A stretch of 64,000 bases of DNA from positions 285 through 64,284 of the forward strand of contig DASZRW010000112.1 in the NCBI GenBank assembly GCA_035549015.1. Direction: 5' to 3'. The notes beneath the pieces were generated by a model. The model was not told where the DNA came from and did not search any database. It saw only the letters and a list, made by a program, of their open reading frames with translations. Both the position numbers and the translations under genes were made by a program. This document shows, piece after piece, positions 1-64,000 of the stretch (the first letter of the stretch is position 1; each line of letters starts with the position of its first letter). This DNA is from Candidatus Kapaibacterium sp. (GTDB taxonomy: Bacteria; Bacteroidota; Ignavibacteria; OLB7).

Positions 1-221
1 GCATCATTTTACAGGGAACTCGAGGCATCTCAAAACAAGGAACTCGCCGAAGACAGTACATAGGGAGTCGAATCTGCTTGGCTTCATGCTTTTTGAATTC
101 TCCTAGAGCATCCATAAGGGGATACTGCAACACGAACCGGTACCCGGAGGCACATCGATGTTATCGAGGGCTCGGAACTGATTCAAACTCATATTCAGTC
201 GTCTGGAAATTGCAGATCGTT

Positions 222-524
222 ATGCTTTCTATCACACGCGTTACCATCGGTCGCATTGCTGGCGCCACTTTGCTGTGGTCAGTTTTGTCGTCGGGCTTTC
301 TGCTTATCCTCCTTGCTCTGTCGGGATTAGTCGAGCCCTCTGAGCTTCTCAAGCATGCAATTCGGGATGGAATCGTCGTTGGTTGCCCTGTCGGAATTCT
401 CATTCTTCGTATGACGGCGTATCCCGACCTCGCGCTCAATCTTCGCATTCGCCTCATCCCACTTATCACGGCTTTTCATTTCGCTCAGCTTCTGATAGCT
501 TTGATTATCTTTGCCGCGATATGA
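222..524 (+). CDS. small hydrophobic membrane protein (~100 aa). The ORF track starts it at TTG 78, and the frame is open back to the window edge, so the true 5' end is uncertain
   Basis: Strongly hydrophobic C-terminal half (LLWSVLSSGFLLILLALSGL, LIPLITAFHFAQLLIALIIFAAI). Its stop overlaps the next gene's start as ATGA at 521-524, suggesting translational coupling with the ABC ATPase. GC is lower than the rest of the window. Confidence 0.35.
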   Translation: MLSITRVTIGRIAGATLLWSVLSSGFLLILLALSGLVEPSELLKHAIRDGIVVGCPVGILILRMTAYPDLALNLRIRLIPLITAFHFAQLLIALIIFAAI

Positions 525-1192
525 CTGAACCGGCACTGTTAGTAGATTCACTTTGGATCAGATTTGGAAGCGCCGTCATTCTGCAAGGTGCCTTCTTGCG
601 CGTTGATCGCGGAACGGTTTGCGCCCTTGTTGGCAGAAACGGATCGGGGAAGAGCACGTTGTTGAAAGCAATCGCTGGAATACATCGCCATACACAGGGA
701 TTCGTGTCGATACAGGGCGAGCGGTTTATTTTTCCGAATCGTTCGAAACGCTTTCATCACATGAGCTATCTTCCACAGACTCCATTACTTCCCATCGGTT
801 TACGTCTTTCACATATTGAGGAACAACTGCCGCAGCATGTAGTGCGCACCATTCTCTCCTCCAACTCTAACTTCAAACGACATGGCCGACTCAGCGAGCT
901 CTCCTTCGGTGTGCGGCGTTATGTGGAGGTGCACTTTACGATCGGGCTCGGCCGTCCCGTTGTGCTCCTTGATGAGCCATTTCACTCGATCGATCCGATT
1001 CTGATTGAATCGCTCTGCGACGTGATTCGTTCGCGTGCCGCAACAGGAACAACGTTTGTCGTCACCGATCACAACTTGCAGTATGTCGAGCAAATTGCCA
1101 CTGCTGTGTGGTTGGTGGAGTCTCGAACAATACGAGAGATCAAGGAACCTCCAGAGAGCCTGCGAGAAGTAATGAGACGACCACCATTGTGA
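521..1192 (+). CDS. ABC transporter ATP-binding protein
   Basis: Walker A GRNGSGKSTLL, ABC signature LSFGVRR, Walker B VVLLDEP and an H-loop (VTDHN). The start at Met47 of the listed ORF (ATG 521) overlaps the upstream membrane-protein stop. Confidence 0.85.
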   Translation: MTEPALLVDSLWIRFGSAVILQGAFLRVDRGTVCALVGRNGSGKSTLLKAIAGIHRHTQGFVSIQGERFIFPNRSKRFHHMSYLPQTPLLPIGLRLSHIEEQLPQHVVRTILSSNSNFKRHGRLSELSFGVRRYVEVHFTIGLGRPVVLLDEPFHSIDPILIESLCDVIRSRAATGTTFVVTDHNLQYVEQIATAVWLVESRTIREIKEPPESLREVMRRPPL

Positions 1193-1340
1193 CGGTCTCG
1201 GAATACCTCCTTTCAGCGACTAACAACAGTCATACTCCTCAAAGTAGGCTGAACCAACGCTGAACGAGATTTGGAAGGGATCAATCGGTCTCGTACCACA
1301 CCCATCGCCACAACCCCACCGCATGCCGCTCCCCGCCTCA

Positions 1341-1600
1341 CTGATACTAGTCGATGTCCCAGGCGAACCCGACCGAGCGCATGGCGCGATACGTGCACCA
1401 GCCTGAAGCGTCGGCGTCATCCGGGTTGAACGACACCTCACGCGCCCCATCTCCTCGATGATGAGGAATCCTTCCCGCCGGTATCCAGGAATGGGCCGAA
1501 CGTTCCAATGGCGACTTGATTCCGTGTCCGGTTTTTGCTGTTGACTGTCGACATTGGTCATCCCTCCCGGCTCACTGAGTCCCTCCGGCGAAACGTACAG
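1341..1600 (-). pseudogene. decayed, frameshifted 3' fragment of a paralog of the GND-repeat lipoprotein gene at 11662..13905
   Basis: The DNA at 1340-1560 aligns at ~75-80% identity with 11662-11880. One minus frame reads ...VSFNPDDADASGWCTYRAMRSVGFAWDID*, against ...VPFNPDGADGTSWRTHRAMRSVGFGWDVDWYR* in the intact gene. Upstream homology (..IGTFGPFLDTGG..) continues in a different frame, so at least two frameshifts exist and no intact ORF remains. Confidence 0.5.
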
Positions 1601-1884
1601 AACCGTATGACTCGTGTCCCAAATCGTTCTGTGCTGACGACGAACGATCACCCAACTTCAAGTCAACCCTTGTCAGAAACGGTCTCGAAAACCGTTGAAC
1701 CCGCATCGATTCCGTGAGTTCGACCCGAGCCCGAAGGGGAGAGCACCGAGCCTCGAGCGTAGCGAGGAGCGCGGTAATCTCACCCTCTCCGCAGAAGACA
1801 CAGGGCTCATGCAACACGCATGGGCCCTGTTGTTTTTCAGGATGCTCATGCTGCACCGAACCCGAATGGGTACTCGCCCGCACA

Positions 1885-2343
1885 CTATCGCATGGAATCG
1901 AGACGGCTCTGGAGCGACGAGGAGAGATCGCCCCCCTGTTCCCAGACAACCGATGGGCTCTGGCAGAAGCCGGCAGCCTGGGCGCCGATCCATTGCTCGT
2001 ACCCGGAGGTCTTGATCGTGGCGAAGTGCATCCATTCGGCCCTGCTTCCGCCCTCTGCCGGCAGGAACTGGCCGCACAACATGTACTGCTCGCTTCCATC
2101 GGGAGCAACAACGCGCCCCATGCGCACATCGCGAAAGCGGACGGGATCCGGCGGGCGATGATCGTGAAAATCCGTGGCGGACGCTGCAAGCAGAAACTCC
2201 TTCACTGAATCCAGCGCCCCTCTCTCCTGTGCCGGCGCAACGGCCTGGGAAGGGCTTGTGCTCTGCGTTCCGCGGCGCGCGACCGGGACCGTGCTGCAGG
2301 CCGCAAGGCAGATGATGAGGAACACGGTTGCGAGATATCTCAT
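1885..2343 (-). CDS. hypothetical lipoprotein (153 aa)
   Basis: A lipoprotein-type signal peptide, MRYLATVFLIICLAAC|S, starts at ATG 2343, which is Met57 of the listed 208-aa ORF. The region is crowded with overlapping GC-artefact ORFs, so confidence is moderate. Confidence 0.5.
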   Translation of the reverse strand: MRYLATVFLIICLAACSTVPVARRGTQSTSPSQAVAPAQERGALDSVKEFLLAASATDFHDHRPPDPVRFRDVRMGRVVAPDGSEQYMLCGQFLPAEGGSRAEWMHFATIKTSGYEQWIGAQAAGFCQSPSVVWEQGGDLSSSLQSRLDSMR

Positions 2344-2541
2344 GTCTCTCCTGGAACGTACCTGCCTGGGTTCGGCAGCAGAGTATTGTTGGCGGATCAG
2401 GGAAGGGTGTTGCCGGGAACCGGGATCTTCCGGCAACAACAGCCCGTGAACGGCACGCGGCGCAGGCACTTCGCGATACCGGCACACTACCCGGCCGCTC
2501 CGCACGCGCAACGCGACCCAATGACGTACGCCCCGTCGACT

Positions 2542-3135
2542 CTAGTGGATCGTGCCGCGACTCGTTGCAGTGCCGCACACTTCGTAGCGGAGCTCCACCG
2601 TGCCGCTCTCGTACGCCTTTGTTTCCACCAGATGAAGCGCGATGTCAGTGTCCAGATGTTCGAAGAACCGGATCCCGTCTCCGATCAGCACCGGAAGGAT
2701 CGAATAGCAGACCTCATCCGCCAGCCCGAGGCGCAGGCATTCGGCAGCAACCATCCCCCCTCCGACGAACCAGATGGTGCGGTACGCCGGCCGAAGGCGC
2801 CCGTTCACCAACTGCACGAGATCGCCGGAGTAGAACTGGATGGTTTCCCGGATCCGCGGCAGCTCGCGACTCGTGAGAACGAAGGTGGGCTTGTCGCCAT
2901 ATGCCCATCCGAACCCCTTCGCCTCGAAGCTCAGCGCGGTCTCGTACGTTCGCGATCCCATCACGTAGCAGTCGATCGTCTCGAGAAACGACTGGACGCG
3001 CTCCGGATCCATGGTCTCCCCACCCTCGAATGTGTCCGAGGTGTCCAGCCAGTCCAAGCTCCCATCCCTGCGGGCGATGAAGCCGTCGAGGCTGGCGGCC
3101 ATGTGGATCGTTACCAGAGAATCAGTATTCGCCAT
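2542..3135 (-). CDS. dihydrofolate reductase family protein (RibD C-terminal domain type)
   Basis: The N-terminal motif HMAASLDGFIARRDGSLDWL and a ~190-aa length are typical of the bacterial YwjB/RibD_C DHFR-like family. Confidence 0.85.
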   Translation of the reverse strand: MANTDSLVTIHMAASLDGFIARRDGSLDWLDTSDTFEGGETMDPERVQSFLETIDCYVMGSRTYETALSFEAKGFGWAYGDKPTFVLTSRELPRIRETIQFYSGDLVQLVNGRLRPAYRTIWFVGGGMVAAECLRLGLADEVCYSILPVLIGDGIRFFEHLDTDIALHLVETKAYESGTVELRYEVCGTATSRGTIH

Positions 3136-3413
3136 CGTCCGGTGTTGGTATCGAGTGCGCGGATCGGGAGCTGCCCGGAGCTGTCTCCGTTGAGGTCAGG
3201 CAGGTTCGCCAAACACGCGGCGCGAGTTGTTCGAGGAATGGAGTTGCTTGAGGAAGGATGCACGCTCGCGGTACAGCCTCACGGCGGCATGTTCAACCGC
3301 GAATCGCACGAACCGTGGTGAGAACCGAACGTCCTGTACGCGGCTCGCCGACGGCAACGTCGCGCGGGCCCGCATCACGGAAGACGCCGTGAGCGCAGCA
3401 CCGCCCGGCTGCC

Positions 3414-4305
3414 TCACACTCCATGGCTCTGCGGAGGCGGCAGGAACGCGCCGGCGTGGTCCGCGGCCCACTCGCGAAACGTTCGCGGCGGCGCCCCGGT
3501 GACCTCGGCAACGGTGGAGGTCACGAATGCCGGCCGGTCGATCGCGGCCCCCCACGCGGCGAGCAGCATATCCACTGCCTGGGCCGGCCAGCTGCCTGCG
3601 GTCTCGCGGCGGAAATCCTCCGGCGACATCTCCTCAAACCCGACCGGGCGTCCGATGACGTCGCCGATGATCCTCACCTGCTCCGCCTGACTCAGCGACT
3701 CGGGACCGGTGAGGACGTAGTCCGCTCCGGCGTGCCGGTCCTCATACAGCGCGCGCGCCGCCACGGCCGCGATGTCGCGCTCGTCGATCGGCGCCGTCCG
3801 GGCCGCGCCGTAGGGCCACCGGACAACGCCGCCGTCGCGGATCATGGACGCCCACCAGAAGAGCACATTCGAGGCAAACATCCCCGGACGGATGATTGCG
3901 GACTCGAGCCCCGATTCCGCAATCAGGCGTTCGAGCTCGGCATGGAAGCGGGCCATGGGATTCGGCTGCTGAAAGAACGGATGCGGTGTGCGGTGCGGCG
4001 AGGAGAGAAGGACGACGCGCCGTACATGTGCCGCGAGACGTTCGATCACGGCAGGCGCGGTGATCGGCGGCGCGGTCCAGACGAGGAACACGGCGCCGAC
4101 ACCCTGCAGCGCGGCGCCGAGCGATTCGGGGATGGTGAGATCGCCCGATACCACCTCGACCTCCGCCGGCAACCCGGCAGCGGTGGGTCGGCGCGTAAGT
4201 GCGCGCACCGGGCACGCCGGCCTCCAGCAATCGAGTCACGACGTGCCGCCCCACACGGCCGGTGGCGCCGGTCACGAGAACGGGATGCACGTCTGCTCGC
4301 GTCAT
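3414..4305 (-). pseudogene. NmrA-like NAD(P)H-binding oxidoreductase interrupted by a 1-nt frameshift near 4210 (authentic pseudogene or sequencing error)
   Basis: The N-terminal Rossmann motif MTRADVHPVLVTGATGRVGRHVVTRLLEAGVP is in one frame (ORF 3742..4338). The continuation VRALTRRPTAAGLPAEVEVVSGDL... through the NmrA-like C-terminus is in the frame of ORF 3414..4208. The junction gtgccc-g-gtgcgcgca carries one extra G relative to the expected ...GVPVRALTR... Confidence 0.6.
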
Positions 4306-4493
4306 TGGTGTCCTGCTGGTATCCGCAGTGTGCCGCATGTGAAGGTAACTTTGCGAGCCGGGATGAACCGCGTCATGCGGCGTTCGTTGGGACGATCGGT
4401 TGAGCGGACAACGCGTTGAGGCGCGGACGGAGGCCAGCCGAGAGCCATCTGCTCGAACGCACAGTCAGATATCACAGGCGTAGACGCGGCTCG

Positions 4494-4982
4494 CTACCGC
4501 GATGCCGGCTTCTTCATCACGATCGGTGTCCGGGAATACATCCCGATGGGATGGCCGGACGGATCGGCGACAATTGAAATCGCACCTCTGCCGTCCGGCA
4601 GGTTGAAGGGGAATCCCGGCGGCACCATCCCGCCAAGCTCCTTCGCCTTGTTACTTGCGGCCTGGATGTCGCTCACCTGGACGTAGACCACGCCGTTGAA
4701 CGAACTGATCGCGCCATCGGCAGTGCGGATGGTGCCGATGGAGGAGCCGGCGGCAACGATCTCCACCGCCTGATCGGTTCCCTGTAGCGACGCGAACGTC
4801 CAGCCGAACAGCTTGCCGTAGAACTCCTTGGCCTTCGAGAGATCCGTTGTCGTGATATCGAACCAGGCAATGCGGCCCGCTCCAACGTCGGCCGGCAGGG
4901 ATTTCGTAGGGTCGGTCTGGGCCTGCACGAGCGACAACGTCATCAGCATCATTGCCGCCGCCAACAGAATCAATGTACGCAT
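4494..4982 (-). CDS. secreted VOC (glyoxalase/bleomycin-resistance fold) family protein
   Basis: It has a signal peptide (MRTLILLAAAMMLMTLSLVQAQ). The VOC-like core includes WFDITTTDLSKAKEFYGKLFGW and a C-terminal ISIVADPSGHPIGMY. Confidence 0.8.
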   Translation of the reverse strand: MRTLILLAAAMMLMTLSLVQAQTDPTKSLPADVGAGRIAWFDITTTDLSKAKEFYGKLFGWTFASLQGTDQAVEIVAAGSSIGTIRTADGAISSFNGVVYVQVSDIQAASNKAKELGGMVPPGFPFNLPDGRGAISIVADPSGHPIGMYSRTPIVMKKPASR

Positions 4983-5033
4983 CGCATCCTCCTTGAAGCT
5001 GTATGATCACATCATGCCCCACACCCGCGTAGT

Positions 5034-5068
5034 GTACAATTGCCGGGCGGAGCGGGCCGAATATACAA
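5034..5068 (-). promoter_or_regulatory. conserved 36-nt motif upstream of the VOC gene (copy 1 of 2)
   Basis: tgtacaattgccgggcggagcgggccgaatatacaa lies 50-85 nt upstream of the minus-strand start at 4982. A near-identical, identically spaced copy sits upstream of the RidA gene. Read on the coding strand, the motif is TTGTATATTCGGC-N14-CGGCAATTGTACA. Confidence 0.35.
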
Positions 5069-5615
5069 CGGCGACATCTATGGGCGGAACGGCAGGCGAC
5101 GGGATCGTGACATGAGGTGGACGATCCCGCCATGGAATGGAAGGGGGCGCAAAGGGCGCGATACCTGGCGGGGAAATCGGTGGATGCCGGAATGCGCAGG
5201 AGCTCCTCGCCCGTCATGGGACGCCGGCAGTCTGCTGGTATATACGCTGATGAGGAATCCAGCAGGCTGTTGAATTATCGAGCCCCGGGACAGAACGTTG
5301 CCAGTGCTCCGGGTTCGCATTCTGAAGTGTCCGGGTATTCCTCTGCACTGCCCCACCGGTGGTCGTCGCAGGTTGTTCATGCGCAGCGTAGCGCAGGCCC
5401 GAAGTGCTGCGTGGCGCAGGCCCGAAGTGCAGCGAAGCGCCTCCGGCATTTCAAGGCGAAGCGGCAGGATTCTTCAGTCGCTTCGCTCCTTCAGAATGAC
5501 GATACCTGGCGTGCCGTGGTATTTCAACAGCCTGTCAGTGGCTCCGCCCAACTCCCTTCGTCATCTGAGCCGCCGAAGACGGTCGGCAGAAAGGCCAGGT
5601 CAGGCGGCTGCGTCG

Positions 5616-6005
5616 TCAATCGGTCTTTGTTACCGCAATGGCACTCATTGCCACCAGCGCGCCTTCCGGCCGGCGCTCTCCCTGTATGGTTGACCTCGCC
5701 GGCGGCTTCTCGCCGAAGAACTCTTCAAATACTTCGTTCATTTCGTCGAAGTACATCCAGTCATGGAGCAACACCGTGACCATCACCACGTGGGAAAGGT
5801 CACTTCCTCCGGCCTCCAGAATGGCCTGGAGGTTGCGAATGGTCTGACGTGTCTGTTCTCGAATGCCACCTTCGACCAGCGTACCGGTTGCGGGGTCGGT
5901 TCCACCTTGACCCGCGCAAAAAATGAACTGCCCGGCTCGCGTGGCTTGAGAATATGGCCCCATGCCTGCAGGAGCGTCTGGACTCGATATGATCTCAATT
6001 TCCAT
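5616..6005 (-). CDS. ridA: RidA family protein (YjgF/TdcF/L-PSP reactive-intermediate deaminase)
   Basis: The 129-aa product carries canonical RidA motifs: SPDAPAGMGPYSQA, QGGTDP and a C-terminal PARSTIQ..LP.GALVAMSAIA. Confidence 0.9.
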   Translation of the reverse strand: MEIEIISSPDAPAGMGPYSQATRAGQFIFCAGQGGTDPATGTLVEGGIREQTRQTIRNLQAILEAGGSDLSHVVMVTVLLHDWMYFDEMNEVFEEFFGEKPPARSTIQGERRPEGALVAMSAIAVTKTD

Positions 6006-6073
6006 GTGCTACATCGTGTCTGGTTTTTGAACGGTGCTGGCGCTATCACGGACGTGGCCGCTGACGCCTGACA

Positions 6074-6109
6074 TGTACGATTGCCGTGTGAAGCGCGCCG
6101 AATATACGG
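6074..6109 (-). promoter_or_regulatory. conserved 36-nt motif upstream of the RidA gene (copy 2 of 2)
   Basis: tgtacgattgccgtgtgaagcgcgccgaatatacgg lies 69-104 nt upstream of the start at 6005. It shares GTATATTCGGC...CGGCAAT.GTACA with copy 1 at identical spacing. Confidence 0.35.
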
Positions 6110-6331
6110 CGGCCAGACACCCGGGCGAATCAGCAGACTGCGGGATCGGGGAGGGCGATGATGGTGATGTCATTACACCGGACTACAGGCCGCATGGGAT
6201 GCCACGGCAGGACGATCATTCCTGAGGCAGTGCCCGCCCGCATGGCGAATGCGCGAACCTGGACGCGGGCCAGGTCAACTCTGTAGTAATGCCCTCCCGA
6301 TTCCCACCACGGCTATCGGTTGCGCACCGGA

Positions 6332-7135
6332 TCAATGGGCGAACATCGCGAGTAATGCTCGCTGATAGGCCTGCTCGGCATCGAGCCTGGGCATGGCGAT
6401 GAGTTCGGCGAGCGAGAGCTTCTCCACATCCTCGAGATGTGCAGTGGCGGCCATGCCCACATAGTATCCCCCTGTGTTCTTCAGTATGTCCTCTGCAGGG
6501 TTGTAGGTGAAGAGAGGATTCCCTGGAAGGGACTCGGCCCAATGGTCCAGAATGAACCGGACAAGCTCCCGCAGGCGACTCCTGCAGCGCGATGTCCACG
6601 CCTGCGCCGGCCCGGCCTCCAGATAGCCACCCCAGAGGGCGGCCTCCGGAGAAAGCGCACCGGCCCGTTGGGCAATGCGCGTTGCAAGCCCCTCGGTCAC
6701 GAGCTGGCGCCCCGTACATCTCTGCTCCTCGATCGATGTGAAGGAGAAGTCCGGCACAAGTGCGTAATGAACGGCGTGGGCAAGTTCATGCGGGACGAAG
6801 GCGGCGAAGTCATGTGGTGTGGTGTACTGCTCCAGCGCGTACCATGCAACGAACCTGCCGGAGAGGAGGCAGGCGTGGCCATTGGACGTGCCATGCCCCA
6901 GGAAGGCTACGGCGCCGAGCCCCGACGTTGAGAGGCCGAGACGCTCGAACGCGCGTTCGGCATCTACAAGGTGCGACCGGAGCGATGCGAGCCGCGAACG
7001 CAACGCAGAAGGCTCCATCTCGACGTTCGAACGATCCGGTGATGACCAGAAGCGCTCGTAGTGCGATCGAAAGGCCGCGTAGTCCACATCGTCACCACGC
7101 TCACCGGTGAAGTCGACGAGTCGCATTCTCATCAT
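6332..7135 (-). CDS. DUF2268-like predicted zinc-dependent protease (HExxH)
   Basis: It contains HELAHAVHY (HExxH) and has an overall ~260-aa alpha-helical composition typical of DUF2268. No signal peptide is present. Confidence 0.55.
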   Translation of the reverse strand: MMRMRLVDFTGERGDDVDYAAFRSHYERFWSSPDRSNVEMEPSALRSRLASLRSHLVDAERAFERLGLSTSGLGAVAFLGHGTSNGHACLLSGRFVAWYALEQYTTPHDFAAFVPHELAHAVHYALVPDFSFTSIEEQRCTGRQLVTEGLATRIAQRAGALSPEAALWGGYLEAGPAQAWTSRCRSRLRELVRFILDHWAESLPGNPLFTYNPAEDILKNTGGYYVGMAATAHLEDVEKLSLAELIAMPRLDAEQAYQRALLAMFAH

Positions 7136-7293
7136 CCTCCGACAACTGTTCCAGCGACTCGCACAGCCAATATGGCGAGGGCACTTCTACGCTCTTTCTC
7201 ACCTTCGGAGTGGAACGCCCCGGGCACTGCGATCGATGATGTTCCGCAGGCAGCATACCGGTTCGCGCCACTCTCCGCAATGCCTTCGTCACC

Positions 7294-11217
<3,924 letters not shown>

Positions 11218-11661
11218 AGGGACTGATTGATCGGAGCTGATCCGGAGGAAAACGGATTGCAGCAGGTCGATGAAATGTTCATGGCGGGGTCGTTCGCCCA
11301 TCCCTTCCGTATCCCCCTCCATCCCTCGAGATCGCCACGCTCGAGCCGCGAACGCCATGCGTTCAATCTGCGAAATGATTGCATACGAGCAGCGGGTACC
11401 CGGGTGGGGAAACGTTTATCGGATGATGAGATATGGTGCCCGATAGTGCGCGAACGCGGCCTGCATCGAAGCCGGCATCCAGTTGCGACATTTGCAGCGT
11501 GGCCGCGCGTTGAGCCTGCCATATTCCCGGCCGATGCCGAGTATCGCGGCGGTCCATACTGCCGACGCCCCACCATCCGGATTGGTCACCACATTATCTT
11601 CCAGTCAATGAATGTGATGTTCGTTGAACCAACAACACATTCGAATGAGCATGCCACCTCC

Positions 11662-13905
11662 TCACCGATACCAATCGACGTCCCACCCGAACCCGACCGA
11701 GCGCATGGCGCGGTGTGTGCGCCACGACGTGCCGTCGGCGCCGTCCGGATTGAACGGCACATCGCGCGACCCCTTTGCGTCGATGATGTACCGATCCCTG
11801 CCGCCGGTGTCCAGGAACAGACCGAACGTGCCGATGTCGTCGCGGAAGGAATTGAACGGAGTTGGATAGTAGGTCGCACTTCCAAGAGGCGGCGTGTCCG
11901 TCCAGCCAACCTGATCCCGGTTCGGACGGAAGTCGACGTAGTACGTGTCGTTGCCGGAGCGATCCCACAGCAGTCCGATGCTGCAGAGATCGGCGGAGCC
12001 GCCGCAGTTCAGCTTCAGCAGGTAGGAGTCATCGCCGGCGCCGTCGATCGAGATTCCGATCGACCCGTCGCGCGCATGGCCCAGATACTGGTTCATGGCT
12101 CCATCGTATCCAACGGCGTAGGTGTCGTTCCCCTCGAGGTCCACCTTGCAGCCGATGGCGTAGTGCGCCGCAGCGCCGATGGAATACTTCCCGCTGCGAT
12201 ACGTGTCGTTGCCGGAGCGATCCTCCAGCATCCCCAGCCCCCACCAGTAGCCGGCTCCCTGGCTCCAGACCGGCGCGCTGTAGTAGTCGTCGCCGGCGCC
12301 ATCCACCAGCGCGCCCACGCCGCCGGCCATCGATGCGCCATCGCCGAGATCGGCGCGCCGGCCGAATCCGCATCCCTGCGACATGGAGACGGACTGCCCG
12401 AGATAGAGTTCCGAAATCGCGCCATCGTCGCGTGCCACGTAGCGGTCGTTGCCGGAGAGATCCAGCAGGATGCCGGCGCCGAGCGTGGAGCCCATCCCCT
12501 GCGACTCGCTGCCGCACGTATAGCGATCGTTGCCGGCCAGGTCCACCAGCGCTCCGACGCCGATGTGCGCCGCCCCCTGGCCCCACGTTCCGTCGGTGAC
12601 ATACTCGTCATCCCCCGCGAAGTCCTGCAGGACGCCGGTCCCATACCAGGCGCATCCCAATCCGGACTCACTGCAGTGATAGCGATCGTTGCCGGAGAGA
12701 TCGAACAACGCACCGATGCCGAACAATCCGCATGCGAGCGCTGCGGGCTCTTCGGCGCACTCGTAGACATCGTTGCCGGAGCAATCCACCGCAAGACGGA
12801 TCTGCCCGGGATCGTGGGTGGCGGCGAGGCGGCCTACGTAGCGGTCGTCACCCCCGAGATCGACGGTCAACGTCGCATCCGAATCGAACACCGTATCCTT
12901 CCCCGTTCCCAGCACACGCACAAGGCCGGACGCGGTCTGCAGGTCGAATCCGGCGAGGCTCGTCGCGCCAACCGGATGGAGCGAGTCCGCCGCACGGAAC
13001 TCGCGTATGGCGCGCGCAACCTGCGTGAACAGTACCGTGGAGGCGAAGGCGAGGCGTCTGCGGTCCAGGTAGTCCGGCAGACGAAGCACGCCCGCGTCCG
13101 GCGTCGCCGCCTGCCCGAGGCGCTCATCGGACCACGGCGCCTTCGCCATGGTGTACGGCTTGACTCCGAACGCCATCCCGCGCTCCAGCACGGCTCTCGC
13201 ATCGTCGCCATACGCACCGGCAAGCCAGACGCCTGCCTCGTCGATCGCGACCAACAGCCGGGCAATCAGCAACCGGGCATGCGCCGGCAGCGCGGCCCAC
13301 CGCGCTCGGGTCGATGCGTCCGGCATGCGCAGGGTGTCCGGCACGGCAAGGATGGGGAGATGATTCTGCGTCGAGTCAAAATAGGCCGCGAGCGAGTCCA
13401 GCGTTCCGGGGCGATCGATGCGCCCGGCACCATACCACCGCAGATTCTCCACCGAGTCCGCAACAAGCGGCATCATCCGTCCCGCGGAAATGTCCGTCAA
13501 CCCGAACCCGCGCTGCACCACGGCGTCGATCGCAGCCGCATTCTCCAGAAGCCCCTGGCTTACCTGCCCGGTGAAGCGCGGCACCGCGCGGGCATTGCGA
13601 TAGAGCGACCACACGGTGCGGAGCACATACGGATCCGGATTGTATCCCAGCACCTGATCGGCGGTAAACCCCAGAGGCCCGCCCGCCGGCATGAGCTGAT
13701 GCACTGCCTCGTCCCACAACGAATCGGGCACCACGAGCGCGGCCCGGCCGGAGGGAACCGCCTGCTGCGTGGCCGGTACGATCGCGGGGGGTGCAGGCGG
13801 ATCGGTGGCGGAACCTCTCTCCGCATGCTGTGTGGCGCACGCGATGGCCATGGCGGGAAGAAGGCAGAGAAGCGTATGGACGAGAGCGTTGCGGGATCGT
13901 GTCAT
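11662..13905 (-). CDS. 747-aa lipoprotein with ~10 copies of a GxGxLxDxxGNDxY repeat (period ~23 aa), unknown family
   Basis: Lipoprotein signal MTRSRNALVHTLLCLLPAMAIAC starts at ATG 13905 (Met40 of the listed ORF). Repeat copies include GIGALFDLSGNDRY, GVGALVDLAGNDRY, GAGILLDLSGNDRY, GVGALVDGAGDDYY, GLGMLEDRSGNDTY, KVDLEGNDTY, SIDGAGDDSY, LWDRSGNDTY and LFLDTGGRDRY. Confidence 0.8.
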   Translation of the reverse strand: MTRSRNALVHTLLCLLPAMAIACATQHAERGSATDPPAPPAIVPATQQAVPSGRAALVVPDSLWDEAVHQLMPAGGPLGFTADQVLGYNPDPYVLRTVWSLYRNARAVPRFTGQVSQGLLENAAAIDAVVQRGFGLTDISAGRMMPLVADSVENLRWYGAGRIDRPGTLDSLAAYFDSTQNHLPILAVPDTLRMPDASTRARWAALPAHARLLIARLLVAIDEAGVWLAGAYGDDARAVLERGMAFGVKPYTMAKAPWSDERLGQAATPDAGVLRLPDYLDRRRLAFASTVLFTQVARAIREFRAADSLHPVGATSLAGFDLQTASGLVRVLGTGKDTVFDSDATLTVDLGGDDRYVGRLAATHDPGQIRLAVDCSGNDVYECAEEPAALACGLFGIGALFDLSGNDRYHCSESGLGCAWYGTGVLQDFAGDDEYVTDGTWGQGAAHIGVGALVDLAGNDRYTCGSESQGMGSTLGAGILLDLSGNDRYVARDDGAISELYLGQSVSMSQGCGFGRRADLGDGASMAGGVGALVDGAGDDYYSAPVWSQGAGYWWGLGMLEDRSGNDTYRSGKYSIGAAAHYAIGCKVDLEGNDTYAVGYDGAMNQYLGHARDGSIGISIDGAGDDSYLLKLNCGGSADLCSIGLLWDRSGNDTYYVDFRPNRDQVGWTDTPPLGSATYYPTPFNSFRDDIGTFGLFLDTGGRDRYIIDAKGSRDVPFNPDGADGTSWRTHRAMRSVGFGWDVDWYR

Positions 13906-14249
13906 GGGGAGGATGAATGCGCTGGATGCGGGCCGCAGCCGCACGGCCCGGACGGGTTGTCGAGCATATGCGCCGGCCGGCGTACTGCCGGGACCGGAAC
14001 GGTCATGACGCGAATAATACACAACGCGACGGAATCAAACAGGATGGGCGGTAGTATCTCAGTGCGATAGTATCGGCGAGATTTCCTTGCGTCCTCTGCG
14101 GCTGGCCGCCGTAGGGGCGCGGGGAGGAACGCCGACGATGCGACCGTGACGCGGGCTTCAGCGCCGGACTGGTACGGGAATGAAACGGCCGGAACGAGCG
14201 AACGTTCCGGCCGCATCGATACGTGGAAAGGGCCAGGGCATGTGAACCG

Positions 14250-16679
14250 CTATGGCCGCCCCGTCACCTTGAAGTTGAAGCCTTCGTCAACCGGACCGCA
14301 ACCCGTATTGGAGATGTAGACGTCGAATCTGCTGCTCTGGATCTGGGAGACATTGATGACTGCGCACCGGAAATTCCCGCTCCCGGGTGGATCCAAATTG
14401 GAAACGGTTGCCGTCACCGAACCGCAATTGAGCAGGAGAGGAACCCCGTTGGGATCGACGACGCTCAGATCGATCTGATACCAACCCGGACCCACGTGCG
14501 TAACATTTGCGACACCAAAGTCACAGATCCGCCCGCCGGCGCCGTTGACATTTCCCCATGCAAGGGTCACGTTGTCGGCATAGGTTCCTCCGTACACCAC
14601 CGGCGTCGCGCCGCCGGTATTCTGAAACACGGTGGAGTGTCCGTTGTACGATACCTCGAACGCATTCGATTGAACGCCCTGGATTCCATTGCCGACAACG
14701 AATATCGGATCGTCGTTGGGCACGCCGCCCGGCACCATGGCCCCCTTCGGAATATTCAGCACGCCGGTAACGGTCTGCCCATAACTCTGGGCCGTCAGAT
14801 TCTCGCCTCCCGGAATAGTGGCGGAAATTCCAGCGCCGTTGATCCGATTGTGGTATCCGCCTCCAATCGCTGCATCCTGGGTAGTCAACTGGTTGCCGTC
14901 ACCGCCGGCAATGGTTGCTTCCGACCCGCTGACGCTGTTGCCGATACCGCCGCCCACCGTGCTGTTGACGGCAGTGACACTATGTGCGTGGCCGCCGCCG
15001 ATCGTACCGTAGGTGGCCGTAACCGTGTTCTGCAGACCGCCGCCGATCGTACCGTAGTTCGCCAGGGCCGTCGCGGCGCCGATCGTGTTCAACTGCCCTC
15101 CACCGATTGCTCCGAACGACGACCCCGCGTTATTAACGCTATTGCTGAGCCCTCCGCTGATTACTCCCCACGGCCCGGAAATATTGTTCGTCTGACCGCC
15201 ACCCACGAAGCCATAATTGCCCGTGATCAGATTTTGCTGGCCGCCGCTGATTGTCGCGTAGGTCGCGGGGGCAGCGGCGGTGCCGATCGCATTGTGATCT
15301 CCTCCGCCGATCGTTCCATTGACAGAGCTCGCGTTCAGGATACTCTGGTTGCCGCCGCCGCCGATCGCCCCATACTCGCCCTCGAGGTGGTTGATGGACC
15401 CGCCCGCGATCGTTCCATAATTGGCACCGCTCGTGATCACATGGTGGTATCCACCTCCGATCGATGCATCCGGAGCACTCATCTGGTTGCCGTCACCGCC
15501 GGCAATGGTTGCCTCCGACCCGCTGACGCTGTTGCCGATACCGCCGCCCACCGTGCTGTTGACGGCAGTGACACTATGTGCATGGCCGCCGCCGATTGTG
15601 CCGTACGTGGCCGTGACCGTATTCGCCAGGCCGCCGCCGATCGTCCCGTAGTTCGCCAGAATCGCCGCGGTGCCGATCGTGTTCTGCTGCCCTCCCGCTA
15701 CTACGCCGAACGACGCGTTCACGTTGAATATGTGATTGTCGGCACCGCCGCTGATCACATTGTACTGGATTCCGTCGATCGTATTGGAAAGTGCCGGCCC
15801 GCCTCCGCCGGCAATCGTATTTCCATTACCGGCGGCTGCCGAGAAGTTGCTCACATGTCCGCCGATGATGCTGGGTGTCAAGCCGCCGTTCGGCTGGAAG
15901 ACCATCACGCGTTGTGCATTTACCTTGACGGTAAACGGAACGGCGCCGTTGGTGCCAATGAAATCGGCGGCCGCGGCGGGAGAAAACACTGCCCCGGGAA
16001 TAACGGCACCGTCTCCTCCCATCACCCACGCATCCAACGGCGCTCCCTGCAACCGGCGGCCGGTCTCCTTCCCATTTTCTCCCTCTGTCCCGGCGCCCGC
16101 AGGAGAGCCGATGATCAGGCTCTGGGTAAATTCATCGTAATGGATATCGATATCCTTTCCCGCCTGGATATTCAGCACCTTGCCGCTGATCGGGACTTTC
16201 TTTCCATTCACGCTCACCCCCGAGATATAGTCCATTCTCACCTTCTCCTCGGTCACAGCGCTATCGGCCAGCTTGCTGGTGGTGATGGCACGGTCCGGAA
16301 CGTTGATCGCATAGGGCGACGCACTGAGCCTCGTCAACGGGCGCAGTTCCTCACCTCCCGAGATCCGCGTACCGATCCAGAGAGCCTTATCCATCTGTGC
16401 CGGCGCCGGAAGCGGTATCGCACCGGAGCCAAGGTAGATATTGAATATTCCGGACCGGATCGACGTCGTGTACGTGTCCTGCCAGATCCTGATGGCCCCC
16501 TGCGCGTCGGCGTAGAGCGTAACGGTTATCTGATACTCCCCGTCGACAAGGGGTGTCCCGTCGCTCGAACCGACACTCCCCTGATAGCTTATCACTCCCG
16601 GCGTTCCGGCTGTCTGTTGCGCAGACAATATTCCTCCGGCAAGGAGGAATACGACAAATGCAGAGACATAGTACTTCAT
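14250..16679 (-). CDS. secreted 809-aa repeat protein with YadA-head-like/tail-fibre-like IGGG repeats
   Basis: Signal peptide MKYYVSAFVVFLLAGGILSAQ. The central ~450 aa consists of x(T/A)IGGGxxNx(I/V)xGxx(S/A)TI(A/S)GG repeats. An internal ~95-aa block (NYGTIGGGL.NTVTATYGTIGGGHAHSVTAVNSTVGGGIGNSVSGSEATIAGGDGNQ) occurs twice, nearly identical at the DNA level. Confidence 0.85.
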   Translation of the reverse strand: MKYYVSAFVVFLLAGGILSAQQTAGTPGVISYQGSVGSSDGTPLVDGEYQITVTLYADAQGAIRIWQDTYTTSIRSGIFNIYLGSGAIPLPAPAQMDKALWIGTRISGGEELRPLTRLSASPYAINVPDRAITTSKLADSAVTEEKVRMDYISGVSVNGKKVPISGKVLNIQAGKDIDIHYDEFTQSLIIGSPAGAGTEGENGKETGRRLQGAPLDAWVMGGDGAVIPGAVFSPAAAADFIGTNGAVPFTVKVNAQRVMVFQPNGGLTPSIIGGHVSNFSAAAGNGNTIAGGGGPALSNTIDGIQYNVISGGADNHIFNVNASFGVVAGGQQNTIGTAAILANYGTIGGGLANTVTATYGTIGGGHAHSVTAVNSTVGGGIGNSVSGSEATIAGGDGNQMSAPDASIGGGYHHVITSGANYGTIAGGSINHLEGEYGAIGGGGNQSILNASSVNGTIGGGDHNAIGTAAAPATYATISGGQQNLITGNYGFVGGGQTNNISGPWGVISGGLSNSVNNAGSSFGAIGGGQLNTIGAATALANYGTIGGGLQNTVTATYGTIGGGHAHSVTAVNSTVGGGIGNSVSGSEATIAGGDGNQLTTQDAAIGGGYHNRINGAGISATIPGGENLTAQSYGQTVTGVLNIPKGAMVPGGVPNDDPIFVVGNGIQGVQSNAFEVSYNGHSTVFQNTGGATPVVYGGTYADNVTLAWGNVNGAGGRICDFGVANVTHVGPGWYQIDLSVVDPNGVPLLLNCGSVTATVSNLDPPGSGNFRCAVINVSQIQSSRFDVYISNTGCGPVDEGFNFKVTGRP
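14835..15720. repeat. intragenic direct duplication: two ~290-bp near-identical segments (14835-15120 and 15435-15720) spaced 600 bp apart inside the IGGG-repeat gene
   Basis: Plus-strand ORFs 14818..15012 and 15421..15651 translate to the same peptide (MVASDPLTLLPIPPPTVLLTAVTLCAWPPPIVP). The DNA segment ctggttgccgtcaccgccggcaatggttgc...ggccgccgccgat is repeated. Confidence 0.8.
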
Positions 16680-17353
16680 GATATTCCCTCATTTACGGTA
16701 AAAGAAAATGGGGCAACCCGGCGGGTCCGGTATCTCCATCAAGTCTATGTGTTGCATGATGGACCTGCCCGGGGCGGATTATGCGTGAATTTTCGGATCG
16801 ATGTCGCGATACATGATATTCCCGCGACGCAGTCGGCCACGACATTCCCTGCCGCCGAAAATGGCAGCTCGAATTTTGATGGAGAGAGCGGGAGGTGCTA
16901 GATAAATTCAACATACCCCCTGGATGGTAGCCGGGACAGTACATCTTTGTGTACCTGGAGCACGATCCTCGAGGCCGTCACCGAACCATGCAGAGGCGTG
17001 ATGAGGCCGATATCATCGAGATTGCTCGTCTTGATAACCCACTCCGCACGCCGGGGAGGTGACGGTCTCGACTACCGTTCAATCGGCTTCCGTTTCCATG
17101 TGTTCGGCCTGAGCCGTCGCAGGTTCTGCCGCACTGGAACGATCATGCGGCATCAACAGCAGCACCGGGCCGCGACGGCGCGGCACTCTGGGCTGTAAAC
17201 TCGAATGCCCCACCAATCAGGCGATCGGTGGGGCATTCGGATTTTCAGACTGTGGTTATCAGCGCCGTCGTATCGCTGCACCGCCCGACGGCAAAACGCC
17301 CGGCCGTGCATTTCGGTGCCGATCGAGCCACCAGGTTGTGCAGGTGCCGACGC

Positions 17354-17692
17354 TCACGGGCACGGCTCCACGGTCACGATGCAGGAGTCCTTGCCGACCT
17401 TGACCACCACCTGATCGCCGACTGTCACGTCCAGCACTGCCACTCCGGCAAAGAACGAGCCATCGGCCTTGGCCGTCGTCTCGCGGGTCACCGCGGGGGC
17501 GCCGAGCTTGTACGCCGTCACCGTGGCGCCGCCCGGCACGGAGCCGACGCCTCCTGCCATGACATCACCACCCTGATTTACCGAGCAGTCGTACACGTGG
17601 ATCTTTGTGCAGTCGATCGCAGCAAGCGCAACGGCATATGCCGCCAATGCGAGGACGATGGCCGTGAGGATTCGAGGCGAGATATATTTCAT
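17354..17692 (-). CDS. small secreted protein (112 aa), paralog A of a tandem pair. A transthyretin/carboxypeptidase-regulatory-like beta-sandwich is plausible
   Basis: Signal peptide MKYISPRILTAIVLALAAYAVALA. It shares GSVPGGATVT...ADGSF...C.VTV with the next gene. Start is ATG 17692 (Met48 of the listed ORF). Confidence 0.7.
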   Translation of the reverse strand: MKYISPRILTAIVLALAAYAVALAAIDCTKIHVYDCSVNQGGDVMAGGVGSVPGGATVTAYKLGAPAVTRETTAKADGSFFAGVAVLDVTVGDQVVVKVGKDSCIVTVEPCP

Positions 17693-17798
17693 ATCGGGAT
17701 CTCCGGAATTGCGTGTACGTGGGTGAATGAACGAAGCCGGCGCGATGGATACGATTGCCGCAACGGGCAACGAGATCATGGCGCCGGGTGCCGTTTGC

Positions 17799-18158
17799 TC
17801 AACGCGTAATCTTGACGGTGCACCTGGTTTCACCGACCGACACTGTCAGGGTGTCGCCGATCGTATGATCGAACCCATCGGGCAGGTCGATCTCCTTGAT
17901 CACGAAGGAACCATCGGCATTGGCCTTGACTGTGACAGTCTTGCCGTTCTTGTCGGTGATGGTGACAGTCGAGCCTCCGGGCACGGACCCGGCCGACCCC
18001 GAGATGATCATCCCGCCGGTTGCGACCGTGCCGCGCGATGCGGTGATCTTGTCGCAATCGGGCTGCGAGACCTGGGCAGTCGCCGTTGCGGTGAAAAGCG
18101 TGGCTGCGATGATTGCCAGCAATGCCAGCGTTGTACGGGGATGGATGCGTGCGACCAT
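17799..18158 (-). CDS. small secreted protein (119 aa), paralog B of a tandem pair
   Basis: Signal peptide MVARIHPRTTLALLAIIAATLFTATATAQ. GSAGSVPGGSTVTITDKNGKTVTVKANADGSFVIKEIDLPDG...RCTVKITR resembles paralog A. Start is ATG 18158. Confidence 0.7.
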   Translation of the reverse strand: MVARIHPRTTLALLAIIAATLFTATATAQVSQPDCDKITASRGTVATGGMIISGSAGSVPGGSTVTITDKNGKTVTVKANADGSFVIKEIDLPDGFDHTIGDTLTVSVGETRCTVKITR

Positions 18159-18542
18159 GGTTGCTCCTGGTATTGTATGACGATGACGGAAATGTGTCCC
18201 CGCGGGAATGGATCCGCGAGCTGCCAGCCTGCAGCCACGTCCTGTACCAGGGCCAGGGGGTGAGATGATGCTGACGGGATTTGGGTTCCACACGTGCCGG
18301 ACTGAACACATTCAAGCTACGCTCCCGTCCTCACGGGACGGGAGTACATGAAGTGGTACCCGGACCAGGAATGCGTTGTGCGTGATGGATGATAACTGGA
18401 TCGATTCCTCTGGACCGCAGGTTCCCGATGGCAACGGGGCGATCAACGAGCGGAACCACAGCAAAAGCTTCCGCACGCCGAACAGGCGGCGTCCTTCACT
18501 TCTATCGCATTGCGATGCGATCTCACGCGCGGGGAACATGGG

Positions 18543-18986
18543 CTACGGCTGCTCGATCAGCACGTCACCGTTGCCACTCAGCAGAGCAGATCCGGTAAAG
18601 ATCAACGCGCCCAGGTCCTCCGCTATCTCGAACACGAGATCCGCCAGCGTCTCGTCGGCCTCGAACGATGGGTCTGCAACGACACCGATAAGAAGTTCGG
18701 CATCCACGATCTGTTGTTGTAGACGATCCTTTGCTGCCGGATCCGAAGCCGGCTGTGTCCGGACGAAGTTGTACAGTCCGAGCAGGATTGTCGAGAACTG
18801 GTCGCCCGGTTCCACGCGTATCATGCTGTTCAATGTCAATGTCGCAGCATCCGTGCGCAGAACGATCGAAGTCCATGCCTGATCGCTGCCGGTCACCACG
18901 ATATCGGCGGTGCCATGGCTGCCGAGCACCGAACGTATCCGTGCATGATCGATGACAGGTGAGACTATTGTGCAGAAGTCGCTCAT
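18543..18986 (-). CDS. putative immunity protein for the upstream WHH-nuclease toxin (147 aa)
   Basis: Its ATG overlaps the toxin stop (ATGA at 18983-18986). The product is a small acidic cytoplasmic protein with no signal peptide, sitting in the canonical position of polymorphic-toxin immunity genes. Confidence 0.6.
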   Translation of the reverse strand: MSDFCTIVSPVIDHARIRSVLGSHGTADIVVTGSDQAWTSIVLRTDAATLTLNSMIRVEPGDQFSTILLGLYNFVRTQPASDPAAKDRLQQQIVDAELLIGVVADPSFEADETLADLVFEIAEDLGALIFTGSALLSGNGDVLIEQP

Positions 18987-21900
18987 TTCTTCTTACCCTT
19001 TCGTTGAGTTCGCGGCCGCCCGCCCGTTGCCTCCCGACCTCCGGAATGACCGGTTTTGCCATGCAGATTCCTGTCTACAAGCTGCAGCCTGACGCCGTCC
19101 TCATGATGATGCCATGTATAATCCGGAATCCTTTCCTCGCCGGCCTGGATCGCACGCAACTGTTCCTCCGTAAACAGCTTCCTGAGTCCGGGCTGACGCT
19201 CCAATTCATCGCGGAGTGCCCTTGTGGCAAATTCAAATTGCGCCCCATCACGTACGGTCGGCCCAATCAGTTCCGGCGGCAAATGTACATCAAACTTCGA
19301 TTCGAATATCGGATACCCGTTCGCATTGAACGGCACCCCGGTCTTCGGGTGCTGCTTCCCGGCCAGATGACCGTTTCGGATCTTTTTCTTCGCGGTCTTT
19401 TGCGCGCCTTCCGCACCAGCTTCCATGGTGCTCGTCGCACGCTCCTCCGGGGTATTCACCTCCTTGTTCCCCGAACTCTCGATATCTGTGTTCCCCGCAC
19501 TCTCGATGTCTGTCCCGTCCGCTGTCTCCTTTCCGTGCTGGGTTCCGGGCTCCTGTCCGGCTTCCGGCGTCCGCTGCTTCGATTGTGAGTTGTCGATTTC
19601 CGATGTCGCCTGCCCTCCATTGCCGGTGGCGCTCTCTTCCGTACCACCGCTCTGGAGCGGCCTCTCCTCCGGCGGCGGCTTCTCACCGCTGCGCATGCCT
19701 TGAATCAGCATGCCGCCATTAACGAGAAGGTTGGCAAACAGAGCCACCATCTGGCTTTGTCGTTCATCGTCGGTGAGCCTGCGATTGTTCAGGATGGCAC
19801 GCGCCTGATCATACGCGTCGGCGCTGAAGATCACGAATCCCGCCGCATCGCCGGCCGTTGCCGCAAATCGCAGGCCTCGGGCAACCGGTTGCGCCACCCC
19901 TTTCAGGAACGATCCGGCTCCCAATGCAGATGCCGCCAGGCCGATAATGTCCATTGCGATCGCGGAAGCAGCGGGATTGGCCTTGCGCAATTCAGCGTAC
20001 AGATCCGTTCCGGCCGACACGGCACCCGTGGCCATTGCGATGTAGAAGAAATACGGCGCCGCCGGCGCACCAAGGCCCGAGGCCGAAAGCGCGATGCCGA
20101 CAAACGCCGCGAACAACGAGATGATCCCGGATCCTTCCGCAACCTTCTTCCAGAACGAAGCTCCATTGGATTCCACGACTTCAACACGAACGGACTTGTG
20201 CCATCCCTGATTCGGCACCTCGAATTGAATTATACCATTGGGGTAGCTGTTGTTCGTTCGGAAATCATCGATGGCAGCACTCAACCCGGAATCCTTGGGA
20301 TCGAATTCCCATGTATCGGCGTTGATATCCGTACCGCTGTATTTCGTGGTTGGCGCACCCGGACTGAGGTCCAGGAAGTAGACCTTTTTCGGGTTTGATA
20401 CAGACCGGCCTACGAACATCATGAGATCGACGGCCTTTCCGGTGGTGCGCGGGACGTAGGAGGCACGCAGCGGTATCAGTTGATGGATGTCGACATCACT
20501 GACCGCGGCGGAGACGTTTTTCCGATACTCCGCCCACTCGTTGAGGCTGTGACGATTCTCCCCGTATTTCTGCCACTGCTTGTTCTCCTTCATTCCCACC
20601 TGCAATGGCGATTCAGTATTGACACGGACATTGTCCTTCTCGACACGAACGGACGACATTTTATCCCGACTCTCGGACTTTGGAGCATCCCAGCCAACCG
20701 CTTCCGCATATTCACGATCGAATCGCCCCGCTTCCTTGGCCCTGCGCAAATACTCGAGCGCTATCGACTCCAGCAGGCTGGAATACGATGTGGCCCCCTT
20801 GCTCCGCATCGCCGCATCGGCGGTCTGCTTGTCCACGGGATCGAGCTCCGCCTTTCCAGCCACATCGATTATTTGAGAAATGGTCAGCTTCCGACCATTC
20901 AGCGATATCGTTGCATTGACCGCATAGCTATTGGCTTCCGTGAAAAGATATTTGTCGCCGTTTTGTATTACGTCGCTCTCGGGGGAGTATTTCGATTTCG
21001 AATGCCATTGAACCAGCCACTCTACCATCGCCTGATCACCGCCGAACATCTTCCTGGTTCCCTGCATCAGATTGAACTGCAGGTTCGAGTCGTCGAGGAT
21101 CCTGACCTGTTGCAGCGCATGCAGATCCACAATTCCCGGGAACCGGGCCGGATCCGGGGAAGTAACCATCCCCCCATCGGGCTGGCCCGTTGCCCACGGG
21201 TTCGGCAGCAGATGCTCACCCGTTTTCGTGTTGACCACATCAATCCAGATTTGATTGCTTTCGATGAGCCACCGGTTCTCCGCCGCCTCGGACACAGCCT
21301 CCGGGCCCTCCTTTGCACACCGCATCAGCCCCAGTCCGCTCCGCAGCGCCGGCCTTGCATTTTCGCGAATGGATTCGGCCATGCTGCGCGCGCCGCGCAT
21401 GCCACGGCTCATAAGGCGGGCAAGTGCCCCGCGGGTAGAGCGCTCGGCATCGTATTCCAGCGATGCGGTGGATCCACCCGGCTCCTCGGTTTCGGAACCG
21501 CGCTGCTGGATGGCGTGCGCCAGCTCGTGGGCTATCAGGCCATCGCCCGCAATTGTTCCGGGCCGATATGCTCCAGCACCGAATACGACATCGCTCCCCA
21601 CGGCAAACGCCCGCGCATCTTCCTCGGCAGCCAGGTGCGCGGCCTCGTCGTTGGTGTGCACGCGAACATGGGCAACGTCCTCGCCGAATGCTTCCTCCAT
21701 ACGTGATCGTACATCCGGCGGCAGCGGACTGCCATCACCAAGCCGCGCGCGAATCTGCTGGACTCGACTTTCGGCGTCGGGGGTCCTGGCCTGCTCGTCC
21801 CCCTCGGCAGCACTCACAGCGGCACTGTATGCCCTGCCAGTTCCATCCTCTGCCGCATCCAGGCCCTGCATAACCGAACGCATGCGCTCCATCCGCTCGG

Positions 21901-22555
21901 TGAACGCGGCGCGCCGGTCGCGTGCGGCAATCATGATGTCGCGCCAGGTGACCATCGGAGGAAGGCTGCCGGGCGCGCCCTCGGGAACATTGGTCATCAC
22001 GAAGGAACGGGCGAAGCGGTGTACGCCATGTCCGATCCGTTCTGCAACCAGCTCGATGTAGCTCTCTGCGCTTGCGGCACCGGCAGCCTCGGGCACATAT
22101 CGTAGAATCGCACGCTCAACCGCCGATGTTGGCTGGGCCCGGTAGTGCCCAAACCAGAAGGTGATCCACGGGCATCCGATTGCCGACCAGGCAGTCCCCT
22201 CGAACGCGGCCTCGGCAACCTCCATCACCCGTGCTTCCAGGTGATCCAGATAGTCGAGTCGCCGCATCTGCCCAGGCCCCACGTGCTCCGCGTCATCATC
22301 AACCAGCCAGCCGGGAAGCGCGGCAGATCCAGGGTTCGAGCGTGAGAGGGAATCCTGGATGCCGGCGCCTCCTTGTTTCACGTGAATGCCCTGAGGAGGT
22401 CTCAGCTCAGACTCCTGATGATCGGTCCGGTCCGGGCTCATCGCCGGGGCCGGTACATCGATGACATGAACAGGTGGCGACAGACGCCGTGGCACCGGCT
22501 TGGAAGCTGGGGTCGTGGTGGAACTGGTACGCTGGTTGTTGTTGGTGGTGCTCAT
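18983..22555 (-). CDS. polymorphic toxin (1190 aa): N-terminal DUF4157 zincin-like domain, central unknown region, hydrophobic membrane segments, C-terminal WHH (HNH/EndoVII-fold) nuclease domain
   Basis: DUF4157 signature PLPPDVRSRMEEAFGEDVAHVRVHTNDEAAHLAAEEDARAFAVGSDVVFGAGAYRPGTIAGDGLIAHELAHAIQQRG (aa ~276-360). Hydrophobic stretch ISLFAAFVGIALSASGLGAPAAPYFFYIAMATGAVSAG...AIAMDIIGLAASALGAG. The C-terminus ...IPDYTWHHHEDGVRLQLVDRNLHGKTGHSGG matches the WHH motif of HNH/EndoVII toxin domains, followed by a Lys-rich tail. No signal peptide. Confidence 0.85.
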   Translation of the reverse strand: MSTTNNNQRTSSTTTPASKPVPRRLSPPVHVIDVPAPAMSPDRTDHQESELRPPQGIHVKQGGAGIQDSLSRSNPGSAALPGWLVDDDAEHVGPGQMRRLDYLDHLEARVMEVAEAAFEGTAWSAIGCPWITFWFGHYRAQPTSAVERAILRYVPEAAGAASAESYIELVAERIGHGVHRFARSFVMTNVPEGAPGSLPPMVTWRDIMIAARDRRAAFTERMERMRSVMQGLDAAEDGTGRAYSAAVSAAEGDEQARTPDAESRVQQIRARLGDGSPLPPDVRSRMEEAFGEDVAHVRVHTNDEAAHLAAEEDARAFAVGSDVVFGAGAYRPGTIAGDGLIAHELAHAIQQRGSETEEPGGSTASLEYDAERSTRGALARLMSRGMRGARSMAESIRENARPALRSGLGLMRCAKEGPEAVSEAAENRWLIESNQIWIDVVNTKTGEHLLPNPWATGQPDGGMVTSPDPARFPGIVDLHALQQVRILDDSNLQFNLMQGTRKMFGGDQAMVEWLVQWHSKSKYSPESDVIQNGDKYLFTEANSYAVNATISLNGRKLTISQIIDVAGKAELDPVDKQTADAAMRSKGATSYSSLLESIALEYLRRAKEAGRFDREYAEAVGWDAPKSESRDKMSSVRVEKDNVRVNTESPLQVGMKENKQWQKYGENRHSLNEWAEYRKNVSAAVSDVDIHQLIPLRASYVPRTTGKAVDLMMFVGRSVSNPKKVYFLDLSPGAPTTKYSGTDINADTWEFDPKDSGLSAAIDDFRTNNSYPNGIIQFEVPNQGWHKSVRVEVVESNGASFWKKVAEGSGIISLFAAFVGIALSASGLGAPAAPYFFYIAMATGAVSAGTDLYAELRKANPAASAIAMDIIGLAASALGAGSFLKGVAQPVARGLRFAATAGDAAGFVIFSADAYDQARAILNNRRLTDDERQSQMVALFANLLVNGGMLIQGMRSGEKPPPEERPLQSGGTEESATGNGGQATSEIDNSQSKQRTPEAGQEPGTQHGKETADGTDIESAGNTDIESSGNKEVNTPEERATSTMEAGAEGAQKTAKKKIRNGHLAGKQHPKTGVPFNANGYPIFESKFDVHLPPELIGPTVRDGAQFEFATRALRDELERQPGLRKLFTEEQLRAIQAGEERIPDYTWHHHEDGVRLQLVDRNLHGKTGHSGGREATGGRPRTQRKGKKK

Positions 22556-22829
22556 GGTCGGGCCTTGTCTCGGTAATCGTGCAAACCGGTACGGTGTACG
22601 TGCGTGATGGCACTGCGCACGAATGCAGCAGCATTGCTCGTGGAGAAACGAGCATCGTTCCCGCTGGGGAGTATAGACGATGTCAGGCGAGCGCTGTGGT
22701 GTAATAATCGAACGATTCGTGGTTCGGCCGGCTGTGCCAAGCCATGAATCGTCGGCAAAGCTATACGCAAATCATGGGCAAGTCAAGGGGCACCACGAAT
22801 ACCTCCGGGAGGTCCTCACCGCCATCATG

Positions 22830-22960
22830 CGTTGCCCCGGGTTCTCTCCGCATGCCGCATGGCGCACGCGCTGGTGACGATGGCGGCAGGAAGGCACGGG
22901 AGCGAACGAAGGAGAGCATTGCGGGAGCGTGTCGTGGGGAGGAATGGAATGGGCCGGACG
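22830..22960 (-). pseudogene. N-terminal/5' remnant of a paralog of the GND-repeat lipoprotein gene, with the start codon mutated (ATG to ACG)
   Basis: 22841-22945 (tggcgcacgcgctggtgacgatggcggcaggaaggcacgggagcgaacgaaggagagcattgcgggagcgtgtcgtggggagg) aligns with 13831-13912 of the intact gene, including its signal-peptide codons. The minus frame gives TTRSRNALLRSLPCLPAAIVTSACAMRHAER against MTRSRNALVHTLLCLLPAMAIACATQHAER. Homology is lost after ~150 bp. Confidence 0.45.
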
Positions 22961-23700
22961 GGAGAGCGGACAGGGAAGATCCAGGTATGTGACGGGCGTC
23001 CCGAAGGCTCCGGCAGGCTCTGCGAAGGAACGGAAGCGCCACGGGCCATCCCGCGGCCCATCGCGCAATCATACCGGCTGCCGGATCGGTTGTCCCGGAG
23101 CCAGCCATCCCCGGTCATCACCAACATGCTCACCTGATGATGGAGCAGTAGCTGCCCGCGGCTGAGCGAACCAACGTCCATCCCCCCCACAGCGGAAGCT
23201 CCTGGCGGCATGTCGATTACGCTGCGACCGGTGGGATCATCTCAGGAGATGAGAAGAATCTGTCCCGACCCGGCCGAGGCCGGGAAGCCCGCCATGGCCA
23301 TCCCGATGGAATGGTTTCGATCGATACGTGCCGCCGGGACATCAGATGGGATACGGCCGCCCGACGGCCATGCGATCCGCGGTGATGAAGCATCTGAATA
23401 GTGCGCGGTGAAATCCCGTACAGCATCTATCAGACTGGACCGGTCTGTGGACCGGCAATCATATCATCCCCTTCTGCTGCGGCAGGCATGCAACGTCTGG
23501 GACATGCGCATATCCCTGCCTGCACGCAGGCGCCGGCATCGGCCGGCTTGCCAACCGGCGCGCTCGCCAACCGGCCCGCTCACCACGATTCACCGCCGCG
23601 TTCCATCTCGTGGGATTTCATAGCTTCGCGCGGATCGGTGGCCGGAAGCTCCAGGAGGCACCGCCCGCAATTCCATACAGCCCATCAAACCCGCAACATC

Positions 23701-25173
23701 ATGGGTCACAATCGCAGTGAGAGAACTATCGTGAGAGCTCCCGCCATCGGACATGCCGGGAGAGCGCTCGCCCTGATCATCATGCTCGTGATTCTGATAT
23801 TTCAGGCAGATGCAAGGGAACTGGTTCATTCCTCCGCGCCGCGCGCCACCTTCATCACCATTTCCGACATTCACTTCACGCCGTTCTACGATTCAACGCT
23901 GGCCGCGCGTCTCATCGCCGCCGATTATCAGCACTGGCTCGCGATCTTCCAGTCATCATCGGTGCGAGGGCTTGGGATGTACGGGAAGGAGACCGGATAT
24001 CCGCTCCTGGAATCGACGCTGGCATCCATGCGGCAGTCGGCATCCAATCCCGGTTACGTGATTCTCACCGGCGATCTGCTGGCGCATAATTACCGGCAGA
24101 CGTTCGATCTCTATGCGACGGACAGAAGCGACTCGGCATACGACCGTTTCGTCTACAAGACACTCGGCTTTCTGGTCTCGCGTATTCGTACCTATTTCCC
24201 GGGAACGCCGGTATTCCCGGTGCTCGGCAACAACGATTCCTACAGCGGCAATTATTCCATCGGGCCGCGCTCGCGATTCCTGGCGGACTTCGAGCACCTC
24301 TGGCAGCCGCTTGTTGCGGGGACCGGCACGGCCAAATCGTTCGCGAAGGATTTTCCCATCGGCGGATTCTATTCCGTGCCGGATCCGCTCGTCAGGCACA
24401 GACGGATCATCCTCCTCAACACGATCTTCTTCTCGAAGAAGTACTGCAACAAGTGCGATTCGGGGGGCGCGCTCTGTACGGCGTGCGACACGTCGGCACC
24501 CTATCCGGGCGATATCGAGATGGCATGGCTCACGAAGGAATTGGCCGCCTCCGCGCGCAACGGCGAGCACGTGGTACTGGCATATCACATTCCGCCGGGC
24601 ATCGACGTCTTCGGCTCCGTCGATTCAACCGGAGGGAGCACGACGCCGGTAACTCCGCTCTGGCAGGATCGGTACGACTCCACGTTCCGCGCGTTGATGG
24701 CCGCGCATGCGAACATCATCGATGCCTCCTTCGCGGGACACACACATGTGGATGACTTCCGGCTGATGGCGGACAGAGCGGGCACGGCGTTCGGCTTCAT
24801 CCATATCACGCCCGCGATCAGCCCGGTCTACGACAATAATCCCGGGTACCAGATCTTCGATCTCGATCGCTCCTCCGGAATCATCAGGAACTACGAAACG
24901 CGTTTCGTTGACCTCACGGCCCAGGCGAGCGGGTGGCGGAAGGAGTACGATTTCCAGAGCACCTACGGCTCCGCCCGGTATGATCTCCTCGCACTGGTGA
25001 AGCTGTTCGATGCACTACAGTCCAACCCTGCAATCAGGAATCACTATATCACCTACTATCCGGTGAGCAGTCACTACGGAAATGCCCTCACGGTCCGCAA
25101 CTGGCATGGCTTCTGCTGCGGCATCGAGAATTTCACCATCCCGGATTTTACCGCGTGCTGCTCCCGGCACTGA
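23701..25173 (+). CDS. metallophosphoesterase, acid-sphingomyelinase-like phosphodiesterase family (490 aa)
   Basis: N-terminal membrane anchor/signal RALALIIMLVILIFQADA. Calcineurin-like motifs ISDIHF, VILTGDLLAHN, PVLGNNDS, AYHIPPG and GHTHVDDF. Start is ATG 23701 (Met101 of the listed ORF). Confidence 0.85.
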   Translation: MGHNRSERTIVRAPAIGHAGRALALIIMLVILIFQADARELVHSSAPRATFITISDIHFTPFYDSTLAARLIAADYQHWLAIFQSSSVRGLGMYGKETGYPLLESTLASMRQSASNPGYVILTGDLLAHNYRQTFDLYATDRSDSAYDRFVYKTLGFLVSRIRTYFPGTPVFPVLGNNDSYSGNYSIGPRSRFLADFEHLWQPLVAGTGTAKSFAKDFPIGGFYSVPDPLVRHRRIILLNTIFFSKKYCNKCDSGGALCTACDTSAPYPGDIEMAWLTKELAASARNGEHVVLAYHIPPGIDVFGSVDSTGGSTTPVTPLWQDRYDSTFRALMAAHANIIDASFAGHTHVDDFRLMADRAGTAFGFIHITPAISPVYDNNPGYQIFDLDRSSGIIRNYETRFVDLTAQASGWRKEYDFQSTYGSARYDLLALVKLFDALQSNPAIRNHYITYYPVSSHYGNALTVRNWHGFCCGIENFTIPDFTACCSRH

Positions 25174-25396
25174 TGGCGGGCCATCGTTCATGAACGGTGC
25201 CGGAAGCAATCGGCCCGGTGGTGCATTCCAGCTGAACGTCGCAACGGCGATACTGACCGCAGCAGTGCATGAAGCCGGCAAGGCGTTGCATGGCACGACC
25301 CGCGGTCGGGGTCGCAGACGTCCCGGCACCGAACCCGGCAGCCCCTGGAACGCTTTCCCGCAGCTTCTCGCGGCCGGTGCGCCGCGGCAACTGCGC

Positions 25397-25450
25397 CTTC
25401 CGGTGCAACGGCGCGTTCCGGTGCAACGGCGCGTTCCGGTGCAACGGCAA
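25397..25450. repeat. 18-nt tandem repeat (ttccggtgcaacggcgcg, ~3 copies) in the convergent intergenic region
   Basis: Direct reading gives ttccggtgcaacggcgcg ttccggtgcaacggcgcg ttccggtgcaacggcaac between the ends of the + gene (25173) and the - giant gene (25553). Confidence 0.7.
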
Positions 25451-25552
25451 CGGCGCGGCAGCCGCACGTGTTTATGCACACGTTGGCATGCCGCGCCGCT
25501 CTTCGGTATTCCCCCGGCGAGCCGTCAGGCCACCGGAAACGATCCTCCCGCG

Positions 25553-28500
25553 TTACAGCGTGAAGATCACGTCGTCCAGATTCCGCAGACCGTAGGAGTT
25601 GGTCACCACCACCTTGTACCGATGGTACACCACGGCACCATCCACAAGCTTCGGAAGCGTTCCGGCATTGTACAGCATGGTGGGCGCCGTGGTTGGTGCG
25701 GCCACGAGCTTCCAGTTGCCGTTGCTCTGCATCTTGTAGAGCGCATAGGTGGACTGCACCGACGTAGCATACCAGGTCAGCACCACGTTGCGATACTCCG
25801 TGAGCGCGTTGTTCTGCAGCGGGTCATGGTAGGCATCGTATGTGGCATCGATTGCCGGCGGCACCGGGTTTGCGGAGTCCACCACATTGACCAGCACGAT
25901 CTCCGACGGGAGTGATTCGATCTCCTCGTTGCGCATCTGGCCAAGATGGAGGTAGCTCAACGGGCGCACGCCCGCAAGGCGATAGAAGATCGGCGAGCCG
26001 AACGGCGGATCGATATCGGCGAACAGATCCCGCACAATCCATCCCTCCAACGTCTGCGCCAGCGTTGCCACATCGAACGTGCCGACAAGCGTCATGGTTC
26101 GCGTGCTGGTTGCATCCGCTGCCGTGAGAGCACGATACAGCCGGATGGCAGTGATACCCTCGGCATCGGGATACGGCGTGACGGTGAAGTTCACGGACTG
26201 CTGCAGCCCGAAACCCTGCTGGGCCTCCGCCACGATCACATGACGAATCGCAGGAGCCGCGGATGGGGCTGCGTTCACCAGGCGTACGGGGCCAAGGATA
26301 TCGCTGACGGGACCAACGGCCAGTGTGTTCGAGATCTCGCGGGCACAGTAGAAGAAGATGTTCCGCGATGCTCCGTCCAGCGCGTAGTCCGTGAACCGGA
26401 TTGTTGTGCCGCTGGCCGTACGCCTCACCATCGGATAGGGATTGAAGCCCGGATCCTCCGCGGTGAGCAGTTCACCGTTGGCATCGCGTACCACGGGCTT
26501 CTGCGACGACGTGACGAGCGCATCGTCCACATCCACCAGGCTTGTCAGGATCGGACGCTCGGTAAGCGGCACCATCGCTCCGGCAATCACCTCGCGGATG
26601 TCATCCAGTGCCGAAGGGATCAGCCCCTGCGCCGGATCGCCCGGCAGACGCGACGGCACGAACGCCTTGCGATACGGCGTCGGGTGCGCGGGGTCGTCCG
26701 GGTCGGCCAGGTGCACGGGATCGAACAGCTCCGCGTCGGGATTGTCAGGCACGGGGAACGCGAAGCCGTTGTAGACCTTGAACCGGCGCGCGTTCGGGCC
26801 GGTGGTATCCACCACTCCCGTTACCAGCTCGCGCCACTGGCTGATGTAGGCGTCATCGTGCGCAACACTGTTCAGGTGCGGACGGATAACGTTGTCGATC
26901 GTATCCTGCTTGTAGAGCGCGCGCAGCACTGCCTCCTCGTCGCCCCGGTAGAACACCGCTCCGTACGGCGTCCGGTTTGCAGCCACCGGCATGTCCACGG
27001 AGCAGGATGACTTGCCGTAGAAGTCCGGGCGCGTTGCATAGGCTGGCCCCGAGAGAGCGAGCGGCTTCACCGGATCGGCAACGTTGTGCGCGATCTGCAC
27101 CGCAGCCGGCGTGAGCGACGATGTGTACCCCCGCGGGCTATCCATCGAGTAGGCGGCGATGTAGGTCTGCCGCGTGGGCGCATCGCCGGTCGGCATGATG
27201 TCCGATTCGGGTATGCCGCCGGCAAGCAGATCGATGTAGCCTCGATACGATGGATGGAAGTTCATCGGCACCGTGGCAAAGCCGGTGTGCGGGCCGATGG
27301 TGTCCGAAGGATCGAAGACGTAGATCGTGAACTTCCCCTGGTCCACCAGGAACTTGATTACCTGCACCGCCTTCATGCGTCCGGATGCGGCGGGATCGGG
27401 AACGCGCACCGTACCACGATAGAACTCCACGAACCATGGGTTGTTGGGGTACTGGACGTTGTAGTCAAAGAGCATGATCGTGGGGCAGGTGATCTTGTAC
27501 ACGCCCGGAGGCGCATCGATCGCCGGCGAGCCGGGTGGAACCGTTATCGTATCCACACGCTCGAGTCTGGCGGCCGGCTCGAACAGCCCGCCCACCGTCA
27601 ACGTTCTGCTCTGGCCGTTCTCCACGAGCTGCTCCGTATATACCGGTACCTGCGGATATGGCAAGCGCGTGAAGTCCGCCAGTTGTATGACGCTGCTCGG
27701 CAGAGCCCTCCACCGCGCGGTGTTCGCAAGGTTCTCAACCACCATGAACGTAGTGCCGGCCTTCGGAGGATCGTACGCCTCGGTCTTCTTCACTCCATTC
27801 TCGTCGGTGGTCTCCATCGGCGTCAGGTGGAACCGGGCGTAATTGTTGCCGGCGGCCGTCACCTCAACCACGATGAACCGATGCGTGCTGGTGGCGAAGA
27901 TGCTCCCCACGAACACCTGCTGCGATATCTGGCTCGAGGTCACGATCGGTTCCACGGTGATCGAGCCCTTCGATGGGTCTGCCGTGAGATCCGGATATGC
28001 ATCGGCCTCCACATACACATCGCCATTCCCGGAGATCGACTGCGGGTTCTTCACCACGCCGCGTATCGATACCGGCGCATCGGTACGGAAGAAGAACTGA
28101 ACACGGTCCGCACTCTGGTAGGCGATGTTGTGCACATGATTCCAGTCGAACAGCACGCGCGTCCGCTTGCCGTGGGTTGCGATCTGCGCCTGTTCCGACA
28201 GCGACGTGAGCACCGGTGGAACCTCGCGCTGGATGTACTGCACCGCGAGGTTCGCCGGCGGGAGAAGCGAATTGTACTTCGGGAAACTCGTCGTGATCGT
28301 GTTCGAATACACCCCAATCGCAGAGGCGCGCGAGAACCAGTTGATCCCGAAGATCCCGTACCTGCGAGCGAAGTCGTTCCCCGGCAGGTTCTCGATGCGA
28401 TGCACGAATACCGGGTTACCCGTGTCCGGAATGCCGTGCAGCTCGGGATGCCCGTCCTGATCGGCATACGGAACGTATCCACTCGGCTCGTACTCACCGA

Positions 28501-31500
28501 AGTCGTTCACGGGATATACCTGCCGCCAGTCGCTCGGAGAAGTGCCGTCCGGTTTGGTGATCCGGATGCCGAACTGCATCGGCTTCGTCGCCGTACCATG
28601 ACTGAACTCCGTGGTATCGGCAAAGAAGTCTCCAACGGGAAGGTCGATCGCCACCGTTCCACGATTCACGTTCAGATAGCGTGCATCGGCATAGCGTGTG
28701 TATCCCTGGGAGTCCGTGAAGTCCTCGTGCACCAACGGCTCGATGCTGGCGATCGTCACGGGTGCCGGCAGCCGGACGTCGCTCCGCCCGGTTGGAAGCG
28801 AGAGATAACGATGCGTCATCGCGGTGATGCGTTTCGCCGGGTCAGCCGGTGTCACATACTCGGCCATGTAGATATAGCGCTGTCCGGCGGCGTCGCCGGC
28901 AAGCGGCACATCCGGATCGATCATCCCGAGCCCAAGCATTCGTGCCACGTGGTAGTCCTGTGCGGCCAACAGCAGCATGCGGAGTGCACTGATGTTGATC
29001 GAGCCGCTGTCCGTGGACAACACGGGAGCCTGCGTCAGCCACGCCTCCACCTGAGCGGGATCGACACTCCTCTGCAGGTACGACTCCACCGCCGTGCGTA
29101 TGGACTGCTTTGGATCGCGCTCGAATGCCGGGCGTGAGGGATCGTACGTGGGATCTGCATGACCGTCCGGCAGATAGTGACGGTTGGGAAGCCACCGGTC
29201 CAGGTAGTTCACCACCTTCACCCGTGGGGCCTGGCCCTCCAACGTGTGCCCGTACTTCGGCCATGCTCCGTCCACGTTGAATCGCGTTGTATCCTCCAGG
29301 CGCCTGGCAGCCTCCGTGGTATCCAGTGTCAGCGCATAGTTCCCGATCTTCTTCCAGAGGTACCGGCGATGCGTGGCGGTATAGAAGTCCGCATAGGTTT
29401 CCACCAGCAACGCGCCAGGCGCCCCACCCGAATAGCGGAACCGGAAGTATTGCACGGCCTCGCTCATCACCTTGTGGCGGGTGCCATTCCCCACGAAGCG
29501 CCTGCGCGCGGAGATGAACAGCGGGGCAGCGGCCGCCGAGGGATCCTCGTTGAGCGATATCGCCTCCACACGCGTCGTCATCGCCGCAAGCGACGGCGAC
29601 GTGAGCTCGAACGCAAACATCAGGTTCAGGTCCGTCTCCACCTCCACCGTACCGGTGAAGTTCGCAACGATGTAGGCCACGTCCGCTCCAACGTTCTTCG
29701 GATCGGTCGGCGTGTTGTTCTGGCGCAGCGTCCGGTACGATCCGTCGTCGACAAACCGCAGCGTCAGCGTAACAACGGCCGAGGGGAACAACTGCCTGTC
29801 CACCTGAACGTTCGTATACGTCCAGGTCCAGACACCGCCGTCCTGCGAGACATCTGTGGGACGTTGCTGTGTGGTGGCGCTGAGATCGATCGTGGCCGGG
29901 AAGTACTTCGTTGTATCGGTATCCACGTAGCGCGTGCGATAGATCGCCACGTAATCGTCCGGCTTGTTGTACCCGTACGACGCGAAGTATGGGCTTCCCG
30001 GGCGTGTGTACGGTCCCTTCGGCAGATGACGATTCCCGAGGTCGTTCAGGAACGCCCAGCGCAGGTGCACGCCTCCGGCGCTGCCGTCGCCGCCGTTGTT
30101 GAATCCGTCGGAACCAACAGCCTGCAGGTAAAGGAACTGCGACTGGATGGTGTAGGCCTGCGTATCCTCCTCGCCGCATACATTGCGGCCGACTGCATAG
30201 AGCTTGCTGCGAAGCAGCACGGTTGCCTGGCGCAACTGATCGAGCACCGGGGCGAAGTATGCTACCACCGCGGCATCGGGCGAGCTGCAGCGCAGGCAGT
30301 AGGCGGTGAAGAAGCTGATCGCCACCCGCGCCCGCATGCAGGTTGTAGTGGCGCATGGATCGTCCGCGATCGGCAGGCCAAGCAGCACCGCCTTCGGGAT
30401 CACGAGCGCGTAGAGCGCATCGATCGCCGTACGCAGATCGCTTGGATTCCCCTCCACAAGGTTCACCAGGTCCGTTGCGCCGGCGCGTTCCTGGGCGCTC
30501 ATCCCTCCCACCATCGCACATGCCTTGCAGATGCATTCCAGCAGCTCCAGCCAGTCGTGGCGGAACGCCGTCATGGCCGTTTCCGGCCGCGGCAGGTCGT
30601 TGGCGATCGTGGCTGCGTATGCGGCCGACTGCGCCGCAAGCTGTGCATCCAGATAGTCCACAACCACGCGGGCCTGTGGGGCAAGCTCCTGATACCGTGA
30701 GAATGCCGTGGCCAGCAGGTCCACAACGAACTCCAGCCGGTTGCAGAAGGCGCCGCCGGGAAGCATGGTCTGCGTCAGCCGCAGATTCCGCGCGAGCGAT
30801 GCGATCTCCTGCTGCGTGCGCGTGAAGATGTCCTCCAACGCAATCACCGCCGGCGCACCGGAGGGGGGATCGACGCCGCAGAGCAGATCGGAGTAGCCAA
30901 CGAGACCGTGCAGGTGCGCGCAGATATCAACGGACTCCGCGCAGAACACGACGCCGGCCGCAGCCAGTTGGGCTGTCCACGTGGCATAATCGGCAATGAA
31001 CGTGGCGAGCCCGGAGTTCAGAAGCGTTGCCACGCCGCTCGGCATCGTGCGGCACGGTCCGCATGTCAGATGCAGTGTCCGCAGCACTTCGAAGAGCTTG
31101 TACGCATCGCCGGATGCCAGGCTGGAGGATGGAGCACCGGCGCCGGCTGGAGCGGGCGTGATTGCGTTGAAGAGTGCCGTGATCCGCGAGGAGAACAACG
31201 AGGTGAAGCTCGCCCGCAACGTCGAAGACAACTCGCCGAACCGTAGCGCCGCCACGTACAGGCACTCCAGTCTCCATATCCAGGAGGGGCAGGTGTCGGT
31301 GCAGGTGCCGGTGAACGTGGCGCCGAGCTGCGTGCGCAGACGGTCGTACTCGCCTCGGAGCTGCACGTACTGCGCTTCGAGCTGCGTGCGCTGCGCCGAG
31401 GGAATCGAAAGTCCGTACATGCACGCGAGGCCGAGGAATACCGTGGAGCGCCGAAGCAGCTCGCAGCAGTCCGTGGGGGGCGAGCCAGCGGCGCTCATGG

Positions 31501-34500
31501 GAATGGCGCTCGTATACGGACTCGTGGAGGCGGCCGCCAGCGTCTGATAGATGGCCATGATGTCATCGCAGATCACCGCGTCGAACTGCGTCAACGTTCC
31601 GGGATCGTTCCCCGAAGCCGGCCGGCGCAGCTTGCACAGCTTGCAGAGACAGACGAACAGCGCGAACCAGCGATCGCAGTCCACACAGCTCGCGGCGCAC
31701 GCTACCGGCTTCTCCGCGAGCTGCGGAGCGAGCGTGGCAAGGCTCGCGCAGACACGCGTGATGAAGCAGTCCAGCGACCGACGCACGTATGGGGAGACAC
31801 GGCGGCTGCCGGAGTACACCACCATCGCGAACCCGAACATCACGCGCAGACGCTCGCACAACGACGGGCCGGTGCCCGGAAGCACGCTGGCACCGATCCC
31901 GGTCTCGAGCTGGAGACGGGGCGTAAGCTGTTCGATGCAGGAAAGGCTGGCCTGGAGCTGAATCATCGCCGAGGTGGACCAGATCGAATCCCCCACCGGG
32001 ATATCCACGCAGCAGAGCATGCGGTACATGCGCGGGATCATCGTGAGCTTGTCGCAATCGGCATCAAAGGCCGCGCACGGATCGGAGACGGTGGTCCCCG
32101 CGTTGCAGCAGCTGTCGCTCATCAGACTCCCGGTGGCGCAGCTGATGCTGCCGTCGCCGCCGAAGAACATGTTCGTCGCATAGAGGTTGTGCACCTCGGC
32201 GCGAAGGCAGTGGCGTCCCGGACCGAGATAGAGGGCGATGTCGAACGTCTCGTTGTTGACCATGATCTGCGGCGCCACGGAGTGCACCAGCGTTCCGTCA
32301 ACGTAGATGTCTGCGTAGTCGTCCGCGAAGTACGTGAACGTGATGCGCACGTCGCTGGCGCGGCAGAGACAGAAGCAGCGCTCGAACATCGTTATGCCGA
32401 TGTGGCTGTCGGACGCGCTGGCGTTCAGGGAAATCCAATGCGAGCTCCCGATCACCGGTCGCGATGTACCGCTGGTCACCGTCACCGTAGCCTGCGCAGG
32501 ATTCTTCACCTGGTCATCCACCGTGGTCATCACCCACGGCGCCGTGCCGGTAGCGAGCGTCAACTGCGGTATCGTGCAGCTCGTGCCGCAGAACGGAAGG
32601 CCGTCGTACACATCCTGCACCTGATCCATCTGGGCCTGCAGGTAGGAAACAGTGCCGGAGTCCATGCTGTCGCAGCAGGCGCAGTGTGTTGCGAACCAGT
32701 CGAGCAGGCTTCGGTGAATGTAGGCCCAGCGGTCGATCCCCTGTGCCATGCCGGCAAGCGCCGGATCCGTGGTCACGGTGGTATAGGTCCCTTCCACCAA
32801 CGTTCCCACACCCGTGTTGATGGCGTTCACCGTCTCGGCATAGGTGGGATTCGTCACGTCCGTGTAATAGCGATCGTGATGGCTCACGATGCAGTCCAGC
32901 ACGACGATCCAGTCCTCGCAGAGCGTGTTGACGTTGGAGCAGAGCTCCGGATGCGCATTGTTGAAGGCCGCGTAGGCGTCTGCGAACGCATCCATGAGCG
33001 CATTGAGCGCTGCAAGAAGAATGGGATCGATGCTGCCATGCTCGCAGAGCGAACGGAGGCGTGAGAGAATGGCGGAGAGCTTGGCGCAGAGCATCGCAAA
33101 CGATGGAGTCGTGGCCGGCGGTGCGTAGAGGTTCGAGCCATCGTTGAGCAACCAGTCCAGCTGATCGATGATCGCCCCGAGATCGTCCACGAAGTCATCG
33201 ATCACATCCTGCGGCAGAATCGTCCGCTGGCCGCAATACTTCTTCAGGCAGCGAAGCTTCGGCAGCCAGTTGTCGCACCATCCTGAGGGAATGGAGGTGC
33301 TCGTGCTGCACAGGTTCGGATAGGCCGCCTGGAGCGCATCGACTGCGCTCTGCAACTGCTGCAGCAGGGTCTTCAGGGTGATCAACAGAATCGGATCGAC
33401 GCCGTTTGCGCAGTAGGTGGTGATGTCGCTCTGGATGGTGGAGACCTTCAGGCAGAACAACGCGATGTCATCCAGTTCCGCGGGATCGCTCCGCCCTGGA
33501 ACCGAGTGGTAGATGGCGTCGACGGCAGCGCCCAGCTTGTTGAGCACGGTGGTGCGCAGGTCGTCGGTAAGAATGGCCTTCTCCGAGCAGATGCGCGAGA
33601 GGCAGCCGAGGAGCGAGTTCCACGTGCTGCAATCGGTCATCGGAACCGTGTCCGCACAGATGTCGCCGTAGGTGGCCTTGACTCCCGTCATCGACGACTC
33701 CAACCCCACGAGCAGGTTGTCGAGCTGCGTACGGCGGTTGTGCGACCACGGGAAGAGCGCCTTTGTGCAGAGGAAGGTGAAGTATCCGTCCAAAGTCTGC
33801 ACCATCTGGCAGAGCTGGCTGATATCATGATTCAACTGCCCCACGGGCGGCCGCATATTCAGGAACGTATACGCCGAGGCGAGCTGCGCGTTCAGTGCCG
33901 TGTAGAGTGCGTTCTGCAGCGAGCCGGGGAGCGTCGCCCACTTGTCGCAGAGCTTCTTCAGGCAGTCCAGCAGATCGAGCCAGCGCTTGCAGTAATCCTT
34001 CTCCGGCGGCCGGCAGAGCGTAAGGCTCTCACCTTCCATCACATCGCTCAGCAGTTGCCGCTTGTCGTACAGCCGCGTATACCAGGGTTCGATCGTGGCG
34101 GCCCACGGCGGCAGCGTCAGACGGCTTGCGCCGCACACACGACACCACCAGGCCCAGAAGCTGACGATGTAGCTCAACCGGTCGCAGTCGCTCGAGGGCG
34201 CCGGCGAGATCCAGCCCGGCATTCCCTCGCCTACGGCAATTCCCTGGATCTGCGGGAAGAGGCTGTTCACATCGGCTGCGATGTTGCCGTCGTAGTAGGT
34301 GGTGACGTCCGAGGGAAGCGACGGGCGCCGCGCGCAGAACCGGCAGAAACAATCCAGCAGATCGCGCCAGCGCTTGCAGAGGTCCATGATCTGCGGATCG
34401 ATCACGAGATAGCTCACCGCCACCACGTTCTCGAACGCCTCCTCGTACGGCGAGGTGAAGTCCTCGATAGTATAGCGCTGCGCCCATGTCAACGTGCTCA

Positions 34501-35140
34501 TCGTGGCCATCGCCGCCATGGTGATATCGGTCACGTACTGCGACGTCTCCAACAGGGTCTGCCCGGTGGGGGCCGGGCTTGCTCCGATCGCCGTGGCAAC
34601 CCGCTCCAGCCTGGGCAGTTGCGTGTTGATCGTTGCCTGCAGCGTCGCCACCTCCGCGATACCCACGAAGTTGTTGATCTGCGCCACGCCCAGGCATAGC
34701 CAGCGATAGAAGTTCGAGTAGTTGTAGCGATTGCGGCACAGCCAGTCCGGATCGTAGGAAACCGGATAATCGCGGAAGTCCACCTGGAACGAAACGGAGA
34801 CGGAGCTCGATCCCGCCGGCCCGGACAACATCACCGTCATCGAATACTGCTGCGTGGGAGGCGCCGGCGGTATCGAATACGTGAGCGAGGCGGAACCGCT
34901 GGTTGGTGCCATCGGGTTGCCGCCGCTTATCTGCACATTCACCGGAAGCGACATCGATCCGAACGGTGGCGGATCGAGACCCTTCAGGTGATCGGCGAAC
35001 GTAACAGGAAGGCCCGGCGTCAGCATCGACGTCAGAGTCGTGATCTCCCCTCCGGCGTTGATGGTGATGGTGTACTGGCCGGGCGAGATATTACCGGGCG
35101 CCGTGATCGAAGTCAGCGAGAATAACGCTACCTGGCTCAT
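25553..35140 (-). CDS. giant leaderless protein (3195 aa) with ~9 copies of a novel Cys-containing helical repeat in its N-terminal half. The C-terminal half is beta-rich, of unknown fold, with an FN3-like end
   Basis: A single uninterrupted 9.6-kb ORF with protein-like composition. Repeats include CKRWRDLLDCFCRFC..PSLPSDV, CKRWLDLLDCLKKLC..ATLPGSL, CSTWNSLLGCLSRIC..AILTDDL, CDNWLPKLRCLKKYC..TILPQDV, CEDWIVVLDCIVSH, CDRWFALFVCLCKLC, CPSWIWRLECLY and HDWLELLECICKAC. No signal peptide, no recognisable catalytic motif. Confidence 0.8.
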   Translation of the reverse strand: MSQVALFSLTSITAPGNISPGQYTITINAGGEITTLTSMLTPGLPVTFADHLKGLDPPPFGSMSLPVNVQISGGNPMAPTSGSASLTYSIPPAPPTQQYSMTVMLSGPAGSSSVSVSFQVDFRDYPVSYDPDWLCRNRYNYSNFYRWLCLGVAQINNFVGIAEVATLQATINTQLPRLERVATAIGASPAPTGQTLLETSQYVTDITMAAMATMSTLTWAQRYTIEDFTSPYEEAFENVVAVSYLVIDPQIMDLCKRWRDLLDCFCRFCARRPSLPSDVTTYYDGNIAADVNSLFPQIQGIAVGEGMPGWISPAPSSDCDRLSYIVSFWAWWCRVCGASRLTLPPWAATIEPWYTRLYDKRQLLSDVMEGESLTLCRPPEKDYCKRWLDLLDCLKKLCDKWATLPGSLQNALYTALNAQLASAYTFLNMRPPVGQLNHDISQLCQMVQTLDGYFTFLCTKALFPWSHNRRTQLDNLLVGLESSMTGVKATYGDICADTVPMTDCSTWNSLLGCLSRICSEKAILTDDLRTTVLNKLGAAVDAIYHSVPGRSDPAELDDIALFCLKVSTIQSDITTYCANGVDPILLITLKTLLQQLQSAVDALQAAYPNLCSTSTSIPSGWCDNWLPKLRCLKKYCGQRTILPQDVIDDFVDDLGAIIDQLDWLLNDGSNLYAPPATTPSFAMLCAKLSAILSRLRSLCEHGSIDPILLAALNALMDAFADAYAAFNNAHPELCSNVNTLCEDWIVVLDCIVSHHDRYYTDVTNPTYAETVNAINTGVGTLVEGTYTTVTTDPALAGMAQGIDRWAYIHRSLLDWFATHCACCDSMDSGTVSYLQAQMDQVQDVYDGLPFCGTSCTIPQLTLATGTAPWVMTTVDDQVKNPAQATVTVTSGTSRPVIGSSHWISLNASASDSHIGITMFERCFCLCRASDVRITFTYFADDYADIYVDGTLVHSVAPQIMVNNETFDIALYLGPGRHCLRAEVHNLYATNMFFGGDGSISCATGSLMSDSCCNAGTTVSDPCAAFDADCDKLTMIPRMYRMLCCVDIPVGDSIWSTSAMIQLQASLSCIEQLTPRLQLETGIGASVLPGTGPSLCERLRVMFGFAMVVYSGSRRVSPYVRRSLDCFITRVCASLATLAPQLAEKPVACAASCVDCDRWFALFVCLCKLCKLRRPASGNDPGTLTQFDAVICDDIMAIYQTLAAASTSPYTSAIPMSAAGSPPTDCCELLRRSTVFLGLACMYGLSIPSAQRTQLEAQYVQLRGEYDRLRTQLGATFTGTCTDTCPSWIWRLECLYVAALRFGELSSTLRASFTSLFSSRITALFNAITPAPAGAGAPSSSLASGDAYKLFEVLRTLHLTCGPCRTMPSGVATLLNSGLATFIADYATWTAQLAAAGVVFCAESVDICAHLHGLVGYSDLLCGVDPPSGAPAVIALEDIFTRTQQEIASLARNLRLTQTMLPGGAFCNRLEFVVDLLATAFSRYQELAPQARVVVDYLDAQLAAQSAAYAATIANDLPRPETAMTAFRHDWLELLECICKACAMVGGMSAQERAGATDLVNLVEGNPSDLRTAIDALYALVIPKAVLLGLPIADDPCATTTCMRARVAISFFTAYCLRCSSPDAAVVAYFAPVLDQLRQATVLLRSKLYAVGRNVCGEEDTQAYTIQSQFLYLQAVGSDGFNNGGDGSAGGVHLRWAFLNDLGNRHLPKGPYTRPGSPYFASYGYNKPDDYVAIYRTRYVDTDTTKYFPATIDLSATTQQRPTDVSQDGGVWTWTYTNVQVDRQLFPSAVVTLTLRFVDDGSYRTLRQNNTPTDPKNVGADVAYIVANFTGTVEVETDLNLMFAFELTSPSLAAMTTRVEAISLNEDPSAAAAPLFISARRRFVGNGTRHKVMSEAVQYFRFRYSGGAPGALLVETYADFYTATHRRYLWKKIGNYALTLDTTEAARRLEDTTRFNVDGAWPKYGHTLEGQAPRVKVVNYLDRWLPNRHYLPDGHADPTYDPSRPAFERDPKQSIRTAVESYLQRSVDPAQVEAWLTQAPVLSTDSGSINISALRMLLLAAQDYHVARMLGLGMIDPDVPLAGDAAGQRYIYMAEYVTPADPAKRITAMTHRYLSLPTGRSDVRLPAPVTIASIEPLVHEDFTDSQGYTRYADARYLNVNRGTVAIDLPVGDFFADTTEFSHGTATKPMQFGIRITKPDGTSPSDWRQVYPVNDFGEYEPSGYVPYADQDGHPELHGIPDTGNPVFVHRIENLPGNDFARRYGIFGINWFSRASAIGVYSNTITTSFPKYNSLLPPANLAVQYIQREVPPVLTSLSEQAQIATHGKRTRVLFDWNHVHNIAYQSADRVQFFFRTDAPVSIRGVVKNPQSISGNGDVYVEADAYPDLTADPSKGSITVEPIVTSSQISQQVFVGSIFATSTHRFIVVEVTAAGNNYARFHLTPMETTDENGVKKTEAYDPPKAGTTFMVVENLANTARWRALPSSVIQLADFTRLPYPQVPVYTEQLVENGQSRTLTVGGLFEPAARLERVDTITVPPGSPAIDAPPGVYKITCPTIMLFDYNVQYPNNPWFVEFYRGTVRVPDPAASGRMKAVQVIKFLVDQGKFTIYVFDPSDTIGPHTGFATVPMNFHPSYRGYIDLLAGGIPESDIMPTGDAPTRQTYIAAYSMDSPRGYTSSLTPAAVQIAHNVADPVKPLALSGPAYATRPDFYGKSSCSVDMPVAANRTPYGAVFYRGDEEAVLRALYKQDTIDNVIRPHLNSVAHDDAYISQWRELVTGVVDTTGPNARRFKVYNGFAFPVPDNPDAELFDPVHLADPDDPAHPTPYRKAFVPSRLPGDPAQGLIPSALDDIREVIAGAMVPLTERPILTSLVDVDDALVTSSQKPVVRDANGELLTAEDPGFNPYPMVRRTASGTTIRFTDYALDGASRNIFFYCAREISNTLAVGPVSDILGPVRLVNAAPSAAPAIRHVIVAEAQQGFGLQQSVNFTVTPYPDAEGITAIRLYRALTAADATSTRTMTLVGTFDVATLAQTLEGWIVRDLFADIDPPFGSPIFYRLAGVRPLSYLHLGQMRNEEIESLPSEIVLVNVVDSANPVPPAIDATYDAYHDPLQNNALTEYRNVVLTWYATSVQSTYALYKMQSNGNWKLVAAPTTAPTMLYNAGTLPKLVDGAVVYHRYKVVVTNSYGLRNLDDVIFTL

Positions 35141-35361
35141 GTCGTTCTGTTGGGTTGCTGCACGTTGATGTGGTCGTACTTCGTACCGCCGGAAAAGCCG
35201 GCGGCATCGCGGCGTCCGAAGCGCACGGATGGTTCGCCAATGTGGCCGATGCCGAATGCTGCAGTGTTACGTGATGCCGGCCGAGTGGTTGATTACACGA
35301 GGTCTCGGAGCTGACCGGCACGGTGGCGCGCCGATGCCCCGGCGCGCCACCCACGGGTTGG

Positions 35362-38300
35362 TCACGTGATCGTCAACGTCACGGTTTCGGTTGGAACCGT
35401 CTGCTCGTTGAACTGGCCGCCGCCGGCATCCACGAGCACTGTAGCGACGTCGTATGTCTGGCCGTTGAACAGCCGGTACTGGAACCCGATCTGAACCGTC
35501 CCGGTGGCCACCACACCGGTACGCGTAGAGATGAAGATGTTCGCGAGATCCTTCGAGAAGATCACCCGCTGATCCGATGCGGCACCGAACCCGGTCAACA
35601 CGATTCCCTTTGCCACTTCCGCCGCCGGAAGCTTCGGATCGTTGAACGGCTCCGGACTGCGAACCAGGATGCCGAGCACCGGGCCGCCGGCGCTCTCGCG
35701 CACGATCGTGAACTCCGTCGTCACCGCCGGCGGCAGCATGTTGATTCGCAGCACACCGTTCACCAGGGCGTCGTACGGAAGCGGGTACTGCGCGCGCAAC
35801 GCCTGGTACGGAGTGGTGTTCGGCACCGTCCCCTCGATCAACGTGCGCGCGGTTGCCACGTCCGTTCCCAACGGAAGCACGTAGTCGAAGATTGCCTTCT
35901 TCGGCTGCCCTCCATCGTTCGGCATCAGATAGCTGCCGATATGCTCCGCAAGGCTGCGATACCGCGATGTCTGGAACACGTAGCGATGCACTTCCCGGTC
36001 CACCGGCGAATCCCCGTCGTTGAAGAACACCGCCGTGAACGACGCCGCATACATGCGATTCGGTTCCAGTGTCACGGGCGTCACCGTGCGGCGCGCCGGC
36101 GGCGGTGTGTTCGGGTCCAGCTGCTCCAGAGGTGTCAACGTTGCACAGTCCGAATTCGGCTTGTTCTGTATCATATACTTGAACAGCCGGAATTCCTTCG
36201 GCTCCTTCGGCGCCGGGTCCTGCTCCCATCGCGGCTCGTCCACCACGATCGCATCGCTCGCCGGCATGGTTGGATCCAGCAGAACGGTCTTCAACGCAAC
36301 GTTCGCGCGCGGCAGCCCCTGGTACTGGTTCCACGTGGCGAACATGGTGTCCATGTAGTCCACGCGATAGTAGAGCGCGAGATGCGCGGATTCGTAGTAG
36401 AGCGGCTTGGCACCGATGATGTTGCCGTCGGCGTTGGGATACGACCGCTCGTAGTCCACATAGTGCTTCAGGTTCGCGTACTTGTACTCCGTCTCGCCAT
36501 GGCTCTGCACAAGCCCGGCATAGGCTTCGTTGTAGGCCGGCGGATTCGCCGCGCCGATCTCGTGGAAGTGGCCGATCGGGCCGGCGGTCCGGAATCCGAA
36601 CGTGTAGTACTTCGTGTACGAGGTGCCGCCGCTGACTACCTCCCTGGTCTTGATCATCACCGCATAGGTCGTGTTCGGCCGCCAGAGCGGCTGCGGGAAG
36701 TCCTTGAGCGCTACCAGCATGTCGTTGGTTGCGTTGCGCACGGCCGTCGGGTCCGGGAGGTCGTCGTTGTAGACATGGTCGGCCTCGGCAAGCCAGCAGA
36801 TCTCGTGCACGTAGGTGTAGCACGGGGCGTTCTGCCCGGTGTCGCAGTCGGCGGCCGGCACGATGGTGATCCGGTCGATCGGCACGTCCTTGTTGTCGTA
36901 CGCCACCTGCTGCGTGAGCTCGGCGCGGGTTCTGGTCTCGCGTTTCATCAACGGATCGTACGGCCCGGCAACCGGTGGCGGGCAAAGCCGTCCGTGGCCG
37001 CCGTGCGTGCCGGTACCATGCACGGCATCGCGCAGATCGTTGTAGCTGGTGAAGATCGACTCCAGCCCGCCCGAAGCATCCACGTTCGCGTAGTCCAGTG
37101 CACGCACGGCGAAGTAGTTGGCGATGGTGCGGCTCTTCCTGCACAGCCCAACGCCCTGGCCTGCCTGGGCCGTTGCCCCCGCCGCATCGGCGAGCGCGAG
37201 CAGCTTCACGTACGCGCCATCCAGCAGCGCGCCGAATGCGCCCTCGAAGCCGGTGCCTGTATCACTGAAGACATCGGCAGGGAGACGGCTGCGGACCGCA
37301 CACGTACGGGCCAGGCAGCGGAACACCGCCAGCCAGCGCTCGCAGAGCGTCTGGCATTGCCCGCTTGCAGCGCTGGACCCCGAATAGTCCGCAACGAGCA
37401 ACTGCAGCGCGTTGTAGAAGGCGAGCATCTCGCTCTCCTGATGCGGGGAGACTCTGGAGAGATCCGTGTAGGCAATCACCAGGATCTCCACATAGCGCGC
37501 CACCATCGTGCAGAAGTCGCTCGCCGGCCAGCTCGCCGGCACGGACGCAAGGCCGTAGATGCTGGCGAGCTGATTGGCCATCGGCGCGAAGTTCTGCATC
37601 AACGTGATGATGTTCGCCAGCGGATACGTGGCGAGTTGGTTCGATGTCGGTGCCACGTTGCAGAGCGCGCGATAGTTCGCTATCAGGGTTGTACGGCGCG
37701 TAACGGGATCCACATGCGGCGAGTCGCAGATCGCCACACGGGAGTCCGCGTCCAGAGCGGAGAGCGCACTCTGGAGCGATGCGAACGCCGATTCCAACTG
37801 CGGCATCGCCCCGGCAACCGCCGTGCTGACCGACGCCGGGAAGCTCTGCCCGCGCAGGCAGCTTGGATAGACATTCGCCAGAATGTTCCGCACGAAGAAC
37901 ATCACGATATCGAGCGGCGCATCGAGCGGCAGCAGGATGATGCCGTTCGATTCCGGCACCACATGTTCCAGCGCGTTCACTGCGGAAAGGATCGAGAAGA
38001 GCACGTTGAAATCGTTCGCCATCTGCTGCACGACGGAGTCCGGCAGATACGTATGGCGATCCAGCAGTGACCTCAGGCACTCCACGATCTCGATCAGGCG
38101 ATTGCAGTCGTTGGAGAGGCCGGATGCGTTGCACACCACGCCGGTGAACGGAGCCAGCTTGCCTGCCTTGAAGGTCACGAGCCCGGCTTCGAAGGCGGCG
38201 ACATGATCGTTCAGATAGGTGACCGCATCCGTCGGCGCGGATGCGCACCGGGTCTGGAGCATCGTCAGCATGTTCGCGATCGCGTTCACCTGGTCGCACC

Positions 38301-41300
38301 GGTTCGTGCTGGCTGCCGCACCGGAAAGCGGTCGCCCGGTGGTGAACGCATCCAGTGCAACGGCGGAGTACAGGCCATCGATGCGATCGCGGAAGAACTG
38401 CTCGTCGGCTCCGAGCGTCCCGAAGGAATTGCAGATCGAGCAGAGACACTCCAGCGCATCGATCCACTCCGTCACGAACGTCTCCACGCTCTCGGTAGGG
38501 CCGGTAAGGTCCTGCCCCTTCACATCCTGCTCGTACGCAGACACGGAGCTCTGCAGGTCTGCGTAGAAGTTCCGCACTCGCAGCGAGAGCGTTCCATCCA
38601 GCGCATCCGGCGAAGCCAGCGCCAGCGTCACCACGCGCAGTGCCCGCCGCAGATCCGGGCAGAGCGAATTGGACTGGGATGTTGCATCCAGTCCGAACAG
38701 GTGCTCCAGGCTGACGATGGTGTCGTTGAAGCCGTTCAGGAGCGACAGGATCGCCGGTATCGCCTGCGACCCGCTCTGCGTATCGAAACAGAGGAGCCGC
38801 GGGATTGCGATCAGGTCGCGCCAGGCACCGCCGCAGCTCGAGGCCGAGCCTCCTCCCGAACCGCATGCATCGCCACTGCTTCCCGCAAGCGCCGTGCGAA
38901 CCTGCTTCACCACGCTGGCAAGCGGTTCGTAGAGCGGCGCGTTGAATTGATCCACCAGCGTGAGCGTGGCCGTTTGAATCGCACCGAGGTTCAATGTGAG
39001 GAGGGCGAAGAACTCGGCGATCGTCCGCACCTTCCCGCTCCGGTCAGTCTGCCCGGCGGGCTGGTTCATATGAACGCCGAGCCCGTTGGCCTGCTCCGTG
39101 AGCGCATCGTAGATCCAGTCCACCTCGGGATCCACCAGCGCCGTCATCATGGACTGCACATAGGCCGGGAACGTCGAGCGATTGTCATAGAGCGTTCCCA
39201 GGCAGACCACAACGTCGAACCACTTCTCGTAGAACTCGTTCTGCGGAGCGGGCGGCGCATCCGGTTCCTCGCCGGACTCCGCGAGCAGTGAAACGTACTG
39301 GTCCGTGTAGCGCTTCACATCCTGATAGAAGTACTGCACGTTCTGCTGCAGCGCCGTGGGCGGGCGATCCTTGCCGGCCAATGCAACGATCACCGTGCCG
39401 AGCATTTCGCGAAGGCGTTCGCAGAATGTAGGGGCCGCCGCCGGTGCGCTCAGATGAAAGAGCTGGCGGAGGTAGTAGTTCGTCTTCGCAAACGACTTGG
39501 ACATCAATGTGCCGATGGCGGCCACGGGCGCGAGGTTCACGTCCGGTCCGTTCGTTCCGCTGCAGAGCGTGCGCGTGAAGCGCGGCATTGCGCGCATCAT
39601 CTCCCAGAACGAATCATCGCCGCCACCTGCCGATGGTCCCGAAGGAACGGCATCCCAGCTGTTCGGCCGCGTCGACACACCGGCCTGCTGGCTGGACGGC
39701 GGAGCAGATGCATACCCGCGATAGTAGGAGATCGTTGCCTTCGTTGCCGAGGTGGTCACCTTCATCCAGACCTTCGTGACCGTCGCTGGGAAATAGAACT
39801 CGATGCGATTCCCCGGGTCGATGCGCAGCGCGGCACTCTTGTCGAAGCCGCTGAAGCTTACCACGCGTGCCGATCCGTTGTCCGTGCGGAAGGCCAGCTT
39901 CCGGTCGAACACCCTGGTCTGTGCCGCGAACGGCGGCGCCGAAGTCATCCCCTCCCAGTCCAGGCAGGTCGGGTCAACCGGCGCAGGAGGGCAGAGAAGC
40001 ACTGTCGGCGGGAAGCCGAGTTCCGTGGGGGGCACGTCCGCGTTCTGCCCCAGCGGCGTGCGCCCGAGAAGCCGCAGCCGCGTGTAATGGCTCGGATCGG
40101 AAAGCTGCCATGCGCCATACTTCAGGCGCCGCGCCACCTCGGTCTCGAGCTGGGTAGAGTTGTTGAGAAGGTCCGGGTACTTGCTGATGAGCAGGCGCCG
40201 AAGCGGCGAGTTGGCATGCTCCATCTCGTACGGCAGCCATGCGCCGCCGTCACGATAATAGATCGCCACTTCGTCCACATTGTACTCGTGATGCACCTGC
40301 GGCGAGTGTCCCGGCTGCGGCGGCACGTACTCGTCGTTCTTCAGATCCGTGGTCACCGGGCCAAGCTTCGCGATGGACGAGCTGTCGCCGTTCGGCTTCA
40401 CCGGCTTGGAGAAGTCGATGTCGATGAACGAATCCACAGGGATGGTGAAGTGCGCGAAGTCTCCGATCCACGTGTTCACCGGCGCATCGTTCGATCCCGT
40501 GGATCCTATCACCGTTGGAGCCGGAATCGCGGGCGCGGACTGGTTCTGGTCCGGAGTATACGTCTCCGCCAGGAAGTTGACCGGGAAGCTCTCGCCGGTC
40601 AGCATGTGCACCGCACGAACCGGATGCGCGCCATCCACACGATACTGGTCCAGCTTCCGCGCGGCGCTTGGCTGGAAGAGGCCGATCTCGTGCAGGTTCG
40701 GAGTGGGATCGAACTCCCATGTCAGATCCACCGAGAGGCCGAGGTTGGGAATCGGCCACGGCAGGTCGAGCTCGATGCTGAAGCTGCCGCCGATGATGAA
40801 CGGGTGCGGCGCCTCGCCACGCAGCGTGGCCGTCACCGTAAGCCGGAACCCGATGCCGAACACCTTCAACTCCGCATAGCCCATCAGCTTCATCCATGCG
40901 CCGATCTGCGCCGGATGGAAGTTGATCTTTCCTCCCACCTCCATGCTCGCACCAAGTCCAACCTTCGCGATGCCGCAGTCCTTGACGATCTTCAGCGACA
41001 CACCGGCGCCGGCACGGATGCCGCTCGAGGAGAGCATCAGGTAGGCCCAGCCGTTGAGGATCTTCAACAGCGTCGCGGAGATGCGCTTGGCCTCCGGCGT
41101 ATCGCGGCCGATGTTGATGTACCAGCTCGAAGCGTTGCCGAAGAAGAACGCCAGCTCCATCGTGGCATCGATCTTCAGAATCTCTCCGCCCGAATCCGGC
41201 TTTCCTTCCTCGGGATCGGGCAGGTGGTAGTTGACGCCGATCGCCGCTTCCACGCTCTTCCTGGAGAGCGCGAACGAGGCGAAGAACGGGGGATCGTCCG

Positions 41301-43773
41301 AACTGTCGAGCCCCACGCGCTTGCTGAGGATGGATGCCTGCCCCTGCAGCACGAAGACATCCGGCGCGGAGTAGATGAAGCCGAGCTTCGCGGAGAATGC
41401 CCTGCCGCCGTCCGCAGCCGTTCCGAAGGAGACACCTGCGCCGATGGAGAAGCCGTCTGTCTGCGTGAACTTCGTCACGCCGTAGCCGCGCTCCGGCGCC
41501 TTGTAGTATTCCCACCAGGTGTTCTCATCCGGCTTCTGCAGCACATACTTGTTGCCGAAGAGCGCCTGGAATCCGTAGATGCCGAGGCCGGTGCTGCCAA
41601 GGATGATCGGCGTGTTGAGGTCTAGGAAGGCGGTAACCAGATAGGCACCGGTGGCAGGTGTCAGCGCCATCTGCGCTCCCCCCTTCAGGTGGATCTGCGG
41701 CAGCTCGAACTTCACGCCCCCCGTGTACTGCGGGGGGCTGGAGTCCGCCCCTGCCTTCACGGAGACGAAACCATCCAGCAGCACCGCCGCCTGCTCGCGC
41801 GGCATGTTCCCCGGGATGTGGAGATGGATGTGGATCCCCTGCATCTTCAGGTAGACATGATGCGGCGTGAGGCCGTCCACCGTTGCATACAGCTTGATGC
41901 CGTCGCCGCGCGCATCCACGCCACCAACGCCCGTGTTCACGCTCGCATCGAAGCCGATGAACTTGTACTCGCGCTGTACGCCGTTGTAGATCGCGCTGTC
42001 GCTGCCGATGTGAATGTTGCTCACCGAGAGTTTCACCGGTCCCACGCTCAGCGAGACGGACTTCGGCAGCACCAGGCTTCCCCCCTCGAAATCGATATGG
42101 CCGTTGGACCAGATGATAAGCCGCCGGATCTCGATGGACTGGTCCAGAATCGGGCCAACGGCAGGGAGATCGGCGGTGATTGCCAGGGTTCCGCCGGCAG
42201 CGAGGAAGAAGCGCCCGTTCTTCTCGCCGACCTCCAGGGACTTGATGGACATGTTGAAGAACCCGTCGATGCCGAAGCTCAGCGGGGGATCCACGTTCGC
42301 CGTCACCGTGTACTGGCCACTCTTGTAGCCGATCAGGATATCCACCTCCGTTTCGGAGACTCCCGGCGAGGAACGCGGGATGAGCAGCTTGCCGCCGATG
42401 CTGCAGGCAGTGATCTCGTTCTTGGAGAGGGTGACCTGAAACGATGTCAACTCGAGATCGAATCCGAACAGCGAGACCTTGAACGGCCCGCTCTGCCCCT
42501 GCACGGCCTCGAGCGTAATCGTTCCGGAGACACCACCGGTCCCGATAATCATCTTCTTCCCGATCAACCGGAATCCGCTGCCGCCTGCCTGGCCCGCGCT
42601 GCGGCTCCAGGCATCTCCATGAACTTCGATCTCCGCACGCTCCACATATGCACCCACGAACTCCACGGGGCGCCCGTCGCCGCTTACCGCACTGATGTTG
42701 GTGGTGCGGCTCAGGTCCAGCTTTGCCTGATCGATTCGCACATAGAAATTCGTCGAGCCGATGCGTGAGAACGGGACGGAGATATCGATGTCCGAATCGA
42801 TGGAGATACCGGTCTCGGTGCTGATCGTGACGTCCGCCTCACCGAACGTCATCACGGCCGGCGAACCGGTTGGCACGTATGTCGTCTCGTTCACCGGAAC
42901 GAGAATATCCGGAGGGAACGCGATGCCGGCGGTAAAGCGCGCGCTTGCCGTGATTTTCGGAAGAAGAAAATCCTTCGCGGTTGCGATCACCGAATCGCCT
43001 GCCCATTGTTTGTACAGGTTCGATATCGCATCCAGCACATCGCCTGCAGGAGCCAGGAGCGTATCGTACAATATTCGTCCGAACGAAATTCCGTTCTGGC
43101 GATAATAACTTCCAAGCTCGATTTTCCGGATCACATCCAACAGCATTGCCACGGGATCACCATTGCTCACCGTGATCGGCGTTGCCTGGGGGTATGCGGC
43201 ATTGATCTTCTGTATCAGCACCTGGATTGCCGCCGCAGGCGTAAGCTGGTTCTGCGCATTGATGAAGAGGCCGATTGCGCGATTCAGCAGGTCCTCCGTA
43301 CGAATCGGCAGCACCATGTGCAGAATCTCGCTGATGCCGTCCGCATCGAGGGAGAACGTGCTCAGATCAACTCCTCGCAGGAACCTGAGCAGCTTCCATT
43401 GGTAGCTGAGTGAGAACGGAATCAGCATCTGGTCAGCACCGGTGCCGCTCACATCCGGATTCACCACAAGCTTGAATCCGCTCCCGGCGATATCGATCTC
43501 GAGCTTGGTGCCAACAACGAGCGTCATGCTGAAGAAGCTCGTATCCCCGTGCCCCGTGGTTGAACTTTGCAGATCACGGTAGAACACCGACCCGAGCACG
43601 GAATCGAGGAAACCCGCCGGTAGCAGATCCACCAGCACGTGCGGGAGATCATCCGGCGAGATGAGCGTGGAAATCGGCAGGAGAAAGGCTTGCGATGCCA
43701 TGGTAGTTTGATGGTTAACGGCCTGGTGGTGCTGTTGCGAAGTGCGCTGGTCGCGCGAGCATGCGACCTCCAT
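35362..43773 (-). CDS. giant leaderless protein (2803 aa; alternative start ATG 43701), paralogous in part to the 3195-aa protein (shares the Cys-helical repeat module)
   Basis: Uninterrupted 8.4-kb ORF. Repeat copies: YEKWFDVVVCLGTLY..STFPAYV, VTEWIDALECLCSIC, CNRLIEIVECLRSLL..TYLPDSV, CERWLAVFRCLARTC..SRLPADV. The N-terminal 1300 aa are beta-rich with no known motif. No signal peptide. Confidence 0.8.
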   Translation of the reverse strand: MEVACSRDQRTSQQHHQAVNHQTTMASQAFLLPISTLISPDDLPHVLVDLLPAGFLDSVLGSVFYRDLQSSTTGHGDTSFFSMTLVVGTKLEIDIAGSGFKLVVNPDVSGTGADQMLIPFSLSYQWKLLRFLRGVDLSTFSLDADGISEILHMVLPIRTEDLLNRAIGLFINAQNQLTPAAAIQVLIQKINAAYPQATPITVSNGDPVAMLLDVIRKIELGSYYRQNGISFGRILYDTLLAPAGDVLDAISNLYKQWAGDSVIATAKDFLLPKITASARFTAGIAFPPDILVPVNETTYVPTGSPAVMTFGEADVTISTETGISIDSDIDISVPFSRIGSTNFYVRIDQAKLDLSRTTNISAVSGDGRPVEFVGAYVERAEIEVHGDAWSRSAGQAGGSGFRLIGKKMIIGTGGVSGTITLEAVQGQSGPFKVSLFGFDLELTSFQVTLSKNEITACSIGGKLLIPRSSPGVSETEVDILIGYKSGQYTVTANVDPPLSFGIDGFFNMSIKSLEVGEKNGRFFLAAGGTLAITADLPAVGPILDQSIEIRRLIIWSNGHIDFEGGSLVLPKSVSLSVGPVKLSVSNIHIGSDSAIYNGVQREYKFIGFDASVNTGVGGVDARGDGIKLYATVDGLTPHHVYLKMQGIHIHLHIPGNMPREQAAVLLDGFVSVKAGADSSPPQYTGGVKFELPQIHLKGGAQMALTPATGAYLVTAFLDLNTPIILGSTGLGIYGFQALFGNKYVLQKPDENTWWEYYKAPERGYGVTKFTQTDGFSIGAGVSFGTAADGGRAFSAKLGFIYSAPDVFVLQGQASILSKRVGLDSSDDPPFFASFALSRKSVEAAIGVNYHLPDPEEGKPDSGGEILKIDATMELAFFFGNASSWYINIGRDTPEAKRISATLLKILNGWAYLMLSSSGIRAGAGVSLKIVKDCGIAKVGLGASMEVGGKINFHPAQIGAWMKLMGYAELKVFGIGFRLTVTATLRGEAPHPFIIGGSFSIELDLPWPIPNLGLSVDLTWEFDPTPNLHEIGLFQPSAARKLDQYRVDGAHPVRAVHMLTGESFPVNFLAETYTPDQNQSAPAIPAPTVIGSTGSNDAPVNTWIGDFAHFTIPVDSFIDIDFSKPVKPNGDSSSIAKLGPVTTDLKNDEYVPPQPGHSPQVHHEYNVDEVAIYYRDGGAWLPYEMEHANSPLRRLLISKYPDLLNNSTQLETEVARRLKYGAWQLSDPSHYTRLRLLGRTPLGQNADVPPTELGFPPTVLLCPPAPVDPTCLDWEGMTSAPPFAAQTRVFDRKLAFRTDNGSARVVSFSGFDKSAALRIDPGNRIEFYFPATVTKVWMKVTTSATKATISYYRGYASAPPSSQQAGVSTRPNSWDAVPSGPSAGGGDDSFWEMMRAMPRFTRTLCSGTNGPDVNLAPVAAIGTLMSKSFAKTNYYLRQLFHLSAPAAAPTFCERLREMLGTVIVALAGKDRPPTALQQNVQYFYQDVKRYTDQYVSLLAESGEEPDAPPAPQNEFYEKWFDVVVCLGTLYDNRSTFPAYVQSMMTALVDPEVDWIYDALTEQANGLGVHMNQPAGQTDRSGKVRTIAEFFALLTLNLGAIQTATLTLVDQFNAPLYEPLASVVKQVRTALAGSSGDACGSGGGSASSCGGAWRDLIAIPRLLCFDTQSGSQAIPAILSLLNGFNDTIVSLEHLFGLDATSQSNSLCPDLRRALRVVTLALASPDALDGTLSLRVRNFYADLQSSVSAYEQDVKGQDLTGPTESVETFVTEWIDALECLCSICNSFGTLGADEQFFRDRIDGLYSAVALDAFTTGRPLSGAAASTNRCDQVNAIANMLTMLQTRCASAPTDAVTYLNDHVAAFEAGLVTFKAGKLAPFTGVVCNASGLSNDCNRLIEIVECLRSLLDRHTYLPDSVVQQMANDFNVLFSILSAVNALEHVVPESNGIILLPLDAPLDIVMFFVRNILANVYPSCLRGQSFPASVSTAVAGAMPQLESAFASLQSALSALDADSRVAICDSPHVDPVTRRTTLIANYRALCNVAPTSNQLATYPLANIITLMQNFAPMANQLASIYGLASVPASWPASDFCTMVARYVEILVIAYTDLSRVSPHQESEMLAFYNALQLLVADYSGSSAASGQCQTLCERWLAVFRCLARTCAVRSRLPADVFSDTGTGFEGAFGALLDGAYVKLLALADAAGATAQAGQGVGLCRKSRTIANYFAVRALDYANVDASGGLESIFTSYNDLRDAVHGTGTHGGHGRLCPPPVAGPYDPLMKRETRTRAELTQQVAYDNKDVPIDRITIVPAADCDTGQNAPCYTYVHEICWLAEADHVYNDDLPDPTAVRNATNDMLVALKDFPQPLWRPNTTYAVMIKTREVVSGGTSYTKYYTFGFRTAGPIGHFHEIGAANPPAYNEAYAGLVQSHGETEYKYANLKHYVDYERSYPNADGNIIGAKPLYYESAHLALYYRVDYMDTMFATWNQYQGLPRANVALKTVLLDPTMPASDAIVVDEPRWEQDPAPKEPKEFRLFKYMIQNKPNSDCATLTPLEQLDPNTPPPARRTVTPVTLEPNRMYAASFTAVFFNDGDSPVDREVHRYVFQTSRYRSLAEHIGSYLMPNDGGQPKKAIFDYVLPLGTDVATARTLIEGTVPNTTPYQALRAQYPLPYDALVNGVLRINMLPPAVTTEFTIVRESAGGPVLGILVRSPEPFNDPKLPAAEVAKGIVLTGFGAASDQRVIFSKDLANIFISTRTGVVATGTVQIGFQYRLFNGQTYDVATVLVDAGGGQFNEQTVPTETVTLTIT

Positions 43774-43895
43774 CCTCGTGGCGGCCGGACCGGCACTTCG
43801 GGTCCGGCCGCCGGGAAATCGGATCCGAGCGTTCCTGTCTATCGTCGCTGCAAGGCCGGCAGGCAGGCCATTGCCGCATGGGGTTGCCGGGAACT

Positions 43896-46800
43896 CTAGA
43901 TCGCGTCCGCGATGACCTTGAGGATCTCGAGAACTTTTAATACGAGAGCACTTGTTTTGGATACATCGAGATCCTCCCCTGCCCCCTGAAGCATGGCAAC
44001 GTGCAAATGCCCGGTCCGGAGCGTCGGATTATCCCTGGTGCGCATCAATGCCACTCGGTAGAAGATCTCATTGGAATAGTAGTTCCCGCCGGAACCGGCA
44101 ATCGACATGATATTACCGGTGATGAGGTTGGGAGTCTTCAACCCCGTGACTTCATTCTCAACCAGCACACGATTGGTTCGGAGACGCTTTGTGGGGTCAT
44201 TAAAGTCCCACTTTACCGCGGCTTGCGGCTTCTGGTCGAAATCCACGTATTCGAAGGTCTGATTGAAATACAACCCCTGGACGATGGGCTGTCCTCCGCT
44301 CTGCGGGAACAGAGCATCATACGGCAGCGTCGTCTCGTAGAATTCCTTTCCGGCGGGATCGGGGGGAAACGCTTCATCCCTGACATTGTTGTTGTCCAAG
44401 ACGATGTGGGATCGATCTGTTCTGCCGCGGCACGGGAACCGATCGATCCAGTACTCACCAGGCCTTCCCTGACTTATCGTCACGATTGCATCCACATGAT
44501 GGTCGTCATCGACAGCCTGTATGTACGGTTCGAAGAAATTCTCGACCACCATGTTATTGAAATCATCAGCGCGAACCGGGAATATCGCCCCACGAATATC
44601 GAGCCGTTTTCCTCCCGGCGTGGTATAATTACGATTCATGAGGTTCAACACGGCTACGCCGGATGGATTGCTCTGCCGGATGTTCGAATATCCATGTATT
44701 GGCGTCAGGAAAAACGGATCGAATCCGGATATCAGGATGCGCTTGGCAGTTGTACTTCGTCCGACCGGCCATGCTGTACTCTGCGGCGAGAACCCGCGCG
44801 AACACCCCTCGAGGAAACTCAACAGGGCATCGATGTTTTTCGGACCGATATCCTTCAAGGCGGCACTCATCGCCAATCGCGCCCAGTAGAGCTGCCTGTC
44901 ATCGTACGTTGTATCCGCATTCCCTCGGACCGTTTCAAGGAGATCATAGGCTCGCTGCTTCACCGCATCGCGCATGTCATTGAAGGATGCCCCGGATGTT
45001 TCAAGCCCCTGGAGCGCCGTCGAGAACTGAGCGATTTTACTCTTGATGGCCGGCGTCAGAATATCGTTCTGCGGGATGGTCTCACTGACGTAGACATTCT
45101 CCTCGATTGAGCAGCCGGCATGCGGCTGCGGCGTCTGAGGCTCGACGGTTGCAAACGCCTGCGAGGTGAACAGCAGGCCATCGACGCTGTAGACGTAAAT
45201 ATCGCTGCCGGAGGCAGGAAAGACCGTCAACTGCAGGTGGCGCCCGGTAACGGCCGTATCAATTCCCGTCCCCCAGCCTCGCACACCAAGCCGATATTTC
45301 TGGCAACCTTCTCCGATAGCCCCAACGGGATCGAGAACGATATATCGGGCATGATGCGGACTGAATCCGGCAAGGGCGGCAAGTGCATCGTGCTGAGCCT
45401 GCGTAAGGCCCAGTGCAAGAATGTTCTTGCGTGACAACGAAGGTGTGGACGGAATGTCCACCAGCTGAAACGTCTTTACGGCCGTCCCGTCCGTGATCTC
45501 CTGTTCCACCAACAACAGATGCCCGAGCTGCTGCACCAGAACCTGCAGGAAACTCTTCGGCCCGCTCGTACTGTTTACCGAACCGCCCGGTAGCTGAGCT
45601 ATCTGCGGTGGTGTCATGCCGATCGCCGGCACGTAGTCGGTGGCGATCGCGAAGTGTACCACGTTCGCCGCTCCCGATTCGAACGCAATCCCTCGCTCGC
45701 TCACCGTCGCAACTTCCACTCCAGCCACCGCACCGGCTCCGACAAACGTTCGATCGCCCATCGAATTCCACGTTACGGCATTCGATGTTCCTGCACCCGA
45801 GGCCGGTATTGCCCACTGCGACGTTGCAGAGAGCGGCCCGAACACGAAGTTGGTGTACTCCCCAACAGATGGAAGCGGCACCGAGTCCGGAGAGAGCGGG
45901 AGGAAGATGGGCGTATCTGATTGCCTGAAATAGTGGATCCGAACCAGCCCGCCAATATTGATGCGGTTCCCCGGCGTGGCCGCCTGCCGGTTGGGAACCG
46001 CGAGCGCCACCGGCTGCGTCCATTCCACATTTGCTCCCGTGCCAAGCATGTTTTCATCGAGGATCCGGCCAACAACTGCGCGGGATGCAATGACCGCGCC
46101 ATCCACGTGCATCAGCGGCTTGTGGTTGTCTTCAATCCGGAGCTTGAGATAGAACGCATTCATCGCCTCCGCTGTGGTTGCCGTCACGGTTGTTGCGATA
46201 ATCGGCCAGCCACCCGAGCCATAGACCGACTGGGCCATCGTGGCGCCGGGTGCAAGGCCGAACTGAAGATTGTTCCGTTCGGCGCCGGTTACATCGTGCC
46301 CATAGTTGCCGTAGTAGTCGTACGCGTAGCCCGCCTCGTTGCGAATGTCGATGTAGAGCGTATCGCACGTGTGGAAGCGCGAAAGCAGGTCCGTGTAGAG
46401 ATACTCCTCCTTCTTCGGCGGAAATGGAATCGCATGCATATACACGCCTGCATAGTAATGCATGGCATAGTATGTGGCAGGATCGATATAGCGGTGGATC
46501 TCCTCGCGCCTGAACTGGAGTTCCAACGGATCAGTCACCTTTGAAAGATCGATCTCGTACACCGGCTGCCGCACGTAGTCCAGCGTGAGATCGGAGGCGT
46601 CGTTGTCCAGAACGATCTCGAAGCCGATGCGATTGGCATCGAAGTGCCCGAGAAGCATACCGCGATCCGCCACCGCAAGCTGGAATCCCGATGTGGGCGT
46701 CACCGATGAATCCACATGGAAGAACAGACTGTCCAGCGTGGTGGTTCCCGCCTGACTGGGATCCCAGCCGAGCACCTTCGCAAGAACGGGGTTGCTGGGG

Positions 46801-49800
46801 TTGATGTGAAGCGCCGCCGCCATGGCAGCATCAGCGGTATATATTGCCTGGATGAACTGCGTAGCTCCTGCCGAGGGGACGAGATTCGTTTCCGTAGCGC
46901 CGAGGAAGTCGGATTTGCGAAGGCCACGATAGACGAAGTACTTCACCGTGAACGATCCCATCGCCGTCTGCTCGATCGGCCTCAGCACCAGGTTGACGTG
47001 ATCGTTGTCCACCTTCTGAATGATCACGGTTCCACGAGTAGCGGCATAGGCCTCGACATCCGAGGATGTGCTGCTGACGAAGGAACTGGTAACGCGGAAC
47101 TTCGTGAGGCCCTTCGGGCCGAATGCATCATCGGGCACCTGATTCCTGACGCTCGCCATGTTGGCAAACTCGTGGAGCTTCGAGAGCGGCTTCTGGCTGC
47201 GAAGCTGGGTCTCCGACGGCACTCCCTCGAGCGCAGCCACCGAGACGGTATGCACCTTCTCGACACGCAGGCTGGCACCGGATCCGATACGCGCGGTAAT
47301 CGCAATCGTACTGCCGTTCTGCGCATTGGATAGTGTAAGGTTTCCGAGGAACGTTGCGGAGTTCGTTGAACCGGCCGCGGGCGAACTCGTTATCGTGGCC
47401 CATGTCACTGCCTGCGTGAAGCACCATACTCCCGCATAGTGATATGTGGTGCTTTCGGTGGTCCCGTCCGCCGCGGTGCGGACAAAATCAATGGAGACAT
47501 CGGGCGAACTGAAGGTTTTTACATCGACGGCTGTGATGGTGAAGGAAGTGGTAACCACTGTGCCGATTGCATCCACCTGGACCGCATCCGGCAGAACCTC
47601 GCCGCTGTTTCCGTTGAGGCCGATGTCCGCAAAGTTCAGTTTGCGATAGGTGATATTGTTGTTGTGCCCGGCGTCGGCACCGTTCATGGCACCGTCGTGC
47701 GGGCTTACATCCACCAGCAGGTACAGATCGCCGGCTGTCGTAAATCCCGACGTTGGCGGTGCCGGCCACGAGATGTTCGCCAGGTAGGTATTGCTGGCCG
47801 TAGGATCGCCTGTTGGTGCAATGACGCCGGCGGGGATTTTCGTCTCTCCCAGCAGATAGGAGCCATGGCCGCCGGTGCTGTACAATCGATTGATATCCGT
47901 GCTGAGTCCGGTGACGGAATCCACCTTGTCGTACGGAAAATCCGTGGGGAACTGGAACGCCGGATTGGCGCCGTCGGCCAGGTGAGCAATGAAGAACCGG
48001 ACAACCGCCGGCAGATTGTACAGCCCGGTTGGATCCGTATCGTTCGCTCCCATGTACACACCGCGATTGGTAATTCGTGCGCAAATCCACTTGGGATTGT
48101 CGAACACCGGAACCTGATATGGGCCCGGCTGGGTGTAGGGAACGGTGTTTGCAGCAACATCCGTTGTTGGATCGGCAATGCGCAGCCACAGATCGGGGCT
48201 GTCGATCGTATTCGATGGAGACGTTCCCGTATCGCTGAGGTTATCCCGGATCATCAGGTCGCGCAGGTCATTGCTGAAGTCGAGCGCCATCCCCACCGCA
48301 CGGTCGGCATTGATACGGCCATAGCCGTAGAAGTGATTGAAGTCCGGAATCCGTCCCCCCTTCACCGGCGTTGTCGCCGGATGCGTTCCCTTCAACCCGC
48401 GATCCACGATCATCCGCGTAGCGCTCTCGATGGAGAGGATGTACCGAATCTCCGCGTTCGTTCCGGTGTTGATCTGTATCGCCTGTCCCGCAACGAAGCT
48501 GAGCGTGGAAACAACATCGATGGTAGCACCGGAAACGGCTGTGATCGTTGTCCACCCGCATTCCACGGTGGAGTTCGCCGCGTGACTGTGCGCCAGCGCA
48601 CGATCCAGCCGTACGACATTGGCCCCAACGATCGCCTTGACAATTGCGCGTTCGGGAGTATGCGCGGAATCGATTCGAAGGGCATGCCCGACTGTGTACT
48701 GCGAGGCATCCGCGACATGAATTTCCGTATCCCCGACGCCGAGGGCGTCGACGATCACGTCGTTGCTGACACTCTCGAGAACCAACAACGTACTTCCACC
48801 AACCACCTCGATCACCGGATTATTGTTGCGATCGAACCATTTCCCGGCGCCGGGAGCGGAACTGTTTTCCGGCTGCCCTGTTCCGGTGTTCAGGAGATCG
48901 ATCTTGTCTGCCGACCGGCGAAGAATATCACGCGCCTCCCAGAAGGTAAGCCGTGAGGTATTGGTCTGCGGATCGATCTGTGCCGACAGCACCAGAGCGG
49001 CAACGCCGGCTGCCAGCGGGCAGGACATCGAGGTGCCTCCGTAGCCATTGGAGTACGATGGTGTGCCGCCAACCACCGTGGATCCTATCCCATGGGTGAA
49101 CTGCAGATGGTCGTTGATACTGATCTGGGTGGGGGAGGTAACGTTGGAATCGATGAGTTCTCCATCGGCACCATCCGCGGTCGCCGCAAATGCTCCGTTC
49201 TTTCCATCGACGGAATGGACATTCGTTTTTCCTGCCGCGTCGATCATCAATCCCTGCCCCTTCCAGAATCCCGCCGTGCACTCCACCGTGATCGAGCCAT
49301 CGCCGTGATTACCGATTGCCGTAAGCGTTGTAGCCAGTGTTGCGGACCCCTTCGGTCCCCCCAGGAAATAGATGTGCGTCGGCGAGAGGAAGCTGCTGCT
49401 GAAGACCGCATCGATTGCCGCCGTCAGCGTGAGCTGGTTGCCGGATCCATTGGCCGCGAGCTGACGGATTTTGCATGTGGACTGCGCAGGATCACCAACC
49501 AGAATCCATTGATCCTTGAAGAAGCCATCGCTCGAACCCACATGAAGCACCGTGTCCGTTGCAACGGTATCCTGCGAGAGATTGGTCATCGACTTCGAAA
49601 GTGCACGCACCCGTACTCCGCACCCCAGCGCCGCCCCAACCGCCTCGTTCAATTCGATCCGGCGCCCCGAGAATACCGTCTTCACCGTATGCAGAGCATT
49701 GGGCCCTGGATCGCCGATCATGATCGTTTGATCGGGAACGAATCCGGTTGCGTGTTCCAGTCCGATAATGGTGTCGGTACTGAGTGTGGCCACCCATATC

Positions 49801-51701
49801 GTGGTATCGACATATCCGGCATCGGCCGCCATTATCCCTTCCTGCACGCAGGCCGTGGTAATGCCTCGCCAGTAGCTGAGCGGAGTATTCCTCTTTGGAC
49901 TTCCATACGATCCGTTATCGCAGGGAGCACAGATCTCGAGTCCCTGCCGGGCGTCGGCAATGGAGGAATAACTGGCTGATGTCGACAACCGCTCAACCAG
50001 GCTTCCATCGTGGTCCACACTCTCCACATTGAGTGAGGCTCCTCCCACCCCCACCACTTCATCCTCGAAGCAGATTCGCTGCTCGTCCCGCACGAGGTGC
50101 GAGCTTGCATTTCGGTCTCCCACGGCAAAGAGAACAAGCCCGCCGCGACCGGCACGCCCGTAGCGGGCCACGATCTGCAACGCCCGCTGCGTCCCGTCTG
50201 TGACCGTATACCCCAGCGCGTCCCATTGGTAGCTGTTAGTACAGATATCCGCGGACGGCACGTTGGAGAGCGAGGAGAGGGCCGGCGGGAGGTCGCTGTA
50301 GGCACGTCCGGATGGGAACGAAGCCCAGAGGGTGGTGCTCCACGTGAACGAGTAGCCGAACATCCACTGAAAAGTCTCCGCCTTCGAATTCTGGCTTTCC
50401 GCGCGCAGCACAACAAGCGCGCGGGAATTTCCGGCTACGCCGGCCGTTCCCTGCCCGTCGTTGGTGGACGCAGCGATCAGCCCCAACGCCTGCGTGCCAT
50501 GCTGGCGGTAAATCTCGTCGCTACCGGAATTACCGGGCCACGGCGAAACATGGTGATCCGGATAGAAGCGGGTGAAGTCATAGTAGTATGCGATGCGCGG
50601 GCTTCCTCCGGTAACGTTCCCAAGCAACGCCGGATGCCGGGGAACAGTCAGCCCCGAATCGATGTCCACTTCGGACTCGGTTCCGAAATCGACTGCAGCA
50701 ACGCAGATGTGCTCGCTGCCGAACGTGATATCGCCGGCACTTCCCAACGAGACGCCTGCCGCTGTCCTCAACCGCTGCCACGCCTTCGCCACCTGCATGA
50801 CGCGAAGATGCCACTGGTCCGGATAGAGCGTATCGGGATTGGTCAACGAGAGATCGCTGACCGGCGCGAACAACGGGAGGTCGCGCGTGGAACTCACTCC
50901 CTGTTCCGCGCGCTCCACCAGGCCGGAGTCCACAAGCATGCGGCAGAGCGCAAGTGCCGTGGTATCGGGCACCACGCGAACCAGGACGTGGCCCGGATTG
51001 GAGGAAGGCCGTGCGATGAGCGGAAGCCCATGCTGCTGCAGAAGAATGTCAACCGCATCGGCGTTCAGGTCCGCGCGGAACCAGAGCATGAGCTGGTCGC
51101 CGAGATACGACACCCCGTGCGTATCGTGCTCCACCACCAATGCCGCCGATGCGATCGGCTCCTCCGCACGCAGTCGCTGGAGGACTGCCGGGAGTTCATC
51201 ACCTGAAACGGTGGCGGAGGTCCGCCCAAGCACCAGCGGTCGCAACCGGGTTTCGGAGTCCATGTCGAGTTCGATGCCGACGGAGGCAGCCGCAGCAGCC
51301 AGTTCCGCCTGGGTTGCCTCGGGAGCCGGCATCACCACGACTTCGGGCTTCGCCGCCAGGTGCACCGGCCTGCGCATGGTACCGGCGTACACGTAAAAAT
51401 CGCCCGGCACGCCCAGGTGAACATATTCGTCGGAAGCACCGGCGCCGATACGAATCGTCCGCTGCTCGGATTCGAATCCACCGCACTCCACGCTCATACG
51501 GTAGACGCCGGGCGCAATACCTTCGAAGATCCAGCTTCCGGCAATCCGTTCCGCCGTATCCGGCAATGGACCCGACACGGTCTGCTGAGATGAATCGCTG
51601 CTCTCGTAAACGCGTTGCAACGCGACGGCGGCATCGGTGAGCGGCGTAAATCCACCGTCGCAAATATGTACGCTCAGCTTGGCGGTGCTCAAGGGTGTCA
51701 T
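43896..51701 (-). CDS. giant leaderless multidomain protease (2601 aa): N-terminal carboxypeptidase-regulatory-like domain, subtilisin-like S8 peptidase domain with large insertions, long beta-rich middle, C-terminal pyroglutamyl-peptidase (C15)-like domain
   Basis: CarbopepD_reg-like segment GSWIFEGIAPGVYRMSVECGGFESEQRTIRI. S8 motifs DQWHLRVMQVAKAW, ...AAVDFG..., HGTQALGLIAASTNDGQGTAGVAGNSRAL (His box), GTSMSCPLAAGVAALVLSA (Ser box). C15-like segment KRILISGFDPF...NPSG...GRPGEYWIDRFPCRG...SGGNYYSNEIFY...TGHLHVAM. Confidence 0.85.
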   Translation of the reverse strand: MTPLSTAKLSVHICDGGFTPLTDAAVALQRVYESSDSSQQTVSGPLPDTAERIAGSWIFEGIAPGVYRMSVECGGFESEQRTIRIGAGASDEYVHLGVPGDFYVYAGTMRRPVHLAAKPEVVVMPAPEATQAELAAAAASVGIELDMDSETRLRPLVLGRTSATVSGDELPAVLQRLRAEEPIASAALVVEHDTHGVSYLGDQLMLWFRADLNADAVDILLQQHGLPLIARPSSNPGHVLVRVVPDTTALALCRMLVDSGLVERAEQGVSSTRDLPLFAPVSDLSLTNPDTLYPDQWHLRVMQVAKAWQRLRTAAGVSLGSAGDITFGSEHICVAAVDFGTESEVDIDSGLTVPRHPALLGNVTGGSPRIAYYYDFTRFYPDHHVSPWPGNSGSDEIYRQHGTQALGLIAASTNDGQGTAGVAGNSRALVVLRAESQNSKAETFQWMFGYSFTWSTTLWASFPSGRAYSDLPPALSSLSNVPSADICTNSYQWDALGYTVTDGTQRALQIVARYGRAGRGGLVLFAVGDRNASSHLVRDEQRICFEDEVVGVGGASLNVESVDHDGSLVERLSTSASYSSIADARQGLEICAPCDNGSYGSPKRNTPLSYWRGITTACVQEGIMAADAGYVDTTIWVATLSTDTIIGLEHATGFVPDQTIMIGDPGPNALHTVKTVFSGRRIELNEAVGAALGCGVRVRALSKSMTNLSQDTVATDTVLHVGSSDGFFKDQWILVGDPAQSTCKIRQLAANGSGNQLTLTAAIDAVFSSSFLSPTHIYFLGGPKGSATLATTLTAIGNHGDGSITVECTAGFWKGQGLMIDAAGKTNVHSVDGKNGAFAATADGADGELIDSNVTSPTQISINDHLQFTHGIGSTVVGGTPSYSNGYGGTSMSCPLAAGVAALVLSAQIDPQTNTSRLTFWEARDILRRSADKIDLLNTGTGQPENSSAPGAGKWFDRNNNPVIEVVGGSTLLVLESVSNDVIVDALGVGDTEIHVADASQYTVGHALRIDSAHTPERAIVKAIVGANVVRLDRALAHSHAANSTVECGWTTITAVSGATIDVVSTLSFVAGQAIQINTGTNAEIRYILSIESATRMIVDRGLKGTHPATTPVKGGRIPDFNHFYGYGRINADRAVGMALDFSNDLRDLMIRDNLSDTGTSPSNTIDSPDLWLRIADPTTDVAANTVPYTQPGPYQVPVFDNPKWICARITNRGVYMGANDTDPTGLYNLPAVVRFFIAHLADGANPAFQFPTDFPYDKVDSVTGLSTDINRLYSTGGHGSYLLGETKIPAGVIAPTGDPTASNTYLANISWPAPPTSGFTTAGDLYLLVDVSPHDGAMNGADAGHNNNITYRKLNFADIGLNGNSGEVLPDAVQVDAIGTVVTTSFTITAVDVKTFSSPDVSIDFVRTAADGTTESTTYHYAGVWCFTQAVTWATITSSPAAGSTNSATFLGNLTLSNAQNGSTIAITARIGSGASLRVEKVHTVSVAALEGVPSETQLRSQKPLSKLHEFANMASVRNQVPDDAFGPKGLTKFRVTSSFVSSTSSDVEAYAATRGTVIIQKVDNDHVNLVLRPIEQTAMGSFTVKYFVYRGLRKSDFLGATETNLVPSAGATQFIQAIYTADAAMAAALHINPSNPVLAKVLGWDPSQAGTTTLDSLFFHVDSSVTPTSGFQLAVADRGMLLGHFDANRIGFEIVLDNDASDLTLDYVRQPVYEIDLSKVTDPLELQFRREEIHRYIDPATYYAMHYYAGVYMHAIPFPPKKEEYLYTDLLSRFHTCDTLYIDIRNEAGYAYDYYGNYGHDVTGAERNNLQFGLAPGATMAQSVYGSGGWPIIATTVTATTAEAMNAFYLKLRIEDNHKPLMHVDGAVIASRAVVGRILDENMLGTGANVEWTQPVALAVPNRQAATPGNRINIGGLVRIHYFRQSDTPIFLPLSPDSVPLPSVGEYTNFVFGPLSATSQWAIPASGAGTSNAVTWNSMGDRTFVGAGAVAGVEVATVSERGIAFESGAANVVHFAIATDYVPAIGMTPPQIAQLPGGSVNSTSGPKSFLQVLVQQLGHLLLVEQEITDGTAVKTFQLVDIPSTPSLSRKNILALGLTQAQHDALAALAGFSPHHARYIVLDPVGAIGEGCQKYRLGVRGWGTGIDTAVTGRHLQLTVFPASGSDIYVYSVDGLLFTSQAFATVEPQTPQPHAGCSIEENVYVSETIPQNDILTPAIKSKIAQFSTALQGLETSGASFNDMRDAVKQRAYDLLETVRGNADTTYDDRQLYWARLAMSAALKDIGPKNIDALLSFLEGCSRGFSPQSTAWPVGRSTTAKRILISGFDPFFLTPIHGYSNIRQSNPSGVAVLNLMNRNYTTPGGKRLDIRGAIFPVRADDFNNMVVENFFEPYIQAVDDDHHVDAIVTISQGRPGEYWIDRFPCRGRTDRSHIVLDNNNVRDEAFPPDPAGKEFYETTLPYDALFPQSGGQPIVQGLYFNQTFEYVDFDQKPQAAVKWDFNDPTKRLRTNRVLVENEVTGLKTPNLITGNIMSIAGSGGNYYSNEIFYRVALMRTRDNPTLRTGHLHVAMLQGAGEDLDVSKTSALVLKVLEILKVIADAI

Positions 51702-52061
51702 GGTTCGAAATGGTTGTCGTAGTGGTATCCGCTCACGGATATGGGAGAACCGCCGTGTGCATCAGTCGCCAACGGAGACATTCTTCACGGCAGAGATGGC
51801 AATGGACGCACTGCATGCCGCCATTGCGCATCTGTTCAACGTCGCTGATCAAACAGGCGCTATGGATGCGCCCGAATTATTTCGACCCGGGGTGTGCGGT
51901 GGGTACGGTGGCCGATCGATTCGGAATGGCAGTGCCGGGTTGCGTGCACGATGCCATCGTGGTATCTGCGTATGCGCCATGCTCTCATGGCACAACATGA
52001 TCATCGCATTTCGGGAACTGCGCCGCCGGCCATCATGCCGGAAGGGAGAGCAACCATCGGC

Positions 52062-52679
52062 TCAGAAGCGCGGTGTAACGTCCTCGAAAATCTCCAGCGA
52101 GATTGTTTCAACGATTCCGGCATCGGTAAGGATACGCGCCTTGTCCACGATCCCCTCTCCGATATCCTTACCGAACGAGACACCGTACCGGCGTGGATTA
52201 TGTTCATCCACTTCGAAGCCGGCAGGTGTCAGCATCCGCACTGCAGATCTGCACGCGTCGGGCGTCACGGACGATTTGAACACCACGCTGAACGATGTCG
52301 CGAATATCCCGATATCCCGACCGCGGGAGATCCGAACGATCGGACCATAGTGGTAATCCGACTGTGTACGCAGGGCCAGGAGCTCCGGTGCATGCAGGCG
52401 ATCGAACGGTTTTCCGTCGCGTCGCCGCACGATACGCATGGAGGTTGCCGCATCGCCCGAAAGGTATTTGCTGCCAACATCTTCCAGGCCCAGGCTGTCG
52501 AGCAGGCGCCGAAGGCGAACCGCACCGCTCCCCGCCGGAGACATATTGGTGGCCAACAGATATGGGAAGGAACGATATTCCCGCATCGATGTGTTATCCG
52601 GATATTCCGCGCGAATTCCCGATTCCACGGAGAAGAAACAACCGCTCATCGCCAATGCTGCCGTCATGATCAGGAGCAT
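52062..52679 (-). CDS. hypothetical lipoprotein (206 aa) immediately upstream of, and co-oriented with, the giant-gene cluster
   Basis: Lipoprotein signal MLLIMTAALAMSGC starts at ATG 52679 (Met29 of the listed ORF). A 360-nt gap separates it from the first giant gene. Confidence 0.55.
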   Translation of the reverse strand: MLLIMTAALAMSGCFFSVESGIRAEYPDNTSMREYRSFPYLLATNMSPAGSGAVRLRRLLDSLGLEDVGSKYLSGDAATSMRIVRRRDGKPFDRLHAPELLALRTQSDYHYGPIVRISRGRDIGIFATSFSVVFKSSVTPDACRSAVRMLTPAGFEVDEHNPRRYGVSFGKDIGEGIVDKARILTDAGIVETISLEIFEDVTPRF

Positions 52680-53139
52680 CGGGAGAGCCTGACGACACAC
52701 CAGAATGTGCACGGCATCACTCATCACCCGGCCTGTTGCGTTATGCAGAAAATGCACGACCATCGTGCTCCCTGCGGAGCGCCAACATACGCCGGAAGGC
52801 GGGGAGTATCAATACGGCCGGTGAAGTCTACCGAACGCGACATTCCACTGCGGAGAATGACTTCGGAGCAATCCTACGAAGCGGATTGCGCAGTTCGTTC
52901 CTGAAATAACAGCGTGCAACGCGCACGTGCAGTAACCCCAAACCATGTGAGAGGAAGTGGCTCGTTGCGAGATTGACATCCGGGGCAATGCGGTGGTTGT
53001 TTTCGACAGGGACAAAATTAGCGGCGGCCGTCGCCGAATGCAATAGCAGGTATCACGTTCGCGAAAATATTTTTCACAGACCGTGTTCCCCATGCACTCC
53101 GGACACCATCACGACTTCGAGGACCACCATCTGTACACA

Positions 53140-54753
53140 CTACCTGGTGATGAACGGAAAGGCGCACGATCGGTCATCCGATCGGATTATGCAGAAGTAT
53201 GTACCGGAAGCCATTGCAACCGCTCCGACCGGAAGCACCGTTTCTCCGATCTCGAATGTACGATCGGCGACGGCCGCGATACTACGGCCGAGAATATCCA
53301 CTACGTCGATGCGAAGATGAATGCGACGTGCGAGGCGAAGGCTGAGCAATGGCATCCCGGTTGCATCGTCAACCACGAGTTGGACGGCCGCCGGGTTCTC
53401 CAGTCCGGTTGAACGCTCCGGAACTGCGCTCGTTCCCGCCAGGCGCGCTGCAAACATCGAGGAGGAGCCGGATCCGCGAAGGGTGGTGGCCCCGAAGATC
53501 GCCGTGCAGGTGCCTGCAAGATCGTCGCCGAACGAACCGGCTGCAAGCACCGTACCCCGTGGATCCCACGCAATCCCCTCTCCCATCTGCGGCTTGCTGC
53601 CGCGCGGCTGCACCATCCAGGCGATCCGCCCCTCCGGCGTAAACCGGGCGATGAATGCCATCTCATCACGCCCTCCGTTGCCCGGAGTTCCGGTCGCGAT
53701 TATGGTATCAACCGTTGCGGCGAACGGAACCGTTCCGATCACCTCGAACCAGCCATCCGGCTCTGCGGTAATGCCCTTCACCGCTCCGTTGATGCTCCTC
53801 TGCCAGAGGAGGTTGCCGGTGCGATCGTACTTGAAGAGCCTGCTCGGTGAGCCGGATTGCGGGGCAAGAACCACATAGCTGTTCCCCGCGGCGTCGATCT
53901 CCACGTCGCGGGCCAGAACGAGTTCGCTCACGGGAGCCATCTGTCGCAGCCAGAGCAGGTTGCCGGCGGAATCGAGAGCCGCCGTGCATGCCATATAGTG
54001 GCCGTCGGTAATCACCACCGTGGCGGTATCAATTGTCACCGTGTCGAGCAGTGTTCCGGCGACGACGAGGGCGCCGCTGGAATCGAGCGCGGCCGCGCGA
54101 AACAACGCCTCGCCGGATTCTGATGATACCACACGCCAACGAAGTGAACCATCGGGTGCGTATCGGGCAATCTCACCACGGCGCGGCGTCCCCTCCCAAT
54201 GCCCAACGACACAGGCGCCGCCGTCGCGTTCGACCACCACGTCCTGATAGGCACTGCGCGGCGCGGCGGAATCGTAAACCTGCCATCGCAATCCACCCGC
54301 GGGCGAATACCGGGCAAGGAATCCAAGTGTGCGGACCACGGTTCCACCGGCCGTATCGGCATGCACGGGAATATCCGCGGCCTGCCCGGCGAAAAACAGA
54401 TCGCCGGCCACGTTGGTACCGACGCCGACGGCATCGGCGAAAATTCCGGTTTCAACGGTCTTCACCCACTGCGCCGAACCGCCGGCATCCACATGCAGGG
54501 CATATTCGGAGAGAGTCGTGGAATTCGGGAAATGTACGGTGTCGCAGACCACCGGGCCGTCCACGTTCGAGACATAGAAACCGGCAATATATGCGCCGCC
54601 GTTTCCATCGGGCAGAATTTTTCTCCCATATACACGCAAGCCTCCGCCGGCCGAAGTAGCCCAGGTGAACGTCTGTGCGTGAACAGCAAACCCGAACAAC
54701 AGCATGAACACCGAAGAAGCAAGTATCCTGGGCACACTGCGGACGCAGGGCAT
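53140..54753 (-). CDS. secreted beta-propeller (SBBP-like) repeat protein with a type IX secretion system C-terminal sorting domain
   Basis: Signal peptide MPCVRSVPRILASSVFMLLFGFAVHAQ. Repeated G..Y..G..S.. beta-propeller units. The C-terminal ~70 aa (IDVVDILGRSIAAVADRTFEIGETVLPVGAVAMASGTYFCIIRSDDRS...) match the Por_Secre_tail/T9SS CTD pattern. The start is uncertain (54753 or 54768). Confidence 0.8.
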   Translation of the reverse strand: MPCVRSVPRILASSVFMLLFGFAVHAQTFTWATSAGGGLRVYGRKILPDGNGGAYIAGFYVSNVDGPVVCDTVHFPNSTTLSEYALHVDAGGSAQWVKTVETGIFADAVGVGTNVAGDLFFAGQAADIPVHADTAGGTVVRTLGFLARYSPAGGLRWQVYDSAAPRSAYQDVVVERDGGACVVGHWEGTPRRGEIARYAPDGSLRWRVVSSESGEALFRAAALDSSGALVVAGTLLDTVTIDTATVVITDGHYMACTAALDSAGNLLWLRQMAPVSELVLARDVEIDAAGNSYVVLAPQSGSPSRLFKYDRTGNLLWQRSINGAVKGITAEPDGWFEVIGTVPFAATVDTIIATGTPGNGGRDEMAFIARFTPEGRIAWMVQPRGSKPQMGEGIAWDPRGTVLAAGSFGDDLAGTCTAIFGATTLRGSGSSSMFAARLAGTSAVPERSTGLENPAAVQLVVDDATGMPLLSLRLARRIHLRIDVVDILGRSIAAVADRTFEIGETVLPVGAVAMASGTYFCIIRSDDRSCAFPFITR

Positions 54754-55515
54754 GGAAATACCGCTCATGATATCATCCTCCATCGAATATTCACCGGAAT
54801 TATTCCCGGCGCGCCTGACCATCACCGCGCCGCCGCGCGACCGTCCGGTCACGAACCCAGGAACGGGAGAAGCACAAAACTACGGCACGAAAACGGCATG
54901 CGCGGAGGTTCCTCCGAGACGCGTTCGAGCAGATGGAATTCCGGTATCGAATCGGCCGGCCGCTCCGGAAGCCGCACCATCGCACTCGCCTGCATGGAAG
55001 TAACCCAACTGCTCCGGCTCGGGCACCGGTCCGTAGCGATTCTCCCGCTCCCCCTTTGCGAAAGCCGCGCGAACAGACCACCCATGCCGGCCCGATCGGC
55101 GGCAACGGCAACAACGGCAGCCGGAAACCGGAGCGGCCGATATCGAGACAGCGTTTGATTGCCGCGACGAACAACGTCCAATGGAGGGCCGGGCAGAGAA
55201 CCCGCACAGCCGCCGGAGGAAACAACCGTCCCAGTACGATGGAGAGGACTGTAACGATCGAGAGGGTGGCGTACCGGAAATCGCCGCGGGCGATGCGGCC
55301 GTGCAGGGAAGAGAAGAGCCGCAGGAGGAGCATGTTCGGCGAATTCTTGTGCGGAGCCGCGGCGTACGCCGTTCGCACGCGGCGGCAATATCGCACCGCG
55401 GCCGGTAGAATACGAGCCCGTCTGCGGACCCGCCCTCCCCCCTGCTAACCAATCACCGGCCTGCAACGTCAACGCTGTATCCGGGATTCAATCAATCATT
55501 GAAGAGGAGGCCTCG

Positions 55516-55749
55516 ATGGCCAGGTGTGAAGTGTGCGGCAATGATTACGATCTCTCCTTCCAGGTGATTACCGCCGGCGTCACCCACGTGTTCGACAGCT
55601 TCGAATGCGCCATTCAAAAGCTTGCTCCCATCTGTGAGCATTGCGGCTGCCGGATCATCGGGCATGGTGTTGAAGCCAGCAACACGTTCTACTGCTGTGC
55701 CCATTGCGCTCACGAGTCCGGTGTACGGGAGATCGTGGATCGCGCCTGA
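55516..55749 (+). CDS. small Cys-rich metal-binding protein (YHS/TRASH-like, 77 aa)
   Basis: CEVCGNDYD...THVFDSFECAIQK fits the C-x2-C...F(D/C)S.EC pattern. A second half CEHCGC...FYCCAHCAH adds 11 Cys in 77 aa. Confidence 0.55.
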   Translation: MARCEVCGNDYDLSFQVITAGVTHVFDSFECAIQKLAPICEHCGCRIIGHGVEASNTFYCCAHCAHESGVREIVDRA

Positions 55750-56095
55750 TGGCTCCCGGTACGCAGCAAACGATGAACACGTACATGGTGCCAGTACCGT
55801 CATCCTGCCTCTGCCGGCTCTCCTGCCCGCCGATGGGCACCGCCATGCCTCCCCGCATGGCACCGACAGCGAGGAAGATCACCGGCCGCTCCGGCTCTCG
55901 GGGCCATGTACTGAAACGCCGGCGGCCGTGCCGCCAGCGGATCCGGAGCAGCATCGTCGCAGACACCACGGTAACATCCCTTCGCCCATCGACACTCTAC
56001 ACGCCGGCCAATCAGCGTGCCCGCCGTTGCCTGCAGTGCGCGAGCAGACACGCCGCAGCAACTGCGCGATCGTCCGGCGCCAACCATACACCGCC

Positions 56096-57508
56096 ATGTC
56101 AACGCAGGACACATTGAAGAATGGTGATCGGCCACCGACGGTCGCCCAGCAGATTGCCAGGTTCGCGGCCAGTGCCACATATGGAGATATTCCGGAGGGT
56201 GGGCGCCAGCGGCTGAAGACCTGTGTACTCGATGCCATTGGCTGCGCCATCGGTGCGCTCGAGATGGAGCCGATGCAGATTATCCGCGATCAGATCGATG
56301 ACTTCGGCGGCACCGAACATTGCACGCTGATCGGTGGCGGGCGATCGGCGCCGGACCGCACCGCGCTCTACAACGGTGCACTGGTTGGGTATCTGGATTT
56401 CAATGACAGCTACCTGGGGAGGAACGGTACGTGCCATCCGAGCGATAATCTGGCCGGCGTGCTTGCCGCAGCAGAGTATGCCGATCGCACCGGCTCGGAA
56501 CTCCTGACGGCGCTTGCCGTTGCCTACGAGGTGCAGTGCCGTCTTACCGAATCGCTGCCGATCATGAAGAAGGGGTTCGACCATTCCACGCTTCTTACCT
56601 GCGCGTCGGCCGCCGGCATCTCACGCGCGCTCGGGCTGGATGAAGAGAGAACGGCAAACGCCATCGCAATCGGATGCGCCTCCGCGCTTGCCCTCACGGC
56701 TACTCAGTCCTACCCGCTATCGCAGTGGAAGGGGTTGGCGGCAGCGCGCGCCGTGAGCATGTGCACGAGCACCACCTTCCTGGCAATGCGCGGCATCACG
56801 GGGCCCATGCAGGTGTTCGAAGGGCGGCAGGGATTGTTCGAGACGGTGAACGAGGAGGCGGATATCGATTGGGAGCACGCCGGATTCGAGCATGTTGCCG
56901 GGATCACGTTGAAAAAGTACGATGCCGAAGTGCACGCACAATCGGTTGTGGCCGCCACGCTCGCGCTTCGTGAGCGGCATGCATTTTCTCCGGCGGATGT
57001 GGAGGCGATCGATGTGGAGGTGTTCTCGGCGGCCTGCGAGATAGCCGGAGCCGGCACCTGGGGCGGCCGGAGGAATGTACACACCAGGGAGGACGCCGAT
57101 CACAGCATCCCGTATCTGGCGGCCGTGGCAATTCTGGACGGCCAGGTGCAGCCGGCGCAATATGTCCGGTCCAGAATTCTGTCGAGGGATGTGCAGGATC
57201 TGCTCCAGCGTGTGTCCGTGCATCGGAGATTCGAGTATACCCGCCGCTACCCGGAGGAGGTTCCCTGTCGCGTTGCGGTGGAGCTTCGCGACGGGCGTAC
57301 CTTTTCCGTGGAGGTACAGGACTTCGAAGGCTTTCACAGCCGGCCCATGCCATTGGAGAACGTGGTGGAAAAATTCCGCAGGCTTGCCTCACCATGCGCC
57401 TCCGCGGAGCTGCAGGAACGGATCATCGAAACCGCCGTCGAGCTGGAAGGGAGAACGGTTGCGGAGCTTACGGGCCTGCTGGCCCGGCCATGCCCGCCGG
57501 ATTCATAG
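56096..57508 (+). CDS. MmgE/PrpD family protein (2-methylcitrate dehydratase-like), 470 aa
   Basis: Start chosen at MSTQDTLKNGDRPPTVAQQIARFAA (ATG 56096). The listed ORF extends upstream through GC-artefact sequence that overlaps the previous gene. PrpD-like motifs CVLDAIGCAIGA, GYLDFND and AAGISRALGL. Confidence 0.85.
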   Translation: MSTQDTLKNGDRPPTVAQQIARFAASATYGDIPEGGRQRLKTCVLDAIGCAIGALEMEPMQIIRDQIDDFGGTEHCTLIGGGRSAPDRTALYNGALVGYLDFNDSYLGRNGTCHPSDNLAGVLAAAEYADRTGSELLTALAVAYEVQCRLTESLPIMKKGFDHSTLLTCASAAGISRALGLDEERTANAIAIGCASALALTATQSYPLSQWKGLAAARAVSMCTSTTFLAMRGITGPMQVFEGRQGLFETVNEEADIDWEHAGFEHVAGITLKKYDAEVHAQSVVAATLALRERHAFSPADVEAIDVEVFSAACEIAGAGTWGGRRNVHTREDADHSIPYLAAVAILDGQVQPAQYVRSRILSRDVQDLLQRVSVHRRFEYTRRYPEEVPCRVAVELRDGRTFSVEVQDFEGFHSRPMPLENVVEKFRRLASPCASAELQERIIETAVELEGRTVAELTGLLARPCPPDS

Positions 57509-57878
57509 CACGTCCGGCGCTGCATGCCGGCCGGGGCATACCGGATGGCGAGCGTGTTTCCCGGCCGCCGCGGCGGCGGCCGGGAATTCGCGCCTCTGCT
57601 TCTGCCACGAGCAGATTACCATCAATCGCACACTGCCGATACGTGCGATCATGGCCTGTGGTCCGGCATCGGACAGCGGCGGGGTGCACCGCTGCCCGTA
57701 CCTCCCGAATAGAGCGAGCGCCTGCTGGCCGAGAGGAGCGTGTGCCATGGCGCTCGCCGGGCCGGATCGGACTGTCGGGGAAAACCGACCCGCCGGAAAC
57801 TTCGTGGGCGCTGTCGCGGGAGGAGATGCCTCCAGCCCGGTGCATCCGTTCGATGCCCCGCCTCTCCGAACTCACATT

Positions 57879-58775
57879 TCAAAATTCCCGTTCCGCAAGC
57901 GTGATCCCCCGTTCGGTCGCGACCAGATCGTATGTGCGCCGGAGCGGGACGGCCGGAATAATCCTCCCTCCCGGACTCACAGGCCTCTCCTGGTTCGACT
58001 CCACCGTCAGTCGATATCGGCCCACCGGAATATTCTTCAGAGGCACACGCCTGCGCAGATCGGCGATCTCCACCTGGCACGGCACGGCGCTGCTGTCCAG
58101 GCACAATCCCTCTGCCGAACGAAGAATCACTGAAAGCATCCCCCGGTATGTACCGTTTCCGAGCGGATGGAGATCGGCCACCACGAACGTCTCTTCCCCG
58201 TTCCGGATCACCGAGGCCCCCTCGAGATCCAGCCCCGTCGCCACGGCTCCCTTGCGATACGCCACCTGCAGGATCGCATTCATTTTGAATTGCATGTTGG
58301 TATTGCCCCCTGTAATGCCCGCCGATGTAGTATCTGCCGAATCCCTCCGGCCCTCCTGCGGTTCCGCGGAAGCCACGATCAACCTGCCGACATACTCACC
58401 ATCGGGAAGCCCTGCCGGTGGCGTTGCAAACAGACGGATGGTTCTGGCGTGGTGCGGCGCGAGTACGAATTGCTGCGGATAGATCTTCACCCACTCCGCG
58501 CACGAGCGCCGGCGCTCATCCGCGGATGCAGCGGAGTCCAGCCGTTCGTTGCCTGCCGAGTCGGTTCGTAGGATGAGCAAACCGATGCCGGCCGATACAC
58601 GGAGCGGAAGCGGCCCGCTGTTCGATATCACGATCTCCTGCGTTCGCGCCTCCGATGTGAGCACGATGGGATCGGGCGATACCGATATCTGCGCACGAGC
58701 GGACGCGGAGGCCGCGAATACGATCGCCGTGAGAAAAGCCCCTCCGGCGCTGCGGATACGAATGATCGTGTCCAC
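57879..58775 (-). CDS. hypothetical secreted protein (298 aa), possibly PapD-like Ig-fold
   Basis: Signal peptide MDTIIRIRSAGGAFLTAIVFAASASARAQ. The N-terminal ISVSPDPIVLTSEARTQEIVISNSGPLPLRV resembles the chaperone/MSP-type Ig fold. The similarity was judged by eye only. Confidence 0.5.
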   Translation of the reverse strand: MDTIIRIRSAGGAFLTAIVFAASASARAQISVSPDPIVLTSEARTQEIVISNSGPLPLRVSAGIGLLILRTDSAGNERLDSAASADERRRSCAEWVKIYPQQFVLAPHHARTIRLFATPPAGLPDGEYVGRLIVASAEPQEGRRDSADTTSAGITGGNTNMQFKMNAILQVAYRKGAVATGLDLEGASVIRNGEETFVVADLHPLGNGTYRGMLSVILRSAEGLCLDSSAVPCQVEIADLRRRVPLKNIPVGRYRLTVESNQERPVSPGGRIIPAVPLRRTYDLVATERGITLAEREF

Positions 58776-59979
58776 GGTGTTCGATGCGTATGATTACCTG
58801 TGAGGGGAGGTTTGTTGCTCCTGTACGATGCCGGCGTCACCTGGCCGGTCTGCGGACAAACGGATCCGCACTCCGGCCACGGGCTCGACGGAATGGAAAC
58901 GGCCGGTACGCAAGGCAACCATCTTGGTGCCACTCTCTTGACGGTGCATCGCGCACCGGCCATTCCCTTGGGTCCCTGAGGTCTCGAGCCCTAATTCTTC
59001 AACAGCAGATCCTGCCGGACCGGGCCCTGCCCCAGGCATATCCCATCGTCTGCTTTTCGTCGTGTTGACCGCGCCGCGCGTCCATTACGATAGATCGGGT
59101 GCCTTCCCTCTAAGGCTGCCCATGCAACCCGGACGCAATCTCCCATTGCTGCGCCCGCAGAGTGGAGACTCCAGGCATTTGCGGTGATGCGAACATCTCC
59201 GGCTGCCTGACAATGTGGACACGTAGTTCCCCGCATTGCATTCGAGCGGTGTCGCTCAACCTTCTACCGCTCAGTCGAATACCGCCTGGCGTACCACGCG
59301 CGCACTCGAACCCCGGATGCGCGGCGCGGCAACACGCATTCCCGTCCCCCTGGAAATATCCATCACACCATCCGAAGCGGATTCTCCAACCACCTGCCAC
59401 CACCTCGTCGAACCCGGCATCGGAAACCCTCTTCATTGATCCTCGCCTGTCGCTATGCGCCTCATTTCACAGGAAGAAGGGAGTAATTCGGAAAAGCAAA
59501 TTCATGTACAAATATCGCACTCAGCCACAGGCCCCGCCATGACGGCGATCAATGCCACTGTATATTTTTTTTCGACGCGATAATCGAGGGAAGCACTTAT
59601 TGTTCGATATATTCAACGATTAACCATGAAAATTCGGCATGCGCCGGGCCTCCGGCGACGACAGGATATGCGATGGGATACGGTAAGGGGAGGAGCGACA
59701 GCGGTGGATCGGGCGTTCAATGCCGTGGACAATCGAGCCGGTGCGGAAGGATGGCGCGCCGGTGGCCACCCCCGCCATCCGCGATCGAGCCTGGCGTGTC
59801 GGGATATTTCCTACCCCGTTTAACGGATCTTCCGTACCCCGTGTTCATGTACAATACCATATTCCAGCCTGACGGTTTGGCCCTAATTTGATCGAGCCTT
59901 GAGATGGCGCCTTGTGCACTTCACCCACTATCGCCGGCATAGCCGTGCGAATGTCCATGGCCGAAAACGAAGGAGAACA

Positions 59980-60702
59980 ATGATGCAAAATGCCGAACAA
60001 CGGCCGCCCCGCAGCCTTCACGGGGTCTGTGGCCGATGGATGGATACATTGTTTCACGATCTTCTCCCGTCGGAACGGGAAATTCTATCGGCGTCGAAAC
60101 GCTGCACCACTGTTGCGGAAGGGAAAACGATCATTCATTGCGGACAGCGCGCGGACACGGTTCACTTCGTGCTCAACGGTCGCGTAAAGATATCACTGTT
60201 CGGGAAGAACGGCATGGAGCGGATTATCAGAATGGCGAGCGGGGGCGACATTCTCGATTACTACTCTGCGATATCCGGCGACACATACACAATATTTGCA
60301 CGAGCGCTGGAGCAGACCGATCTTTGTTCGATTCCTTCCGATATCTTCCAGCACCTCGTCCGTTCGAACGGCACGTTCGCGCTGAGGATCATCAGTTTCC
60401 TCTCCGGCGAATTGATGGCCGCAGCAGATGGAATGATGGCATTCATGCAGCAATCGGTGCCGGAACGGCTGGCGCATACGCTGCTCGATCTGAACGATAA
60501 ATATGGTGTGGAACCGGATGGCCGCACAATGCGCATCGTTCTTACCCGGGTGGACCTTGCCAAGATTGCCGGCACAACGACCGAGTCCGTGAGCCGAACG
60601 CTCTCGCGCTTTCAACGCGATGGATTGATCGAGCTCGTTGGGCCGAAAATTCGTATCATGGAGCAGCAGATGCTTTCCGACATTGCTCAAACGGGGTATT
60701 GA
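59980..60702 (+). CDS. Crp/Fnr family transcriptional regulator
   Basis: A cNMP-binding domain (VHFVLNGRVKISLFGKNGMERIIRMASGGDILD) and a C-terminal HTH (RVDLAKIAGTTTESVSRTLSRFQRDGLI). AAGGAG lies 11 nt upstream of ATG 59980. The listed ORF starts earlier at 59899. Confidence 0.85.
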   Translation: MMQNAEQRPPRSLHGVCGRWMDTLFHDLLPSEREILSASKRCTTVAEGKTIIHCGQRADTVHFVLNGRVKISLFGKNGMERIIRMASGGDILDYYSAISGDTYTIFARALEQTDLCSIPSDIFQHLVRSNGTFALRIISFLSGELMAAADGMMAFMQQSVPERLAHTLLDLNDKYGVEPDGRTMRIVLTRVDLAKIAGTTTESVSRTLSRFQRDGLIELVGPKIRIMEQQMLSDIAQTGY

Positions 60703-61249
60703 ACCCTCGCATCGAATGTCTGCACCTGCTACGCCCCCCAATTCTGATCCCGAAACAGTCATTGTAACGGACTCGCCGGCCTTTCGCGTCTGCGCTCTGT
60801 ATGCGGGCAACGAAACGTCATGCGGTGAGCCCGGGGGTTTTCTGTGCTCTCGCGTGAACTCGAGCGATTCCATCCGGGACACGCCGGACCATTGCTCGCT
60901 AACATTCGCACACGGTTTTCGTTTTCAAAGGAACTCTGCTACCCCCCTTCCCTCTTCTATTTATTGCCGAACAATACATGCACTCCCAAACGCGCACTCC
61001 GACGATCGCCCGCGCCACTCGATACCGCCTCGCTGTTGTGTGAAGTCCTGATCACCCTCAGTGTCCATATGTCTCGGTCCGATACGTGCTTCAGAGTCTC
61101 AACTGCCCGGTCGGTACGGCTCGATATCGCAGCCGGGCGCCTTCAGTTGGACAACGCCGGGCGAACCCGGGGGCGGCAGTTCCTCCGAATCATATCACCG
61201 GGACCGCAGCACGGCCCGGAGCTGACATTCACCGTAGCCGGACCGAGGA

Positions 61250-63532
61250 ATGATGGAAGTGCATGATCGCGAGAAGGGAGATGCGCATACCTGGACCCGT
61301 AGTTATCTGGACAGTACGAGTTCCAGCATCTGGACGCCCTGCAACACACATGTCATCTCCGCAAACCGGAACAACGATGTTCAGCGGAACATGCTGGACG
61401 GCTCGAGGCTCGTTCAAATTGTCGAGGAGCTCTGCCTGATTATCGAGAAGACCGGCGTGCGCGCGGCCATTGTCGACCGCGCCCTGCAGGTTCGCCAGTG
61501 CACACCTGCGGTGTTCGATCTGGTTCCCGGGATTCATTCCGTGGAGGGCCTGCTGCCGAAGCTGGCGGAGGCTCTGGAGGAGGACTACGACCTGGTGCGC
61601 CATATCGGCGACACATTCGAGAACGGATGCACGATTGACCGTGAGACTCGTACGCGCGATGGGCGTCCGATCGTGGTGCGCACCATTCCGTGTGAATATT
61701 TCATCCCCGGCAATTGCGTCATCGTGAGCTTCGTGAGCGTACATAGCAGCTCGCCGTCCGCCCAGGCACGGACGGCCGCAACCATCTCGATGTTCGCGGA
61801 CGCGGTTATCGGGCTGACGCCGGAGGGAAACGTGACGGAGTGGAACGCGGCCGCGCAACAATTGTACGGCTACACGGAGGGGGAGGCGGTGGGGCGCCAT
61901 CTGAGCCTGATTGCTCCGACGGGAGCGGAGCCCGATCTGGGAGTTTTATTGCGGCACGCCGCAGAGGGGCACGAGATCGAATCGTTCGAGACCAGGCAGC
62001 GCACCAAGGCGGGGAAGCACGTGTACGTATCGCTGAGAATGATTCCCACGCGCCTTGCGGACGGCCGTGTCGTGGGAACCATGATCGCGGCGCGGGACAT
62101 CACCAAGCGCAGACTGGCAGAGATCGCGATGCGGTACGAGCAGGAGATGGCCCAGCAATATCTCGGGATCGCCGGCGTGATGATCGTGGTGATCGGCTTC
62201 GACCAGCGGGTGAAATTGATCAACCAGCGAGGCTGCGAGCTCCTCGGCTACCCGGAGTCCGAAATCCTGGGCCGGAACTGGTTCGCCACGTTTCTTCCGG
62301 ACTATGCGCGCGAGCAGGCGCTGCAGAAATTCGAAGGGATTCTTGCCAGGCGGGACCCCGTTCACGAATACCTGGAGAGCGTGGTGGTGACTCGCAGCGG
62401 CGAGGAGCGGCTCATTGCATGGCATCACGCGGTGGTTCGGGATCAGGAGCGTTATCCGATCGGGACGCTCAGTTCCGGGGAGGACATCACCGAACGGCGG
62501 AAGATGGAGGATGCGTTGAAGAGAAGCGAGGAGCAGTTCAGGCGGGCCATCATCAACGCTCCCGTTCCGGTAATTCTTCACGCCGAGAGTGGTGAGATTC
62601 TGGAGATCAGCCGGGCATGTACACAGATCACCGGCTACACGCAGGCCGATCTTCCCACGATCGCGGAGTGGCGAAAGAGGGCATACCGGCAGCACCAGGA
62701 CCCGGGTAATCTTCCCTACTCACACGACAAGCCGCGGCTCGAGGGAGATTATGTCGTGATGACCCGCAATGCCGAACGCCGCATCTGGGAGTTCTATTCG
62801 GCTCCGTTGGGGATGGATGCCCATGGACGGCAACTGGTAATCACGACCGCCACTGACATCACCGAATGCCGCAGCCTCGAGCGGCAGATCCTGGAGATCA
62901 GTGCACACGAGCGGCGGCGCATCTCGCGCGATCTTCACGACATCCTGGCCTCGCACCTGAGCGGCATCGCGATGCTGAGCCGCGCCCTGATCGCGGATGC
63001 CACCGCGGGGAGGCCGGTGGAGATCGCGGAGCTGGACATTATCGCGCAACTGGCGCGAGAGGGAGCCGAGCAGGCGCGAACGCTGGCACACGGAGTATCA
63101 CCATGGGAGCTCCCTCCCGAAGGCCTCACATCGGCGCTCGCAAGCCTTGCCTCGAACACGGAACGTCTGAGCGGGATCACCTGTTCGTTCACCGGCCCGG
63201 CTTCCCTTCCGCCGTTGCGCGGCGAAGTTGCCAGCCAGTTGTACCTGATTGCCCGTGAAGCCGTCAACAACGCAGTGAAACATTCCGAGGCCGGCAGAAT
63301 CTCGATCCGGCTGGAGGTAACGGCAACAAGCATCATGCTGGATGTGGACGACGACGGCCGCGGCCTTGCTGCCAAGGCGACCGAAGGCGACGGCATGGGG
63401 ATTCGCCTGATGCGGTACCGCGCAAACGTGATCGGCGGGGATCTCAGCATCGGCACGCTGACGGACGGCGGCACCTGCGTCACCTGCACGCTCTGGATGG
63501 ACGATGCGATCGAACATCCGGAGAGCACCTGA
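61250..63532 (+). CDS. PAS-domain sensor histidine kinase (HisKA_3/NarL-type)
   Basis: Multiple PAS-like segments. H-box HERRRISRDLHDILASHLSG. HATPase_c motifs REAVNNAVKHSEAG, DDDGRGL and GMGIRLMRYRANVIGGDL. The exact start is uncertain. Confidence 0.85.
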   Translation: MMEVHDREKGDAHTWTRSYLDSTSSSIWTPCNTHVISANRNNDVQRNMLDGSRLVQIVEELCLIIEKTGVRAAIVDRALQVRQCTPAVFDLVPGIHSVEGLLPKLAEALEEDYDLVRHIGDTFENGCTIDRETRTRDGRPIVVRTIPCEYFIPGNCVIVSFVSVHSSSPSAQARTAATISMFADAVIGLTPEGNVTEWNAAAQQLYGYTEGEAVGRHLSLIAPTGAEPDLGVLLRHAAEGHEIESFETRQRTKAGKHVYVSLRMIPTRLADGRVVGTMIAARDITKRRLAEIAMRYEQEMAQQYLGIAGVMIVVIGFDQRVKLINQRGCELLGYPESEILGRNWFATFLPDYAREQALQKFEGILARRDPVHEYLESVVVTRSGEERLIAWHHAVVRDQERYPIGTLSSGEDITERRKMEDALKRSEEQFRRAIINAPVPVILHAESGEILEISRACTQITGYTQADLPTIAEWRKRAYRQHQDPGNLPYSHDKPRLEGDYVVMTRNAERRIWEFYSAPLGMDAHGRQLVITTATDITECRSLERQILEISAHERRRISRDLHDILASHLSGIAMLSRALIADATAGRPVEIAELDIIAQLAREGAEQARTLAHGVSPWELPPEGLTSALASLASNTERLSGITCSFTGPASLPPLRGEVASQLYLIAREAVNNAVKHSEAGRISIRLEVTATSIMLDVDDDGRGLAAKATEGDGMGIRLMRYRANVIGGDLSIGTLTDGGTCVTCTLWMDDAIEHPEST

Positions 63533-63589
63533 AACAACGGCCCCACTCATTCAACACTTCGACACACCCAACTTCACACTTGTTCGCGA

Positions 63590-64000
63590 ATGTCTCATAC
63601 CATTCTCATCGTAGACGATCACCCGATCATGCGGCTTGGCTACGCTTCACTGATCGGGCGTGAGCTGGATCTCGAAATCAGCGGTGAAGCCGGATCGGCC
63701 CTCGAAGCGCTCGCCATTATCGCGGACAGGCAGCCCGACCTCGCAATCGTGGACATATCCCTTGGCGGTACCAACGGTATCGAACTGATCAAACATATAC
63801 GCTCACTCTATCCGGACGTCCTCTCGCTGGTTGTATCCATGCACGACGAAACGTTGTACGCCGATCGCGCCCTCGCGGCCGGAGCCCGCGGGTATATCAT
63901 GAAGAACCAGGTGGACCGCACCGTCATCGAGGCCATCCGGCGTATTCTCGCCGGCGGGTATTTTTTCAGTGACGATATGAACACCAAGTTCTTCACGCAG
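63590..64000 (+). CDS. response regulator receiver (NarL/FixJ family), 5' partial within the window (runs off the end)
   Basis: MSHTILIVDDHPIMRLGYASLIG...DLAIVDISLGGTNGIELIKHIRSLYPDVLSLVVSMHDE is a canonical REC domain. No stop occurs before the window end, so it is absent from the ORF track. Confidence 0.8.
   Translation, partial: MSHTILIVDDHPIMRLGYASLIGRELDLEISGEAGSALEALAIIADRQPDLAIVDISLGGTNGIELIKHIRSLYPDVLSLVVSMHDETLYADRALAAGARGYIMKNQVDRTVIEAIRRILAGGYFFSDDMNTKFFTQ

Follow-up and report, generated by a model that had tools for sequence, protein, structure and literature searches.

The locus described here is, in our reading, a two-gene polymorphic toxin–immunity module, most likely satellite cargo of an extracellular contractile injection system (eCIS; "PVC-type" route) whose genes lie elsewhere in the Kapabacteria genome. 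It is a bacterial warfare gene pair of a well-known kind and a further member of the already catalogued class of DUF4157+WHH toxins: the combination of PVC-metallopeptidase and Tox-WHH already appears in the catalogue of Zhang et al. (2012, PMC3482391).

Gene calls and architecture of the toxin

The initial annotation had described a WHH toxin with a translationally coupled small ORF. Both ORFs are confirmed, as is the ATGA at 18983–18986, where the start codon of the small ORF and the stop codon of the toxin overlap; the strand is corrected to minus. The features are as follows.

18983..22555, minus: toxin gene, 1190 aa, stop codon included (ORF and Pfam domains)
22319..22555, minus: residues 1–79, basic N-terminal tag, predicted disordered, MSTTNNNQR...PRRLSPPVH, candidate loading signal (composition, AF2, paralogue)
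21728..22318, minus: residues 80–276, helical extension ahead of DUF4157, found in one subfamily (homologues, AF2)
21311..21727, minus: residues 277–415, DUF4157/PVC-metallopeptidase core (277–353) and conserved C-terminal helices (PF13699, AF2)
20564..21310, minus: residues 416–664, unique region without detectable relatives (exhaustive HMMER search)
19676..20563, minus: residues 665–960, conserved pre-toxin module "MOD" (153 clusters, family alignment)
19694..20146, minus: residues 804–954, hydrophobic helix set within MOD (Kyte-Doolittle, family alignment, AF2)
19430..19675, minus: residues 961–1042, acidic/polar disordered linker ahead of the toxin domain (composition, AF2)
18986..19429, minus: residues 1043–1190, WHH-type HNH/EndoVII nuclease toxin domain (Pfam, homologues, PDB, AF2)
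18543..18986, minus: putative immunity gene, 147 aa, acidic, without signal peptide (ORF and downstream-gene homology)

The 1190-aa protein occurs in identical form on two assemblies. In the public annotation the gene begins only at codon 154. Homology to the paralogue P0002 of the same genome begins exactly at ACCATGAGCACCA, which supports the start of the 1190-aa ORF; the long reading of the initial annotation is thus right and the codon-154 start wrong.

The N-terminal tag is basic (pI 9.95), with 66% disorder-promoting residues and an AF2 pLDDT of 34–44; by analogy with the loading sequences of Cgo1 and Cgo2, it is a candidate CIS loading signal. The helical extension retains 33–52% identity across about 30 homologues, and residues 81–190 are predicted with a pLDDT of 87–98. 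PF13699 (eCIS_core/DUF4157) then matches residues 277–353 above the curated cut-off (E 1.2e-27), the profile check that had been proposed for this domain, and residues 277–415 have a pLDDT of 89–97. HELAHAIQ at 343–350 and LEYDAE at 366 fit the published HExxHxxQ-E signature. Measured against published family definitions, the metal-binding and catalytic signatures of the toxin are intact.

The middle of the protein, previously taken as a linker of about 500 aa, is indeed an intervening region, but about residues 665–960 of it are a conserved module that includes the hydrophobic helices. In the part before this module (residues 416–664), where AF2 pLDDT is low, the exhaustive HMMER search gave matches only from residue ~598 on, mostly from ~664, and hhalign against the Ntox3-containing region of the relatives gave a probability of 0.5%. 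MOD, by comparison, was found in 153 protein clusters (exhaustive HMMER, E ≤ 1e-3), and consists of a soluble part with DLTPG and N-YP-G motifs and, after it, five hydrophobic helices rich in Gly and Ala; both the motifs and the hydrophobicity are conserved in the alignment of the query with 116 matches. No match to it was found in Pfam, PHROGs, NCBIfam or PDB, making this ~290-aa stretch a conserved, unannotated module. The hydrophobic segments noted initially are present and conserved family-wide: in the toxin they span ~804–954, with Kyte-Doolittle windows up to 2.02, the family-wide hydrophobicity lies at ~811–833, 833–848, 868–882, 905–913, and 938–952, and AF2 predicts helices at 799–945. 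In a few MOD proteins the effector-associated domains EAD1/EAD7, which belong to intracellular conflict systems, replace DUF4157, and others have TPR, DnaJ or GGDEF N-termini; judged by these sequences, MOD is a mobile unit, present in proteins with and without DUF4157. The linker that follows (961–1042) has a pLDDT of 31–38, and 74% of residues 991–1075 are disorder-promoting (GRAVY −1.39).

The nuclease domain and its putative immunity gene

Two Pfam profiles match the C-terminus above their curated cut-offs: PF12639 (Colicin-DNase) at residues 1076–1172 (E 9.4e-20) and PF14414 (WHH), the profile initially proposed as a check, at 1141–1175 (E 1.3e-12). The motifs WHHH at 1148, NLH at 1163, and GHSGG at 1169 are present, the Rhs WHH toxins 8h8a and 8bd1 in the PDB match the domain (E 4e-6), and residues 1043–1190 are predicted with a pLDDT of 92–98. 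Similarity to stand-alone WHH proteins begins at residue ~1043, the closest nucleases being Archangium proteins with 57–59% identity. A predicted WHH HNH-type nuclease at the toxin C-terminus is clearly supported.

The assignment to the polymorphic toxins, with a constant N-terminus and hypervariable C-termini, is borne out as well. Homologues share only residues ~80–415 and carry Tox-SHH, AHH, GH-E, Endonuclea_NS_2, Aspzincin, HINT, and others elsewhere in the protein. After the hydrophobic module, the tails of 133 proteins fall into 75 clusters, among which the WHH tail is unique. The same pattern is found within the genome: P0002 is 49% identical over toxin residues 59–453 (52% over 59–413) and has the N-terminal 415 residues in common with the toxin, including the tag MSTxNNQR...PRRxSPPVH, which in P0002 sits in an in-frame extension of its gene. 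Its C-terminus differs, with an Imm42 gene 16 nt downstream.

The 147-aa protein is acidic (pI 4.07; 21 D+E, 7 K+R) and predicted to be cytoplasmic. A database word search found no homologues of it, yet over its full length it is 26–32% identical to the genes that follow the closest WHH nucleases; for those after P0073 and P0076, pairwise BLASTP gave 31% (E 9e-21) and 28% (E 2e-15). A homologue follows the WHH gene by ~20–30 nt in eight of ten independent loci outside the 64-kb window (the whole stretch of DNA analyzed), seven of these eight being in Archangium/Vitiosangium genomes; tandem duplicates occur in three of the outside loci and orphan copies in two. This recurrence beside WHH genes in eight loci points to a conserved toxin–immunity cassette, and the comparisons support the 147-aa ORF as its putative immunity gene, as initially proposed, with homologues directly 3′ of the closest nucleases in other phyla; a member of this family accompanies the nuclease subfamily in every place where the latter occurs. 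The WHH toxins upstream of these homologues have Sec signal peptides, so the immunity partner tracks the nuclease and not the delivery route.

A compact pair with overlapping genes could also act inside the producer, as an abortive-infection or intracellular conflict effector, or as a toxin–antitoxin-like pair that is never exported, in which loss or titration of the small protein would let membrane module and nuclease kill the producer. The EAD1/EAD7, TPR, DnaJ or GGDEF N-termini of some MOD proteins would suit such a role. We nevertheless regard it as very unlikely: the constant N-terminus, variable tail and cassette exchange are the architecture of exported polymorphic toxins, the N-terminal module (N-module) is CIS-linked, the nuclease relatives are secreted, and immunity genes present in tandem or as orphans are a hallmark of immunity between bacteria.

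Delivery route

The absence of sheath, tube and baseplate genes from the window, stated in the initial annotation, is upheld by Pfam scans of the large ORFs and by a tblastn search that used 19 probes from the operons of relatives (14 CIS-cluster proteins and five LGT-like proteins); nor was a CIS gene found in the 22 kb around P0002. The caution that the delivery route is open was thus fair, but the choice is narrowed, as relatives of the N-module are mostly found inside CIS operons. CIS structural genes are present in 15 of the 22 metagenome loci of at least 8 kb that encode the N-module. P0015 lies between Pvc15-like AAA and spike genes in a complete sheath/tube/baseplate operon, and P0008 and P0017 each follow a baseplate gene. 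With such relatives beside CIS genes and none of these genes in the window, a CIS encoded outside it probably carries the toxin as satellite cargo. A further suggestion, an export system common to the toxin and the neighboring giant proteins, finds no support, these giants matching nothing informative and sharing nothing with the toxin. An order of DUF4157, long linker and toxin is typical of eCIS toxins (Geller et al., 2021, PMC8213781). Published classifiers place 88% of eCIS toxins at most ten genes from the operon, so the present gene is atypical in location.

With no CIS genes nearby, a T6SS (e.g., Bacteroidota T6SS-iii) or another contact-dependent machine might deliver the same pair instead. 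DUF4157 is reported in some T6SS effectors (literature including the VgrG2b paper), T6SS Rhs proteins commonly end in WHH tails (PDB 8h8a, 8bd1), and T6SS toxins more typically have an immunity gene next to them than eCIS toxins do. Against this, Pfam finds no PAAR, VgrG, Hcp, Rhs, MIX, FIX or LXG domain in the toxin, the window has no T6SS gene, and the N-module subfamily sits in eCIS-type sheath/tube/Pvc16/Pvc15-AAA operons and not with ClpV/TssBC; we consider this route improbable. Likewise unlikely is a machine-independent, bacteriocin-like toxin, released by lysis or in vesicles and entering by its own hydrophobic module, with DUF4157 as a processing peptidase and not a CIS address. It would agree with the distance of both toxin loci of this genome from any CIS gene, with the small Sec-secreted stand-alone toxins as closest nuclease relatives, and with a mobile hydrophobic module that also occurs without DUF4157. 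The toxin, however, has neither a signal peptide nor a receptor-binding domain recognizable by Pfam, and tag and N-module, present in both toxins and homologous to CIS-operon proteins, suggest a common dedicated carrier.

Finally, the pair could be a stranded relic whose injection machine was lost or never present, kept only because the immunity gene protects against neighbors or because the pair is addictive. The orphan location and a GC3 below that of the flanking genes suggest horizontal acquisition, and the other occurrences of the WHH/immunity cassette are in Myxococcota. An intact 1190-codon frame with all motifs kept, and a second intact paralogue whose retained N-terminal tag implies selection on the address region, make this scarcely probable.

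As cargo of an eCIS, the toxin would be directed unfolded into the tube lumen by the tag in common with P0002, perhaps assisted by a Pvc15-like AAA+ ATPase, and contraction would eject it into or onto a competing bacterium. In T6SS prePAAR effectors with transmembrane domains such as Tse6, which carry a nuclease or NADase, hydrophobic helices are thought to insert in the target inner membrane and pass the toxin domain to the cytoplasm; borrowing this model, the hydrophobic module may enter the target cytoplasmic membrane and aid the crossing of the nuclease. The WHH nuclease would then destroy the target DNA, while in the producer and its kin it would be bound and blocked by the immunity protein, whose 1:1 co-production the ATGA overlap may favor. 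The DUF4157 peptidase might release the toxin by cleavage; since DUF4157 is dispensable for both loading and toxicity in AlgoCIS cargo, this role is conjecture. Loading of that cargo requires its disordered N-terminal domain.

Comparison with known systems

The toxin closely resembles the PVC-metallopeptidase/eCIS-associated toxins, with an N-terminal DUF4157 carrying HExxHxxQ-E, a long middle and a variable C-terminal toxin; the pairing of DUF4157 with Tox-WHH and the "PVC" route are both tabulated for them (PMC3482391, PMC8213781). Unlike these, the present toxin is encoded far from any CIS operon, with none in the window, and has two further parts, the helical extension ahead of DUF4157 and the hydrophobic module without annotation. 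It is also followed by an immunity gene, while Zhang et al. (2012, PMC3482391) note that such a gene is missing for many PVC-type toxins.

A tapemeasure-related effector that Streptomyces davawensis loads into its CIS, Tme (BN159_7576), likewise has DUF4157 close to its N-terminus, carries predicted transmembrane helices and long disordered regions, and ends in a nuclease that is Mg-dependent, cuts DNA and causes toxicity (PMC11126660). It differs in its length of 2247 aa, its place inside a CIS cluster, its remote tape-measure homology and its EndA-type nuclease (PMC11126660), while the present toxin has a WHH-type nuclease, an orphan gene, an immunity gene and no tape-measure signal in PHROGs. 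In AlgoCIS, Cgo1 and Cgo2 have a disordered N-terminal domain in common, then DUF4157 and differing C-termini, mirroring the toxin and P0002. Both are encoded in the CIS cluster and have no hydrophobic module, and immunity genes have not been described for them; their loading is demonstrated, that of the present toxin predicted.

Rhs/Tc-type WHH toxins (PDB 8h8a, 8h8b, 8bd1; P0065, whose tail is 40% identical to the toxin nuclease) belong to the same WHH HNH nuclease family, but T6SS or Tc-like systems deliver them enclosed in Rhs/YD shells. The immunity proteins that neutralize P0065 are of the SUKH/SMI1_KNR4 type and not of the present family. The helices of Tse6-like T6SS prePAAR effectors are N-terminal, Eag chaperone-dependent and found on a PAAR spike; those of the present toxin lie within the protein, just ahead of the toxin linker, and the locus shows no evident chaperone gene. 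The stand-alone WHH and immunity pairs of Archangium/Vitiosangium (P0073, P0076, P0077; L003, L004, L009–L014) are the same cassette as the present pair, with toxins of ~155 aa that have Sec signal peptides and no carrier domains, and with two tandem immunity genes at several of the loci.

The toxin gene, its start codon and its anatomy

Two overlapping genes form the locus:
18983–22555, minus strand: toxin gene, 1190 codons from an ATG at 22555, encoding a protein with DUF4157 and WHH domains
18543–18986, minus strand: 147-codon ORF that begins inside the toxin stop codon (ATGA, 18983–18986), putative immunity gene

The initial annotation had described a 1190-aa ORF with hydrophobic segments and a WHH signature, joined by an ATGA overlap to an acidic 147-aa ORF, and it was right throughout. 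An identical toxin in the same gene order is found in GCA_964643935.1 (“Candidatus Kapabacteria bacterium”) and in the Logan assembly of SRR12170511. Third-position GC in the toxin and immunity genes is 0.60–0.74, below the 0.81–0.85 of the flanking large genes, a difference that would fit acquisition of the locus by horizontal transfer.

In the public annotation the toxin starts at a GTG, codon 154, and is 1037 aa long (window positions 22094–22555 are concerned); this start cuts about 75 residues off a confidently folded domain that is conserved from residue ~80 in about 30 homologues. P0002, a paralogue in the same genome (contig CAZXUY010000084.1), opens with MSTSNNQRPGSTKSASAPPPRRISPPVH once its reading frame is extended past the annotated start, and the toxin N-terminus reads MSTTNNNQRTSSTTTPASKPVPRRLSPPVH. 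At the DNA level, similarity between the two genes sets in exactly at ACCATGAGCACCA, and because it does, the ATG at 22555, and with it the 1190-aa reading, is the start supported by sequence comparison; both public annotations are too short, that of P0002 by 54 codons. Upstream of the ATG the two genes have nothing in common, and no shared regulatory element was seen there; a promoter and terminator scan gave signals at background level only.

Segments of the toxin, with boundaries from pairwise homologue mapping, an exhaustive HMMER search (residues 420–1040), composition and an AlphaFold2 (AF2) model built from 39 sequences
Residues 1–79: disordered basic tag; pLDDT 34–44
Residues 80–276: helical extension; pLDDT 87–98 across 81–190
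Residues 277–415: DUF4157 core and two conserved helices; pLDDT 89–97
Residues 416–664: unique region, no relatives; compared by hhalign with the corresponding part of the relatives, probability 0.5%
Residues 665–960: conserved module (MOD)
Residues 961–1042: disordered polar linker
Residues 1043–1190: nuclease; pLDDT 92–98

The helical extension and the DUF4157 domain together (residues 80–415) are called the N-module below. A Foldseek search with the whole full-length model, which is of mixed confidence, returned no significant match.

The predicted nuclease and its putative immunity partner

The initial annotation had called for a profile search for the DUF4157 and WHH domains, and PF13699 and PF14414 both score above their curated thresholds. 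PF14414 (WHH) matches residues 1141–1175 with 47.7 bits (cut-off 25.1; E 1.3e-12), and PF12639 (Colicin-DNase) matches residues 1076–1172 with 71.7 bits (cut-off 25; E 9.4e-20). W-H-H, L, H, HxG, the signature of the nuclease, spans 1148–1171 (W1148-H-H, LQLV at 1157, NLH at 1163 and GHSGG at 1169) and agrees with the definition of Zhang et al. 2012 (PMC3482391); its residues are conserved in P0073–P0079, among them stand-alone WHH proteins of Archangium and Vitiosangium. AF2 models the region at pLDDT 92–98, with strands at 1146–1150 and 1156–1161 followed by a helix at 1162–1168. At the sequence level the domain matches two WHH toxins of solved structure, 8h8a and 8bd1, which lends support to a beta-beta-alpha-metal fold of the HNH/EndoVII type. 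Residues 1076–1190 are basic (pI 9.45). The closest relatives of the nuclease (56–59% identity, 112–229 aa) are short stand-alone WHH proteins in four cases out of five, and two of the five come from Archangium. In myxobacteria the WHH toxins, at ~155 aa, have Sec-type signal peptides and no carrier domains.

The protein encoded at the toxin stop codon is acidic (pI 4.07) and has no signal peptide. A word-based search with its 147 residues found only itself, and homologues were found by searching with the nuclease domain first and then inspecting the neighbours of its relatives. In both contexts examined a 140-aa gene starts 21–27 nt after the nuclease, and the two products are 31% (E 9e-21) and 28% (E 2e-15) identical to the window protein over the full length. 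A pattern scan based on a three-sequence alignment, with one genome per species, yielded nine more loci, eight from Archangium/Vitiosangium and one from a deltaproteobacterial metagenome-assembled genome (MAG). By tblastn, six of these nine have a nuclease that ends ~20–30 nt before the immunity homologue, one of the six being the Archangium lansingense locus already represented as L003. Once the metagenome locus L004 is counted as well, there are 10 distinct loci outside the window, and in 8 of them a member of the immunity family accompanies a nuclease of the WHH subfamily. No upstream nuclease was found at L015 and L016, where the homologues are full-length (orphan immunity), or at L017, a weak partial match. 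Three loci have tandem immunity paralogues, two each; tandem or orphan copies occur in the Archangium genomes L009, L012, L013, L015 and L016.

This co-variation at 8 of 10 loci supports the earlier reading of the ORF as an immunity gene. Since the myxobacterial partners are of the Sec type and free of carrier domains, the small protein, judged by its distribution, follows the nuclease rather than the route of export, and a role in immunity is therefore favoured over one as a loading chaperone. The toxin–immunity cassette is found in another carrier context, that of Sec-secreted stand-alone toxins in Myxococcota, whereas the more distant WHH tail of P0065 (40% identity), an Rhs/Tc-type protein, is paired with SUKH immunity proteins instead. 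Compared with the WHH-associated immunity families Imm-SUKH, Imm28 and Imm37, the 147-aa protein has no match at E≤1; its lone Pfam match at that threshold is a chance one to Vault_2 (0.057). It has no match in NCBIfam or PHROGs, and searching the PDB with a profile turned up chance-level matches only. As no known immunity family matches, we regard it as a member of an unnamed one, and the locus would offer a clean case of cassette exchange between Myxococcota and Kapabacteria. An AF2 model of the protein from its single sequence reached pLDDT 42, too low for its fold to be read. In the cell, the acidic cytoplasmic protein would block the basic nuclease, and the ATGA coupling would favour co-production of the two.

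Just downstream of the immunity gene lie two paralogous genes, for which no link to the toxin was found at the locus:
17799–18158, minus strand: 119-aa protein
17354–17692, minus strand: 112-aa protein
Their products are 41% identical (E 9e-14) and carry signal peptides, and Pfam hints weakly at Ig-like/prealbumin-like domains in them.

The putative N-terminal address region and the probable delivery route

The 71 word-search matches to the toxin have only residues ~80–415, or the DUF4157 core alone, in common with it; elsewhere they carry Tox-SHH, AHH, GH-E, Endonuclea_NS_2, Aspzincin, HINT, OmpA, lysozyme-like and other domains, and many have two or three DUF4157 copies. P0002 is 49% identical to the toxin across residues 59–453 (52% across 59–413), continues with a long disordered stretch and ends in a small unrelated C-terminal domain, with an Imm42 gene 16 nt downstream. 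Within a single genome, two toxins have the address region in common but differ in warhead and antidote, which is what defines polymorphic toxin systems, and by its sequence the toxin has all that marks the class: a constant N-terminal region, unrelated C-terminal domains and an adjoining, co-varying immunity gene. P0002 (L006, 9839–12466) belongs to the same MAG, shares residues 1–415 with the toxin and is surrounded by ribosomal-protein, dnaX and mraZ/ftsL/mur (cell-division) genes. The locus might be thought a stranded relic, which is unlikely because the toxin and P0002 are both intact and have conserved tags.

PF13699 (eCIS_core, formerly DUF4157) matches toxin residues 277–353 over profile positions 1–77 of 79, with 96.3 bits (cut-off 22; E 1.2e-27). 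The zincin signature is HELAHAIQ at 343–350 followed by LEYDAE at 366, which aligns with the family consensus LExDAD; AF2 places the first motif on helix 335–352 and the downstream glutamate motif on helix 363–385. An HExxHxxQ motif on one helix and a downstream glutamate are the signature set out by Zhang et al. 2012 (PMC3482391), and the toxin's motifs agree with that family definition. Self-cleavage by DUF4157 would possibly free the toxin, a hypothesis of Zhang et al. (PMC3482391); Zn-dependent (auto)proteolysis is undemonstrated in published work for any member (including PMC8213781), and against a role in release, AlgoCIS cargo is loaded, and Cgo1 is toxic, without the domain.

The tag, shared with P0002, consists of 66% disorder-promoting residues (pLDDT 34–44) and resembles the disordered hydrophilic loading region of cargo of extracellular contractile injection systems (eCIS; CIS for the wider class), which makes it a candidate signal; AlgoCIS cargo proteins have a common disordered N-terminal loading sequence followed by DUF4157. 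We propose that the tag common to the toxin and P0002 would serve for loading.

The initial annotation had noted that the window contains no sheath, tube or baseplate gene, and this held. Neither Pfam on all large ORFs nor tblastn with 19 probes from the relatives' operons (14 CIS-cluster proteins and 5 LGT-like proteins) detected CIS structural genes in the 64 kb, and none occurs in 22 kb around P0002 either. The toxin gene thus has no eCIS operon within about ten genes, the location by which an eCIS-associated toxin is recognised. Its relatives are placed differently. P0015 stands in an operon in the order sheath, tube, baseplate, Pvc16_N, AAA ATPase, P0015, LGT-like, Phage_GPD spike, Phage_base_V and gp25; P0008 and P0017 each come after a Tail_P2_I baseplate gene, with additional DUF4157 genes alongside; and in a metagenome scan with residues 80–195, 15 of the 22 loci that are 8 kb or longer have CIS structural genes within 10 kb.

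Among accessory domains, DUF4157 is the one most specific to eCIS; it typically precedes a toxin on the N-terminal side, and the linker between the two may be longer than 1000 aa (PMC8213781). According to published work, 36% of known eCIS toxins contain it, compared with 0.06% of other proteins. In S. lividans a DUF4157 protein, tested for binding CIS spike-complex proteins, connects a cargo protein to the baseplate core. Because the N-module is linked to CIS in relatives, and given this published work, an eCIS encoded elsewhere in the genome is the delivery route that we favour, with somewhat better than even confidence. Delivery by a type VI secretion system (T6SS) is possible, as DUF4157 and WHH are both known from T6SS effectors, but the toxin has no T6SS marker domain and the operons that hold the N-module are of the eCIS type. 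The orphan location is also consistent with release independent of any machine, which would leave the conserved address region unexplained. If the eCIS route is correct, the two genes are evidence, at the level of sequence, that CIS-type cargo can be dispersed in a genome and recognised through a common N-terminal tag; this matters for counts of effector repertoires because current predictors lean heavily on operon proximity.

The initial annotation had also raised an export system shared with the giant proteins encoded nearby, three consecutive ORFs without signal peptides:
25553–35140, minus strand: 3195-aa protein
35362–43773, minus strand: 2803-aa protein
43896–51701, minus strand: 2601-aa protein
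A divergently oriented metallophosphoesterase gene lies between them and the toxin. Pfam, PHROGs and NCBIfam match nothing in them except S8 subtilase fragments in the third (residues ~393–439 and 885–931, weak and sub-threshold); the first two are without a sequence match in the PDB and share weak internal repeats (20–29% identity). None is similar to the toxin, and the idea was rejected for want of similarity or an informative domain.

A gene of the prolipoprotein diacylglyceryl transferase family (LGT-like, PF01790) is found within 10 kb of N-module relatives, or fused to them, in 6 of 7 inspected contexts (L008, L021, L022, L023, L024 and L025) and in 18 of the 22 long metagenome loci (from L026–L105), usually inside CIS operons. 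The window contains none, and no paper in the searched library joins “contractile injection” with “diacylglyceryl”.

The conserved hydrophobic module and comparison with known systems

Between residues 804 and 954 the toxin has hydrophobic windows (Kyte-Doolittle up to 2.0), which belong to MOD (residues ~665–960). HMMER collects 153 protein clusters for this module at E≤1e-3 and 72 at E≤1e-10. Aligning the query with 116 of the 153 matches resolves a small soluble domain, with motifs L-LF-G, DLTPG, EY-G, N-YP-G and P-N, and then five conserved Gly/Ala-rich hydrophobic helices, at ~811–833, 833–848, 868–882, 905–913 and 938–952, whose hydrophobicity is kept family-wide. No model in Pfam, PHROGs or NCBIfam covers MOD, no PDB sequence does, and a profile search against the PDB gave chance-level matches only. 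Transmembrane helices were considered as a general trait of N-module relatives from CIS operons and rejected: a strongly hydrophobic window is present in 8 of 33, and the relatives that adjoin CIS genes lack one. A tape-measure reading of the hydrophobic region was likewise rejected at the sensitivity of PHROGs and NCBIfam, where the toxin has no match.

Among 39 MOD proteins scanned with Pfam, eCIS_core occurs in 18, “Ntox3” in 13, Toxin-deaminase in 4, and TNT, Ntox46 and TGL in one each. Clustering the sequences that follow MOD in 133 proteins gives 75 clusters; 58 are singletons, and one of these is the WHH tail. MOD is therefore a constant pre-toxin element with a hypervariable tail. Ntox3 lies upstream of MOD and not C-terminally in 6 of 8 proteins checked individually, and after DUF4157 where both occur. 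Described as a C-terminal toxin, Ntox3 (PF15536) sits mid-protein in P0081–P0092, with 250–460 residues following MOD, and it may be a scaffold in these proteins instead of a toxin. A hidden Ntox3 domain in the toxin itself was considered and rejected, as hhalign of residues 365–684 with the Ntox3-containing region of relatives gave a probability of 0.5%.

P0014 (L008, 10001–14214) is the sole word-search relative with both N-module and MOD, and about 20 further proteins among the representative-library matches combine the two. P0014 stands in an array of four DUF4157 genes, and a 229-aa gene overlaps its stop by 4 nt, a coupling like that of the toxin and immunity genes in the window.

EAD1, EAD7, TPR, DnaJ and GGDEF occur in one member each of the 39 scanned, which hints that MOD is used in intracellular conflict systems too. 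The EAD-headed relatives hint at such a role for the toxin as well, one that clashes with its polymorphic exported-toxin pattern. What the computations establish is a modular architecture with intact catalytic signatures, a polymorphic family, a conserved toxin–immunity cassette and, in relatives, linkage of the N-module to CIS. For an exported toxin we propose, by analogy with Tme, Sle1 and Tse6, that MOD would insert in the target's inner membrane and hand the nuclease to the cytoplasm, where DNA would be degraded. T6SS effectors such as Tse6 are a model for membrane insertion and toxin passage.

MOD could thereby account for injected nucleases reaching the cytoplasm. If it does, it would be an undescribed, widespread (>150 clusters) membrane-translocation device of injected polymorphic toxins, bringing whichever toxin comes after it, in this case a DNase, through the cytoplasmic membrane of the target; a genome-specific tag (MSTxNNQR..PRRxSPPVH) would direct the products of orphan cargo genes to a CIS encoded at a distance; Ntox3 preceding MOD in relatives would be a scaffold; and the 147-aa protein would define an immunity family of its own. 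Taken jointly, these four proposals are doubtful.

The kind of system is a known one. Zhang et al. 2012 (PMC3482391) list both the combination of DUF4157 (“PVC-metallopeptidase”) with Tox-WHH and the PVC route, and the general DUF4157-toxin architecture was described again in 2021 and tied to contractile injection systems (PMC8213781). Because the type is already catalogued, the main value of the analysis is correct annotation, including the start codons of two mis-annotated genes. MOD, the immunity family, mid-protein Ntox3 and the near-constant LGT-like neighbour of the N-module subfamily lie outside the searched libraries and are modest leads. A parallel in design is Streptomyces Tme (PMC11126660), a CIS-ejected effector with DUF4157, transmembrane helices and a nuclease: an N-terminal DUF4157 and helices are found in the toxin too, but it has no tape-measure signal in PHROGs and its gene lies outside any CIS cluster. 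By these features the toxin resembles Tme in design and is not a member of the Tme-like, tapemeasure-related effectors.

Follow-up and report, generated by a model that had tools for sequence, protein, structure and literature searches.

A conserved operon of three giant proteins without secretion signals suggests a new toxin-delivery complex in Bacteroidota, Acidobacteriota, and some other phyla

Comparison with described toxin systems

The Tc (ABC) toxins of Photorhabdus, Xenorhabdus, and Yersinia are made from operons of giant proteins that lack signal peptides, and they pair invariant large machinery with an exchangeable enzymatic payload. A locus in Candidatus Kapaibacterium sp., which we analyzed within a 64,000-nt stretch of DNA (the window), resembles them in the former respect and, if our proposed division into machinery and payload is right, in the latter. 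It consists of three uninterrupted ORFs in tandem on the minus strand: G1 (43896..51701, 2601 aa), G2 (35362..43773, 2803 aa), and G3 (25553..35140, 3195 aa). Release and target binding may also follow a comparable logic, the trio's side of that comparison being our proposal. Searches of Pfam and NCBIfam at E≤0.1 detected no TcA-type domain (VRP1, TcdA/TcdB pore, TcA_TcB_BD) in G1-G3, and the trio lacks the RHS cocoon of TcB and TcC (SpvB, TcdB_mid, RHS core).

Extracellular contractile injection systems (eCIS; Afp, PVC, and MACs) and tailocins resemble the loci of relatives in being signal-free, in carrying variable tail-fiber-type genes (Collar/Peptidase_S74), and in their associated toxins; within the window, a DUF4157/eCIS_core toxin lies 3 kb away. 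They differ in that genes for sheath, tube, gp25, baseplate J, VgrG, PAAR, or AAA ATPase were found neither in the window nor in the flanks of relatives, a check that covered the scanned window genes, PHROGs, and relatives' flanks with precomputed Pfam matches. Tail-fiber-type genes are themselves missing from the window and were found downstream of G3-like genes in ~15 relatives. The hallmarks of MARTX and RTX toxins (RTX nonapeptide repeats, the C80 CPD, and type 1 secretion genes) gave no matches in Pfam or NCBIfam. Thus, the statement in an earlier, sequence-only reading of this DNA that RHS, RTX, VgrG, PAAR, and eCIS signatures are missing held up in Pfam, NCBIfam, and PHROGs. Our best reading, by analogy, is that the complex would work like Tc toxins or eCIS while belonging to neither.

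Polymorphic toxins in the sense of Zhang and Aravind, including the umbrella particles of Streptomyces, share with the relatives of the trio a conserved carrier whose enzyme domains vary, variable small genes beside it (among them tandem SUKH-like arrays), and accessory proteins with a proposed role in target binding. However, the carrier domains of the trio are not known trafficking domains, and its invariant partners are two ~2000-aa giants of unknown fold. In addition, the window locus has no recognizable immunity gene beside its enzyme domains, only a non-conserved upstream lipoprotein.

An invariant core and a variable first gene

The three ORFs are separated by 122 nt (G1-G2) and 221 nt (G2-G3), in agreement with the head-to-tail arrangement and 120-220 nt gaps described from the sequence. 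G2 probably starts at Met25 (position 43701), since this is the NCBI start (2779 aa) and agrees with the family N-terminal consensus; the G1-G2 gap would then be 194 nt. Both spacers contain a GC-rich hairpin without a T tract, read from the sequence on the minus strand (43780..43812 between G1 and G2, 35322..35351 between G2 and G3). As the gene order recurs in an independent Logan assembly (SRR12170517), the possibility that the ORFs are assembly chimeras, raised in the earlier reading, is ruled out.

Synteny is conserved well beyond this genome. Across the 89 loci that we compared, genes occur on the same strand in the order G1-like, G2-like, G3-like, with a median G2-G3 gap of 21 nt. By tblastn, G2 was detected in 87 loci and G3 in 84 (85 and 81, respectively, by ORF clustering), while the subtilisin (S8) and C15-like domains of G1 were found in only 12 and 15. 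Since G2 and G3 are nearly always present and the enzyme domains are not, gene content across the loci indicates that G2 and G3 are the invariant machinery and G1 is the variable, cargo-like part. This reverses the roles in the earlier proposal of a protease followed by two cargo-like giants, but sustains its suggestion of an undescribed giant-protein system. G2 relatives occur in at least 209 species genomes, mainly of Bacteroidota and Acidobacteriota, with a patchy spread across phyla, and G2 matches ~997 protein clusters defined at 50% identity. We found no relevant paper when searching the literature with DUF6603, PA0049, DUF5977, locus tags, or terms for toxin particles.

None of the three proteins contains a signal peptide or transmembrane-like windows, and none carries a Sec signal, a T9SS C-terminal domain, or an anchor. 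An N-terminal hydrophobic segment is almost absent from ~80 homologues each of G1, G2, and G3, making the absence of a signal peptide a family-wide trait. We considered whether a wrong start could mask a signal peptide and rejected this, as the family N-termini are conserved and non-hydrophobic; the listed ORFs already open at the first start codon past the upstream stop. The giants thus lack Sec signals, as first read, even when start-codon correction is considered. Proteins without a signal peptide or transmembrane segment fit an intracellular role equally well.

No characterized family was matched by G2 or G3 in Pfam, NCBIfam, PADLOC, PHROGs, or PDB sequences, the PDB searches using both single sequences and family profiles, which bears out for these two giants the expectation that well-described families would not match. 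G2 contains a DUF6603-like region (40711..42951, minus strand, aa ~275-1021) predicted to form ~45 long antiparallel β-strands, possibly a barrel-like β meander or a very large antiparallel sheet or barrel. G2 itself gives no match to DUF6603 (PF20248) at E=0.1, but homologues with 22-31% identity (P0027, P0037-P0039) exceed the gathering score over aa ~400-1010. Comparison of the A2 profile with annotated DUF6603 proteins gave E=1e-227, and a Mycetohabitans relative is named "DUF6603 domain-containing protein" by NCBI. As DUF6603 is a family of uncharacterized function, membership explains nothing about G2. The C-terminal region of G2 (35365..36948, minus strand, aa 2276-2803) contains invariant columns and was matched by tblastn in 88 of the 89 loci. 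The conserved core of G3 (25556..30148, minus strand, aa 1665-3195) includes several fibronectin type III (fn3)-like β-sandwich domains.

The similarity between G2 and G3, which had been taken as paralogy through a Cys-helical repeat, is genuine (BLASTP E=4e-11) and corresponds to ~11 copies of a ~120-aa Cys/Trp motif. In G3, the repeats (C..W..LL.C...C) form an N-terminal array (30191..34753, minus strand, aa ~130-1650) with 4.6% Cys, constituting a lineage-specific extension. In G2, motif alignment places them in a segment (36964..39576, minus strand, aa ~1400-2270) that is missing in most homologues. Cys enrichment is limited to these arrays, and tblastn detected the repeats in 9-10 of the 89 loci, all within a small Kapabacteria-related lineage. 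From these comparisons, the shared Cys-rich array is a lineage-specific insertion; the repeat similarity therefore stands, while paralogy of the conserved cores does not.

G1 is a subtilisin-type protease with a C-terminal C15-like domain, as previously read. The S8 domain (48909..50843, minus strand, aa ~287-931) scores 36.7 bits against PF00082 (cut-off 21.8). Alignment to mirolase (8ehe) revealed an intact Asp-His-Ser triad in subtilase order, consisting of D337 (VAAVDFG), H401 (HGT), and the Ser of GTSMSCP, with a ~300-aa insertion separating the Asn and Ser regions. The N terminus of the protein is CarboxypepD_reg-like. The C15-like domain, with a pyroglutamyl-peptidase fold (43899..44804, minus strand, aa ~2300-2601), matches NCBIfam PRK13197 weakly (E=0.065), and a Flavobacterium homologue matches Pfam Peptidase_C15 weakly. 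Alignment to an approximate pyroglutamyl peptidase I reference sequence indicated that the domain retains the fold-level motifs GFDPF and GHLHV but not the Glu-Cys-His triad of Peptidase C15: Ser stands in place of the nucleophile Cys and Asp in place of the Glu, and the His is retained. In relatives, the nucleophile position is occupied by Ser, Pro, or Gln. PDB sequence searches with the C-terminal half of G1, as a single sequence and as a family profile, found nothing.

The sole portion of G1 common to most loci is a PA0049_N-like module (46104..47192, minus strand, aa ~1504-1866), detected by tblastn in 64 of 89. PF27118 matches it weakly in precomputed annotation of G1 and fully in homologues. 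We regard the module as a candidate for the adaptor that links G1 to the G2/G3 core. Because the S8 domain is present in so few loci, the protease is unlikely to be the processing enzyme of the system, as had been suggested, and it cannot serve as a general maturation factor.

Variable neighbors in the window and in relatives

The small lipoprotein gene noted earlier is a lipoprotein-like ORF (52062..52763, minus strand; 233 aa, publicly annotated as 220 aa) that ends 360 nt before G1 begins; in it, a hydrophobic stretch precedes AMSGC. Asking whether it travels with the trio gave a split answer. The three giants co-occur, but among the 89 loci tblastn matched the lipoprotein only in its own genome, and relatives with an S8-type G1 carry non-homologous exported proteins (230-340 aa, with signal peptides) at the same position. 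We regard this ORF as a candidate exported immunity or accessory protein. In the window locus, G1 and G2 are not separated by an immunity-like gene and G3 is not followed by a fiber gene, and no recognizable secretion, lysis, or pore module occurs in the window.

The earlier reading had also drawn attention to a DUF4157-WHH toxin ~3 kb away, past a convergent metallophosphoesterase gene. Both genes are present, the toxin (18983-22555) combining DUF4157, now eCIS_core, with a Colicin-DNase/WHH domain; we regard it as a polymorphic toxin separate from the trio.

In relatives, the enzymes on or beside G1-like genes include S8 and C15-like domains, a phospholipase-type phosphoesterase (PF04185), a PAF-AH lipase, PG_binding_1, and a neighboring PLD. 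Variable small genes sit between the G1-like and G2-like genes. In one cluster of small proteins, the four members tested all matched SMI1_KNR4/SUKH-1 over the full profile length (E from 4e-4 to 0.04), although with scores below the Pfam gathering score. These SUKH-like genes, which form tandem paralogue arrays upstream of the G2-like gene, are candidates for immunity genes on the basis of these matches; many other ORFs at this position are of signal-peptide or lipoprotein type. A tightly linked hypervariable gene follows the G3-like gene in 45 of the 67 loci that could be evaluated. The domains seen there are Peptidase_S74, Collar/Gp10_C, BppL_N, and DUF5977, with recognized fiber-type domains in only ~15 of the 67. 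Two accessory proteins of relatives had no match among PDB sequences, and neither of the HMMs built from the accessory families of ~1000 aa (cluster 3) and ~1230 aa (cluster 10) matched G1. In cluster 3 proteins, the C-terminal third is only slightly less conserved than the remainder, which hints weakly at a polymorphic tip, with taxonomy as a confounder.

A possible delivery complex and its alternatives

The variable enzymes, immunity-like genes, and phage-tail-fiber-like genes that surround the trio in its relatives suggest a new toxin-delivery complex. We propose, with a probability of roughly 45%, that the three proteins assemble into one complex, produced without secretion signals in the cytoplasm, that acts outside the producing cell and delivers enzymes into or onto other cells. 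In this model, G2, the divergent DUF6603 giant, and the fn3-rich G3 would be the invariant structural or translocation machinery, and G1 would be an exchangeable payload that its PA0049_N-like module docks to the core. Here the payload would be a zymogen-like subtilisin and a Ser-variant C15-like hydrolase, and the upstream lipoprotein might protect the producer's own envelope. Target binding would be supplied in relatives by the hypervariable tail-fiber-like gene after the G3-like gene; in the Kapabacteria lineage, which lacks that gene, the Cys-rich arrays of G2 and G3, possibly disulfide-stabilized outside the cell, may take over this role. The complex could leave the cell by lysis or by some other route. 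Somewhat more tentatively, we suggest that the trio and the tail-fiber-like protein of relatives represent an unrecognized class of non-contractile, signal-free delivery particle that is broadly distributed in Bacteroidota, Acidobacteriota, and some other phyla, and whose core giants are unrelated to Tc, RHS, eCIS, T6SS, or any described machine.

Some of these observations could also be accommodated by intracellular defense against phages or mobile elements, in which the giants G2 and G3 would act as sensors or scaffolds and abortive infection would be executed by the variable enzymes (protease, PLD, lipase). The trio lacks signal peptides and transmembrane helices, effector-like enzymes differ among loci, distribution across phyla is patchy, and some relatives reside on mobile elements or beside toxin-antitoxin genes. 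However, there were no PADLOC matches at E≤0.1, NTPase or nuclease sensor domains were not found in Pfam or NCBIfam, the tail-fiber-type genes and SUKH-like tandem arrays of the operon are foreign to known defense systems, and fn3 arrays and Cys-rich repeats suggest an extracellular setting. We consider a defense function unlikely. A role for G2 and G3 as giant baseplate or tail-tip proteins, in a remnant or module of a phage or of a tailocin- or eCIS-like particle whose other structural genes lie elsewhere, strikes us as less likely still. Fiber-type genes lie downstream in relatives, a G2-like gene on a Haloferax plasmid is followed two genes later by one for a Baseplate_J protein, and Foldseek searches of viral models return fn3-rich tail proteins. 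Against this, PHROGs gave no match, tblastn found no match in 50,697 phage genomes, IMG/VR contains no relative, the inspected flanks lack sheath, tube, gp25, or VgrG genes, and the Foldseek matches are fn3-driven with TM-scores of only 0.05-0.10; we therefore rejected a phage origin. A baseplate link was likewise unsupported, as the G3 profile gave no hhalign match to the Haloferax Baseplate_J protein. A 1370-aa Haloferax protein aligned weakly with the same profile (E=0.0027, probability 11%). Least probable, in our judgment, is a cell-surface adhesin, S-layer, or matrix complex that is exported by an unrecognized route and matured by G1. The fn3 domains, Cys-rich repeats, giant size, and CarboxypepD_reg-like N terminus of G1 would fit, but the lack of a Sec signal, T9SS C-terminal domain, or anchor, the presence of the protease in only 12 of 89 loci, and the immunity-like genes and lipase or PLD partners would not.

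If the delivery model is correct, the operon represents a new family of machines for protein delivery by bacteria, in which both payload and receptor-binding fiber can be exchanged. Its interest, for microbial ecology and for programmable delivery tools, would be akin to that of Tc toxins, eCIS, and umbrella particles. It would also provide a function for Pfam DUF6603 and for roughly a thousand clusters of giant proteins now labeled "hypothetical." Should the system serve another purpose, such as defense, a conserved three-gene operon of ~20-26 kb without a characterized homologue is still a significant annotation gap. The proposal is directly testable in culturable carriers, which include the soil and marine genera Pedobacter, Mucilaginibacter, Chryseobacterium, Tenacibaculum, and Aquimarina.

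Layout and export signals of the giant genes

Three uninterrupted minus-strand ORFs, transcribed in the order G1 (43896-51701, 2601 aa), G2 (35362-43773, 2803 aa) and G3 (25553-35140, 3195 aa), are separated by 122 nt (G1-G2) and 221 nt (G2-G3). A 233-aa ORF (52062-52763), ending 360 nt upstream of G1, encodes a hydrophobic segment followed by the lipobox-like AMSGC. These coordinates confirm the giants and upstream lipoprotein described in the sequence-only reading. The DNA belongs to a 'Candidatus Kapabacteria' MAG (GCA_964643935.1), and an independent Logan assembly (run SRR12170517) gives the same order, which rules out a chimeric assembly. Because a G2 start at Met25, as in the NCBI annotation (2779 aa), agrees with the conserved N terminus of the family, G1 and G2 are probably 194 nt apart. 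A perfect, GC-rich hairpin with an 11-12 bp stem and no T tract lies in each spacer (43780-43812 and 35322-35351). As the G2-G3 gap in relatives is only about 21 nt (the median across loci), such long spacers with hairpins set this genome apart.

Secretion signals are missing family-wide in the relatives of G1, G2 and G3. A Kyte-Doolittle scan revealed no transmembrane-like windows in the three window proteins, which, as claimed earlier, have no Sec-type start. N-terminal hydrophobic segments were almost absent among ~80 homologues of each, in a scan where lipoproteins of the same loci scored clearly. A signal peptide hidden by a wrong start codon is excluded for G1-G3, because the ORFs open at the first start codon past the upstream stop.

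An invariant G2-G3 core with a variable G1

G2 has homologues of ~2000 aa in Longimicrobium, Saprospiraceae, Mucilaginibacter and Flavobacterium. When one genome per species was scanned, at least 209 genomes carried a relative; they span numerous genera of Bacteroidota as well as Acidobacteriota, Kapaibacteriota and a few others. An exhaustive phmmer search with G2 returned 997 clusters (50% identity) at E≤1e-3 and 494 at E≤1e-30. We compared 89 fetched loci by tblastn, using pieces of the window proteins as queries. The N- and C-terminal parts of G2 matched 87 and 88 of the 89 loci, the G3 core (aa 1600-3195) 84, and the G1 middle module (aa 1500-1870) 64. Far fewer loci matched the G1 S8 (subtilisin-type peptidase) part (12/89), its C15 (pyroglutamyl peptidase I)-like part (15/89) or the Cys repeats (9-10/89), and the lipoprotein matched in its own genome only. 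ORF clustering revealed a single-strand order that opens with a G1-like gene of 700-2900 aa and closes with G2-like and G3-like genes (median lengths 2120 and 1844 aa); in between come, at some loci, a gene of ~1000-1200 aa and then, often, one or more small genes. The invariant core is therefore G2 plus G3, and it is G1 that varies. Co-occurrence of the trio, a check suggested in the sequence-only reading, is borne out by this synteny; the lipoprotein is a lineage-specific feature.

Neither G2 nor G3 matched Pfam, NCBIfam, PADLOC, PHROGs or PDB sequences, also when family profiles were used. Since G2 homologues with 22-31% identity match Pfam DUF6603 (aa ~400-1010), G2 is assigned by transitivity to this uncharacterised family as a divergent member. 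A repeat is common to G2 and G3 (BLASTP E=4e-11); its roughly 11 units, each ~120 aa long, are centred on a C..W..LL.C...C motif, and cysteines are concentrated at G2 aa 1200-2400 and G3 aa 100-1700. The Ala/Leu-rich composition of the repeat is compatible with the helical character suggested earlier. The common repeat, from which G2-G3 paralogy had been argued, is present, but as an insertion in a small lineage (the window, L004, L010, L011, L048, L061 and L081). Both structure models were built on shallow alignments (27-40 sequences) and are readable as fold class only.

G1 matched Peptidase_S8 with a score exceeding Pfam's cut-off. Asp337, His401 and the serine of GTSMSCP align to mirolase, and a ~300-aa insertion lies inside the catalytic domain. 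Its C-terminal ~300 residues are similar to pyroglutamyl peptidase I and retain the GFDPF and GHLHV motifs. Judged against a reference PGP-I sequence, the nucleophile Cys is Ser and the Glu is Asp, and relatives have either Ser and His, or Pro/Gln without His. Given these two replacements, we regard the domain as C15-like in fold and not a canonical cysteine peptidase. Of the family assignments, only S8 (one G1 domain) and, transitively, DUF6603 (G2) hold.

Variable enzymes and flanking genes

The enzymes on or beside G1-like proteins differ from locus to locus: S8 and C15-like domains, the phosphoesterase/phospholipase C family PF04185, a PAF-acetylhydrolase-type lipase, a PG_binding_1 protein and PLD. 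Hypervariable, too, is the gene immediately 5′ of the G2-like gene. One family there is SUKH-1/SMI1_KNR4-like (4/4 tested members over the full profile length, E 4e-4 to 0.04, below the gathering score) and present as two or three tandem copies; another occurs as four. Between the enzyme-bearing and G2-like genes, L024, L026, L060, L066 and L087 have small paralogous genes, SUKH-like or from another family, arranged as 2-4 copies in tandem. Immunity genes at polymorphic toxin loci form similar arrays. Many other genes in this position are signal-peptide or lipoprotein ORFs, and non-homologous exported proteins of 230-340 aa, the window lipoprotein among them, recur upstream of S8-type G1-like genes.

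Downstream of the G3-like gene, a tightly linked, same-strand, hypervariable gene was found in 45 of 67 evaluable loci; it is absent from the Cys-repeat lineage, including the window. Among the loci scanned, these genes encode Peptidase_S74 chaperone domains (5-6 loci), phage tail Collar (three, one also with Gp10_C), BppL_N (one), DUF5977 (about six), an fn3 domain (L001) and, elsewhere, weak DUF1565 matches.

A second operon type, found on one metagenome contig (L009, 1064-14795) and on Mycetohabitans megaplasmids (L091, M. endofungorum plasmid, 8741-21762), combines, in this order, a distant G3 relative, a phospholipase-D-like enzyme and a DUF6603 giant. The match between the G3 profile and the large partner is collinear (E=2e-10 and 3e-8). 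These megaplasmids belong to fungal endosymbionts, and transposases and toxin-antitoxin genes surround the operon.

A possible toxin-delivery complex and its neighbors

Genomic context leads us to propose, tentatively (probability roughly 45%), that the operon encodes an extracellular toxin-delivery complex. Such a complex would be expected to show the features that come together across the loci: giant machinery that is invariant, a carrier with exchangeable enzymes, small genes of immunity type (SUKH-like in some cases, predicted exported proteins in others), tail-fibre-type receptor-binding genes, fn3 domains and the family-wide lack of secretion signals. Its release, as for Tc toxins and eCIS, would proceed without a Sec signal. 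At the window locus, the G1 subtilisin and Ser-variant C15-like hydrolase would be the payload, the lipoprotein a candidate protector of the producer, and the Cys-rich repeats may stand in for the missing fibre. The operon would work like Tc toxins, eCIS or polymorphic toxin systems, but scans of G1-G3, of the window genes and of the flanks of relatives turned up none of the domains and structural genes that define Tc toxins and eCIS. As for polymorphic toxin systems, relatives show variable enzymes and SUKH-like arrays, and the window has only the non-conserved upstream lipoprotein. A literature search found no paper describing it. The earlier idea of an undescribed, toxin-like giant-protein system therefore survives in outline, with its roles reversed: the giants would be machinery, not cargo processed by the protease, and the protease protein the variable cargo.

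An intracellular defence system would fit the missing export signals and variable effectors; we consider it unlikely, as fibre-type genes and SUKH arrays do not fit and the PADLOC search was empty. Slightly less probable is a phage-tail-derived module. On Haloferax mediterranei pHME322 (L092, 12805-25918), an archaeal operon codes for a G2-like protein of 1858 aa, another of 1370 aa that aligns weakly to the G3 profile (hhalign E=0.0027) and a third of 1142 aa that carries a genuine Baseplate_J domain (E=2e-12). This linkage is the only hint connecting the family to phage baseplates; phage collections, IMG/VR and PHROGs were negative, as was hhalign of the G3 profile against the Baseplate_J protein. 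Least probable of the three is a surface adhesin with a maturation protease, since the protease occurs in too few loci for a general maturation role.

Other window genes were also noted. A 1190-aa polymorphic toxin (18983-22555, minus strand) carries DUF4157/eCIS_core and a C-terminal Colicin-DNase/WHH nuclease, and is directly followed by a candidate immunity gene, an ORF of 147 aa (~18543-18986, minus). Structural genes of an eCIS are absent from the whole window. A metallophosphoesterase gene (23401-25173, plus) converges on G3. In L059 (Pyrinomonadaceae), a Metallophos and lamin-tail-domain protein (23387-25573), encoded on the same strand just 3′ of the G3-like gene, is a possible counterpart; the parallel may be coincidental or point to an accessory gene. 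A 570-aa protein (53140-54852, minus) has an N-terminal signal-like segment and a putative T9SS sorting domain at its C terminus, which, if true, would back the earlier remark on Sec/T9SS use. The gene at 7294-11358 (minus) encodes a Sortilin-Vps10/BNR-repeat protein of 1354 aa whose N-terminal domain is LolA-like; two further large minus-strand ORFs nearby, publicly annotated as 809 and 729 aa, have no family match.

Follow-up and report, generated by a model that had tools for sequence, protein, structure and literature searches.

Three consecutive genes on the minus strand of the window, the 64,000-nucleotide stretch of Candidatus Kapaibacterium DNA analysed here, encode proteins of 2601 (A), 2803 (B) and 3195 aa (C), and raise the question of what proteins of this size do and whether they do it together. 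A sequence-only reading of the window had described three uninterrupted giant ORFs lying head-to-tail with gaps of 120–220 nt, and the coordinates and the absence of stops confirm this arrangement. Gene A occupies positions 43896..51701, gene B 35362..43773 and gene C 25553..35140; each is an intact ORF, and the intergenic gaps are 122 nt (A–B) and 221 nt (B–C). The likely true start of B is M25, at position 43701, with which the A–B gap becomes 194 nt; this methionine is the start in a public protein collection entry (P0005, 2779 aa), and it is the first invariant column in an alignment with a paralogue on contig C102. Promoter and terminator scans at the cluster ends gave results no better than shuffled sequence.

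The genome is a metagenome assembly in 153 contigs, and this lends some weight to the possibility that the genes are assembly chimeras, named already in the sequence-only reading, or else decaying pseudogenes, that mimic an operon. We consider this extremely improbable. Positions 33000–52900 are spanned by each of two run-level contigs (41.4 and 32.6 kb) with zero differences and flat depth, so that two independent run assemblies agree over 19.9 kb; since independent contigs span the genes, the trio is not an assembly chimera. About 26 kb of stop-free reading frame, and full-length homologues that are collinear across phyla, likewise speak against decay. A third sequencing run gave identical short contigs of the locus, and a fourth represents a strain with scattered substitutions (2–4% in its listed contigs). 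The 41.4- and 32.6-kb contigs may derive from the source samples.

Contig C102, at a probable distance of about 15 kb, holds a second, diverged trio, A'-B'-C', in the same order. Identity to the window proteins is 30% over 1832 aa for A', 39% over the full length of B' and 37% over the full length of C'. Relatives of the trio occur at seven loci in five other MAGs, with all three genes present at 4/7, and genes in this order are seen again in Acidobacteriota, Alphaproteobacteria and Bacteroidota, among the last of these in Kapaibacteria-labelled MAGs; the loci in Acidobacteriota, Rhodospirillum, Chryseobacterium and Mucilaginibacter have unrelated flanks. Homologues of A are syntenic, upstream of B, at L003, L004, L006, L011, L019 and L021, and C lies downstream of B at all related loci examined. 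We also took a census of 36,145 genera with a distance limit of 10 kb. Among carriers in the upper bands, C was no more than 10 kb from B in 21/33 and 9/12, and B was no more than 10 kb from A-mid, the conserved middle domain of A, in 21/39 and 6/9, with a control value of 0 for each pair. The giants are thus co-localised in relatives rather than scattered, and on the strength of sequence comparison the trio is a conserved gene module. It was found in about 50 bacterial genera, with B in Mucilaginibacter, Chryseobacterium and Sphingobacterium and C-family proteins in Kordia, Flavobacterium and Microscilla. Six of the seven sister species carry 1–5 copies, in which identity to the window B never exceeds 49%. 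The close relative SZAS-92 is without the trio at this locus and has a different trio at a site that is empty in the present genome. Copy-number turnover of this kind is typical of conflict genes.

What belongs to the module besides the three giants? An ORF at 52062..52763 ends 360 nt upstream of A, and its translation from an internal start (52679) opens with M-L-L-I-M-T-A-A-L-A-M-S-G-C, by eye similar to a lipoprotein signal. This putative lipoprotein gene, which had been assigned to the head of the cluster, lies at the distance described, but the expectation that it would co-occur with the giants was not borne out: it has no relative elsewhere in the genome, the second locus included, and none at the related loci, and so we do not regard it as part of the system. 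The proximity of a polymorphic toxin gene (18983..22555; eCIS_core, formerly DUF4157, plus Colicin-DNase/WHH) across a convergent metallophosphoesterase gene (23401..25173) had also been taken as suggestive. We found no evidence linking it to the trio, and the syntenic stretch of SZAS-92 has no DNA match to it. The gap between A and B (122–194 nt) contains no plausible ORF, and hence no immunity-like gene lies between these two genes. Small genes do occupy the A–B position at L007, L010, L011 and L018, where SUKH (20.3 bits) was the only family match; this match and one to a deaminase (E 0.02), both in the Mucilaginibacter locus, are below the Pfam cut-offs and serve as hints. Those larger ORFs of the window that were scanned included neither a lysis cassette nor a gene for secretion or for a contractile tail.

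A had been read as a subtilisin-type protease with a C-terminal C15-like domain, and both parts of that assignment held up. Residues ~290–935 (48897..50834, minus strand) match Peptidase_S8 (Pfam PF00082) in two stretches, at 3.8e-9 and 36.7 bits against a cut-off of 21.8, and the PDB entry for mirolase (8ehe) matches the same region at 2.3e-6. The triad motifs are in the usual order (D338, H401, S891), the N531 motif was also located, and between N531 and S891 the domain is interrupted by an insert of ~350 aa made of small repeated beta modules. With a score above the gathering threshold and an Asp-His-Ser triad, A is by sequence a member of Peptidase S8. The subtilase is nevertheless an optional N-terminal extension: many systems have A-mid and a C-terminal hydrolase alone. 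A-mid itself (residues ~1505–1930, ~420 aa; 45912..47189, minus strand) is a conserved adaptor with 980 cluster representatives at E<=1e-3, found either within S8 giants or at the extreme N-terminus of proteins of 400–1450 aa. The TIG-type first gene of L005, L008 and L020 was considered as a relative of A-mid and set aside, as phmmer detected no similarity.

A-mid is predicted to bind the N-terminus of B. The complex model reached an ipSAE of 0.63 against 0.38 for the best control, a mark attained by 58/80 solved complexes and 2/110 mismatched pairs; the score is a model confidence and not a measurement. The model runs shared at least 72% of contacts, with partner pLDDT of at least 81, and the modelled interface takes in B residues 28–37 and 61–89. 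The modelling thus supports an interaction in which A-mid would dock at the very start of B.

The C-terminus of A (residues ~2318–2601; 43899..44750, minus strand) has a pyroglutamyl-peptidase-like fold. A profile built from seven A C-termini matched structures of pyroglutamyl peptidase I (3lac, 1aug and others) at E 2e-13, with D2420, S2543 and H2567 of A in the positions of the Glu-Cys-His triad of C15. By this comparison A is homologous to C15 in fold and lacks the catalytic Glu81-Cys144-His168 set; Asp-Ser-His stands in its place, so any activity would be expected to be serine-type. In paralogue A' both the Ser and the His are lost. Approximately 33 of 52 stand-alone A-mid proteins end in a C15-like domain with Ser at the Cys position and a conserved His and Asp/Glu, and the C-termini of the remainder include alpha/beta hydrolases of the chlorophyllase/PAF-AH type (lipase-like) or an M23 peptidase. 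Lipases, like wall hydrolases of the M23 type, are commonly used as effectors between bacteria. At L011, the 178-aa gene between A and B was considered as a split-off C15 domain and rejected, for it bears no relation to the C-terminus of A.

B has 175 homologues, every one of them annotated as hypothetical. Its conserved N-module (residues 25–1352; 39718..43701, minus strand) was modelled with AF2 at pLDDT 80.7 as a small beta domain, a helical bundle and then ~45 long antiparallel strands that form a porin-like meander. Fold comparisons used the model of residues 25–1200 as one piece. In a VIA search the N-module matched OccK/OprD porins at Z 13.4 with an rmsd of 10.5 A, and residues 640–983 of the model, an up-and-down meander of long strands, aligned to 16–18-strand porins at Z 12–13. 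A wider fold search returned porins, TonB-dependent receptors, Tom40 and SprA at Z 9–12, the SprA match having Z 9.4 and an rmsd of 4.7 A. Foldseek gave LptD and ApoB100 at TM 0.1–0.2, and comparison with BFVD gave tail-fibre and chorein-N proteins at TM of about 0.1. The meander resembles outer-membrane beta-barrels (OprD/OccK, LptD, SprA) in its long strands and differs from them in that B has no signal peptide, no sequence similarity and an rmsd to porins of about 10 A, and in that the meander is embedded in a multidomain protein of 2800 aa. The model offers a hint of membrane activity for B, but these fold matches are weak and the meander could be a soluble sheet. DUF6603 (PF20248) matched part of the meander of one B homologue, P0040, at 28.9 bits against a cut-off of 27, and several others carry a precomputed match to this family; the window's own B has no DUF6603 match in Pfam. 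Downstream of the N-module is a variable middle (residues ~1400–2260; 36994..39576, minus strand) that holds ~6 Cys-helical repeat units in the window protein, is absent or replaced in most homologues, and is Laminin_G_3 (lectin) in four of them. The C-module (residues 2318–2780; 35434..36822, minus strand) is a second conserved block, present in nearly all homologues.

C is built in the opposite sense, with its variable part first. The N-terminal array (residues ~130–1650; 30191..34753, minus strand) has ~10 Cys-helical units in two runs, separated by a beta domain of ~160 aa (residues 861–1020; 32081..32560, minus strand) with paralogues on four other contigs. Other homologues have Big_1/Invasin_D3 or BspA repeats in place of the array (precomputed Pfam), and further homologues are named VWA- or PKD-domain proteins in their source annotation. 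The conserved core (residues 1651–3195; 25556..30190, minus strand) consists of beta-sandwich, CBM-like and fn3-like domains in series; it has 165 homologues, many of which start at this core, within 10–30 residues of their own N-terminus. The AF2 model of the core, made from 13 sequences translated out of related loci, had a pLDDT of 66.5. Foldseek returned S-layer proteins (an archaeal one as top match), complement MG and cytokine-receptor arrays, all at low TM, and VIA gave Z of at most 6.6 with hints of CBM-like jelly-rolls.

B and C had been called paralogues through a shared Cys-helical repeat. Their similarity is restricted to the repeat regions (tblastn E 7e-7 to 5e-9; repeat unit ~120–125 aa); the two proteins belong to different conserved families, and the repeat is a lineage-specific insert in both. 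Cysteines are confined to these variable regions, which would fit an oxidising, extracellular setting. The domains that replace the repeats elsewhere (Laminin_G_3, Big_1, Invasin_D3, BspA, VWA, PKD) are of types typical of extracellular recognition; they occur in homologues and not in the window proteins, which carry the Cys-helical repeats.

We found no known family covering any of the giants over its full length, and the description of the trio as undescribed thus stands after family, structure and literature searches. For the cores of B and C, neither Pfam nor NCBIfam, PHROGs or PADLOC gave a curated family, and both a single-sequence search and a profile search (B N-module, C core) against PDB sequences came back empty. 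The ESM Atlas gave weak leads, namely fn3 hints for the C core and, for B, an unnamed cluster plus DUF6603 at 12%. The searches for the folds of B and C used models of more than 1100 residues each, taken whole, and for this reason the lack of a clear fold match does not prove new folds. A full-text literature search returned no paper on DUF6603, a keyword search on giant proteins and genes in Bacteroidota did not find the module described, and a search on PA0049 gave nothing relevant.

The N-termini of A, B and C are not signal-like by eye and their homologues start directly at conserved domains, in agreement with the earlier remark that the giants have no signal peptide. No T9SS C-terminal domain (Por_Secre_tail), sortase or other anchoring signal was detected in A, B or C (Pfam; by eye). 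T9SS tails are used elsewhere in this genome, and one neighbour of the second locus has a Por_Secre_tail. These observations bear on three alternatives. The first takes the trio to be a giant structure for adhesion, of the cell-surface or S-layer-like type, in which B and C would form a fibre or sheet with variable tips, A would be its maturation protease and nothing would be delivered. The core of C, like strings of Ig, fn3 and MG domains and with an archaeal S-layer protein as top Foldseek match, favours this, as do the adhesin-type variable modules and the absence of an immunity gene at the window locus. We nonetheless think it rather unlikely, given that all three proteins are without a signal peptide, T9SS domain or sortase/anchoring signal in a genome that has T9SS tails, and that a maturation factor would hardly be expected to carry a swappable hydrolase (lipase-like, M23 or C15-like) on A-mid.

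The consistent lack of export signals in all three proteins and their homologues would instead suit an intracellular system, either a large cytoplasmic protease complex or an anti-phage/abortive-infection module with invader-sensing variable domains. Defence islands, too, typically hold loci that occur in several copies, evolve fast and vary between strains. Yet A, B, C and the lipoprotein all lack a PADLOC match, Pfam and NCBIfam assign the three giants to no family of ATPases, nucleases, NTPases or sensors, and it would be unusual for cytoplasmic proteins to carry Cys-rich repeats or modules of the lectin, invasin, BspA, VWA or PKD kind. This makes an intracellular role improbable in our judgement. 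Slightly more improbable still is an extracellular nutrient-acquisition complex, that is, a giant protease/hydrolase on carbohydrate- or particle-binding scaffolds that degrades polymers or prey debris in soil. The S8 protease and hydrolase domains, the CBM-like jelly-roll hints in the C core, the lectin domains in B homologues and the soil metagenome source all point that way. Against it, degradative enzymes of Bacteroidota normally have Sec, lipoprotein or T9SS signals, hypervariability and a patchy multi-copy distribution within one genus fit conflict better, and no SusC/D-type or transporter genes are linked in the scanned window ORFs or at related loci.

Among known systems, the trio can be compared with the Tc (ABC) toxins of Photorhabdus, Xenorhabdus and Yersinia (TcA, TcB, TcC). 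These likewise comprise three very large, adjacently encoded proteins without Sec signals, of which one has an exchangeable C-terminal enzyme, another variable receptor-binding domains and one a part presumed to be membrane-active, and their distribution is likewise patchy and multi-copy. They differ in that there is no sequence or profile similarity: VRP1, TcA, TcA_TcB_BD, SpvB, TcdB and RHS/YD were not found in A, B or C (Pfam, NCBIfam, E<=0.1). The predicted meander of B is nearer to porins than to the RHS cocoon, with Rhs, teneurin and YenTc chains appearing in Foldseek at probability 0.1–0.2 and TM 0.05 (for the model of B residues 25–1200 only), and no autoproteolytic aspartyl site was identified. 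The enzyme subunit was also called the largest protein here, whereas it is the smallest in Tc toxins. More broadly, Pfam and NCBIfam found no RHS, RTX, VgrG, PAAR or sheath/tube family in A, B or C, which bears out the earlier observation that such signatures, including those of eCIS, are missing from the giants. Sheath, tube, baseplate and AAA+ ATPase genes of eCIS/PVC are likewise missing from the scanned larger window ORFs and the related loci, and A, B and C show neither the signal peptide (judged by eye) nor the C-terminal sorting domain (Pfam) of T9SS cargo.

Polymorphic toxins share the design of a conserved N-terminal part, here A-mid, followed by interchangeable C-termini (C15-like, alpha/beta-hydrolase or M23), and several related loci have small genes after the A-type gene. 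Pyroglutamyl-peptidase-family domains are recorded in polymorphic and PVC-delivered toxins, and subtilisin processing proteases in polymorphic toxins, in the parts of the survey by Zhang, Aravind et al. 2012 (PMC3482391) consulted here, and giant partners like B and C were not found in those parts. Pyroglutamyl peptidase I (MEROPS C15) is a homologue of the last 280 aa of A, in which the catalytic Glu-Cys-His is changed to Asp-Ser-His, and the stand-alone C15-like relatives mostly have Asp/Glu-Ser-His. The trio differs from polymorphic toxins in that the window has no immunity gene, nor any of the trafficking domains and secretion partners (T5SS, T6SS, T7SS, PVC) known from them. No recognised toxin domain other than the peptidase-type domains was found in the three proteins.

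The best reading of these data is a toxin-like or adhesin-like role with export that does not use a Sec signal. Within it we tentatively favour, at somewhat less than even confidence, a three-subunit, modular, Sec-independent effector-delivery complex that acts on other cells, Tc-like in function and non-homologous to Tc toxins; we infer the extracellular location, the membrane activity and attack rather than adhesion. A would be the enzyme subunit, with A-mid docking on the extreme N-terminus of B and the C-terminal hydrolase as exchangeable payload, and the subtilase fused ahead of A-mid in the present sub-family would perhaps serve maturation or provide a second activity. B would be a scaffold whose porin-like beta-meander may engage or breach a membrane, and C a long beta-sandwich protein. 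The hypervariable modules of B and C would set target specificity, by the same Cys-rich helical repeats in both proteins in this lineage and by lectin, invasin, BspA, VWA or PKD domains elsewhere, and the proteins would leave the cell non-classically, for instance by lysis or in vesicles. The earlier picture of a protease followed by two paralogous cargo proteins is then probably reversed, for it is A that holds the exchangeable enzyme, and B and C look like scaffold, binding or membrane parts. A bolder version, which we hold possible and yet doubtful, is a hitherto unrecognised, self-contained machine, mainly of Bacteroidota, that would deliver enzymes into or onto other cells; in it a giant single-chain beta-barrel or beta-sheet of B would breach the membrane, C and the insert of B would be swappable targeting parts and A-mid would be a universal loading adaptor for a family of exchangeable hydrolase effectors.

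If the delivery reading is true, soil and aquatic Bacteroidota would possess in the trio a multi-protein weapon or contact apparatus of a new kind. It would have relatives in Acidobacteriota and Proteobacteria, and the two giant families from which it is built (B and C) lie outside curated families and solved structures. It would join Tc toxins, contractile injection systems and polymorphic toxins as the fourth example of a system that combines exchangeable targeting modules with exchangeable enzymes, and were the novel-machine version to be true it would form a class of its own among toxin complexes or secretion-independent weapons. The A-mid adaptor, its predicted docking site at the N-terminus of B, the serine variant of the C15 fold and the genetically tractable cultured carriers provide experimental handles. 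Even if the function is adhesion and not attack, the module explains the very large hypothetical genes that recur in the genomes of its carriers.

We analysed three giant neighbouring genes on the minus strand, here called A, B and C and together the trio. Each is an uninterrupted open reading frame (ORF): A lies at 43896-51701 (2601 aa), B at 35362-43773 (2803 aa) and C at 25553-35140 (3195 aa), with 122 nt between A and B and 221 nt between B and C. B probably starts at M25 (window 43701), because the copy in the public protein collection starts there and this residue is the first invariant column against its paralogue. Two runs yielded contigs, of 41.4 and 32.6 kb, that each cover window 33000-52900 without a single difference and at flat depth, showing that the locus is not an artefact such as an assembly chimera. 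The locus is also present in pieces in two further runs from the same soil study, one of them representing a diverged strain with scattered substitutions. Judged by eye, none of the N-termini of A, B and C has the appearance of a signal peptide, and both B homologues and C-core homologues start straight at their conserved domains. We consider it improbable that the trio is a system working inside the cell.

Homologues of B are annotated as hypothetical in 175 of 175 cases. They have in common an N-module (B 25-1352) and a C-module (2318-2780), and the middle varies among them in length and content, with about six Cys-helical repeat units in the window's B and Laminin_G_3 lectin domains in four other homologues. 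An AlphaFold model of B residues 25-1200 (91 sequences, pLDDT 80.7) starts with a small beta domain and a helical bundle, after which come about 45 long antiparallel strands. Foldseek matched this model in the PDB to LptD, ApoB100, SlpA and ushers at TM 0.1-0.2. A wide VIA-align search returned porins, TonB-dependent receptors, Tom40 and SprA at Z 9-12, and VIA-align on Foldseek's matches returned OccK/OprD porins (Z 13.4, rmsd 10.5 Å). The modelled strands (meander at about residues 270-1030) follow a porin-like topology, a likeness of predicted fold and not proven kinship to porins. One B homologue reaches the Pfam cut-off for DUF6603 in the meander region. That the trio is a complex for acquiring nutrients seems to us very improbable.

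The conserved core of C comprises residues 1651-3195, and many homologues hold little besides. The N-terminal extension is variable: in the window's C it consists of about 10 Cys-helical units in two runs flanking a 160-aa beta domain, and elsewhere it contains Big_1/Invasin_D3 or BspA repeats. Some homologues carry annotations as VWA- or PKD-domain proteins. Both the paralogy of B and C and their cysteines are limited to the Cys-helical repeats. When the first 1200 residues of the core were modelled (13 sequences, pLDDT 66.5), they came out as a chain of beta-sandwich domains interrupted by short helical inserts. The model matched arrays of the S-layer, complement MG and cytokine-receptor kinds with low TM, and gave weak CBM-like, small-barrel and fn3-like matches (Z ≤ 6.6). 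A purely adhesive or S-layer-like structure would be another reading of the trio, and one that we rate as rather unlikely. The beta domain of C (residues ~861-1020, window 32081-32560) has no Pfam match; it has paralogues on four other contigs of this genome, C14, C96, C125 (three copies) and C26, at tblastn E-values of 2e-13 to 5e-6.

Pfam identifies Peptidase_S8 in A, with the subtilase motifs D338, H401 and S891 in place and an insert of ~350 aa, made of small repeated beta modules, between N531 and S891. The part of A conserved in every locus type is its central domain, A-mid (about residues 1505-1930). An exhaustive phmmer search yielded 980 cluster representatives of A-mid, positioned either inside subtilase giants of 2400-3000 aa or at the extreme N-terminus of proteins of 400-1450 aa. 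A profile comparison (E 2e-13) shows that the last 280 aa of A, the C15-like domain, share homology with pyroglutamyl peptidase I, and the Glu-Cys-His triad of that enzyme corresponds to D2420, S2543 and H2567. Among stand-alone relatives the Cys position is Ser in 33 of 52, the His is retained in 32/52, and the acid position is Asp in 34/52 and Glu in 11/52. The domain is therefore a serine version of the fold that has been conserved, and random decay does not account for it. In the paralogue A', encoded by a second copy of the trio, Ser and His are both gone. Other relatives have chlorophyllase/PAF-AH-type alpha/beta hydrolases or an M23 peptidase in place of the C15-like domain. The placement of A-mid and the swapped C-termini indicate that A consists of an adaptor domain and an exchangeable C-terminal hydrolase, with the subtilase as an extension in this sub-family. 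The sequence-only reading had described a protease followed by two giant proteins; as A-mid also heads the shorter proteins, the subtilase is an optional extension.

We modelled A-mid (10-row alignment) in complex with the N-terminal 261 residues of B (25-285, 40-row alignment). The ipSAE was 0.63 in three runs and 0.38 in the best control; among 80 solved complexes 58 reached that mark, as did 2 of 110 mismatched pairs. At least 72% of contacts were common to the runs, partner pLDDT was at least 81, and the interface takes in residues 28-37, a conserved motif at the extreme N-terminus of B, plus residues 61-89. The model supports a predicted binding of A-mid to the N-terminus of B.

A tblastn search of the window's own genome turned up another trio, A'-B'-C', with its genes in matching order, on contig C102 (1527-27686; loci L001 and L002; A' 2658, B' 2810 and C' about 3150 aa), with identities of 30% for A', 39% for B' and 37% for C'. 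Its upstream neighbours, a 285-aa CarboxypepD_reg-like protein and a 1188-aa T9SS-tailed Ig-repeat protein, differ from those of the window's trio. There, a 233-aa ORF with a lipoprotein-like signal from an internal start (52062-52763) ends 360 nt upstream of A. The sequence-only reading had noted this lipoprotein ahead of the three genes; tblastn revealed no second copy in this genome, and with none beside A'-B'-C' we do not regard it as part of the trio. In SZAS-92, a close relative (~92% nucleotide identity), the counterpart of the C102 trio is followed by the end of the window's contig, C112, which suggests that the two trios probably lie in tandem in this genome, about 15 kb apart. About 39 kb including the window's trio (window ~25186-64355, contig C112 25470-64639) is missing from SZAS-92, which has 1.5 kb there instead. 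This segment also holds the lipoprotein ORF, a 570-aa ORF without family, an MmgE/PrpD protein, a Crp-type regulator and a PAS histidine kinase. SZAS-92 carries a different trio at a site empty in the window's genome. This third type (L005), whose first gene of ~940 aa has a TIG domain at its end and replaces A, lies within about 26 kb missing from the same site here (contig C75 ~71205-72050); the TIG-type first gene also occurs in loci L008 and L020.

B is flanked by A upstream and C downstream at two loci of an Alphaproteobacteria MAG and in SZAS-92, and the upstream match in a Ulvibacterium locus is limited to A's central domain. The TIG-type gene replaces A in the second SZAS-92 locus and in one Kapaibacteriota MAG; in a second Kapaibacteriota MAG the contig stops inside B. 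Records from Acidobacteriota, Rhodospirillum, Chryseobacterium and Mucilaginibacter show the order A-B-C again, amid neighbouring genes that are unrelated. Cultured carriers with both B and C include Mucilaginibacter sp. KACC 22773 (CP117883), Chryseobacterium daecheongense (CP115858) and Sphingobacterium multivorum, and Kordia algicida OT-1 has C. A census that took a single genome from each of 36,145 genera (neighbours within 10 kb) found about 45 real carriers of the B domain, mostly Bacteroidia. C lay within 10 kb in 21/33 and 9/12 carriers of the two upper likeness bands (control 0) and in 0/75 of the lowest band, which represents distant kin. A's central domain had 51 carriers, with B within 10 kb in 21/39 and 6/9 (control 0). 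Six of the seven other species of the window's own genus have 1-5 copies, all at most 49% identical to the window's B in the compared domain; within the family, one of seven further genera carries it, and among 20 genomes of the remaining families in the class none does.

A minus-strand gene at 18983-22555 encodes a polymorphic-toxin-like protein of 1190 aa with eCIS_core (PF13699, formerly DUF4157; 1.2e-27) and a C-terminal Colicin-DNase/WHH nuclease. No tie was found between the trio and this toxin, whose closeness the sequence-only reading had pointed out. The syntenic SZAS-92 stretch holds no DNA match to the toxin gene, and about 5.8 kb there is without match. Upstream of B in the Mucilaginibacter locus L010 (CP117883, 6033-9836), a 1097-aa protein with sub-threshold C-terminal deaminase-toxin matches (E 0.02) lies directly ahead of a 163-aa protein whose SUKH/SMI1 match (20.3 bits) is sub-threshold as well; together they are a possible toxin-immunity pair within a related module. 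Elsewhere in the window, long ORFs at 14223-16901 (+, 892 aa) and 14250-16679 (-, 809 aa) overlap on opposite strands, neither with a Pfam match. A 1354-aa protein at 7294-11358 (-) has Sortilin-Vps10/BNR repeats (5.9e-34) and a sub-threshold LolA-like match (27.2 bits, cut-off 30), and appears unrelated to the trio.

Searches with the cores of B and C gave no match to a curated family of Pfam, NCBIfam, PHROGs or PADLOC, except for the borderline link to DUF6603, and none by sequence to a solved structure. DUF6603 is an uncharacterised family for which we found no paper mentioning it, and keyword searches of the literature found no description of such a three-giant module. The sequence-only reading was right in seeing an undescribed giant-protein system. 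We tentatively propose, as a reading that falls somewhat short of an even chance, that the trio would form a complex, independent of Sec, for recognising other cells and acting on them, because it combines a conserved adaptor bearing exchangeable hydrolases with two giant partners that are conserved and each contain a hypervariable adhesin- or lectin-type module, because Sec, lipoprotein and T9SS signals are missing, because a membrane-protein-like sheet is predicted, and because copy number and sequence turn over rapidly within the genus. B and C, earlier viewed as cargo-like, are more likely scaffold and targeting parts. The complex would work like Tc toxins or polymorphic toxins, but every sequence criterion tested places the trio outside both families. 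The evidence that A, B and C act as a single module is much stronger than the evidence for any particular function, which is what we infer.

Follow-up and report, generated by a model that had tools for sequence, protein, structure and literature searches.

Three giant genes that follow one another, none with a visible export signal, raise the question of whether they belong to one of the known giant toxin systems and what role such large proteins would play. In the present study, we analysed a window of 64,000 nucleotides from Candidatus Kapaibacterium sp. (contig DASZRW010000112.1). In this window, a sequence-only reading had noticed a protease followed by two cargo-like giants, and had suggested an undescribed giant-protein system with the likeness of a giant toxin locus. 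Judged by their homologues, the three giants are a lineage-expanded local form of a conserved cassette, A-B-C, with protein 1 in the A family, protein 2 in the B family and protein 3 carrying the C core. By the tests run here, the system has no membership in Tc, MARTX, Rhs or eCIS, and its description as a new system holds. We infer, with a probability of about 0.5, that A-B-C is an antibacterial delivery complex of a new kind, independent of Sec and directed at the cell wall.

The locus and its conservation

The ORFs of 2601, 2803 and 3195 aa were recovered head to tail on the minus strand exactly where they had first been read (Table 1), and the gaps between them, given earlier as 120-220 nt, measured 122 nt (proteins 1 and 2) and 221 nt (proteins 2 and 3). 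The likely start of protein 2 is Met25 at 43701, in agreement with the database copy and most homologues; this gives a protein of 2779 aa and a first gap of 194 nt. Both gaps contain a perfect GC hairpin of 12-13 bp (Table 1), so that transcription of the three genes as one unit, suggested by their operon-like layout, is no more than a possibility. Positions 33000-52900 of the window were covered by a single contig in each of two separately assembled runs, both of which may be source samples, with 0 differences. Assembly chimerism of the giant ORFs, named earlier as a risk, was rejected because these two assemblies reproduce the region without a difference. Furthermore, a second trio on contig C102 of the same genome has the identical gene order, at 30-39% identity to the window trio, and homologues of the giants are found in 6 of the 7 genomes of the genus. 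Together with the agreement of the two assemblies, these copies argue that the trio is more than a chance arrangement.

The synteny that had been expected in relatives was found. Among about 185,000 species genomes there were 303 B loci; A was located upstream of B at 64 of 74 loci and C downstream at 59 of the 74, with strand and order always the same. Conservation of the cassette, gene order included, extends over Bacteroidota and Acidobacteriota. The phyletic spread is patchy: in a sample of 400 genomes from the phylum, 3 had full-length B. There are several strongly diverged copies per genome, with 30-40% identity between copies. Literature searches on DUF6603, DUF6402 and related locus tags gave nothing relevant, and no paper mentioning DUF6603 was found in them.

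The N-termini of the three giants, when read by eye, had no visible signal peptide, as the sequence-only reading had it, and the starts of the homologues agree: B begins at the equivalent of protein 2 residue 25 and standalone A at the A domain. Pfam gave no match to the T9SS sorting domain (Por_Secre_tail) in the giants; the second copy on C102 has a neighbour with such a match. The three giants and the lipoprotein had no match in PHROGs or PADLOC. In addition, no RHS, RTX, VgrG, PAAR or eCIS family matched the giants, which was also the first impression from the sequence.

The lipoprotein-like ORF upstream had been included in the locus, whose earlier boundary at 52679 is Met29 of this ORF, just ahead of the lipobox. 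Its co-occurrence with the trio was not borne out: no homologue was found at the C102 copy or at any other cassette, and the lipoprotein was rejected as a system component since it is not conserved with the cassette. A 336-aa plus-strand ORF overlapping it was rejected as a gene and regarded as an antisense artefact.

Table 1. Positions of the genes, domains and hairpins in the window (aa, residues of the protein named)
Feature	Position	Strand	Remark
Protein 1 (giant A protein, 2601 aa)	43896..51701	-	N-terminal S8 module fused to ancestral A unit
Protein 1, S8 subtilase module, aa ~290-1140	48282..50834	-	large inserts between His401 and Ser891
Protein 1, LytM/M23-fold domain, aa ~1506-1750	46452..47186	-	predicted docking site for B N-terminus
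Protein 1, C15 (pyroglutamyl-peptidase I) fold domain, aa ~2319-2601	43899..44747	-	triad positions Asp-Ser-His
12-bp perfect GC hairpin, without U-tract	43779..43812 (approximate)	-	gap between proteins 1 and 2
Protein 2 (B protein, 2803 aa by ORF)	35362..43773	-	
Protein 2, B conserved N-terminal region, aa 25-1352	39718..43701	-	140 homologues
Protein 2, B Cys-rich helical insertion, aa ~1400-2270	36964..39576	-	clade-specific
Protein 2, B conserved C-terminal region, aa 2276-2803	35365..36948	-	BLASTP 1e-52 to 1e-86 to distant B C-termini
13-bp perfect GC hairpin	35322..35352 (approximate)	-	~10 nt past protein 2 stop codon
Protein 3 (3195 aa)	25553..35140	-	Cys-helical N-terminal extension and C core
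Protein 3, Cys-rich helical repeat region, aa ~130-1650	30191..34753	-	motif C-x2-W-x6-C-x1-4-C every ~120 aa
Protein 3, ~185-aa insert in helical region, aa ~855-1040	32021..32578	-	tblastn paralogues on C14, C96, C125, C26
Protein 3, C core, aa 1665-3195	25556..30148	-	most conserved component
Lipoprotein-like ORF	52062..52763	-	lipobox LAMSG/C
DUF4157-DNase/WHH toxin	18983..22555	-	3 kb from trio
Convergent metallophosphoesterase	23401..25173	+	

The three proteins and the predicted A-B contact

Protein 1 had been read as a subtilisin-type protease with a C-terminal C15-like domain, and Pfam, profile and fold comparisons support both parts. In the A unit (AF2 model, pLDDT 88.1), a beta/helical linker joins a LytM-fold domain to a hydrolase domain of the C15 fold, and giant A forms of 2400-3000 aa with this unit at their C-terminus recur in many 50%-identity clusters. 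The S8 module of protein 1 matched PF00082 with an E-value of 3.8e-9 (36.7 bits against a gathering cut-off of 21.8) and mirolase in the PDB with 2.3e-6. PF00082 matches 34 of 34 giant A extensions (best E 8.4e-45), among which Asp338 is kept in 30, His401 in 32 and Ser891 in all; protein 1 has the three of them, and with its triad intact the subtilase appears active. In most cassette lineages A proteins are found without S8, so the protease would be an add-on and not the core logic of the cassette.

The similarity of the last domain to C15 is weak by single sequence; the family profile against the PDB gave an E-value of 1.2e-11, and the fold was matched with Z 21.0 (rmsd 3.0 A, 196 residues) and a Foldseek probability of 1.0 at a target TM of about 0.7. 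At the nucleophile position protein 1 has Ser, as do 55 of 78 members, and no member has Cys. This Ser and the His are jointly kept in 53 of the 78 and jointly lost in most others, the loss amounting to about 30% of members and including the C102 paralogue; additional invariant residues of the domain are R803, D829, R878, N938 and N1045. The retention of the S8 triad, together with the joint retention or loss of Ser and His, points to selection on catalysis. The C-terminal domains of A vary between the C15 fold, DUF6402 and a hydrolase-like domain.

In the VIA-align comparison, residues 7-250 of the A model matched about ten M23/LytM structures at moderate Z scores of 8.3-9.9, such as LysTt72 (9.9), StM23 (9.6, 125 of 133 residues), DipM (9.0) and SpoIIQ (8.8). 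The canonical HxxxD/HxH zinc motifs of M23 are not recognisable in A, which has no matching His columns, and the A profile aligned with a genuine M23 domain of the same genome at an hhalign E of only 0.33, with HxH opposite the consensus FGF in the sole aligned segment. Since these motifs are not recognisable, the LytM fold may serve purely for protein docking, with no bearing on peptidoglycan; D241 (99%) and H249 (87%), the only conserved residues of the region, may indicate some catalytic role.

Docking on this domain is also what the complex prediction suggests. B residues 1-450 and A residues 1-440 scored 0.64, with 0.00 for the best control. Of 80 solved complexes, 58 came up to that mark, as did 2 of 110 mismatched pairs; solved LytM-partner complexes exist, and the pass may partly reflect likeness to them. 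The runs agreed in at least 61% of contacts with a partner pLDDT of at least 81, and the predicted interface on the A side covers A-unit residues 59-200. The model supports a contact in which the very first part of B sits on A at its LytM-like domain.

Proteins 2 and 3 had been taken for cargo-like paralogues connected by a novel Cys-helical repeat. They do share the Cys-helical region (BLASTP 4e-11, 22% identity), but the insertion is limited to this clade and the cores, residues 25-1352 and 2276-2803 of B and residues 1665-3195 of C, are unrelated families, so that paralogous cargo is no longer a fitting description. Protein 2 was also not wholly novel, since our comparisons support B as a distant relative of DUF6603. 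PF20248 (DUF6603) itself did not match protein 2 at E <= 0.1 or any protein of the genome at E <= 10, and several B homologues came up to its cut-off, with 26-29 bits against 27 for P0017 and P0034. The first ~430 residues of B matched a genuine DUF6603 protein of 1351 aa (its Pfam E 3.5e-84) at 4e-88, and the DUF6603 lead in the atlas search was 0.94. This smaller protein has an A-like neighbour, which suggests that the A-B partnership persists in a smaller variant of the cassette.

Overall, B is a giant related to DUF6603, whose beta-meander is very large, whose middle varies and whose C-terminal part is conserved. Its N-terminal region was modelled with an alpha/beta and helical head, after which come about 50 long strands of antiparallel beta structure (pLDDT 82.6). 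With the B model (residues 25-1224), Foldseek gave nothing beyond generic beta-sheet matches of low TM (LptD, ApoB100, ushers, Rhs/teneurin), and the porin-type matches of VIA-align were generic (rmsd about 10 A), so that no specific fold was assigned. Single-sequence searches of the PDB with proteins 2 and 3 gave no matches, and the B profile gave a chance-level serpin match only.

In the searches made here, C is a strongly conserved protein of 1530 aa with no known relative: 38 homologues of its core begin sharply at residue 1665, 66 columns are invariant, the core profile had no match in the PDB, and the atlas search gave weak fn3-type leads only (at most 0.82). The first 1700 residues of protein 3, which include the helical repeat region, contain 77 of its 80 cysteines. 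Compared with the C102 paralogues, 69 of these 77 cysteines are kept in protein 3, at 36% overall identity, and 22 of 25 in the B insertion. Of 41 genomes, the same 8 contain the repeat in giant ORFs of the B-like and C-like types, and it was found nowhere else; B homologues of about 2100 aa are without the insertion. The ~185-aa insert of protein 3 had no significant match in the PDB. The Cys-helical arrays may be a rigid spacer or shell, perhaps disulfide-bonded, which would fit extracellular life. Among the homologues of B and C, some have a LamG, Toxin_R_bind_N, Invasin_D3 or Big_1 module. Relatives of the giants also carry Ig and fn3 modules.

Proposed role and the alternatives

In the antibacterial reading, A, B and C would come together in the cytoplasm as a single large complex, which would leave the producer without Sec, through lysis or another route. 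Binding to the target cell would fall to the lectin-like and Ig-like modules of B and C, which are variable, and hydrolases would be brought to its envelope or peptidoglycan: the Ser hydrolase of the C15 fold in A and, in this clade, the S8 protease as well. The spacer or shell would here be formed by the Cys-rich helical arrays. In other lineages, the load would further include a distinct polymorphic toxin, whose gene lies between those of A and B along with its immunity gene.

This antibacterial reading is drawn from the conserved cassette, the A-B partnership, the predicted binding, the variable C-terminal domains of A and the conserved catalytic residues. Its cell-wall theme comes from the LytM/M23 fold of A, from PG_binding_1 on accessory proteins and from one distant locus with a PG_binding_1 and Peptidase_M15_4 gene after C; target recognition is suggested by the LamG, Toxin_R_bind_N, Invasin_D3 and Big_1 modules. 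Hallmarks of conflict systems are seen in other cassettes. In 19 loci (Sphingobacteriia-type cassettes), a protein of about 1000 aa, F4, with a less conserved C-terminal tip is encoded between A and B; a small gene always follows 3-25 nt past it, and the family of this gene co-varies with the tip type. There were matches to deaminase toxins (E 0.02) and to SUKH-1 immunity (E 5.9e-4), both sub-threshold, and profiles of four F4 tips and six small proteins (F8) had no significant relative in the PDB. It is suggested that the two genes are a polymorphic toxin-immunity pair, with family identities below threshold. One gene after C is a GDSL lipase, and the multiple diverged copies and patchy spread also speak for the antibacterial reading.

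The accessory families F3, F4 and F5 were not found in this genome by tblastn; therefore, the antagonistic role in the window would depend on the hydrolase domains of A itself. Against the antibacterial reading stand the sub-threshold toxin and immunity families, the lack of a lysis gene adjoining the trio within the window, the zinc motifs not recognisable in A and the generic porin matches. The likeness to giant toxins noticed at first survives in so far as a toxin-type role is the best reading, and fails as to membership in Tc, MARTX, Rhs or eCIS. A farther-reading version, which we put forward tentatively as possible and not as probable, is that A-B-C represents a new Sec-independent weapon class unrelated to T1-T11SS, Tc, CDI and contractile systems, in which B and C are the vehicle and LytM-fold A docks enzymes and polymorphic toxins against the envelope of rivals, the Cys-helical arrays being a new disulfide-rich repeat; the domain with the C15 fold would then be a new branch, with a Ser nucleophile, of a cysteine-peptidase family.

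The first alternative is a self-directed surface structure, such as an adhesin, a fibril or a wall-remodelling scaffold, in which A would act like EnvC, NlpD and SpoIIQ, degenerate LytM proteins that tether or activate partners. Several features would suit such a structure: a LytM fold whose zinc motifs are not recognisable, which is also the case for EnvC and SpoIIQ, the docking predicted between A and B, the Ig, fn3 and LamG modules of relatives and the large porin-like beta-meander of B. We consider it unlikely, as housekeeping structures differ from a family with B in 3 of 400 genomes and copies only 30-40% identical, and as the embedded toxin-immunity-like pairs, the lipase gene and giants without Sec or T9SS signals would be hard to explain.

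Cytoplasmic giants could also be an intracellular anti-phage or abortive-infection system that senses infection and releases the protease or hydrolase, or F4 toxins elsewhere, to kill or arrest the cell. Protease domains are common as defence effectors, and the missing signal peptides, the patchy distribution and the multiple diverged copies are compatible with this role. Two distant cassettes also adjoin defence-type genes (CBASS-like genes and a SIR2-CHAT gene), which would fit it as well. PADLOC, however, gave no match, and LamG, Invasin_D3, Big_1, Toxin_R_bind_N and PG_binding_1 better suit an extracellular or envelope site. Secreted polymorphic toxins have as their signature a toxin tip and a small gene downstream that co-vary (PMC3482391). 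In addition, Cys arrays that are 90% conserved are more easily explained as disulfides, and a defence role is to our judgement quite unlikely.

A very unlikely explanation is that the giants are cargo or accessory proteins of the eCIS of this genome, which has 5 contractile sheath matches and 19 DUF4157 (eCIS_core) proteins. Very large eCIS cargo exists, e.g. Afp18, and the nearby DUF4157-WHH toxin across a convergent metallophosphoesterase gene, reported in the sequence-only reading, was confirmed together with that gene. However, the toxin belongs to a different effector family, that of the 19, and nothing ties it to the trio. The giants have no DUF4157 domain (PF13699), no sheath gene is present on the 67-kb contig of the trio or on C102, the sheath genes sitting on other contigs, and the recurrent families of the 74 cassette neighbourhoods include no eCIS structural gene. 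Finally, divergent membership in the Tc ABC, MARTX, Rhs or large polymorphic toxin families has almost no probability: the likeness in layout (three giants, no signal peptides, a protease) is superficial, the Rhs and teneurin shells among the weak Foldseek matches of B reach a TM of about 0.05 and a probability of at most 0.16, the B and C sequences have no PDB match, and Pfam and NCBIfam gave no RHS/YD, RTX, VRP1, TcA/TcB or CPD matches.

If the antibacterial reading is true, many soil and freshwater Bacteroidota (among them Pedobacter, Mucilaginibacter, Chryseobacterium and Flavobacterium) and some Acidobacteriota carry an antagonism machine missed by current annotation, with an investment of about 20-26 kb per copy and often several copies. 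It would give polymorphic toxin biology a new trafficking mode, DUF6603 and DUF6402 their first functional context, and the C15 peptidase fold a defined Ser-nucleophile lineage. The four genera named are among the culturable carriers of the cassette. Even if antagonism fails as an explanation, the conserved A-B-C cassette, the predicted A-B docking via a LytM-like domain and the cassette-specific Cys-rich helical repeat remain as solid and new results.

Comparison with known systems

Like the Tc (ABC) toxins of Photorhabdus, Yersinia and Serratia, A-B-C has three adjacent giant genes without Sec signals, whose products presumably form one complex acting outside the producer. For their release, Tc toxins depend on a lysis-type cassette, and the distant A-B-C locus with a PG_binding_1 and M15 peptidase gene after C is a further likeness. 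A-B-C differs in having no RHS cocoon, no TcA domains (VRP1, TcA_TcB_BD) and no HVR toxin, and no sequence or fold relationship was found, the fold search covering B residues 25-1224. Its parts are instead a LytM/C15 protein, a DUF6603-type beta-meander protein and a 1530-aa protein without known relative. With regard to MARTX/RTX, Pfam and NCBIfam gave no repeats, CPD or T1SS genes in the giants or their neighbours.

Pyroglutamyl-peptidase and subtilisin domains have been recorded in polymorphic and PVC toxins (Zhang et al. 2012, PMC3482391). A-B-C resembles polymorphic toxins in the F4 variable tip with its co-varying small gene in 19 distant cassettes and in the exchangeable C-terminal domains of A. 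None of the trafficking modes described for these toxins (T2SS, T5SS, T6SS, T7SS, PVC, TcdB/TcaC, MuF, PrsW; PMC3482391) matches A-B-C, whose associated genes are A, B and C, and the window cassette is without a separate toxin-immunity pair.

Compared with DUF6603 proteins (PF20248), which have no known function, B has about double the length, the additions being a variable middle and the conserved C-terminal part. A shares with EnvC, NlpD and the SpoIIQ-SpoIIIAH pair the fold (Z 8.3-9.0 to EnvC, SpoIIQ and DipM), the unrecognisable zinc motifs and a predicted hold on the N-terminus of a partner; the difference is that its domain is part of a cytoplasmically made protein of 1100-2600 aa with no significant sequence similarity to them. 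With pyroglutamyl peptidase I (MEROPS C15), A has the same fold and largely the same acid and His positions in common, but its nucleophile is Ser rather than the Cys of the Glu-Cys-His triad.

Three giant genes and their recurrence as a cassette

The three giant minus-strand ORFs described in the sequence-only reading were reproduced exactly in coordinates and length (table). The true start of protein 2 is probably Met25; most homologues align from this residue, and the database copy has 2779 aa. The gap between the genes of proteins 1 and 2 is 122 nt, or 194 nt with the Met25 start, and the gap between those of proteins 2 and 3 is 221 nt. Possible roles for the hairpins between the giant genes are termination without a U-tract, attenuation or mRNA stabilisation. 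The source genome is a 6.07-Mb soil MAG, 98.8% complete, in which the window is contig C112, and the taxonomy of the genome collection places it in one phylum with Pedobacter. Window positions 33000-52900 were covered by a single contig in each of two separately assembled runs, with 0 differences and even depth, so chimerism of the ORFs and their junctions was excluded, although the two runs may both be source samples. A variant strain was present in one further sample.

Features of the window discussed in the text
Feature	Position (nt)	Strand	Remark
Protein 1 (A), 2601 aa	43896-51701	-	ORF
Protein 2 (B), 2803 aa	35362-43773	-	ORF; probable start Met25
Protein 3 (C), 3195 aa	25553-35140	-	ORF
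Perfect 12-13 bp GC-rich hairpin, without U-tract	~43779-43812	-	just 3' of protein 1 stop
Perfect 12-13 bp GC-rich hairpin, without U-tract	~35322-35352	-	just 3' of protein 2 stop
Insert of ~185 aa in protein 3 helical array, aa ~855-1040	32021-32578	-	paralogues elsewhere
Lipoprotein-like ORF	52062-52763	-	lipobox; codon-position GC profile resembling neighbours
DUF4157 (eCIS_core) protein, 1190 aa, Colicin-DNase/WHH nuclease end	18983-22555	-	
Possible partner ORF of DUF4157-WHH protein	22825-23211	-	
Possible partner ORF of DUF4157-WHH protein	17799-18311	-	
Sortilin-Vps10/BNR protein, 1354 aa, LolA-like domain	7294-11358	-	weak Tli3 match

A second trio (2658, 2810 and 3201 aa) was found on contig C102 of the same genome, with the order and strand of the window trio and 30-39% identity to it. 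Protein 3 has homologues in 6 of the genus's 7 genomes and in one further genus of the family, frequently with 2-4 copies. For protein 2, a word-indexed search returned 140 distant homologues, and the species genome collection contains 303 loci; the carriers are Pedobacter, Mucilaginibacter, Chryseobacterium, Flavobacterium, Sphingobacterium, Crocinitomicaceae, Saprospiraceae and Paludibacteraceae, and also Acidobacteriota MAGs and a few other groups. The correspondence of the genes, here called A, B and C after proteins 1, 2 and 3, was drawn from four distant loci compared with the window. In these, a standalone gene A of 725-1374 aa aligns to protein 1 from residue 1504 on, gene B (~2100 aa) to residues 25-1352 and 2276-2803 of protein 2, and gene C (~1620 aa) to residues 1665-3195 of protein 3. 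The co-occurrence of the trio in relatives was borne out by clustering of all ORFs from 74 loci: B has A upstream of it at 64 of these and C downstream of it at 59, most loci without A or C in place being cut by contig ends, and the A...B-C order and common strand are invariable where present.

At the locus L032 (G140:C1:805000-824999), a smaller cassette begins with an A-like protein of 1118 aa that has DUF6402 at its C-terminus, followed by proteins of 741, 445, 1351 (a genuine DUF6603) and 963 aa; it may be an ancestral or minimal form of the system. Three other loci (L033, L035 and L087, on CAYVWR01 contigs) belong to G001, a genome congeneric with the window by the genome collection. Its deposited label, 'uncultured Alphaproteobacteria', looks wrong; the labels of other close relatives are Kapaibacteriota or Bacteroidota.

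The lipoprotein-like ORF upstream of protein 1, which had been noted as preceding the giants, is plausible as a gene. Its homologue is absent from the second copy on C102, from the rest of the genome and from all cassettes examined; the gene lies outside the system. Upstream of the C102 trio (locus L026) there are a 285-aa CarboxypepD_reg-like protein (9050-9907, minus strand) and an Ig-repeat protein of 1188 aa bearing a T9SS sorting domain (10617-14183, minus strand), neither of which resembles the window's lipoprotein. A longest-ORF caller would choose a 336-aa plus-strand ORF (51894-52904), which overlaps the lipoprotein ORF in antisense and exceeds its length; this ORF is Arg-, His- and Cys-rich, homologues were not found, and it was rejected as a typical high-GC antisense artefact. 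An immunity gene for the DUF4157-WHH protein was not identified. In the genome there are 19 DUF4157 proteins, together with 5 sheath matches located on other contigs; this amounts to a large arsenal of eCIS effectors. The Tli3 matched weakly by the Sortilin-Vps10/BNR protein is a T6SS immunity protein.

Domains and folds of the three proteins

An exhaustive search with residues 1500-2601 of protein 1 returned 1466 clusters at E <= 1e-3. Two classes of A proteins were seen: standalones of ~1100 aa that span the unit from end to end, and giants (2400-3000 aa) in which it is C-terminal. The unit was modelled from a 78-sequence alignment (pLDDT 88.1, pTM 0.79), and its last 280 residues adopt the fold of C15 pyroglutamyl peptidase (profile E 1.2e-11; Foldseek probability 1.0; Z 21.0 at rmsd 3.0 A), in agreement with the C15-like domain proposed from the sequence. 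The nucleophile position holds Ser in 55 of the 78 members and Cys in none, and the acid-Ser-His combination, D-S-H in protein 1, is present in 53; Ser and His are jointly lost in most of the remaining members, the C102 paralogue among them. Several more polar residues of the domain are invariant. It looks like a Ser-nucleophile branch, putatively active in most members.

Residues 1-250 of the unit take the LytM/M23 fold, as seen from structure matches to LysTt72 (Z 9.9), StM23 (Z 9.6 over 125/133 residues), DipM, SpoIIQ, lysostaphin, phi29 gp13 and EnvC. In sequence, this region is not significantly similar to a genuine M23 domain of the same genome, the HxH motif of the latter aligns opposite the consensus FGF, and conservation is good at D241 and H249 only. 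This domain is probably a degenerate LytM and a candidate for partner binding. The N-terminal 1500 residues of protein 1 are a subtilase module, preceded by a weak CarboxypepD_reg-like domain. The earlier assignment of a subtilisin-type protease was confirmed; all 34 giant A proteins sampled have this module, with the triad largely kept (Asp 30/34, His 32/34, Ser 34/34).

The model of B (residues 25-1224 with 112 homologues, pLDDT 82.6) has an alpha/beta and helical head of ~250 residues, then ~50 long antiparallel strands, and Foldseek and VIA-align gave only generic large beta-sheet or barrel matches (TM 0.1-0.2, or Z up to 12.4 at rmsd ~10 A). The protein atlas pointed to DUF6603; a DUF6603 match was not found for protein 2 against Pfam, and two B homologues reach the Pfam cut-off, no higher. 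By sequence, B is probably a distant, enlarged DUF6603 relative because a 1351-aa protein from another genome in the phylum, bearing a genuine DUF6603 domain (3.5e-84), shares its first 430 residues (4e-88). Since this protein has, at its own locus, an A-like neighbour with DUF6402 at the C-terminus, we infer that the A-B partnership predates the giant form.

The core of C has a sharp N-terminal boundary at residue 1665 and insertion points around 2100 and 2490; it is the best-conserved cassette component (66 invariant columns); no relative was found among solved structures. Proteins 2 and 3 had been considered paralogous through a Cys-helical repeat. The repeat is indeed shared, but similarity is limited to this Cys-rich helical region, which is a mid-protein insertion in B and an N-terminal addition to C. 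Of the 80 Cys in protein 3, 77 fall within the first 1700 residues, and the motif C-x2-W-x6-C-x1-4-C recurs with a period of ~120 residues. Relative to the C102 paralogues, 69/77 Cys of protein 3 and 22/25 of protein 2 are kept at ~35% overall identity. The repeat is limited to the window's close relatives and one C homologue in another MAG; among 41 related genomes, it occurs only in B-like and C-like giant ORFs of the 8 cassette-holding genomes. Paralogues of the ~185-aa insert occur in proteins on contigs C14, C96 and C26 of the same genome, and as three tandem copies on C125.

Predicted binding and toxin-immunity-like pairs

The complex prediction that paired residues 1-450 of B and 1-440 of A passed with a score of 0.64 (best control 0.00), which was reached by 58/80 solved complexes and 2/110 mismatched pairs; solved LytM-partner complexes exist, and likeness to these may account for part of the score. 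Contact agreement between runs was at least 61% and partner pLDDT at least 81. The predicted interface sets the extreme N-terminus of B against the LytM-like domain of A, and this model supports A-B binding via that domain.

In 19 loci, a protein of ~1000 aa, family F4, sits between A and B; some Pedobacter and Mucilaginibacter strains, for instance, show the gene layout [F3]-A-F4-small gene-B-C. Conservation of F4 drops in the C-terminal 15% (pairwise identity 16% vs 25%), and a small gene, whose family tracks the F4 tip type, always follows 3-25 nt after it; such a tip with a co-varying small gene characterises polymorphic toxin-immunity pairs (PMC3482391). An invariant DTE...CxSC pattern marks one tip type, which gave sub-threshold deaminase toxin matches, and its small-gene partner has a sub-threshold SUKH-1 match; family profiles of tips and small proteins did not strengthen these assignments. 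One F4-position protein contains PG_binding_1, a gene with PG_binding_1 and Peptidase_M15_4 follows C at one locus, and one post-C gene is a GDSL lipase. Some B and C homologues bear LamG, Toxin_R_bind_N, Invasin_D3 or Big_1 modules. A Sec signal was not seen in any A, B or C component across the family.

Proposed function and comparison with known systems

It is suggested, at roughly even odds, that A-B-C is a Sec-independent, envelope-directed antibacterial complex. A would dock onto B, B and C would make up the vehicle and bear the recognition modules, and the payload would be the hydrolases of A and, in other lineages, F4 toxins too. This reading is weakened because a separate toxin-immunity pair was not found for the window's own cassette. 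An intracellular defence system is a rival since two cassettes adjoin CBASS-like or SIR2-CHAT genes. These are distant cassettes, whose neighbours (L029 1-4360 and L028 212-2281) are the CBASS-like SMODS, ThiF, JAB and DUF6602 genes and a SIR2_2-CHAT gene; such surroundings suggest that the cassettes are placed in islands of conflict or defence genes. A further rival to the antibacterial complex is a self-directed structure of envelope or adhesin type. The eCIS cargo explanation, and likewise membership of the Tc, MARTX or Rhs families, failed the tests that could be run.

For the B and C cores, a match to any characterised family was not found; DUF6603 and DUF6402 are not mentioned in the searchable literature, nor are the families involved in A-B-C. 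Pyroglutamyl-peptidase domains and subtilisin have already been recorded in polymorphic and PVC toxins (PMC3482391). The C-terminal domain of A has the fold of C15 pyroglutamyl peptidase I but not its triad, with Ser and never Cys. The likeness to polymorphic toxin systems (PMC3482391) lies in the F4 tip and its tracking small gene in the 19 distant loci. The architecture of the cassette matches none of the secretion and toxin systems described so far.
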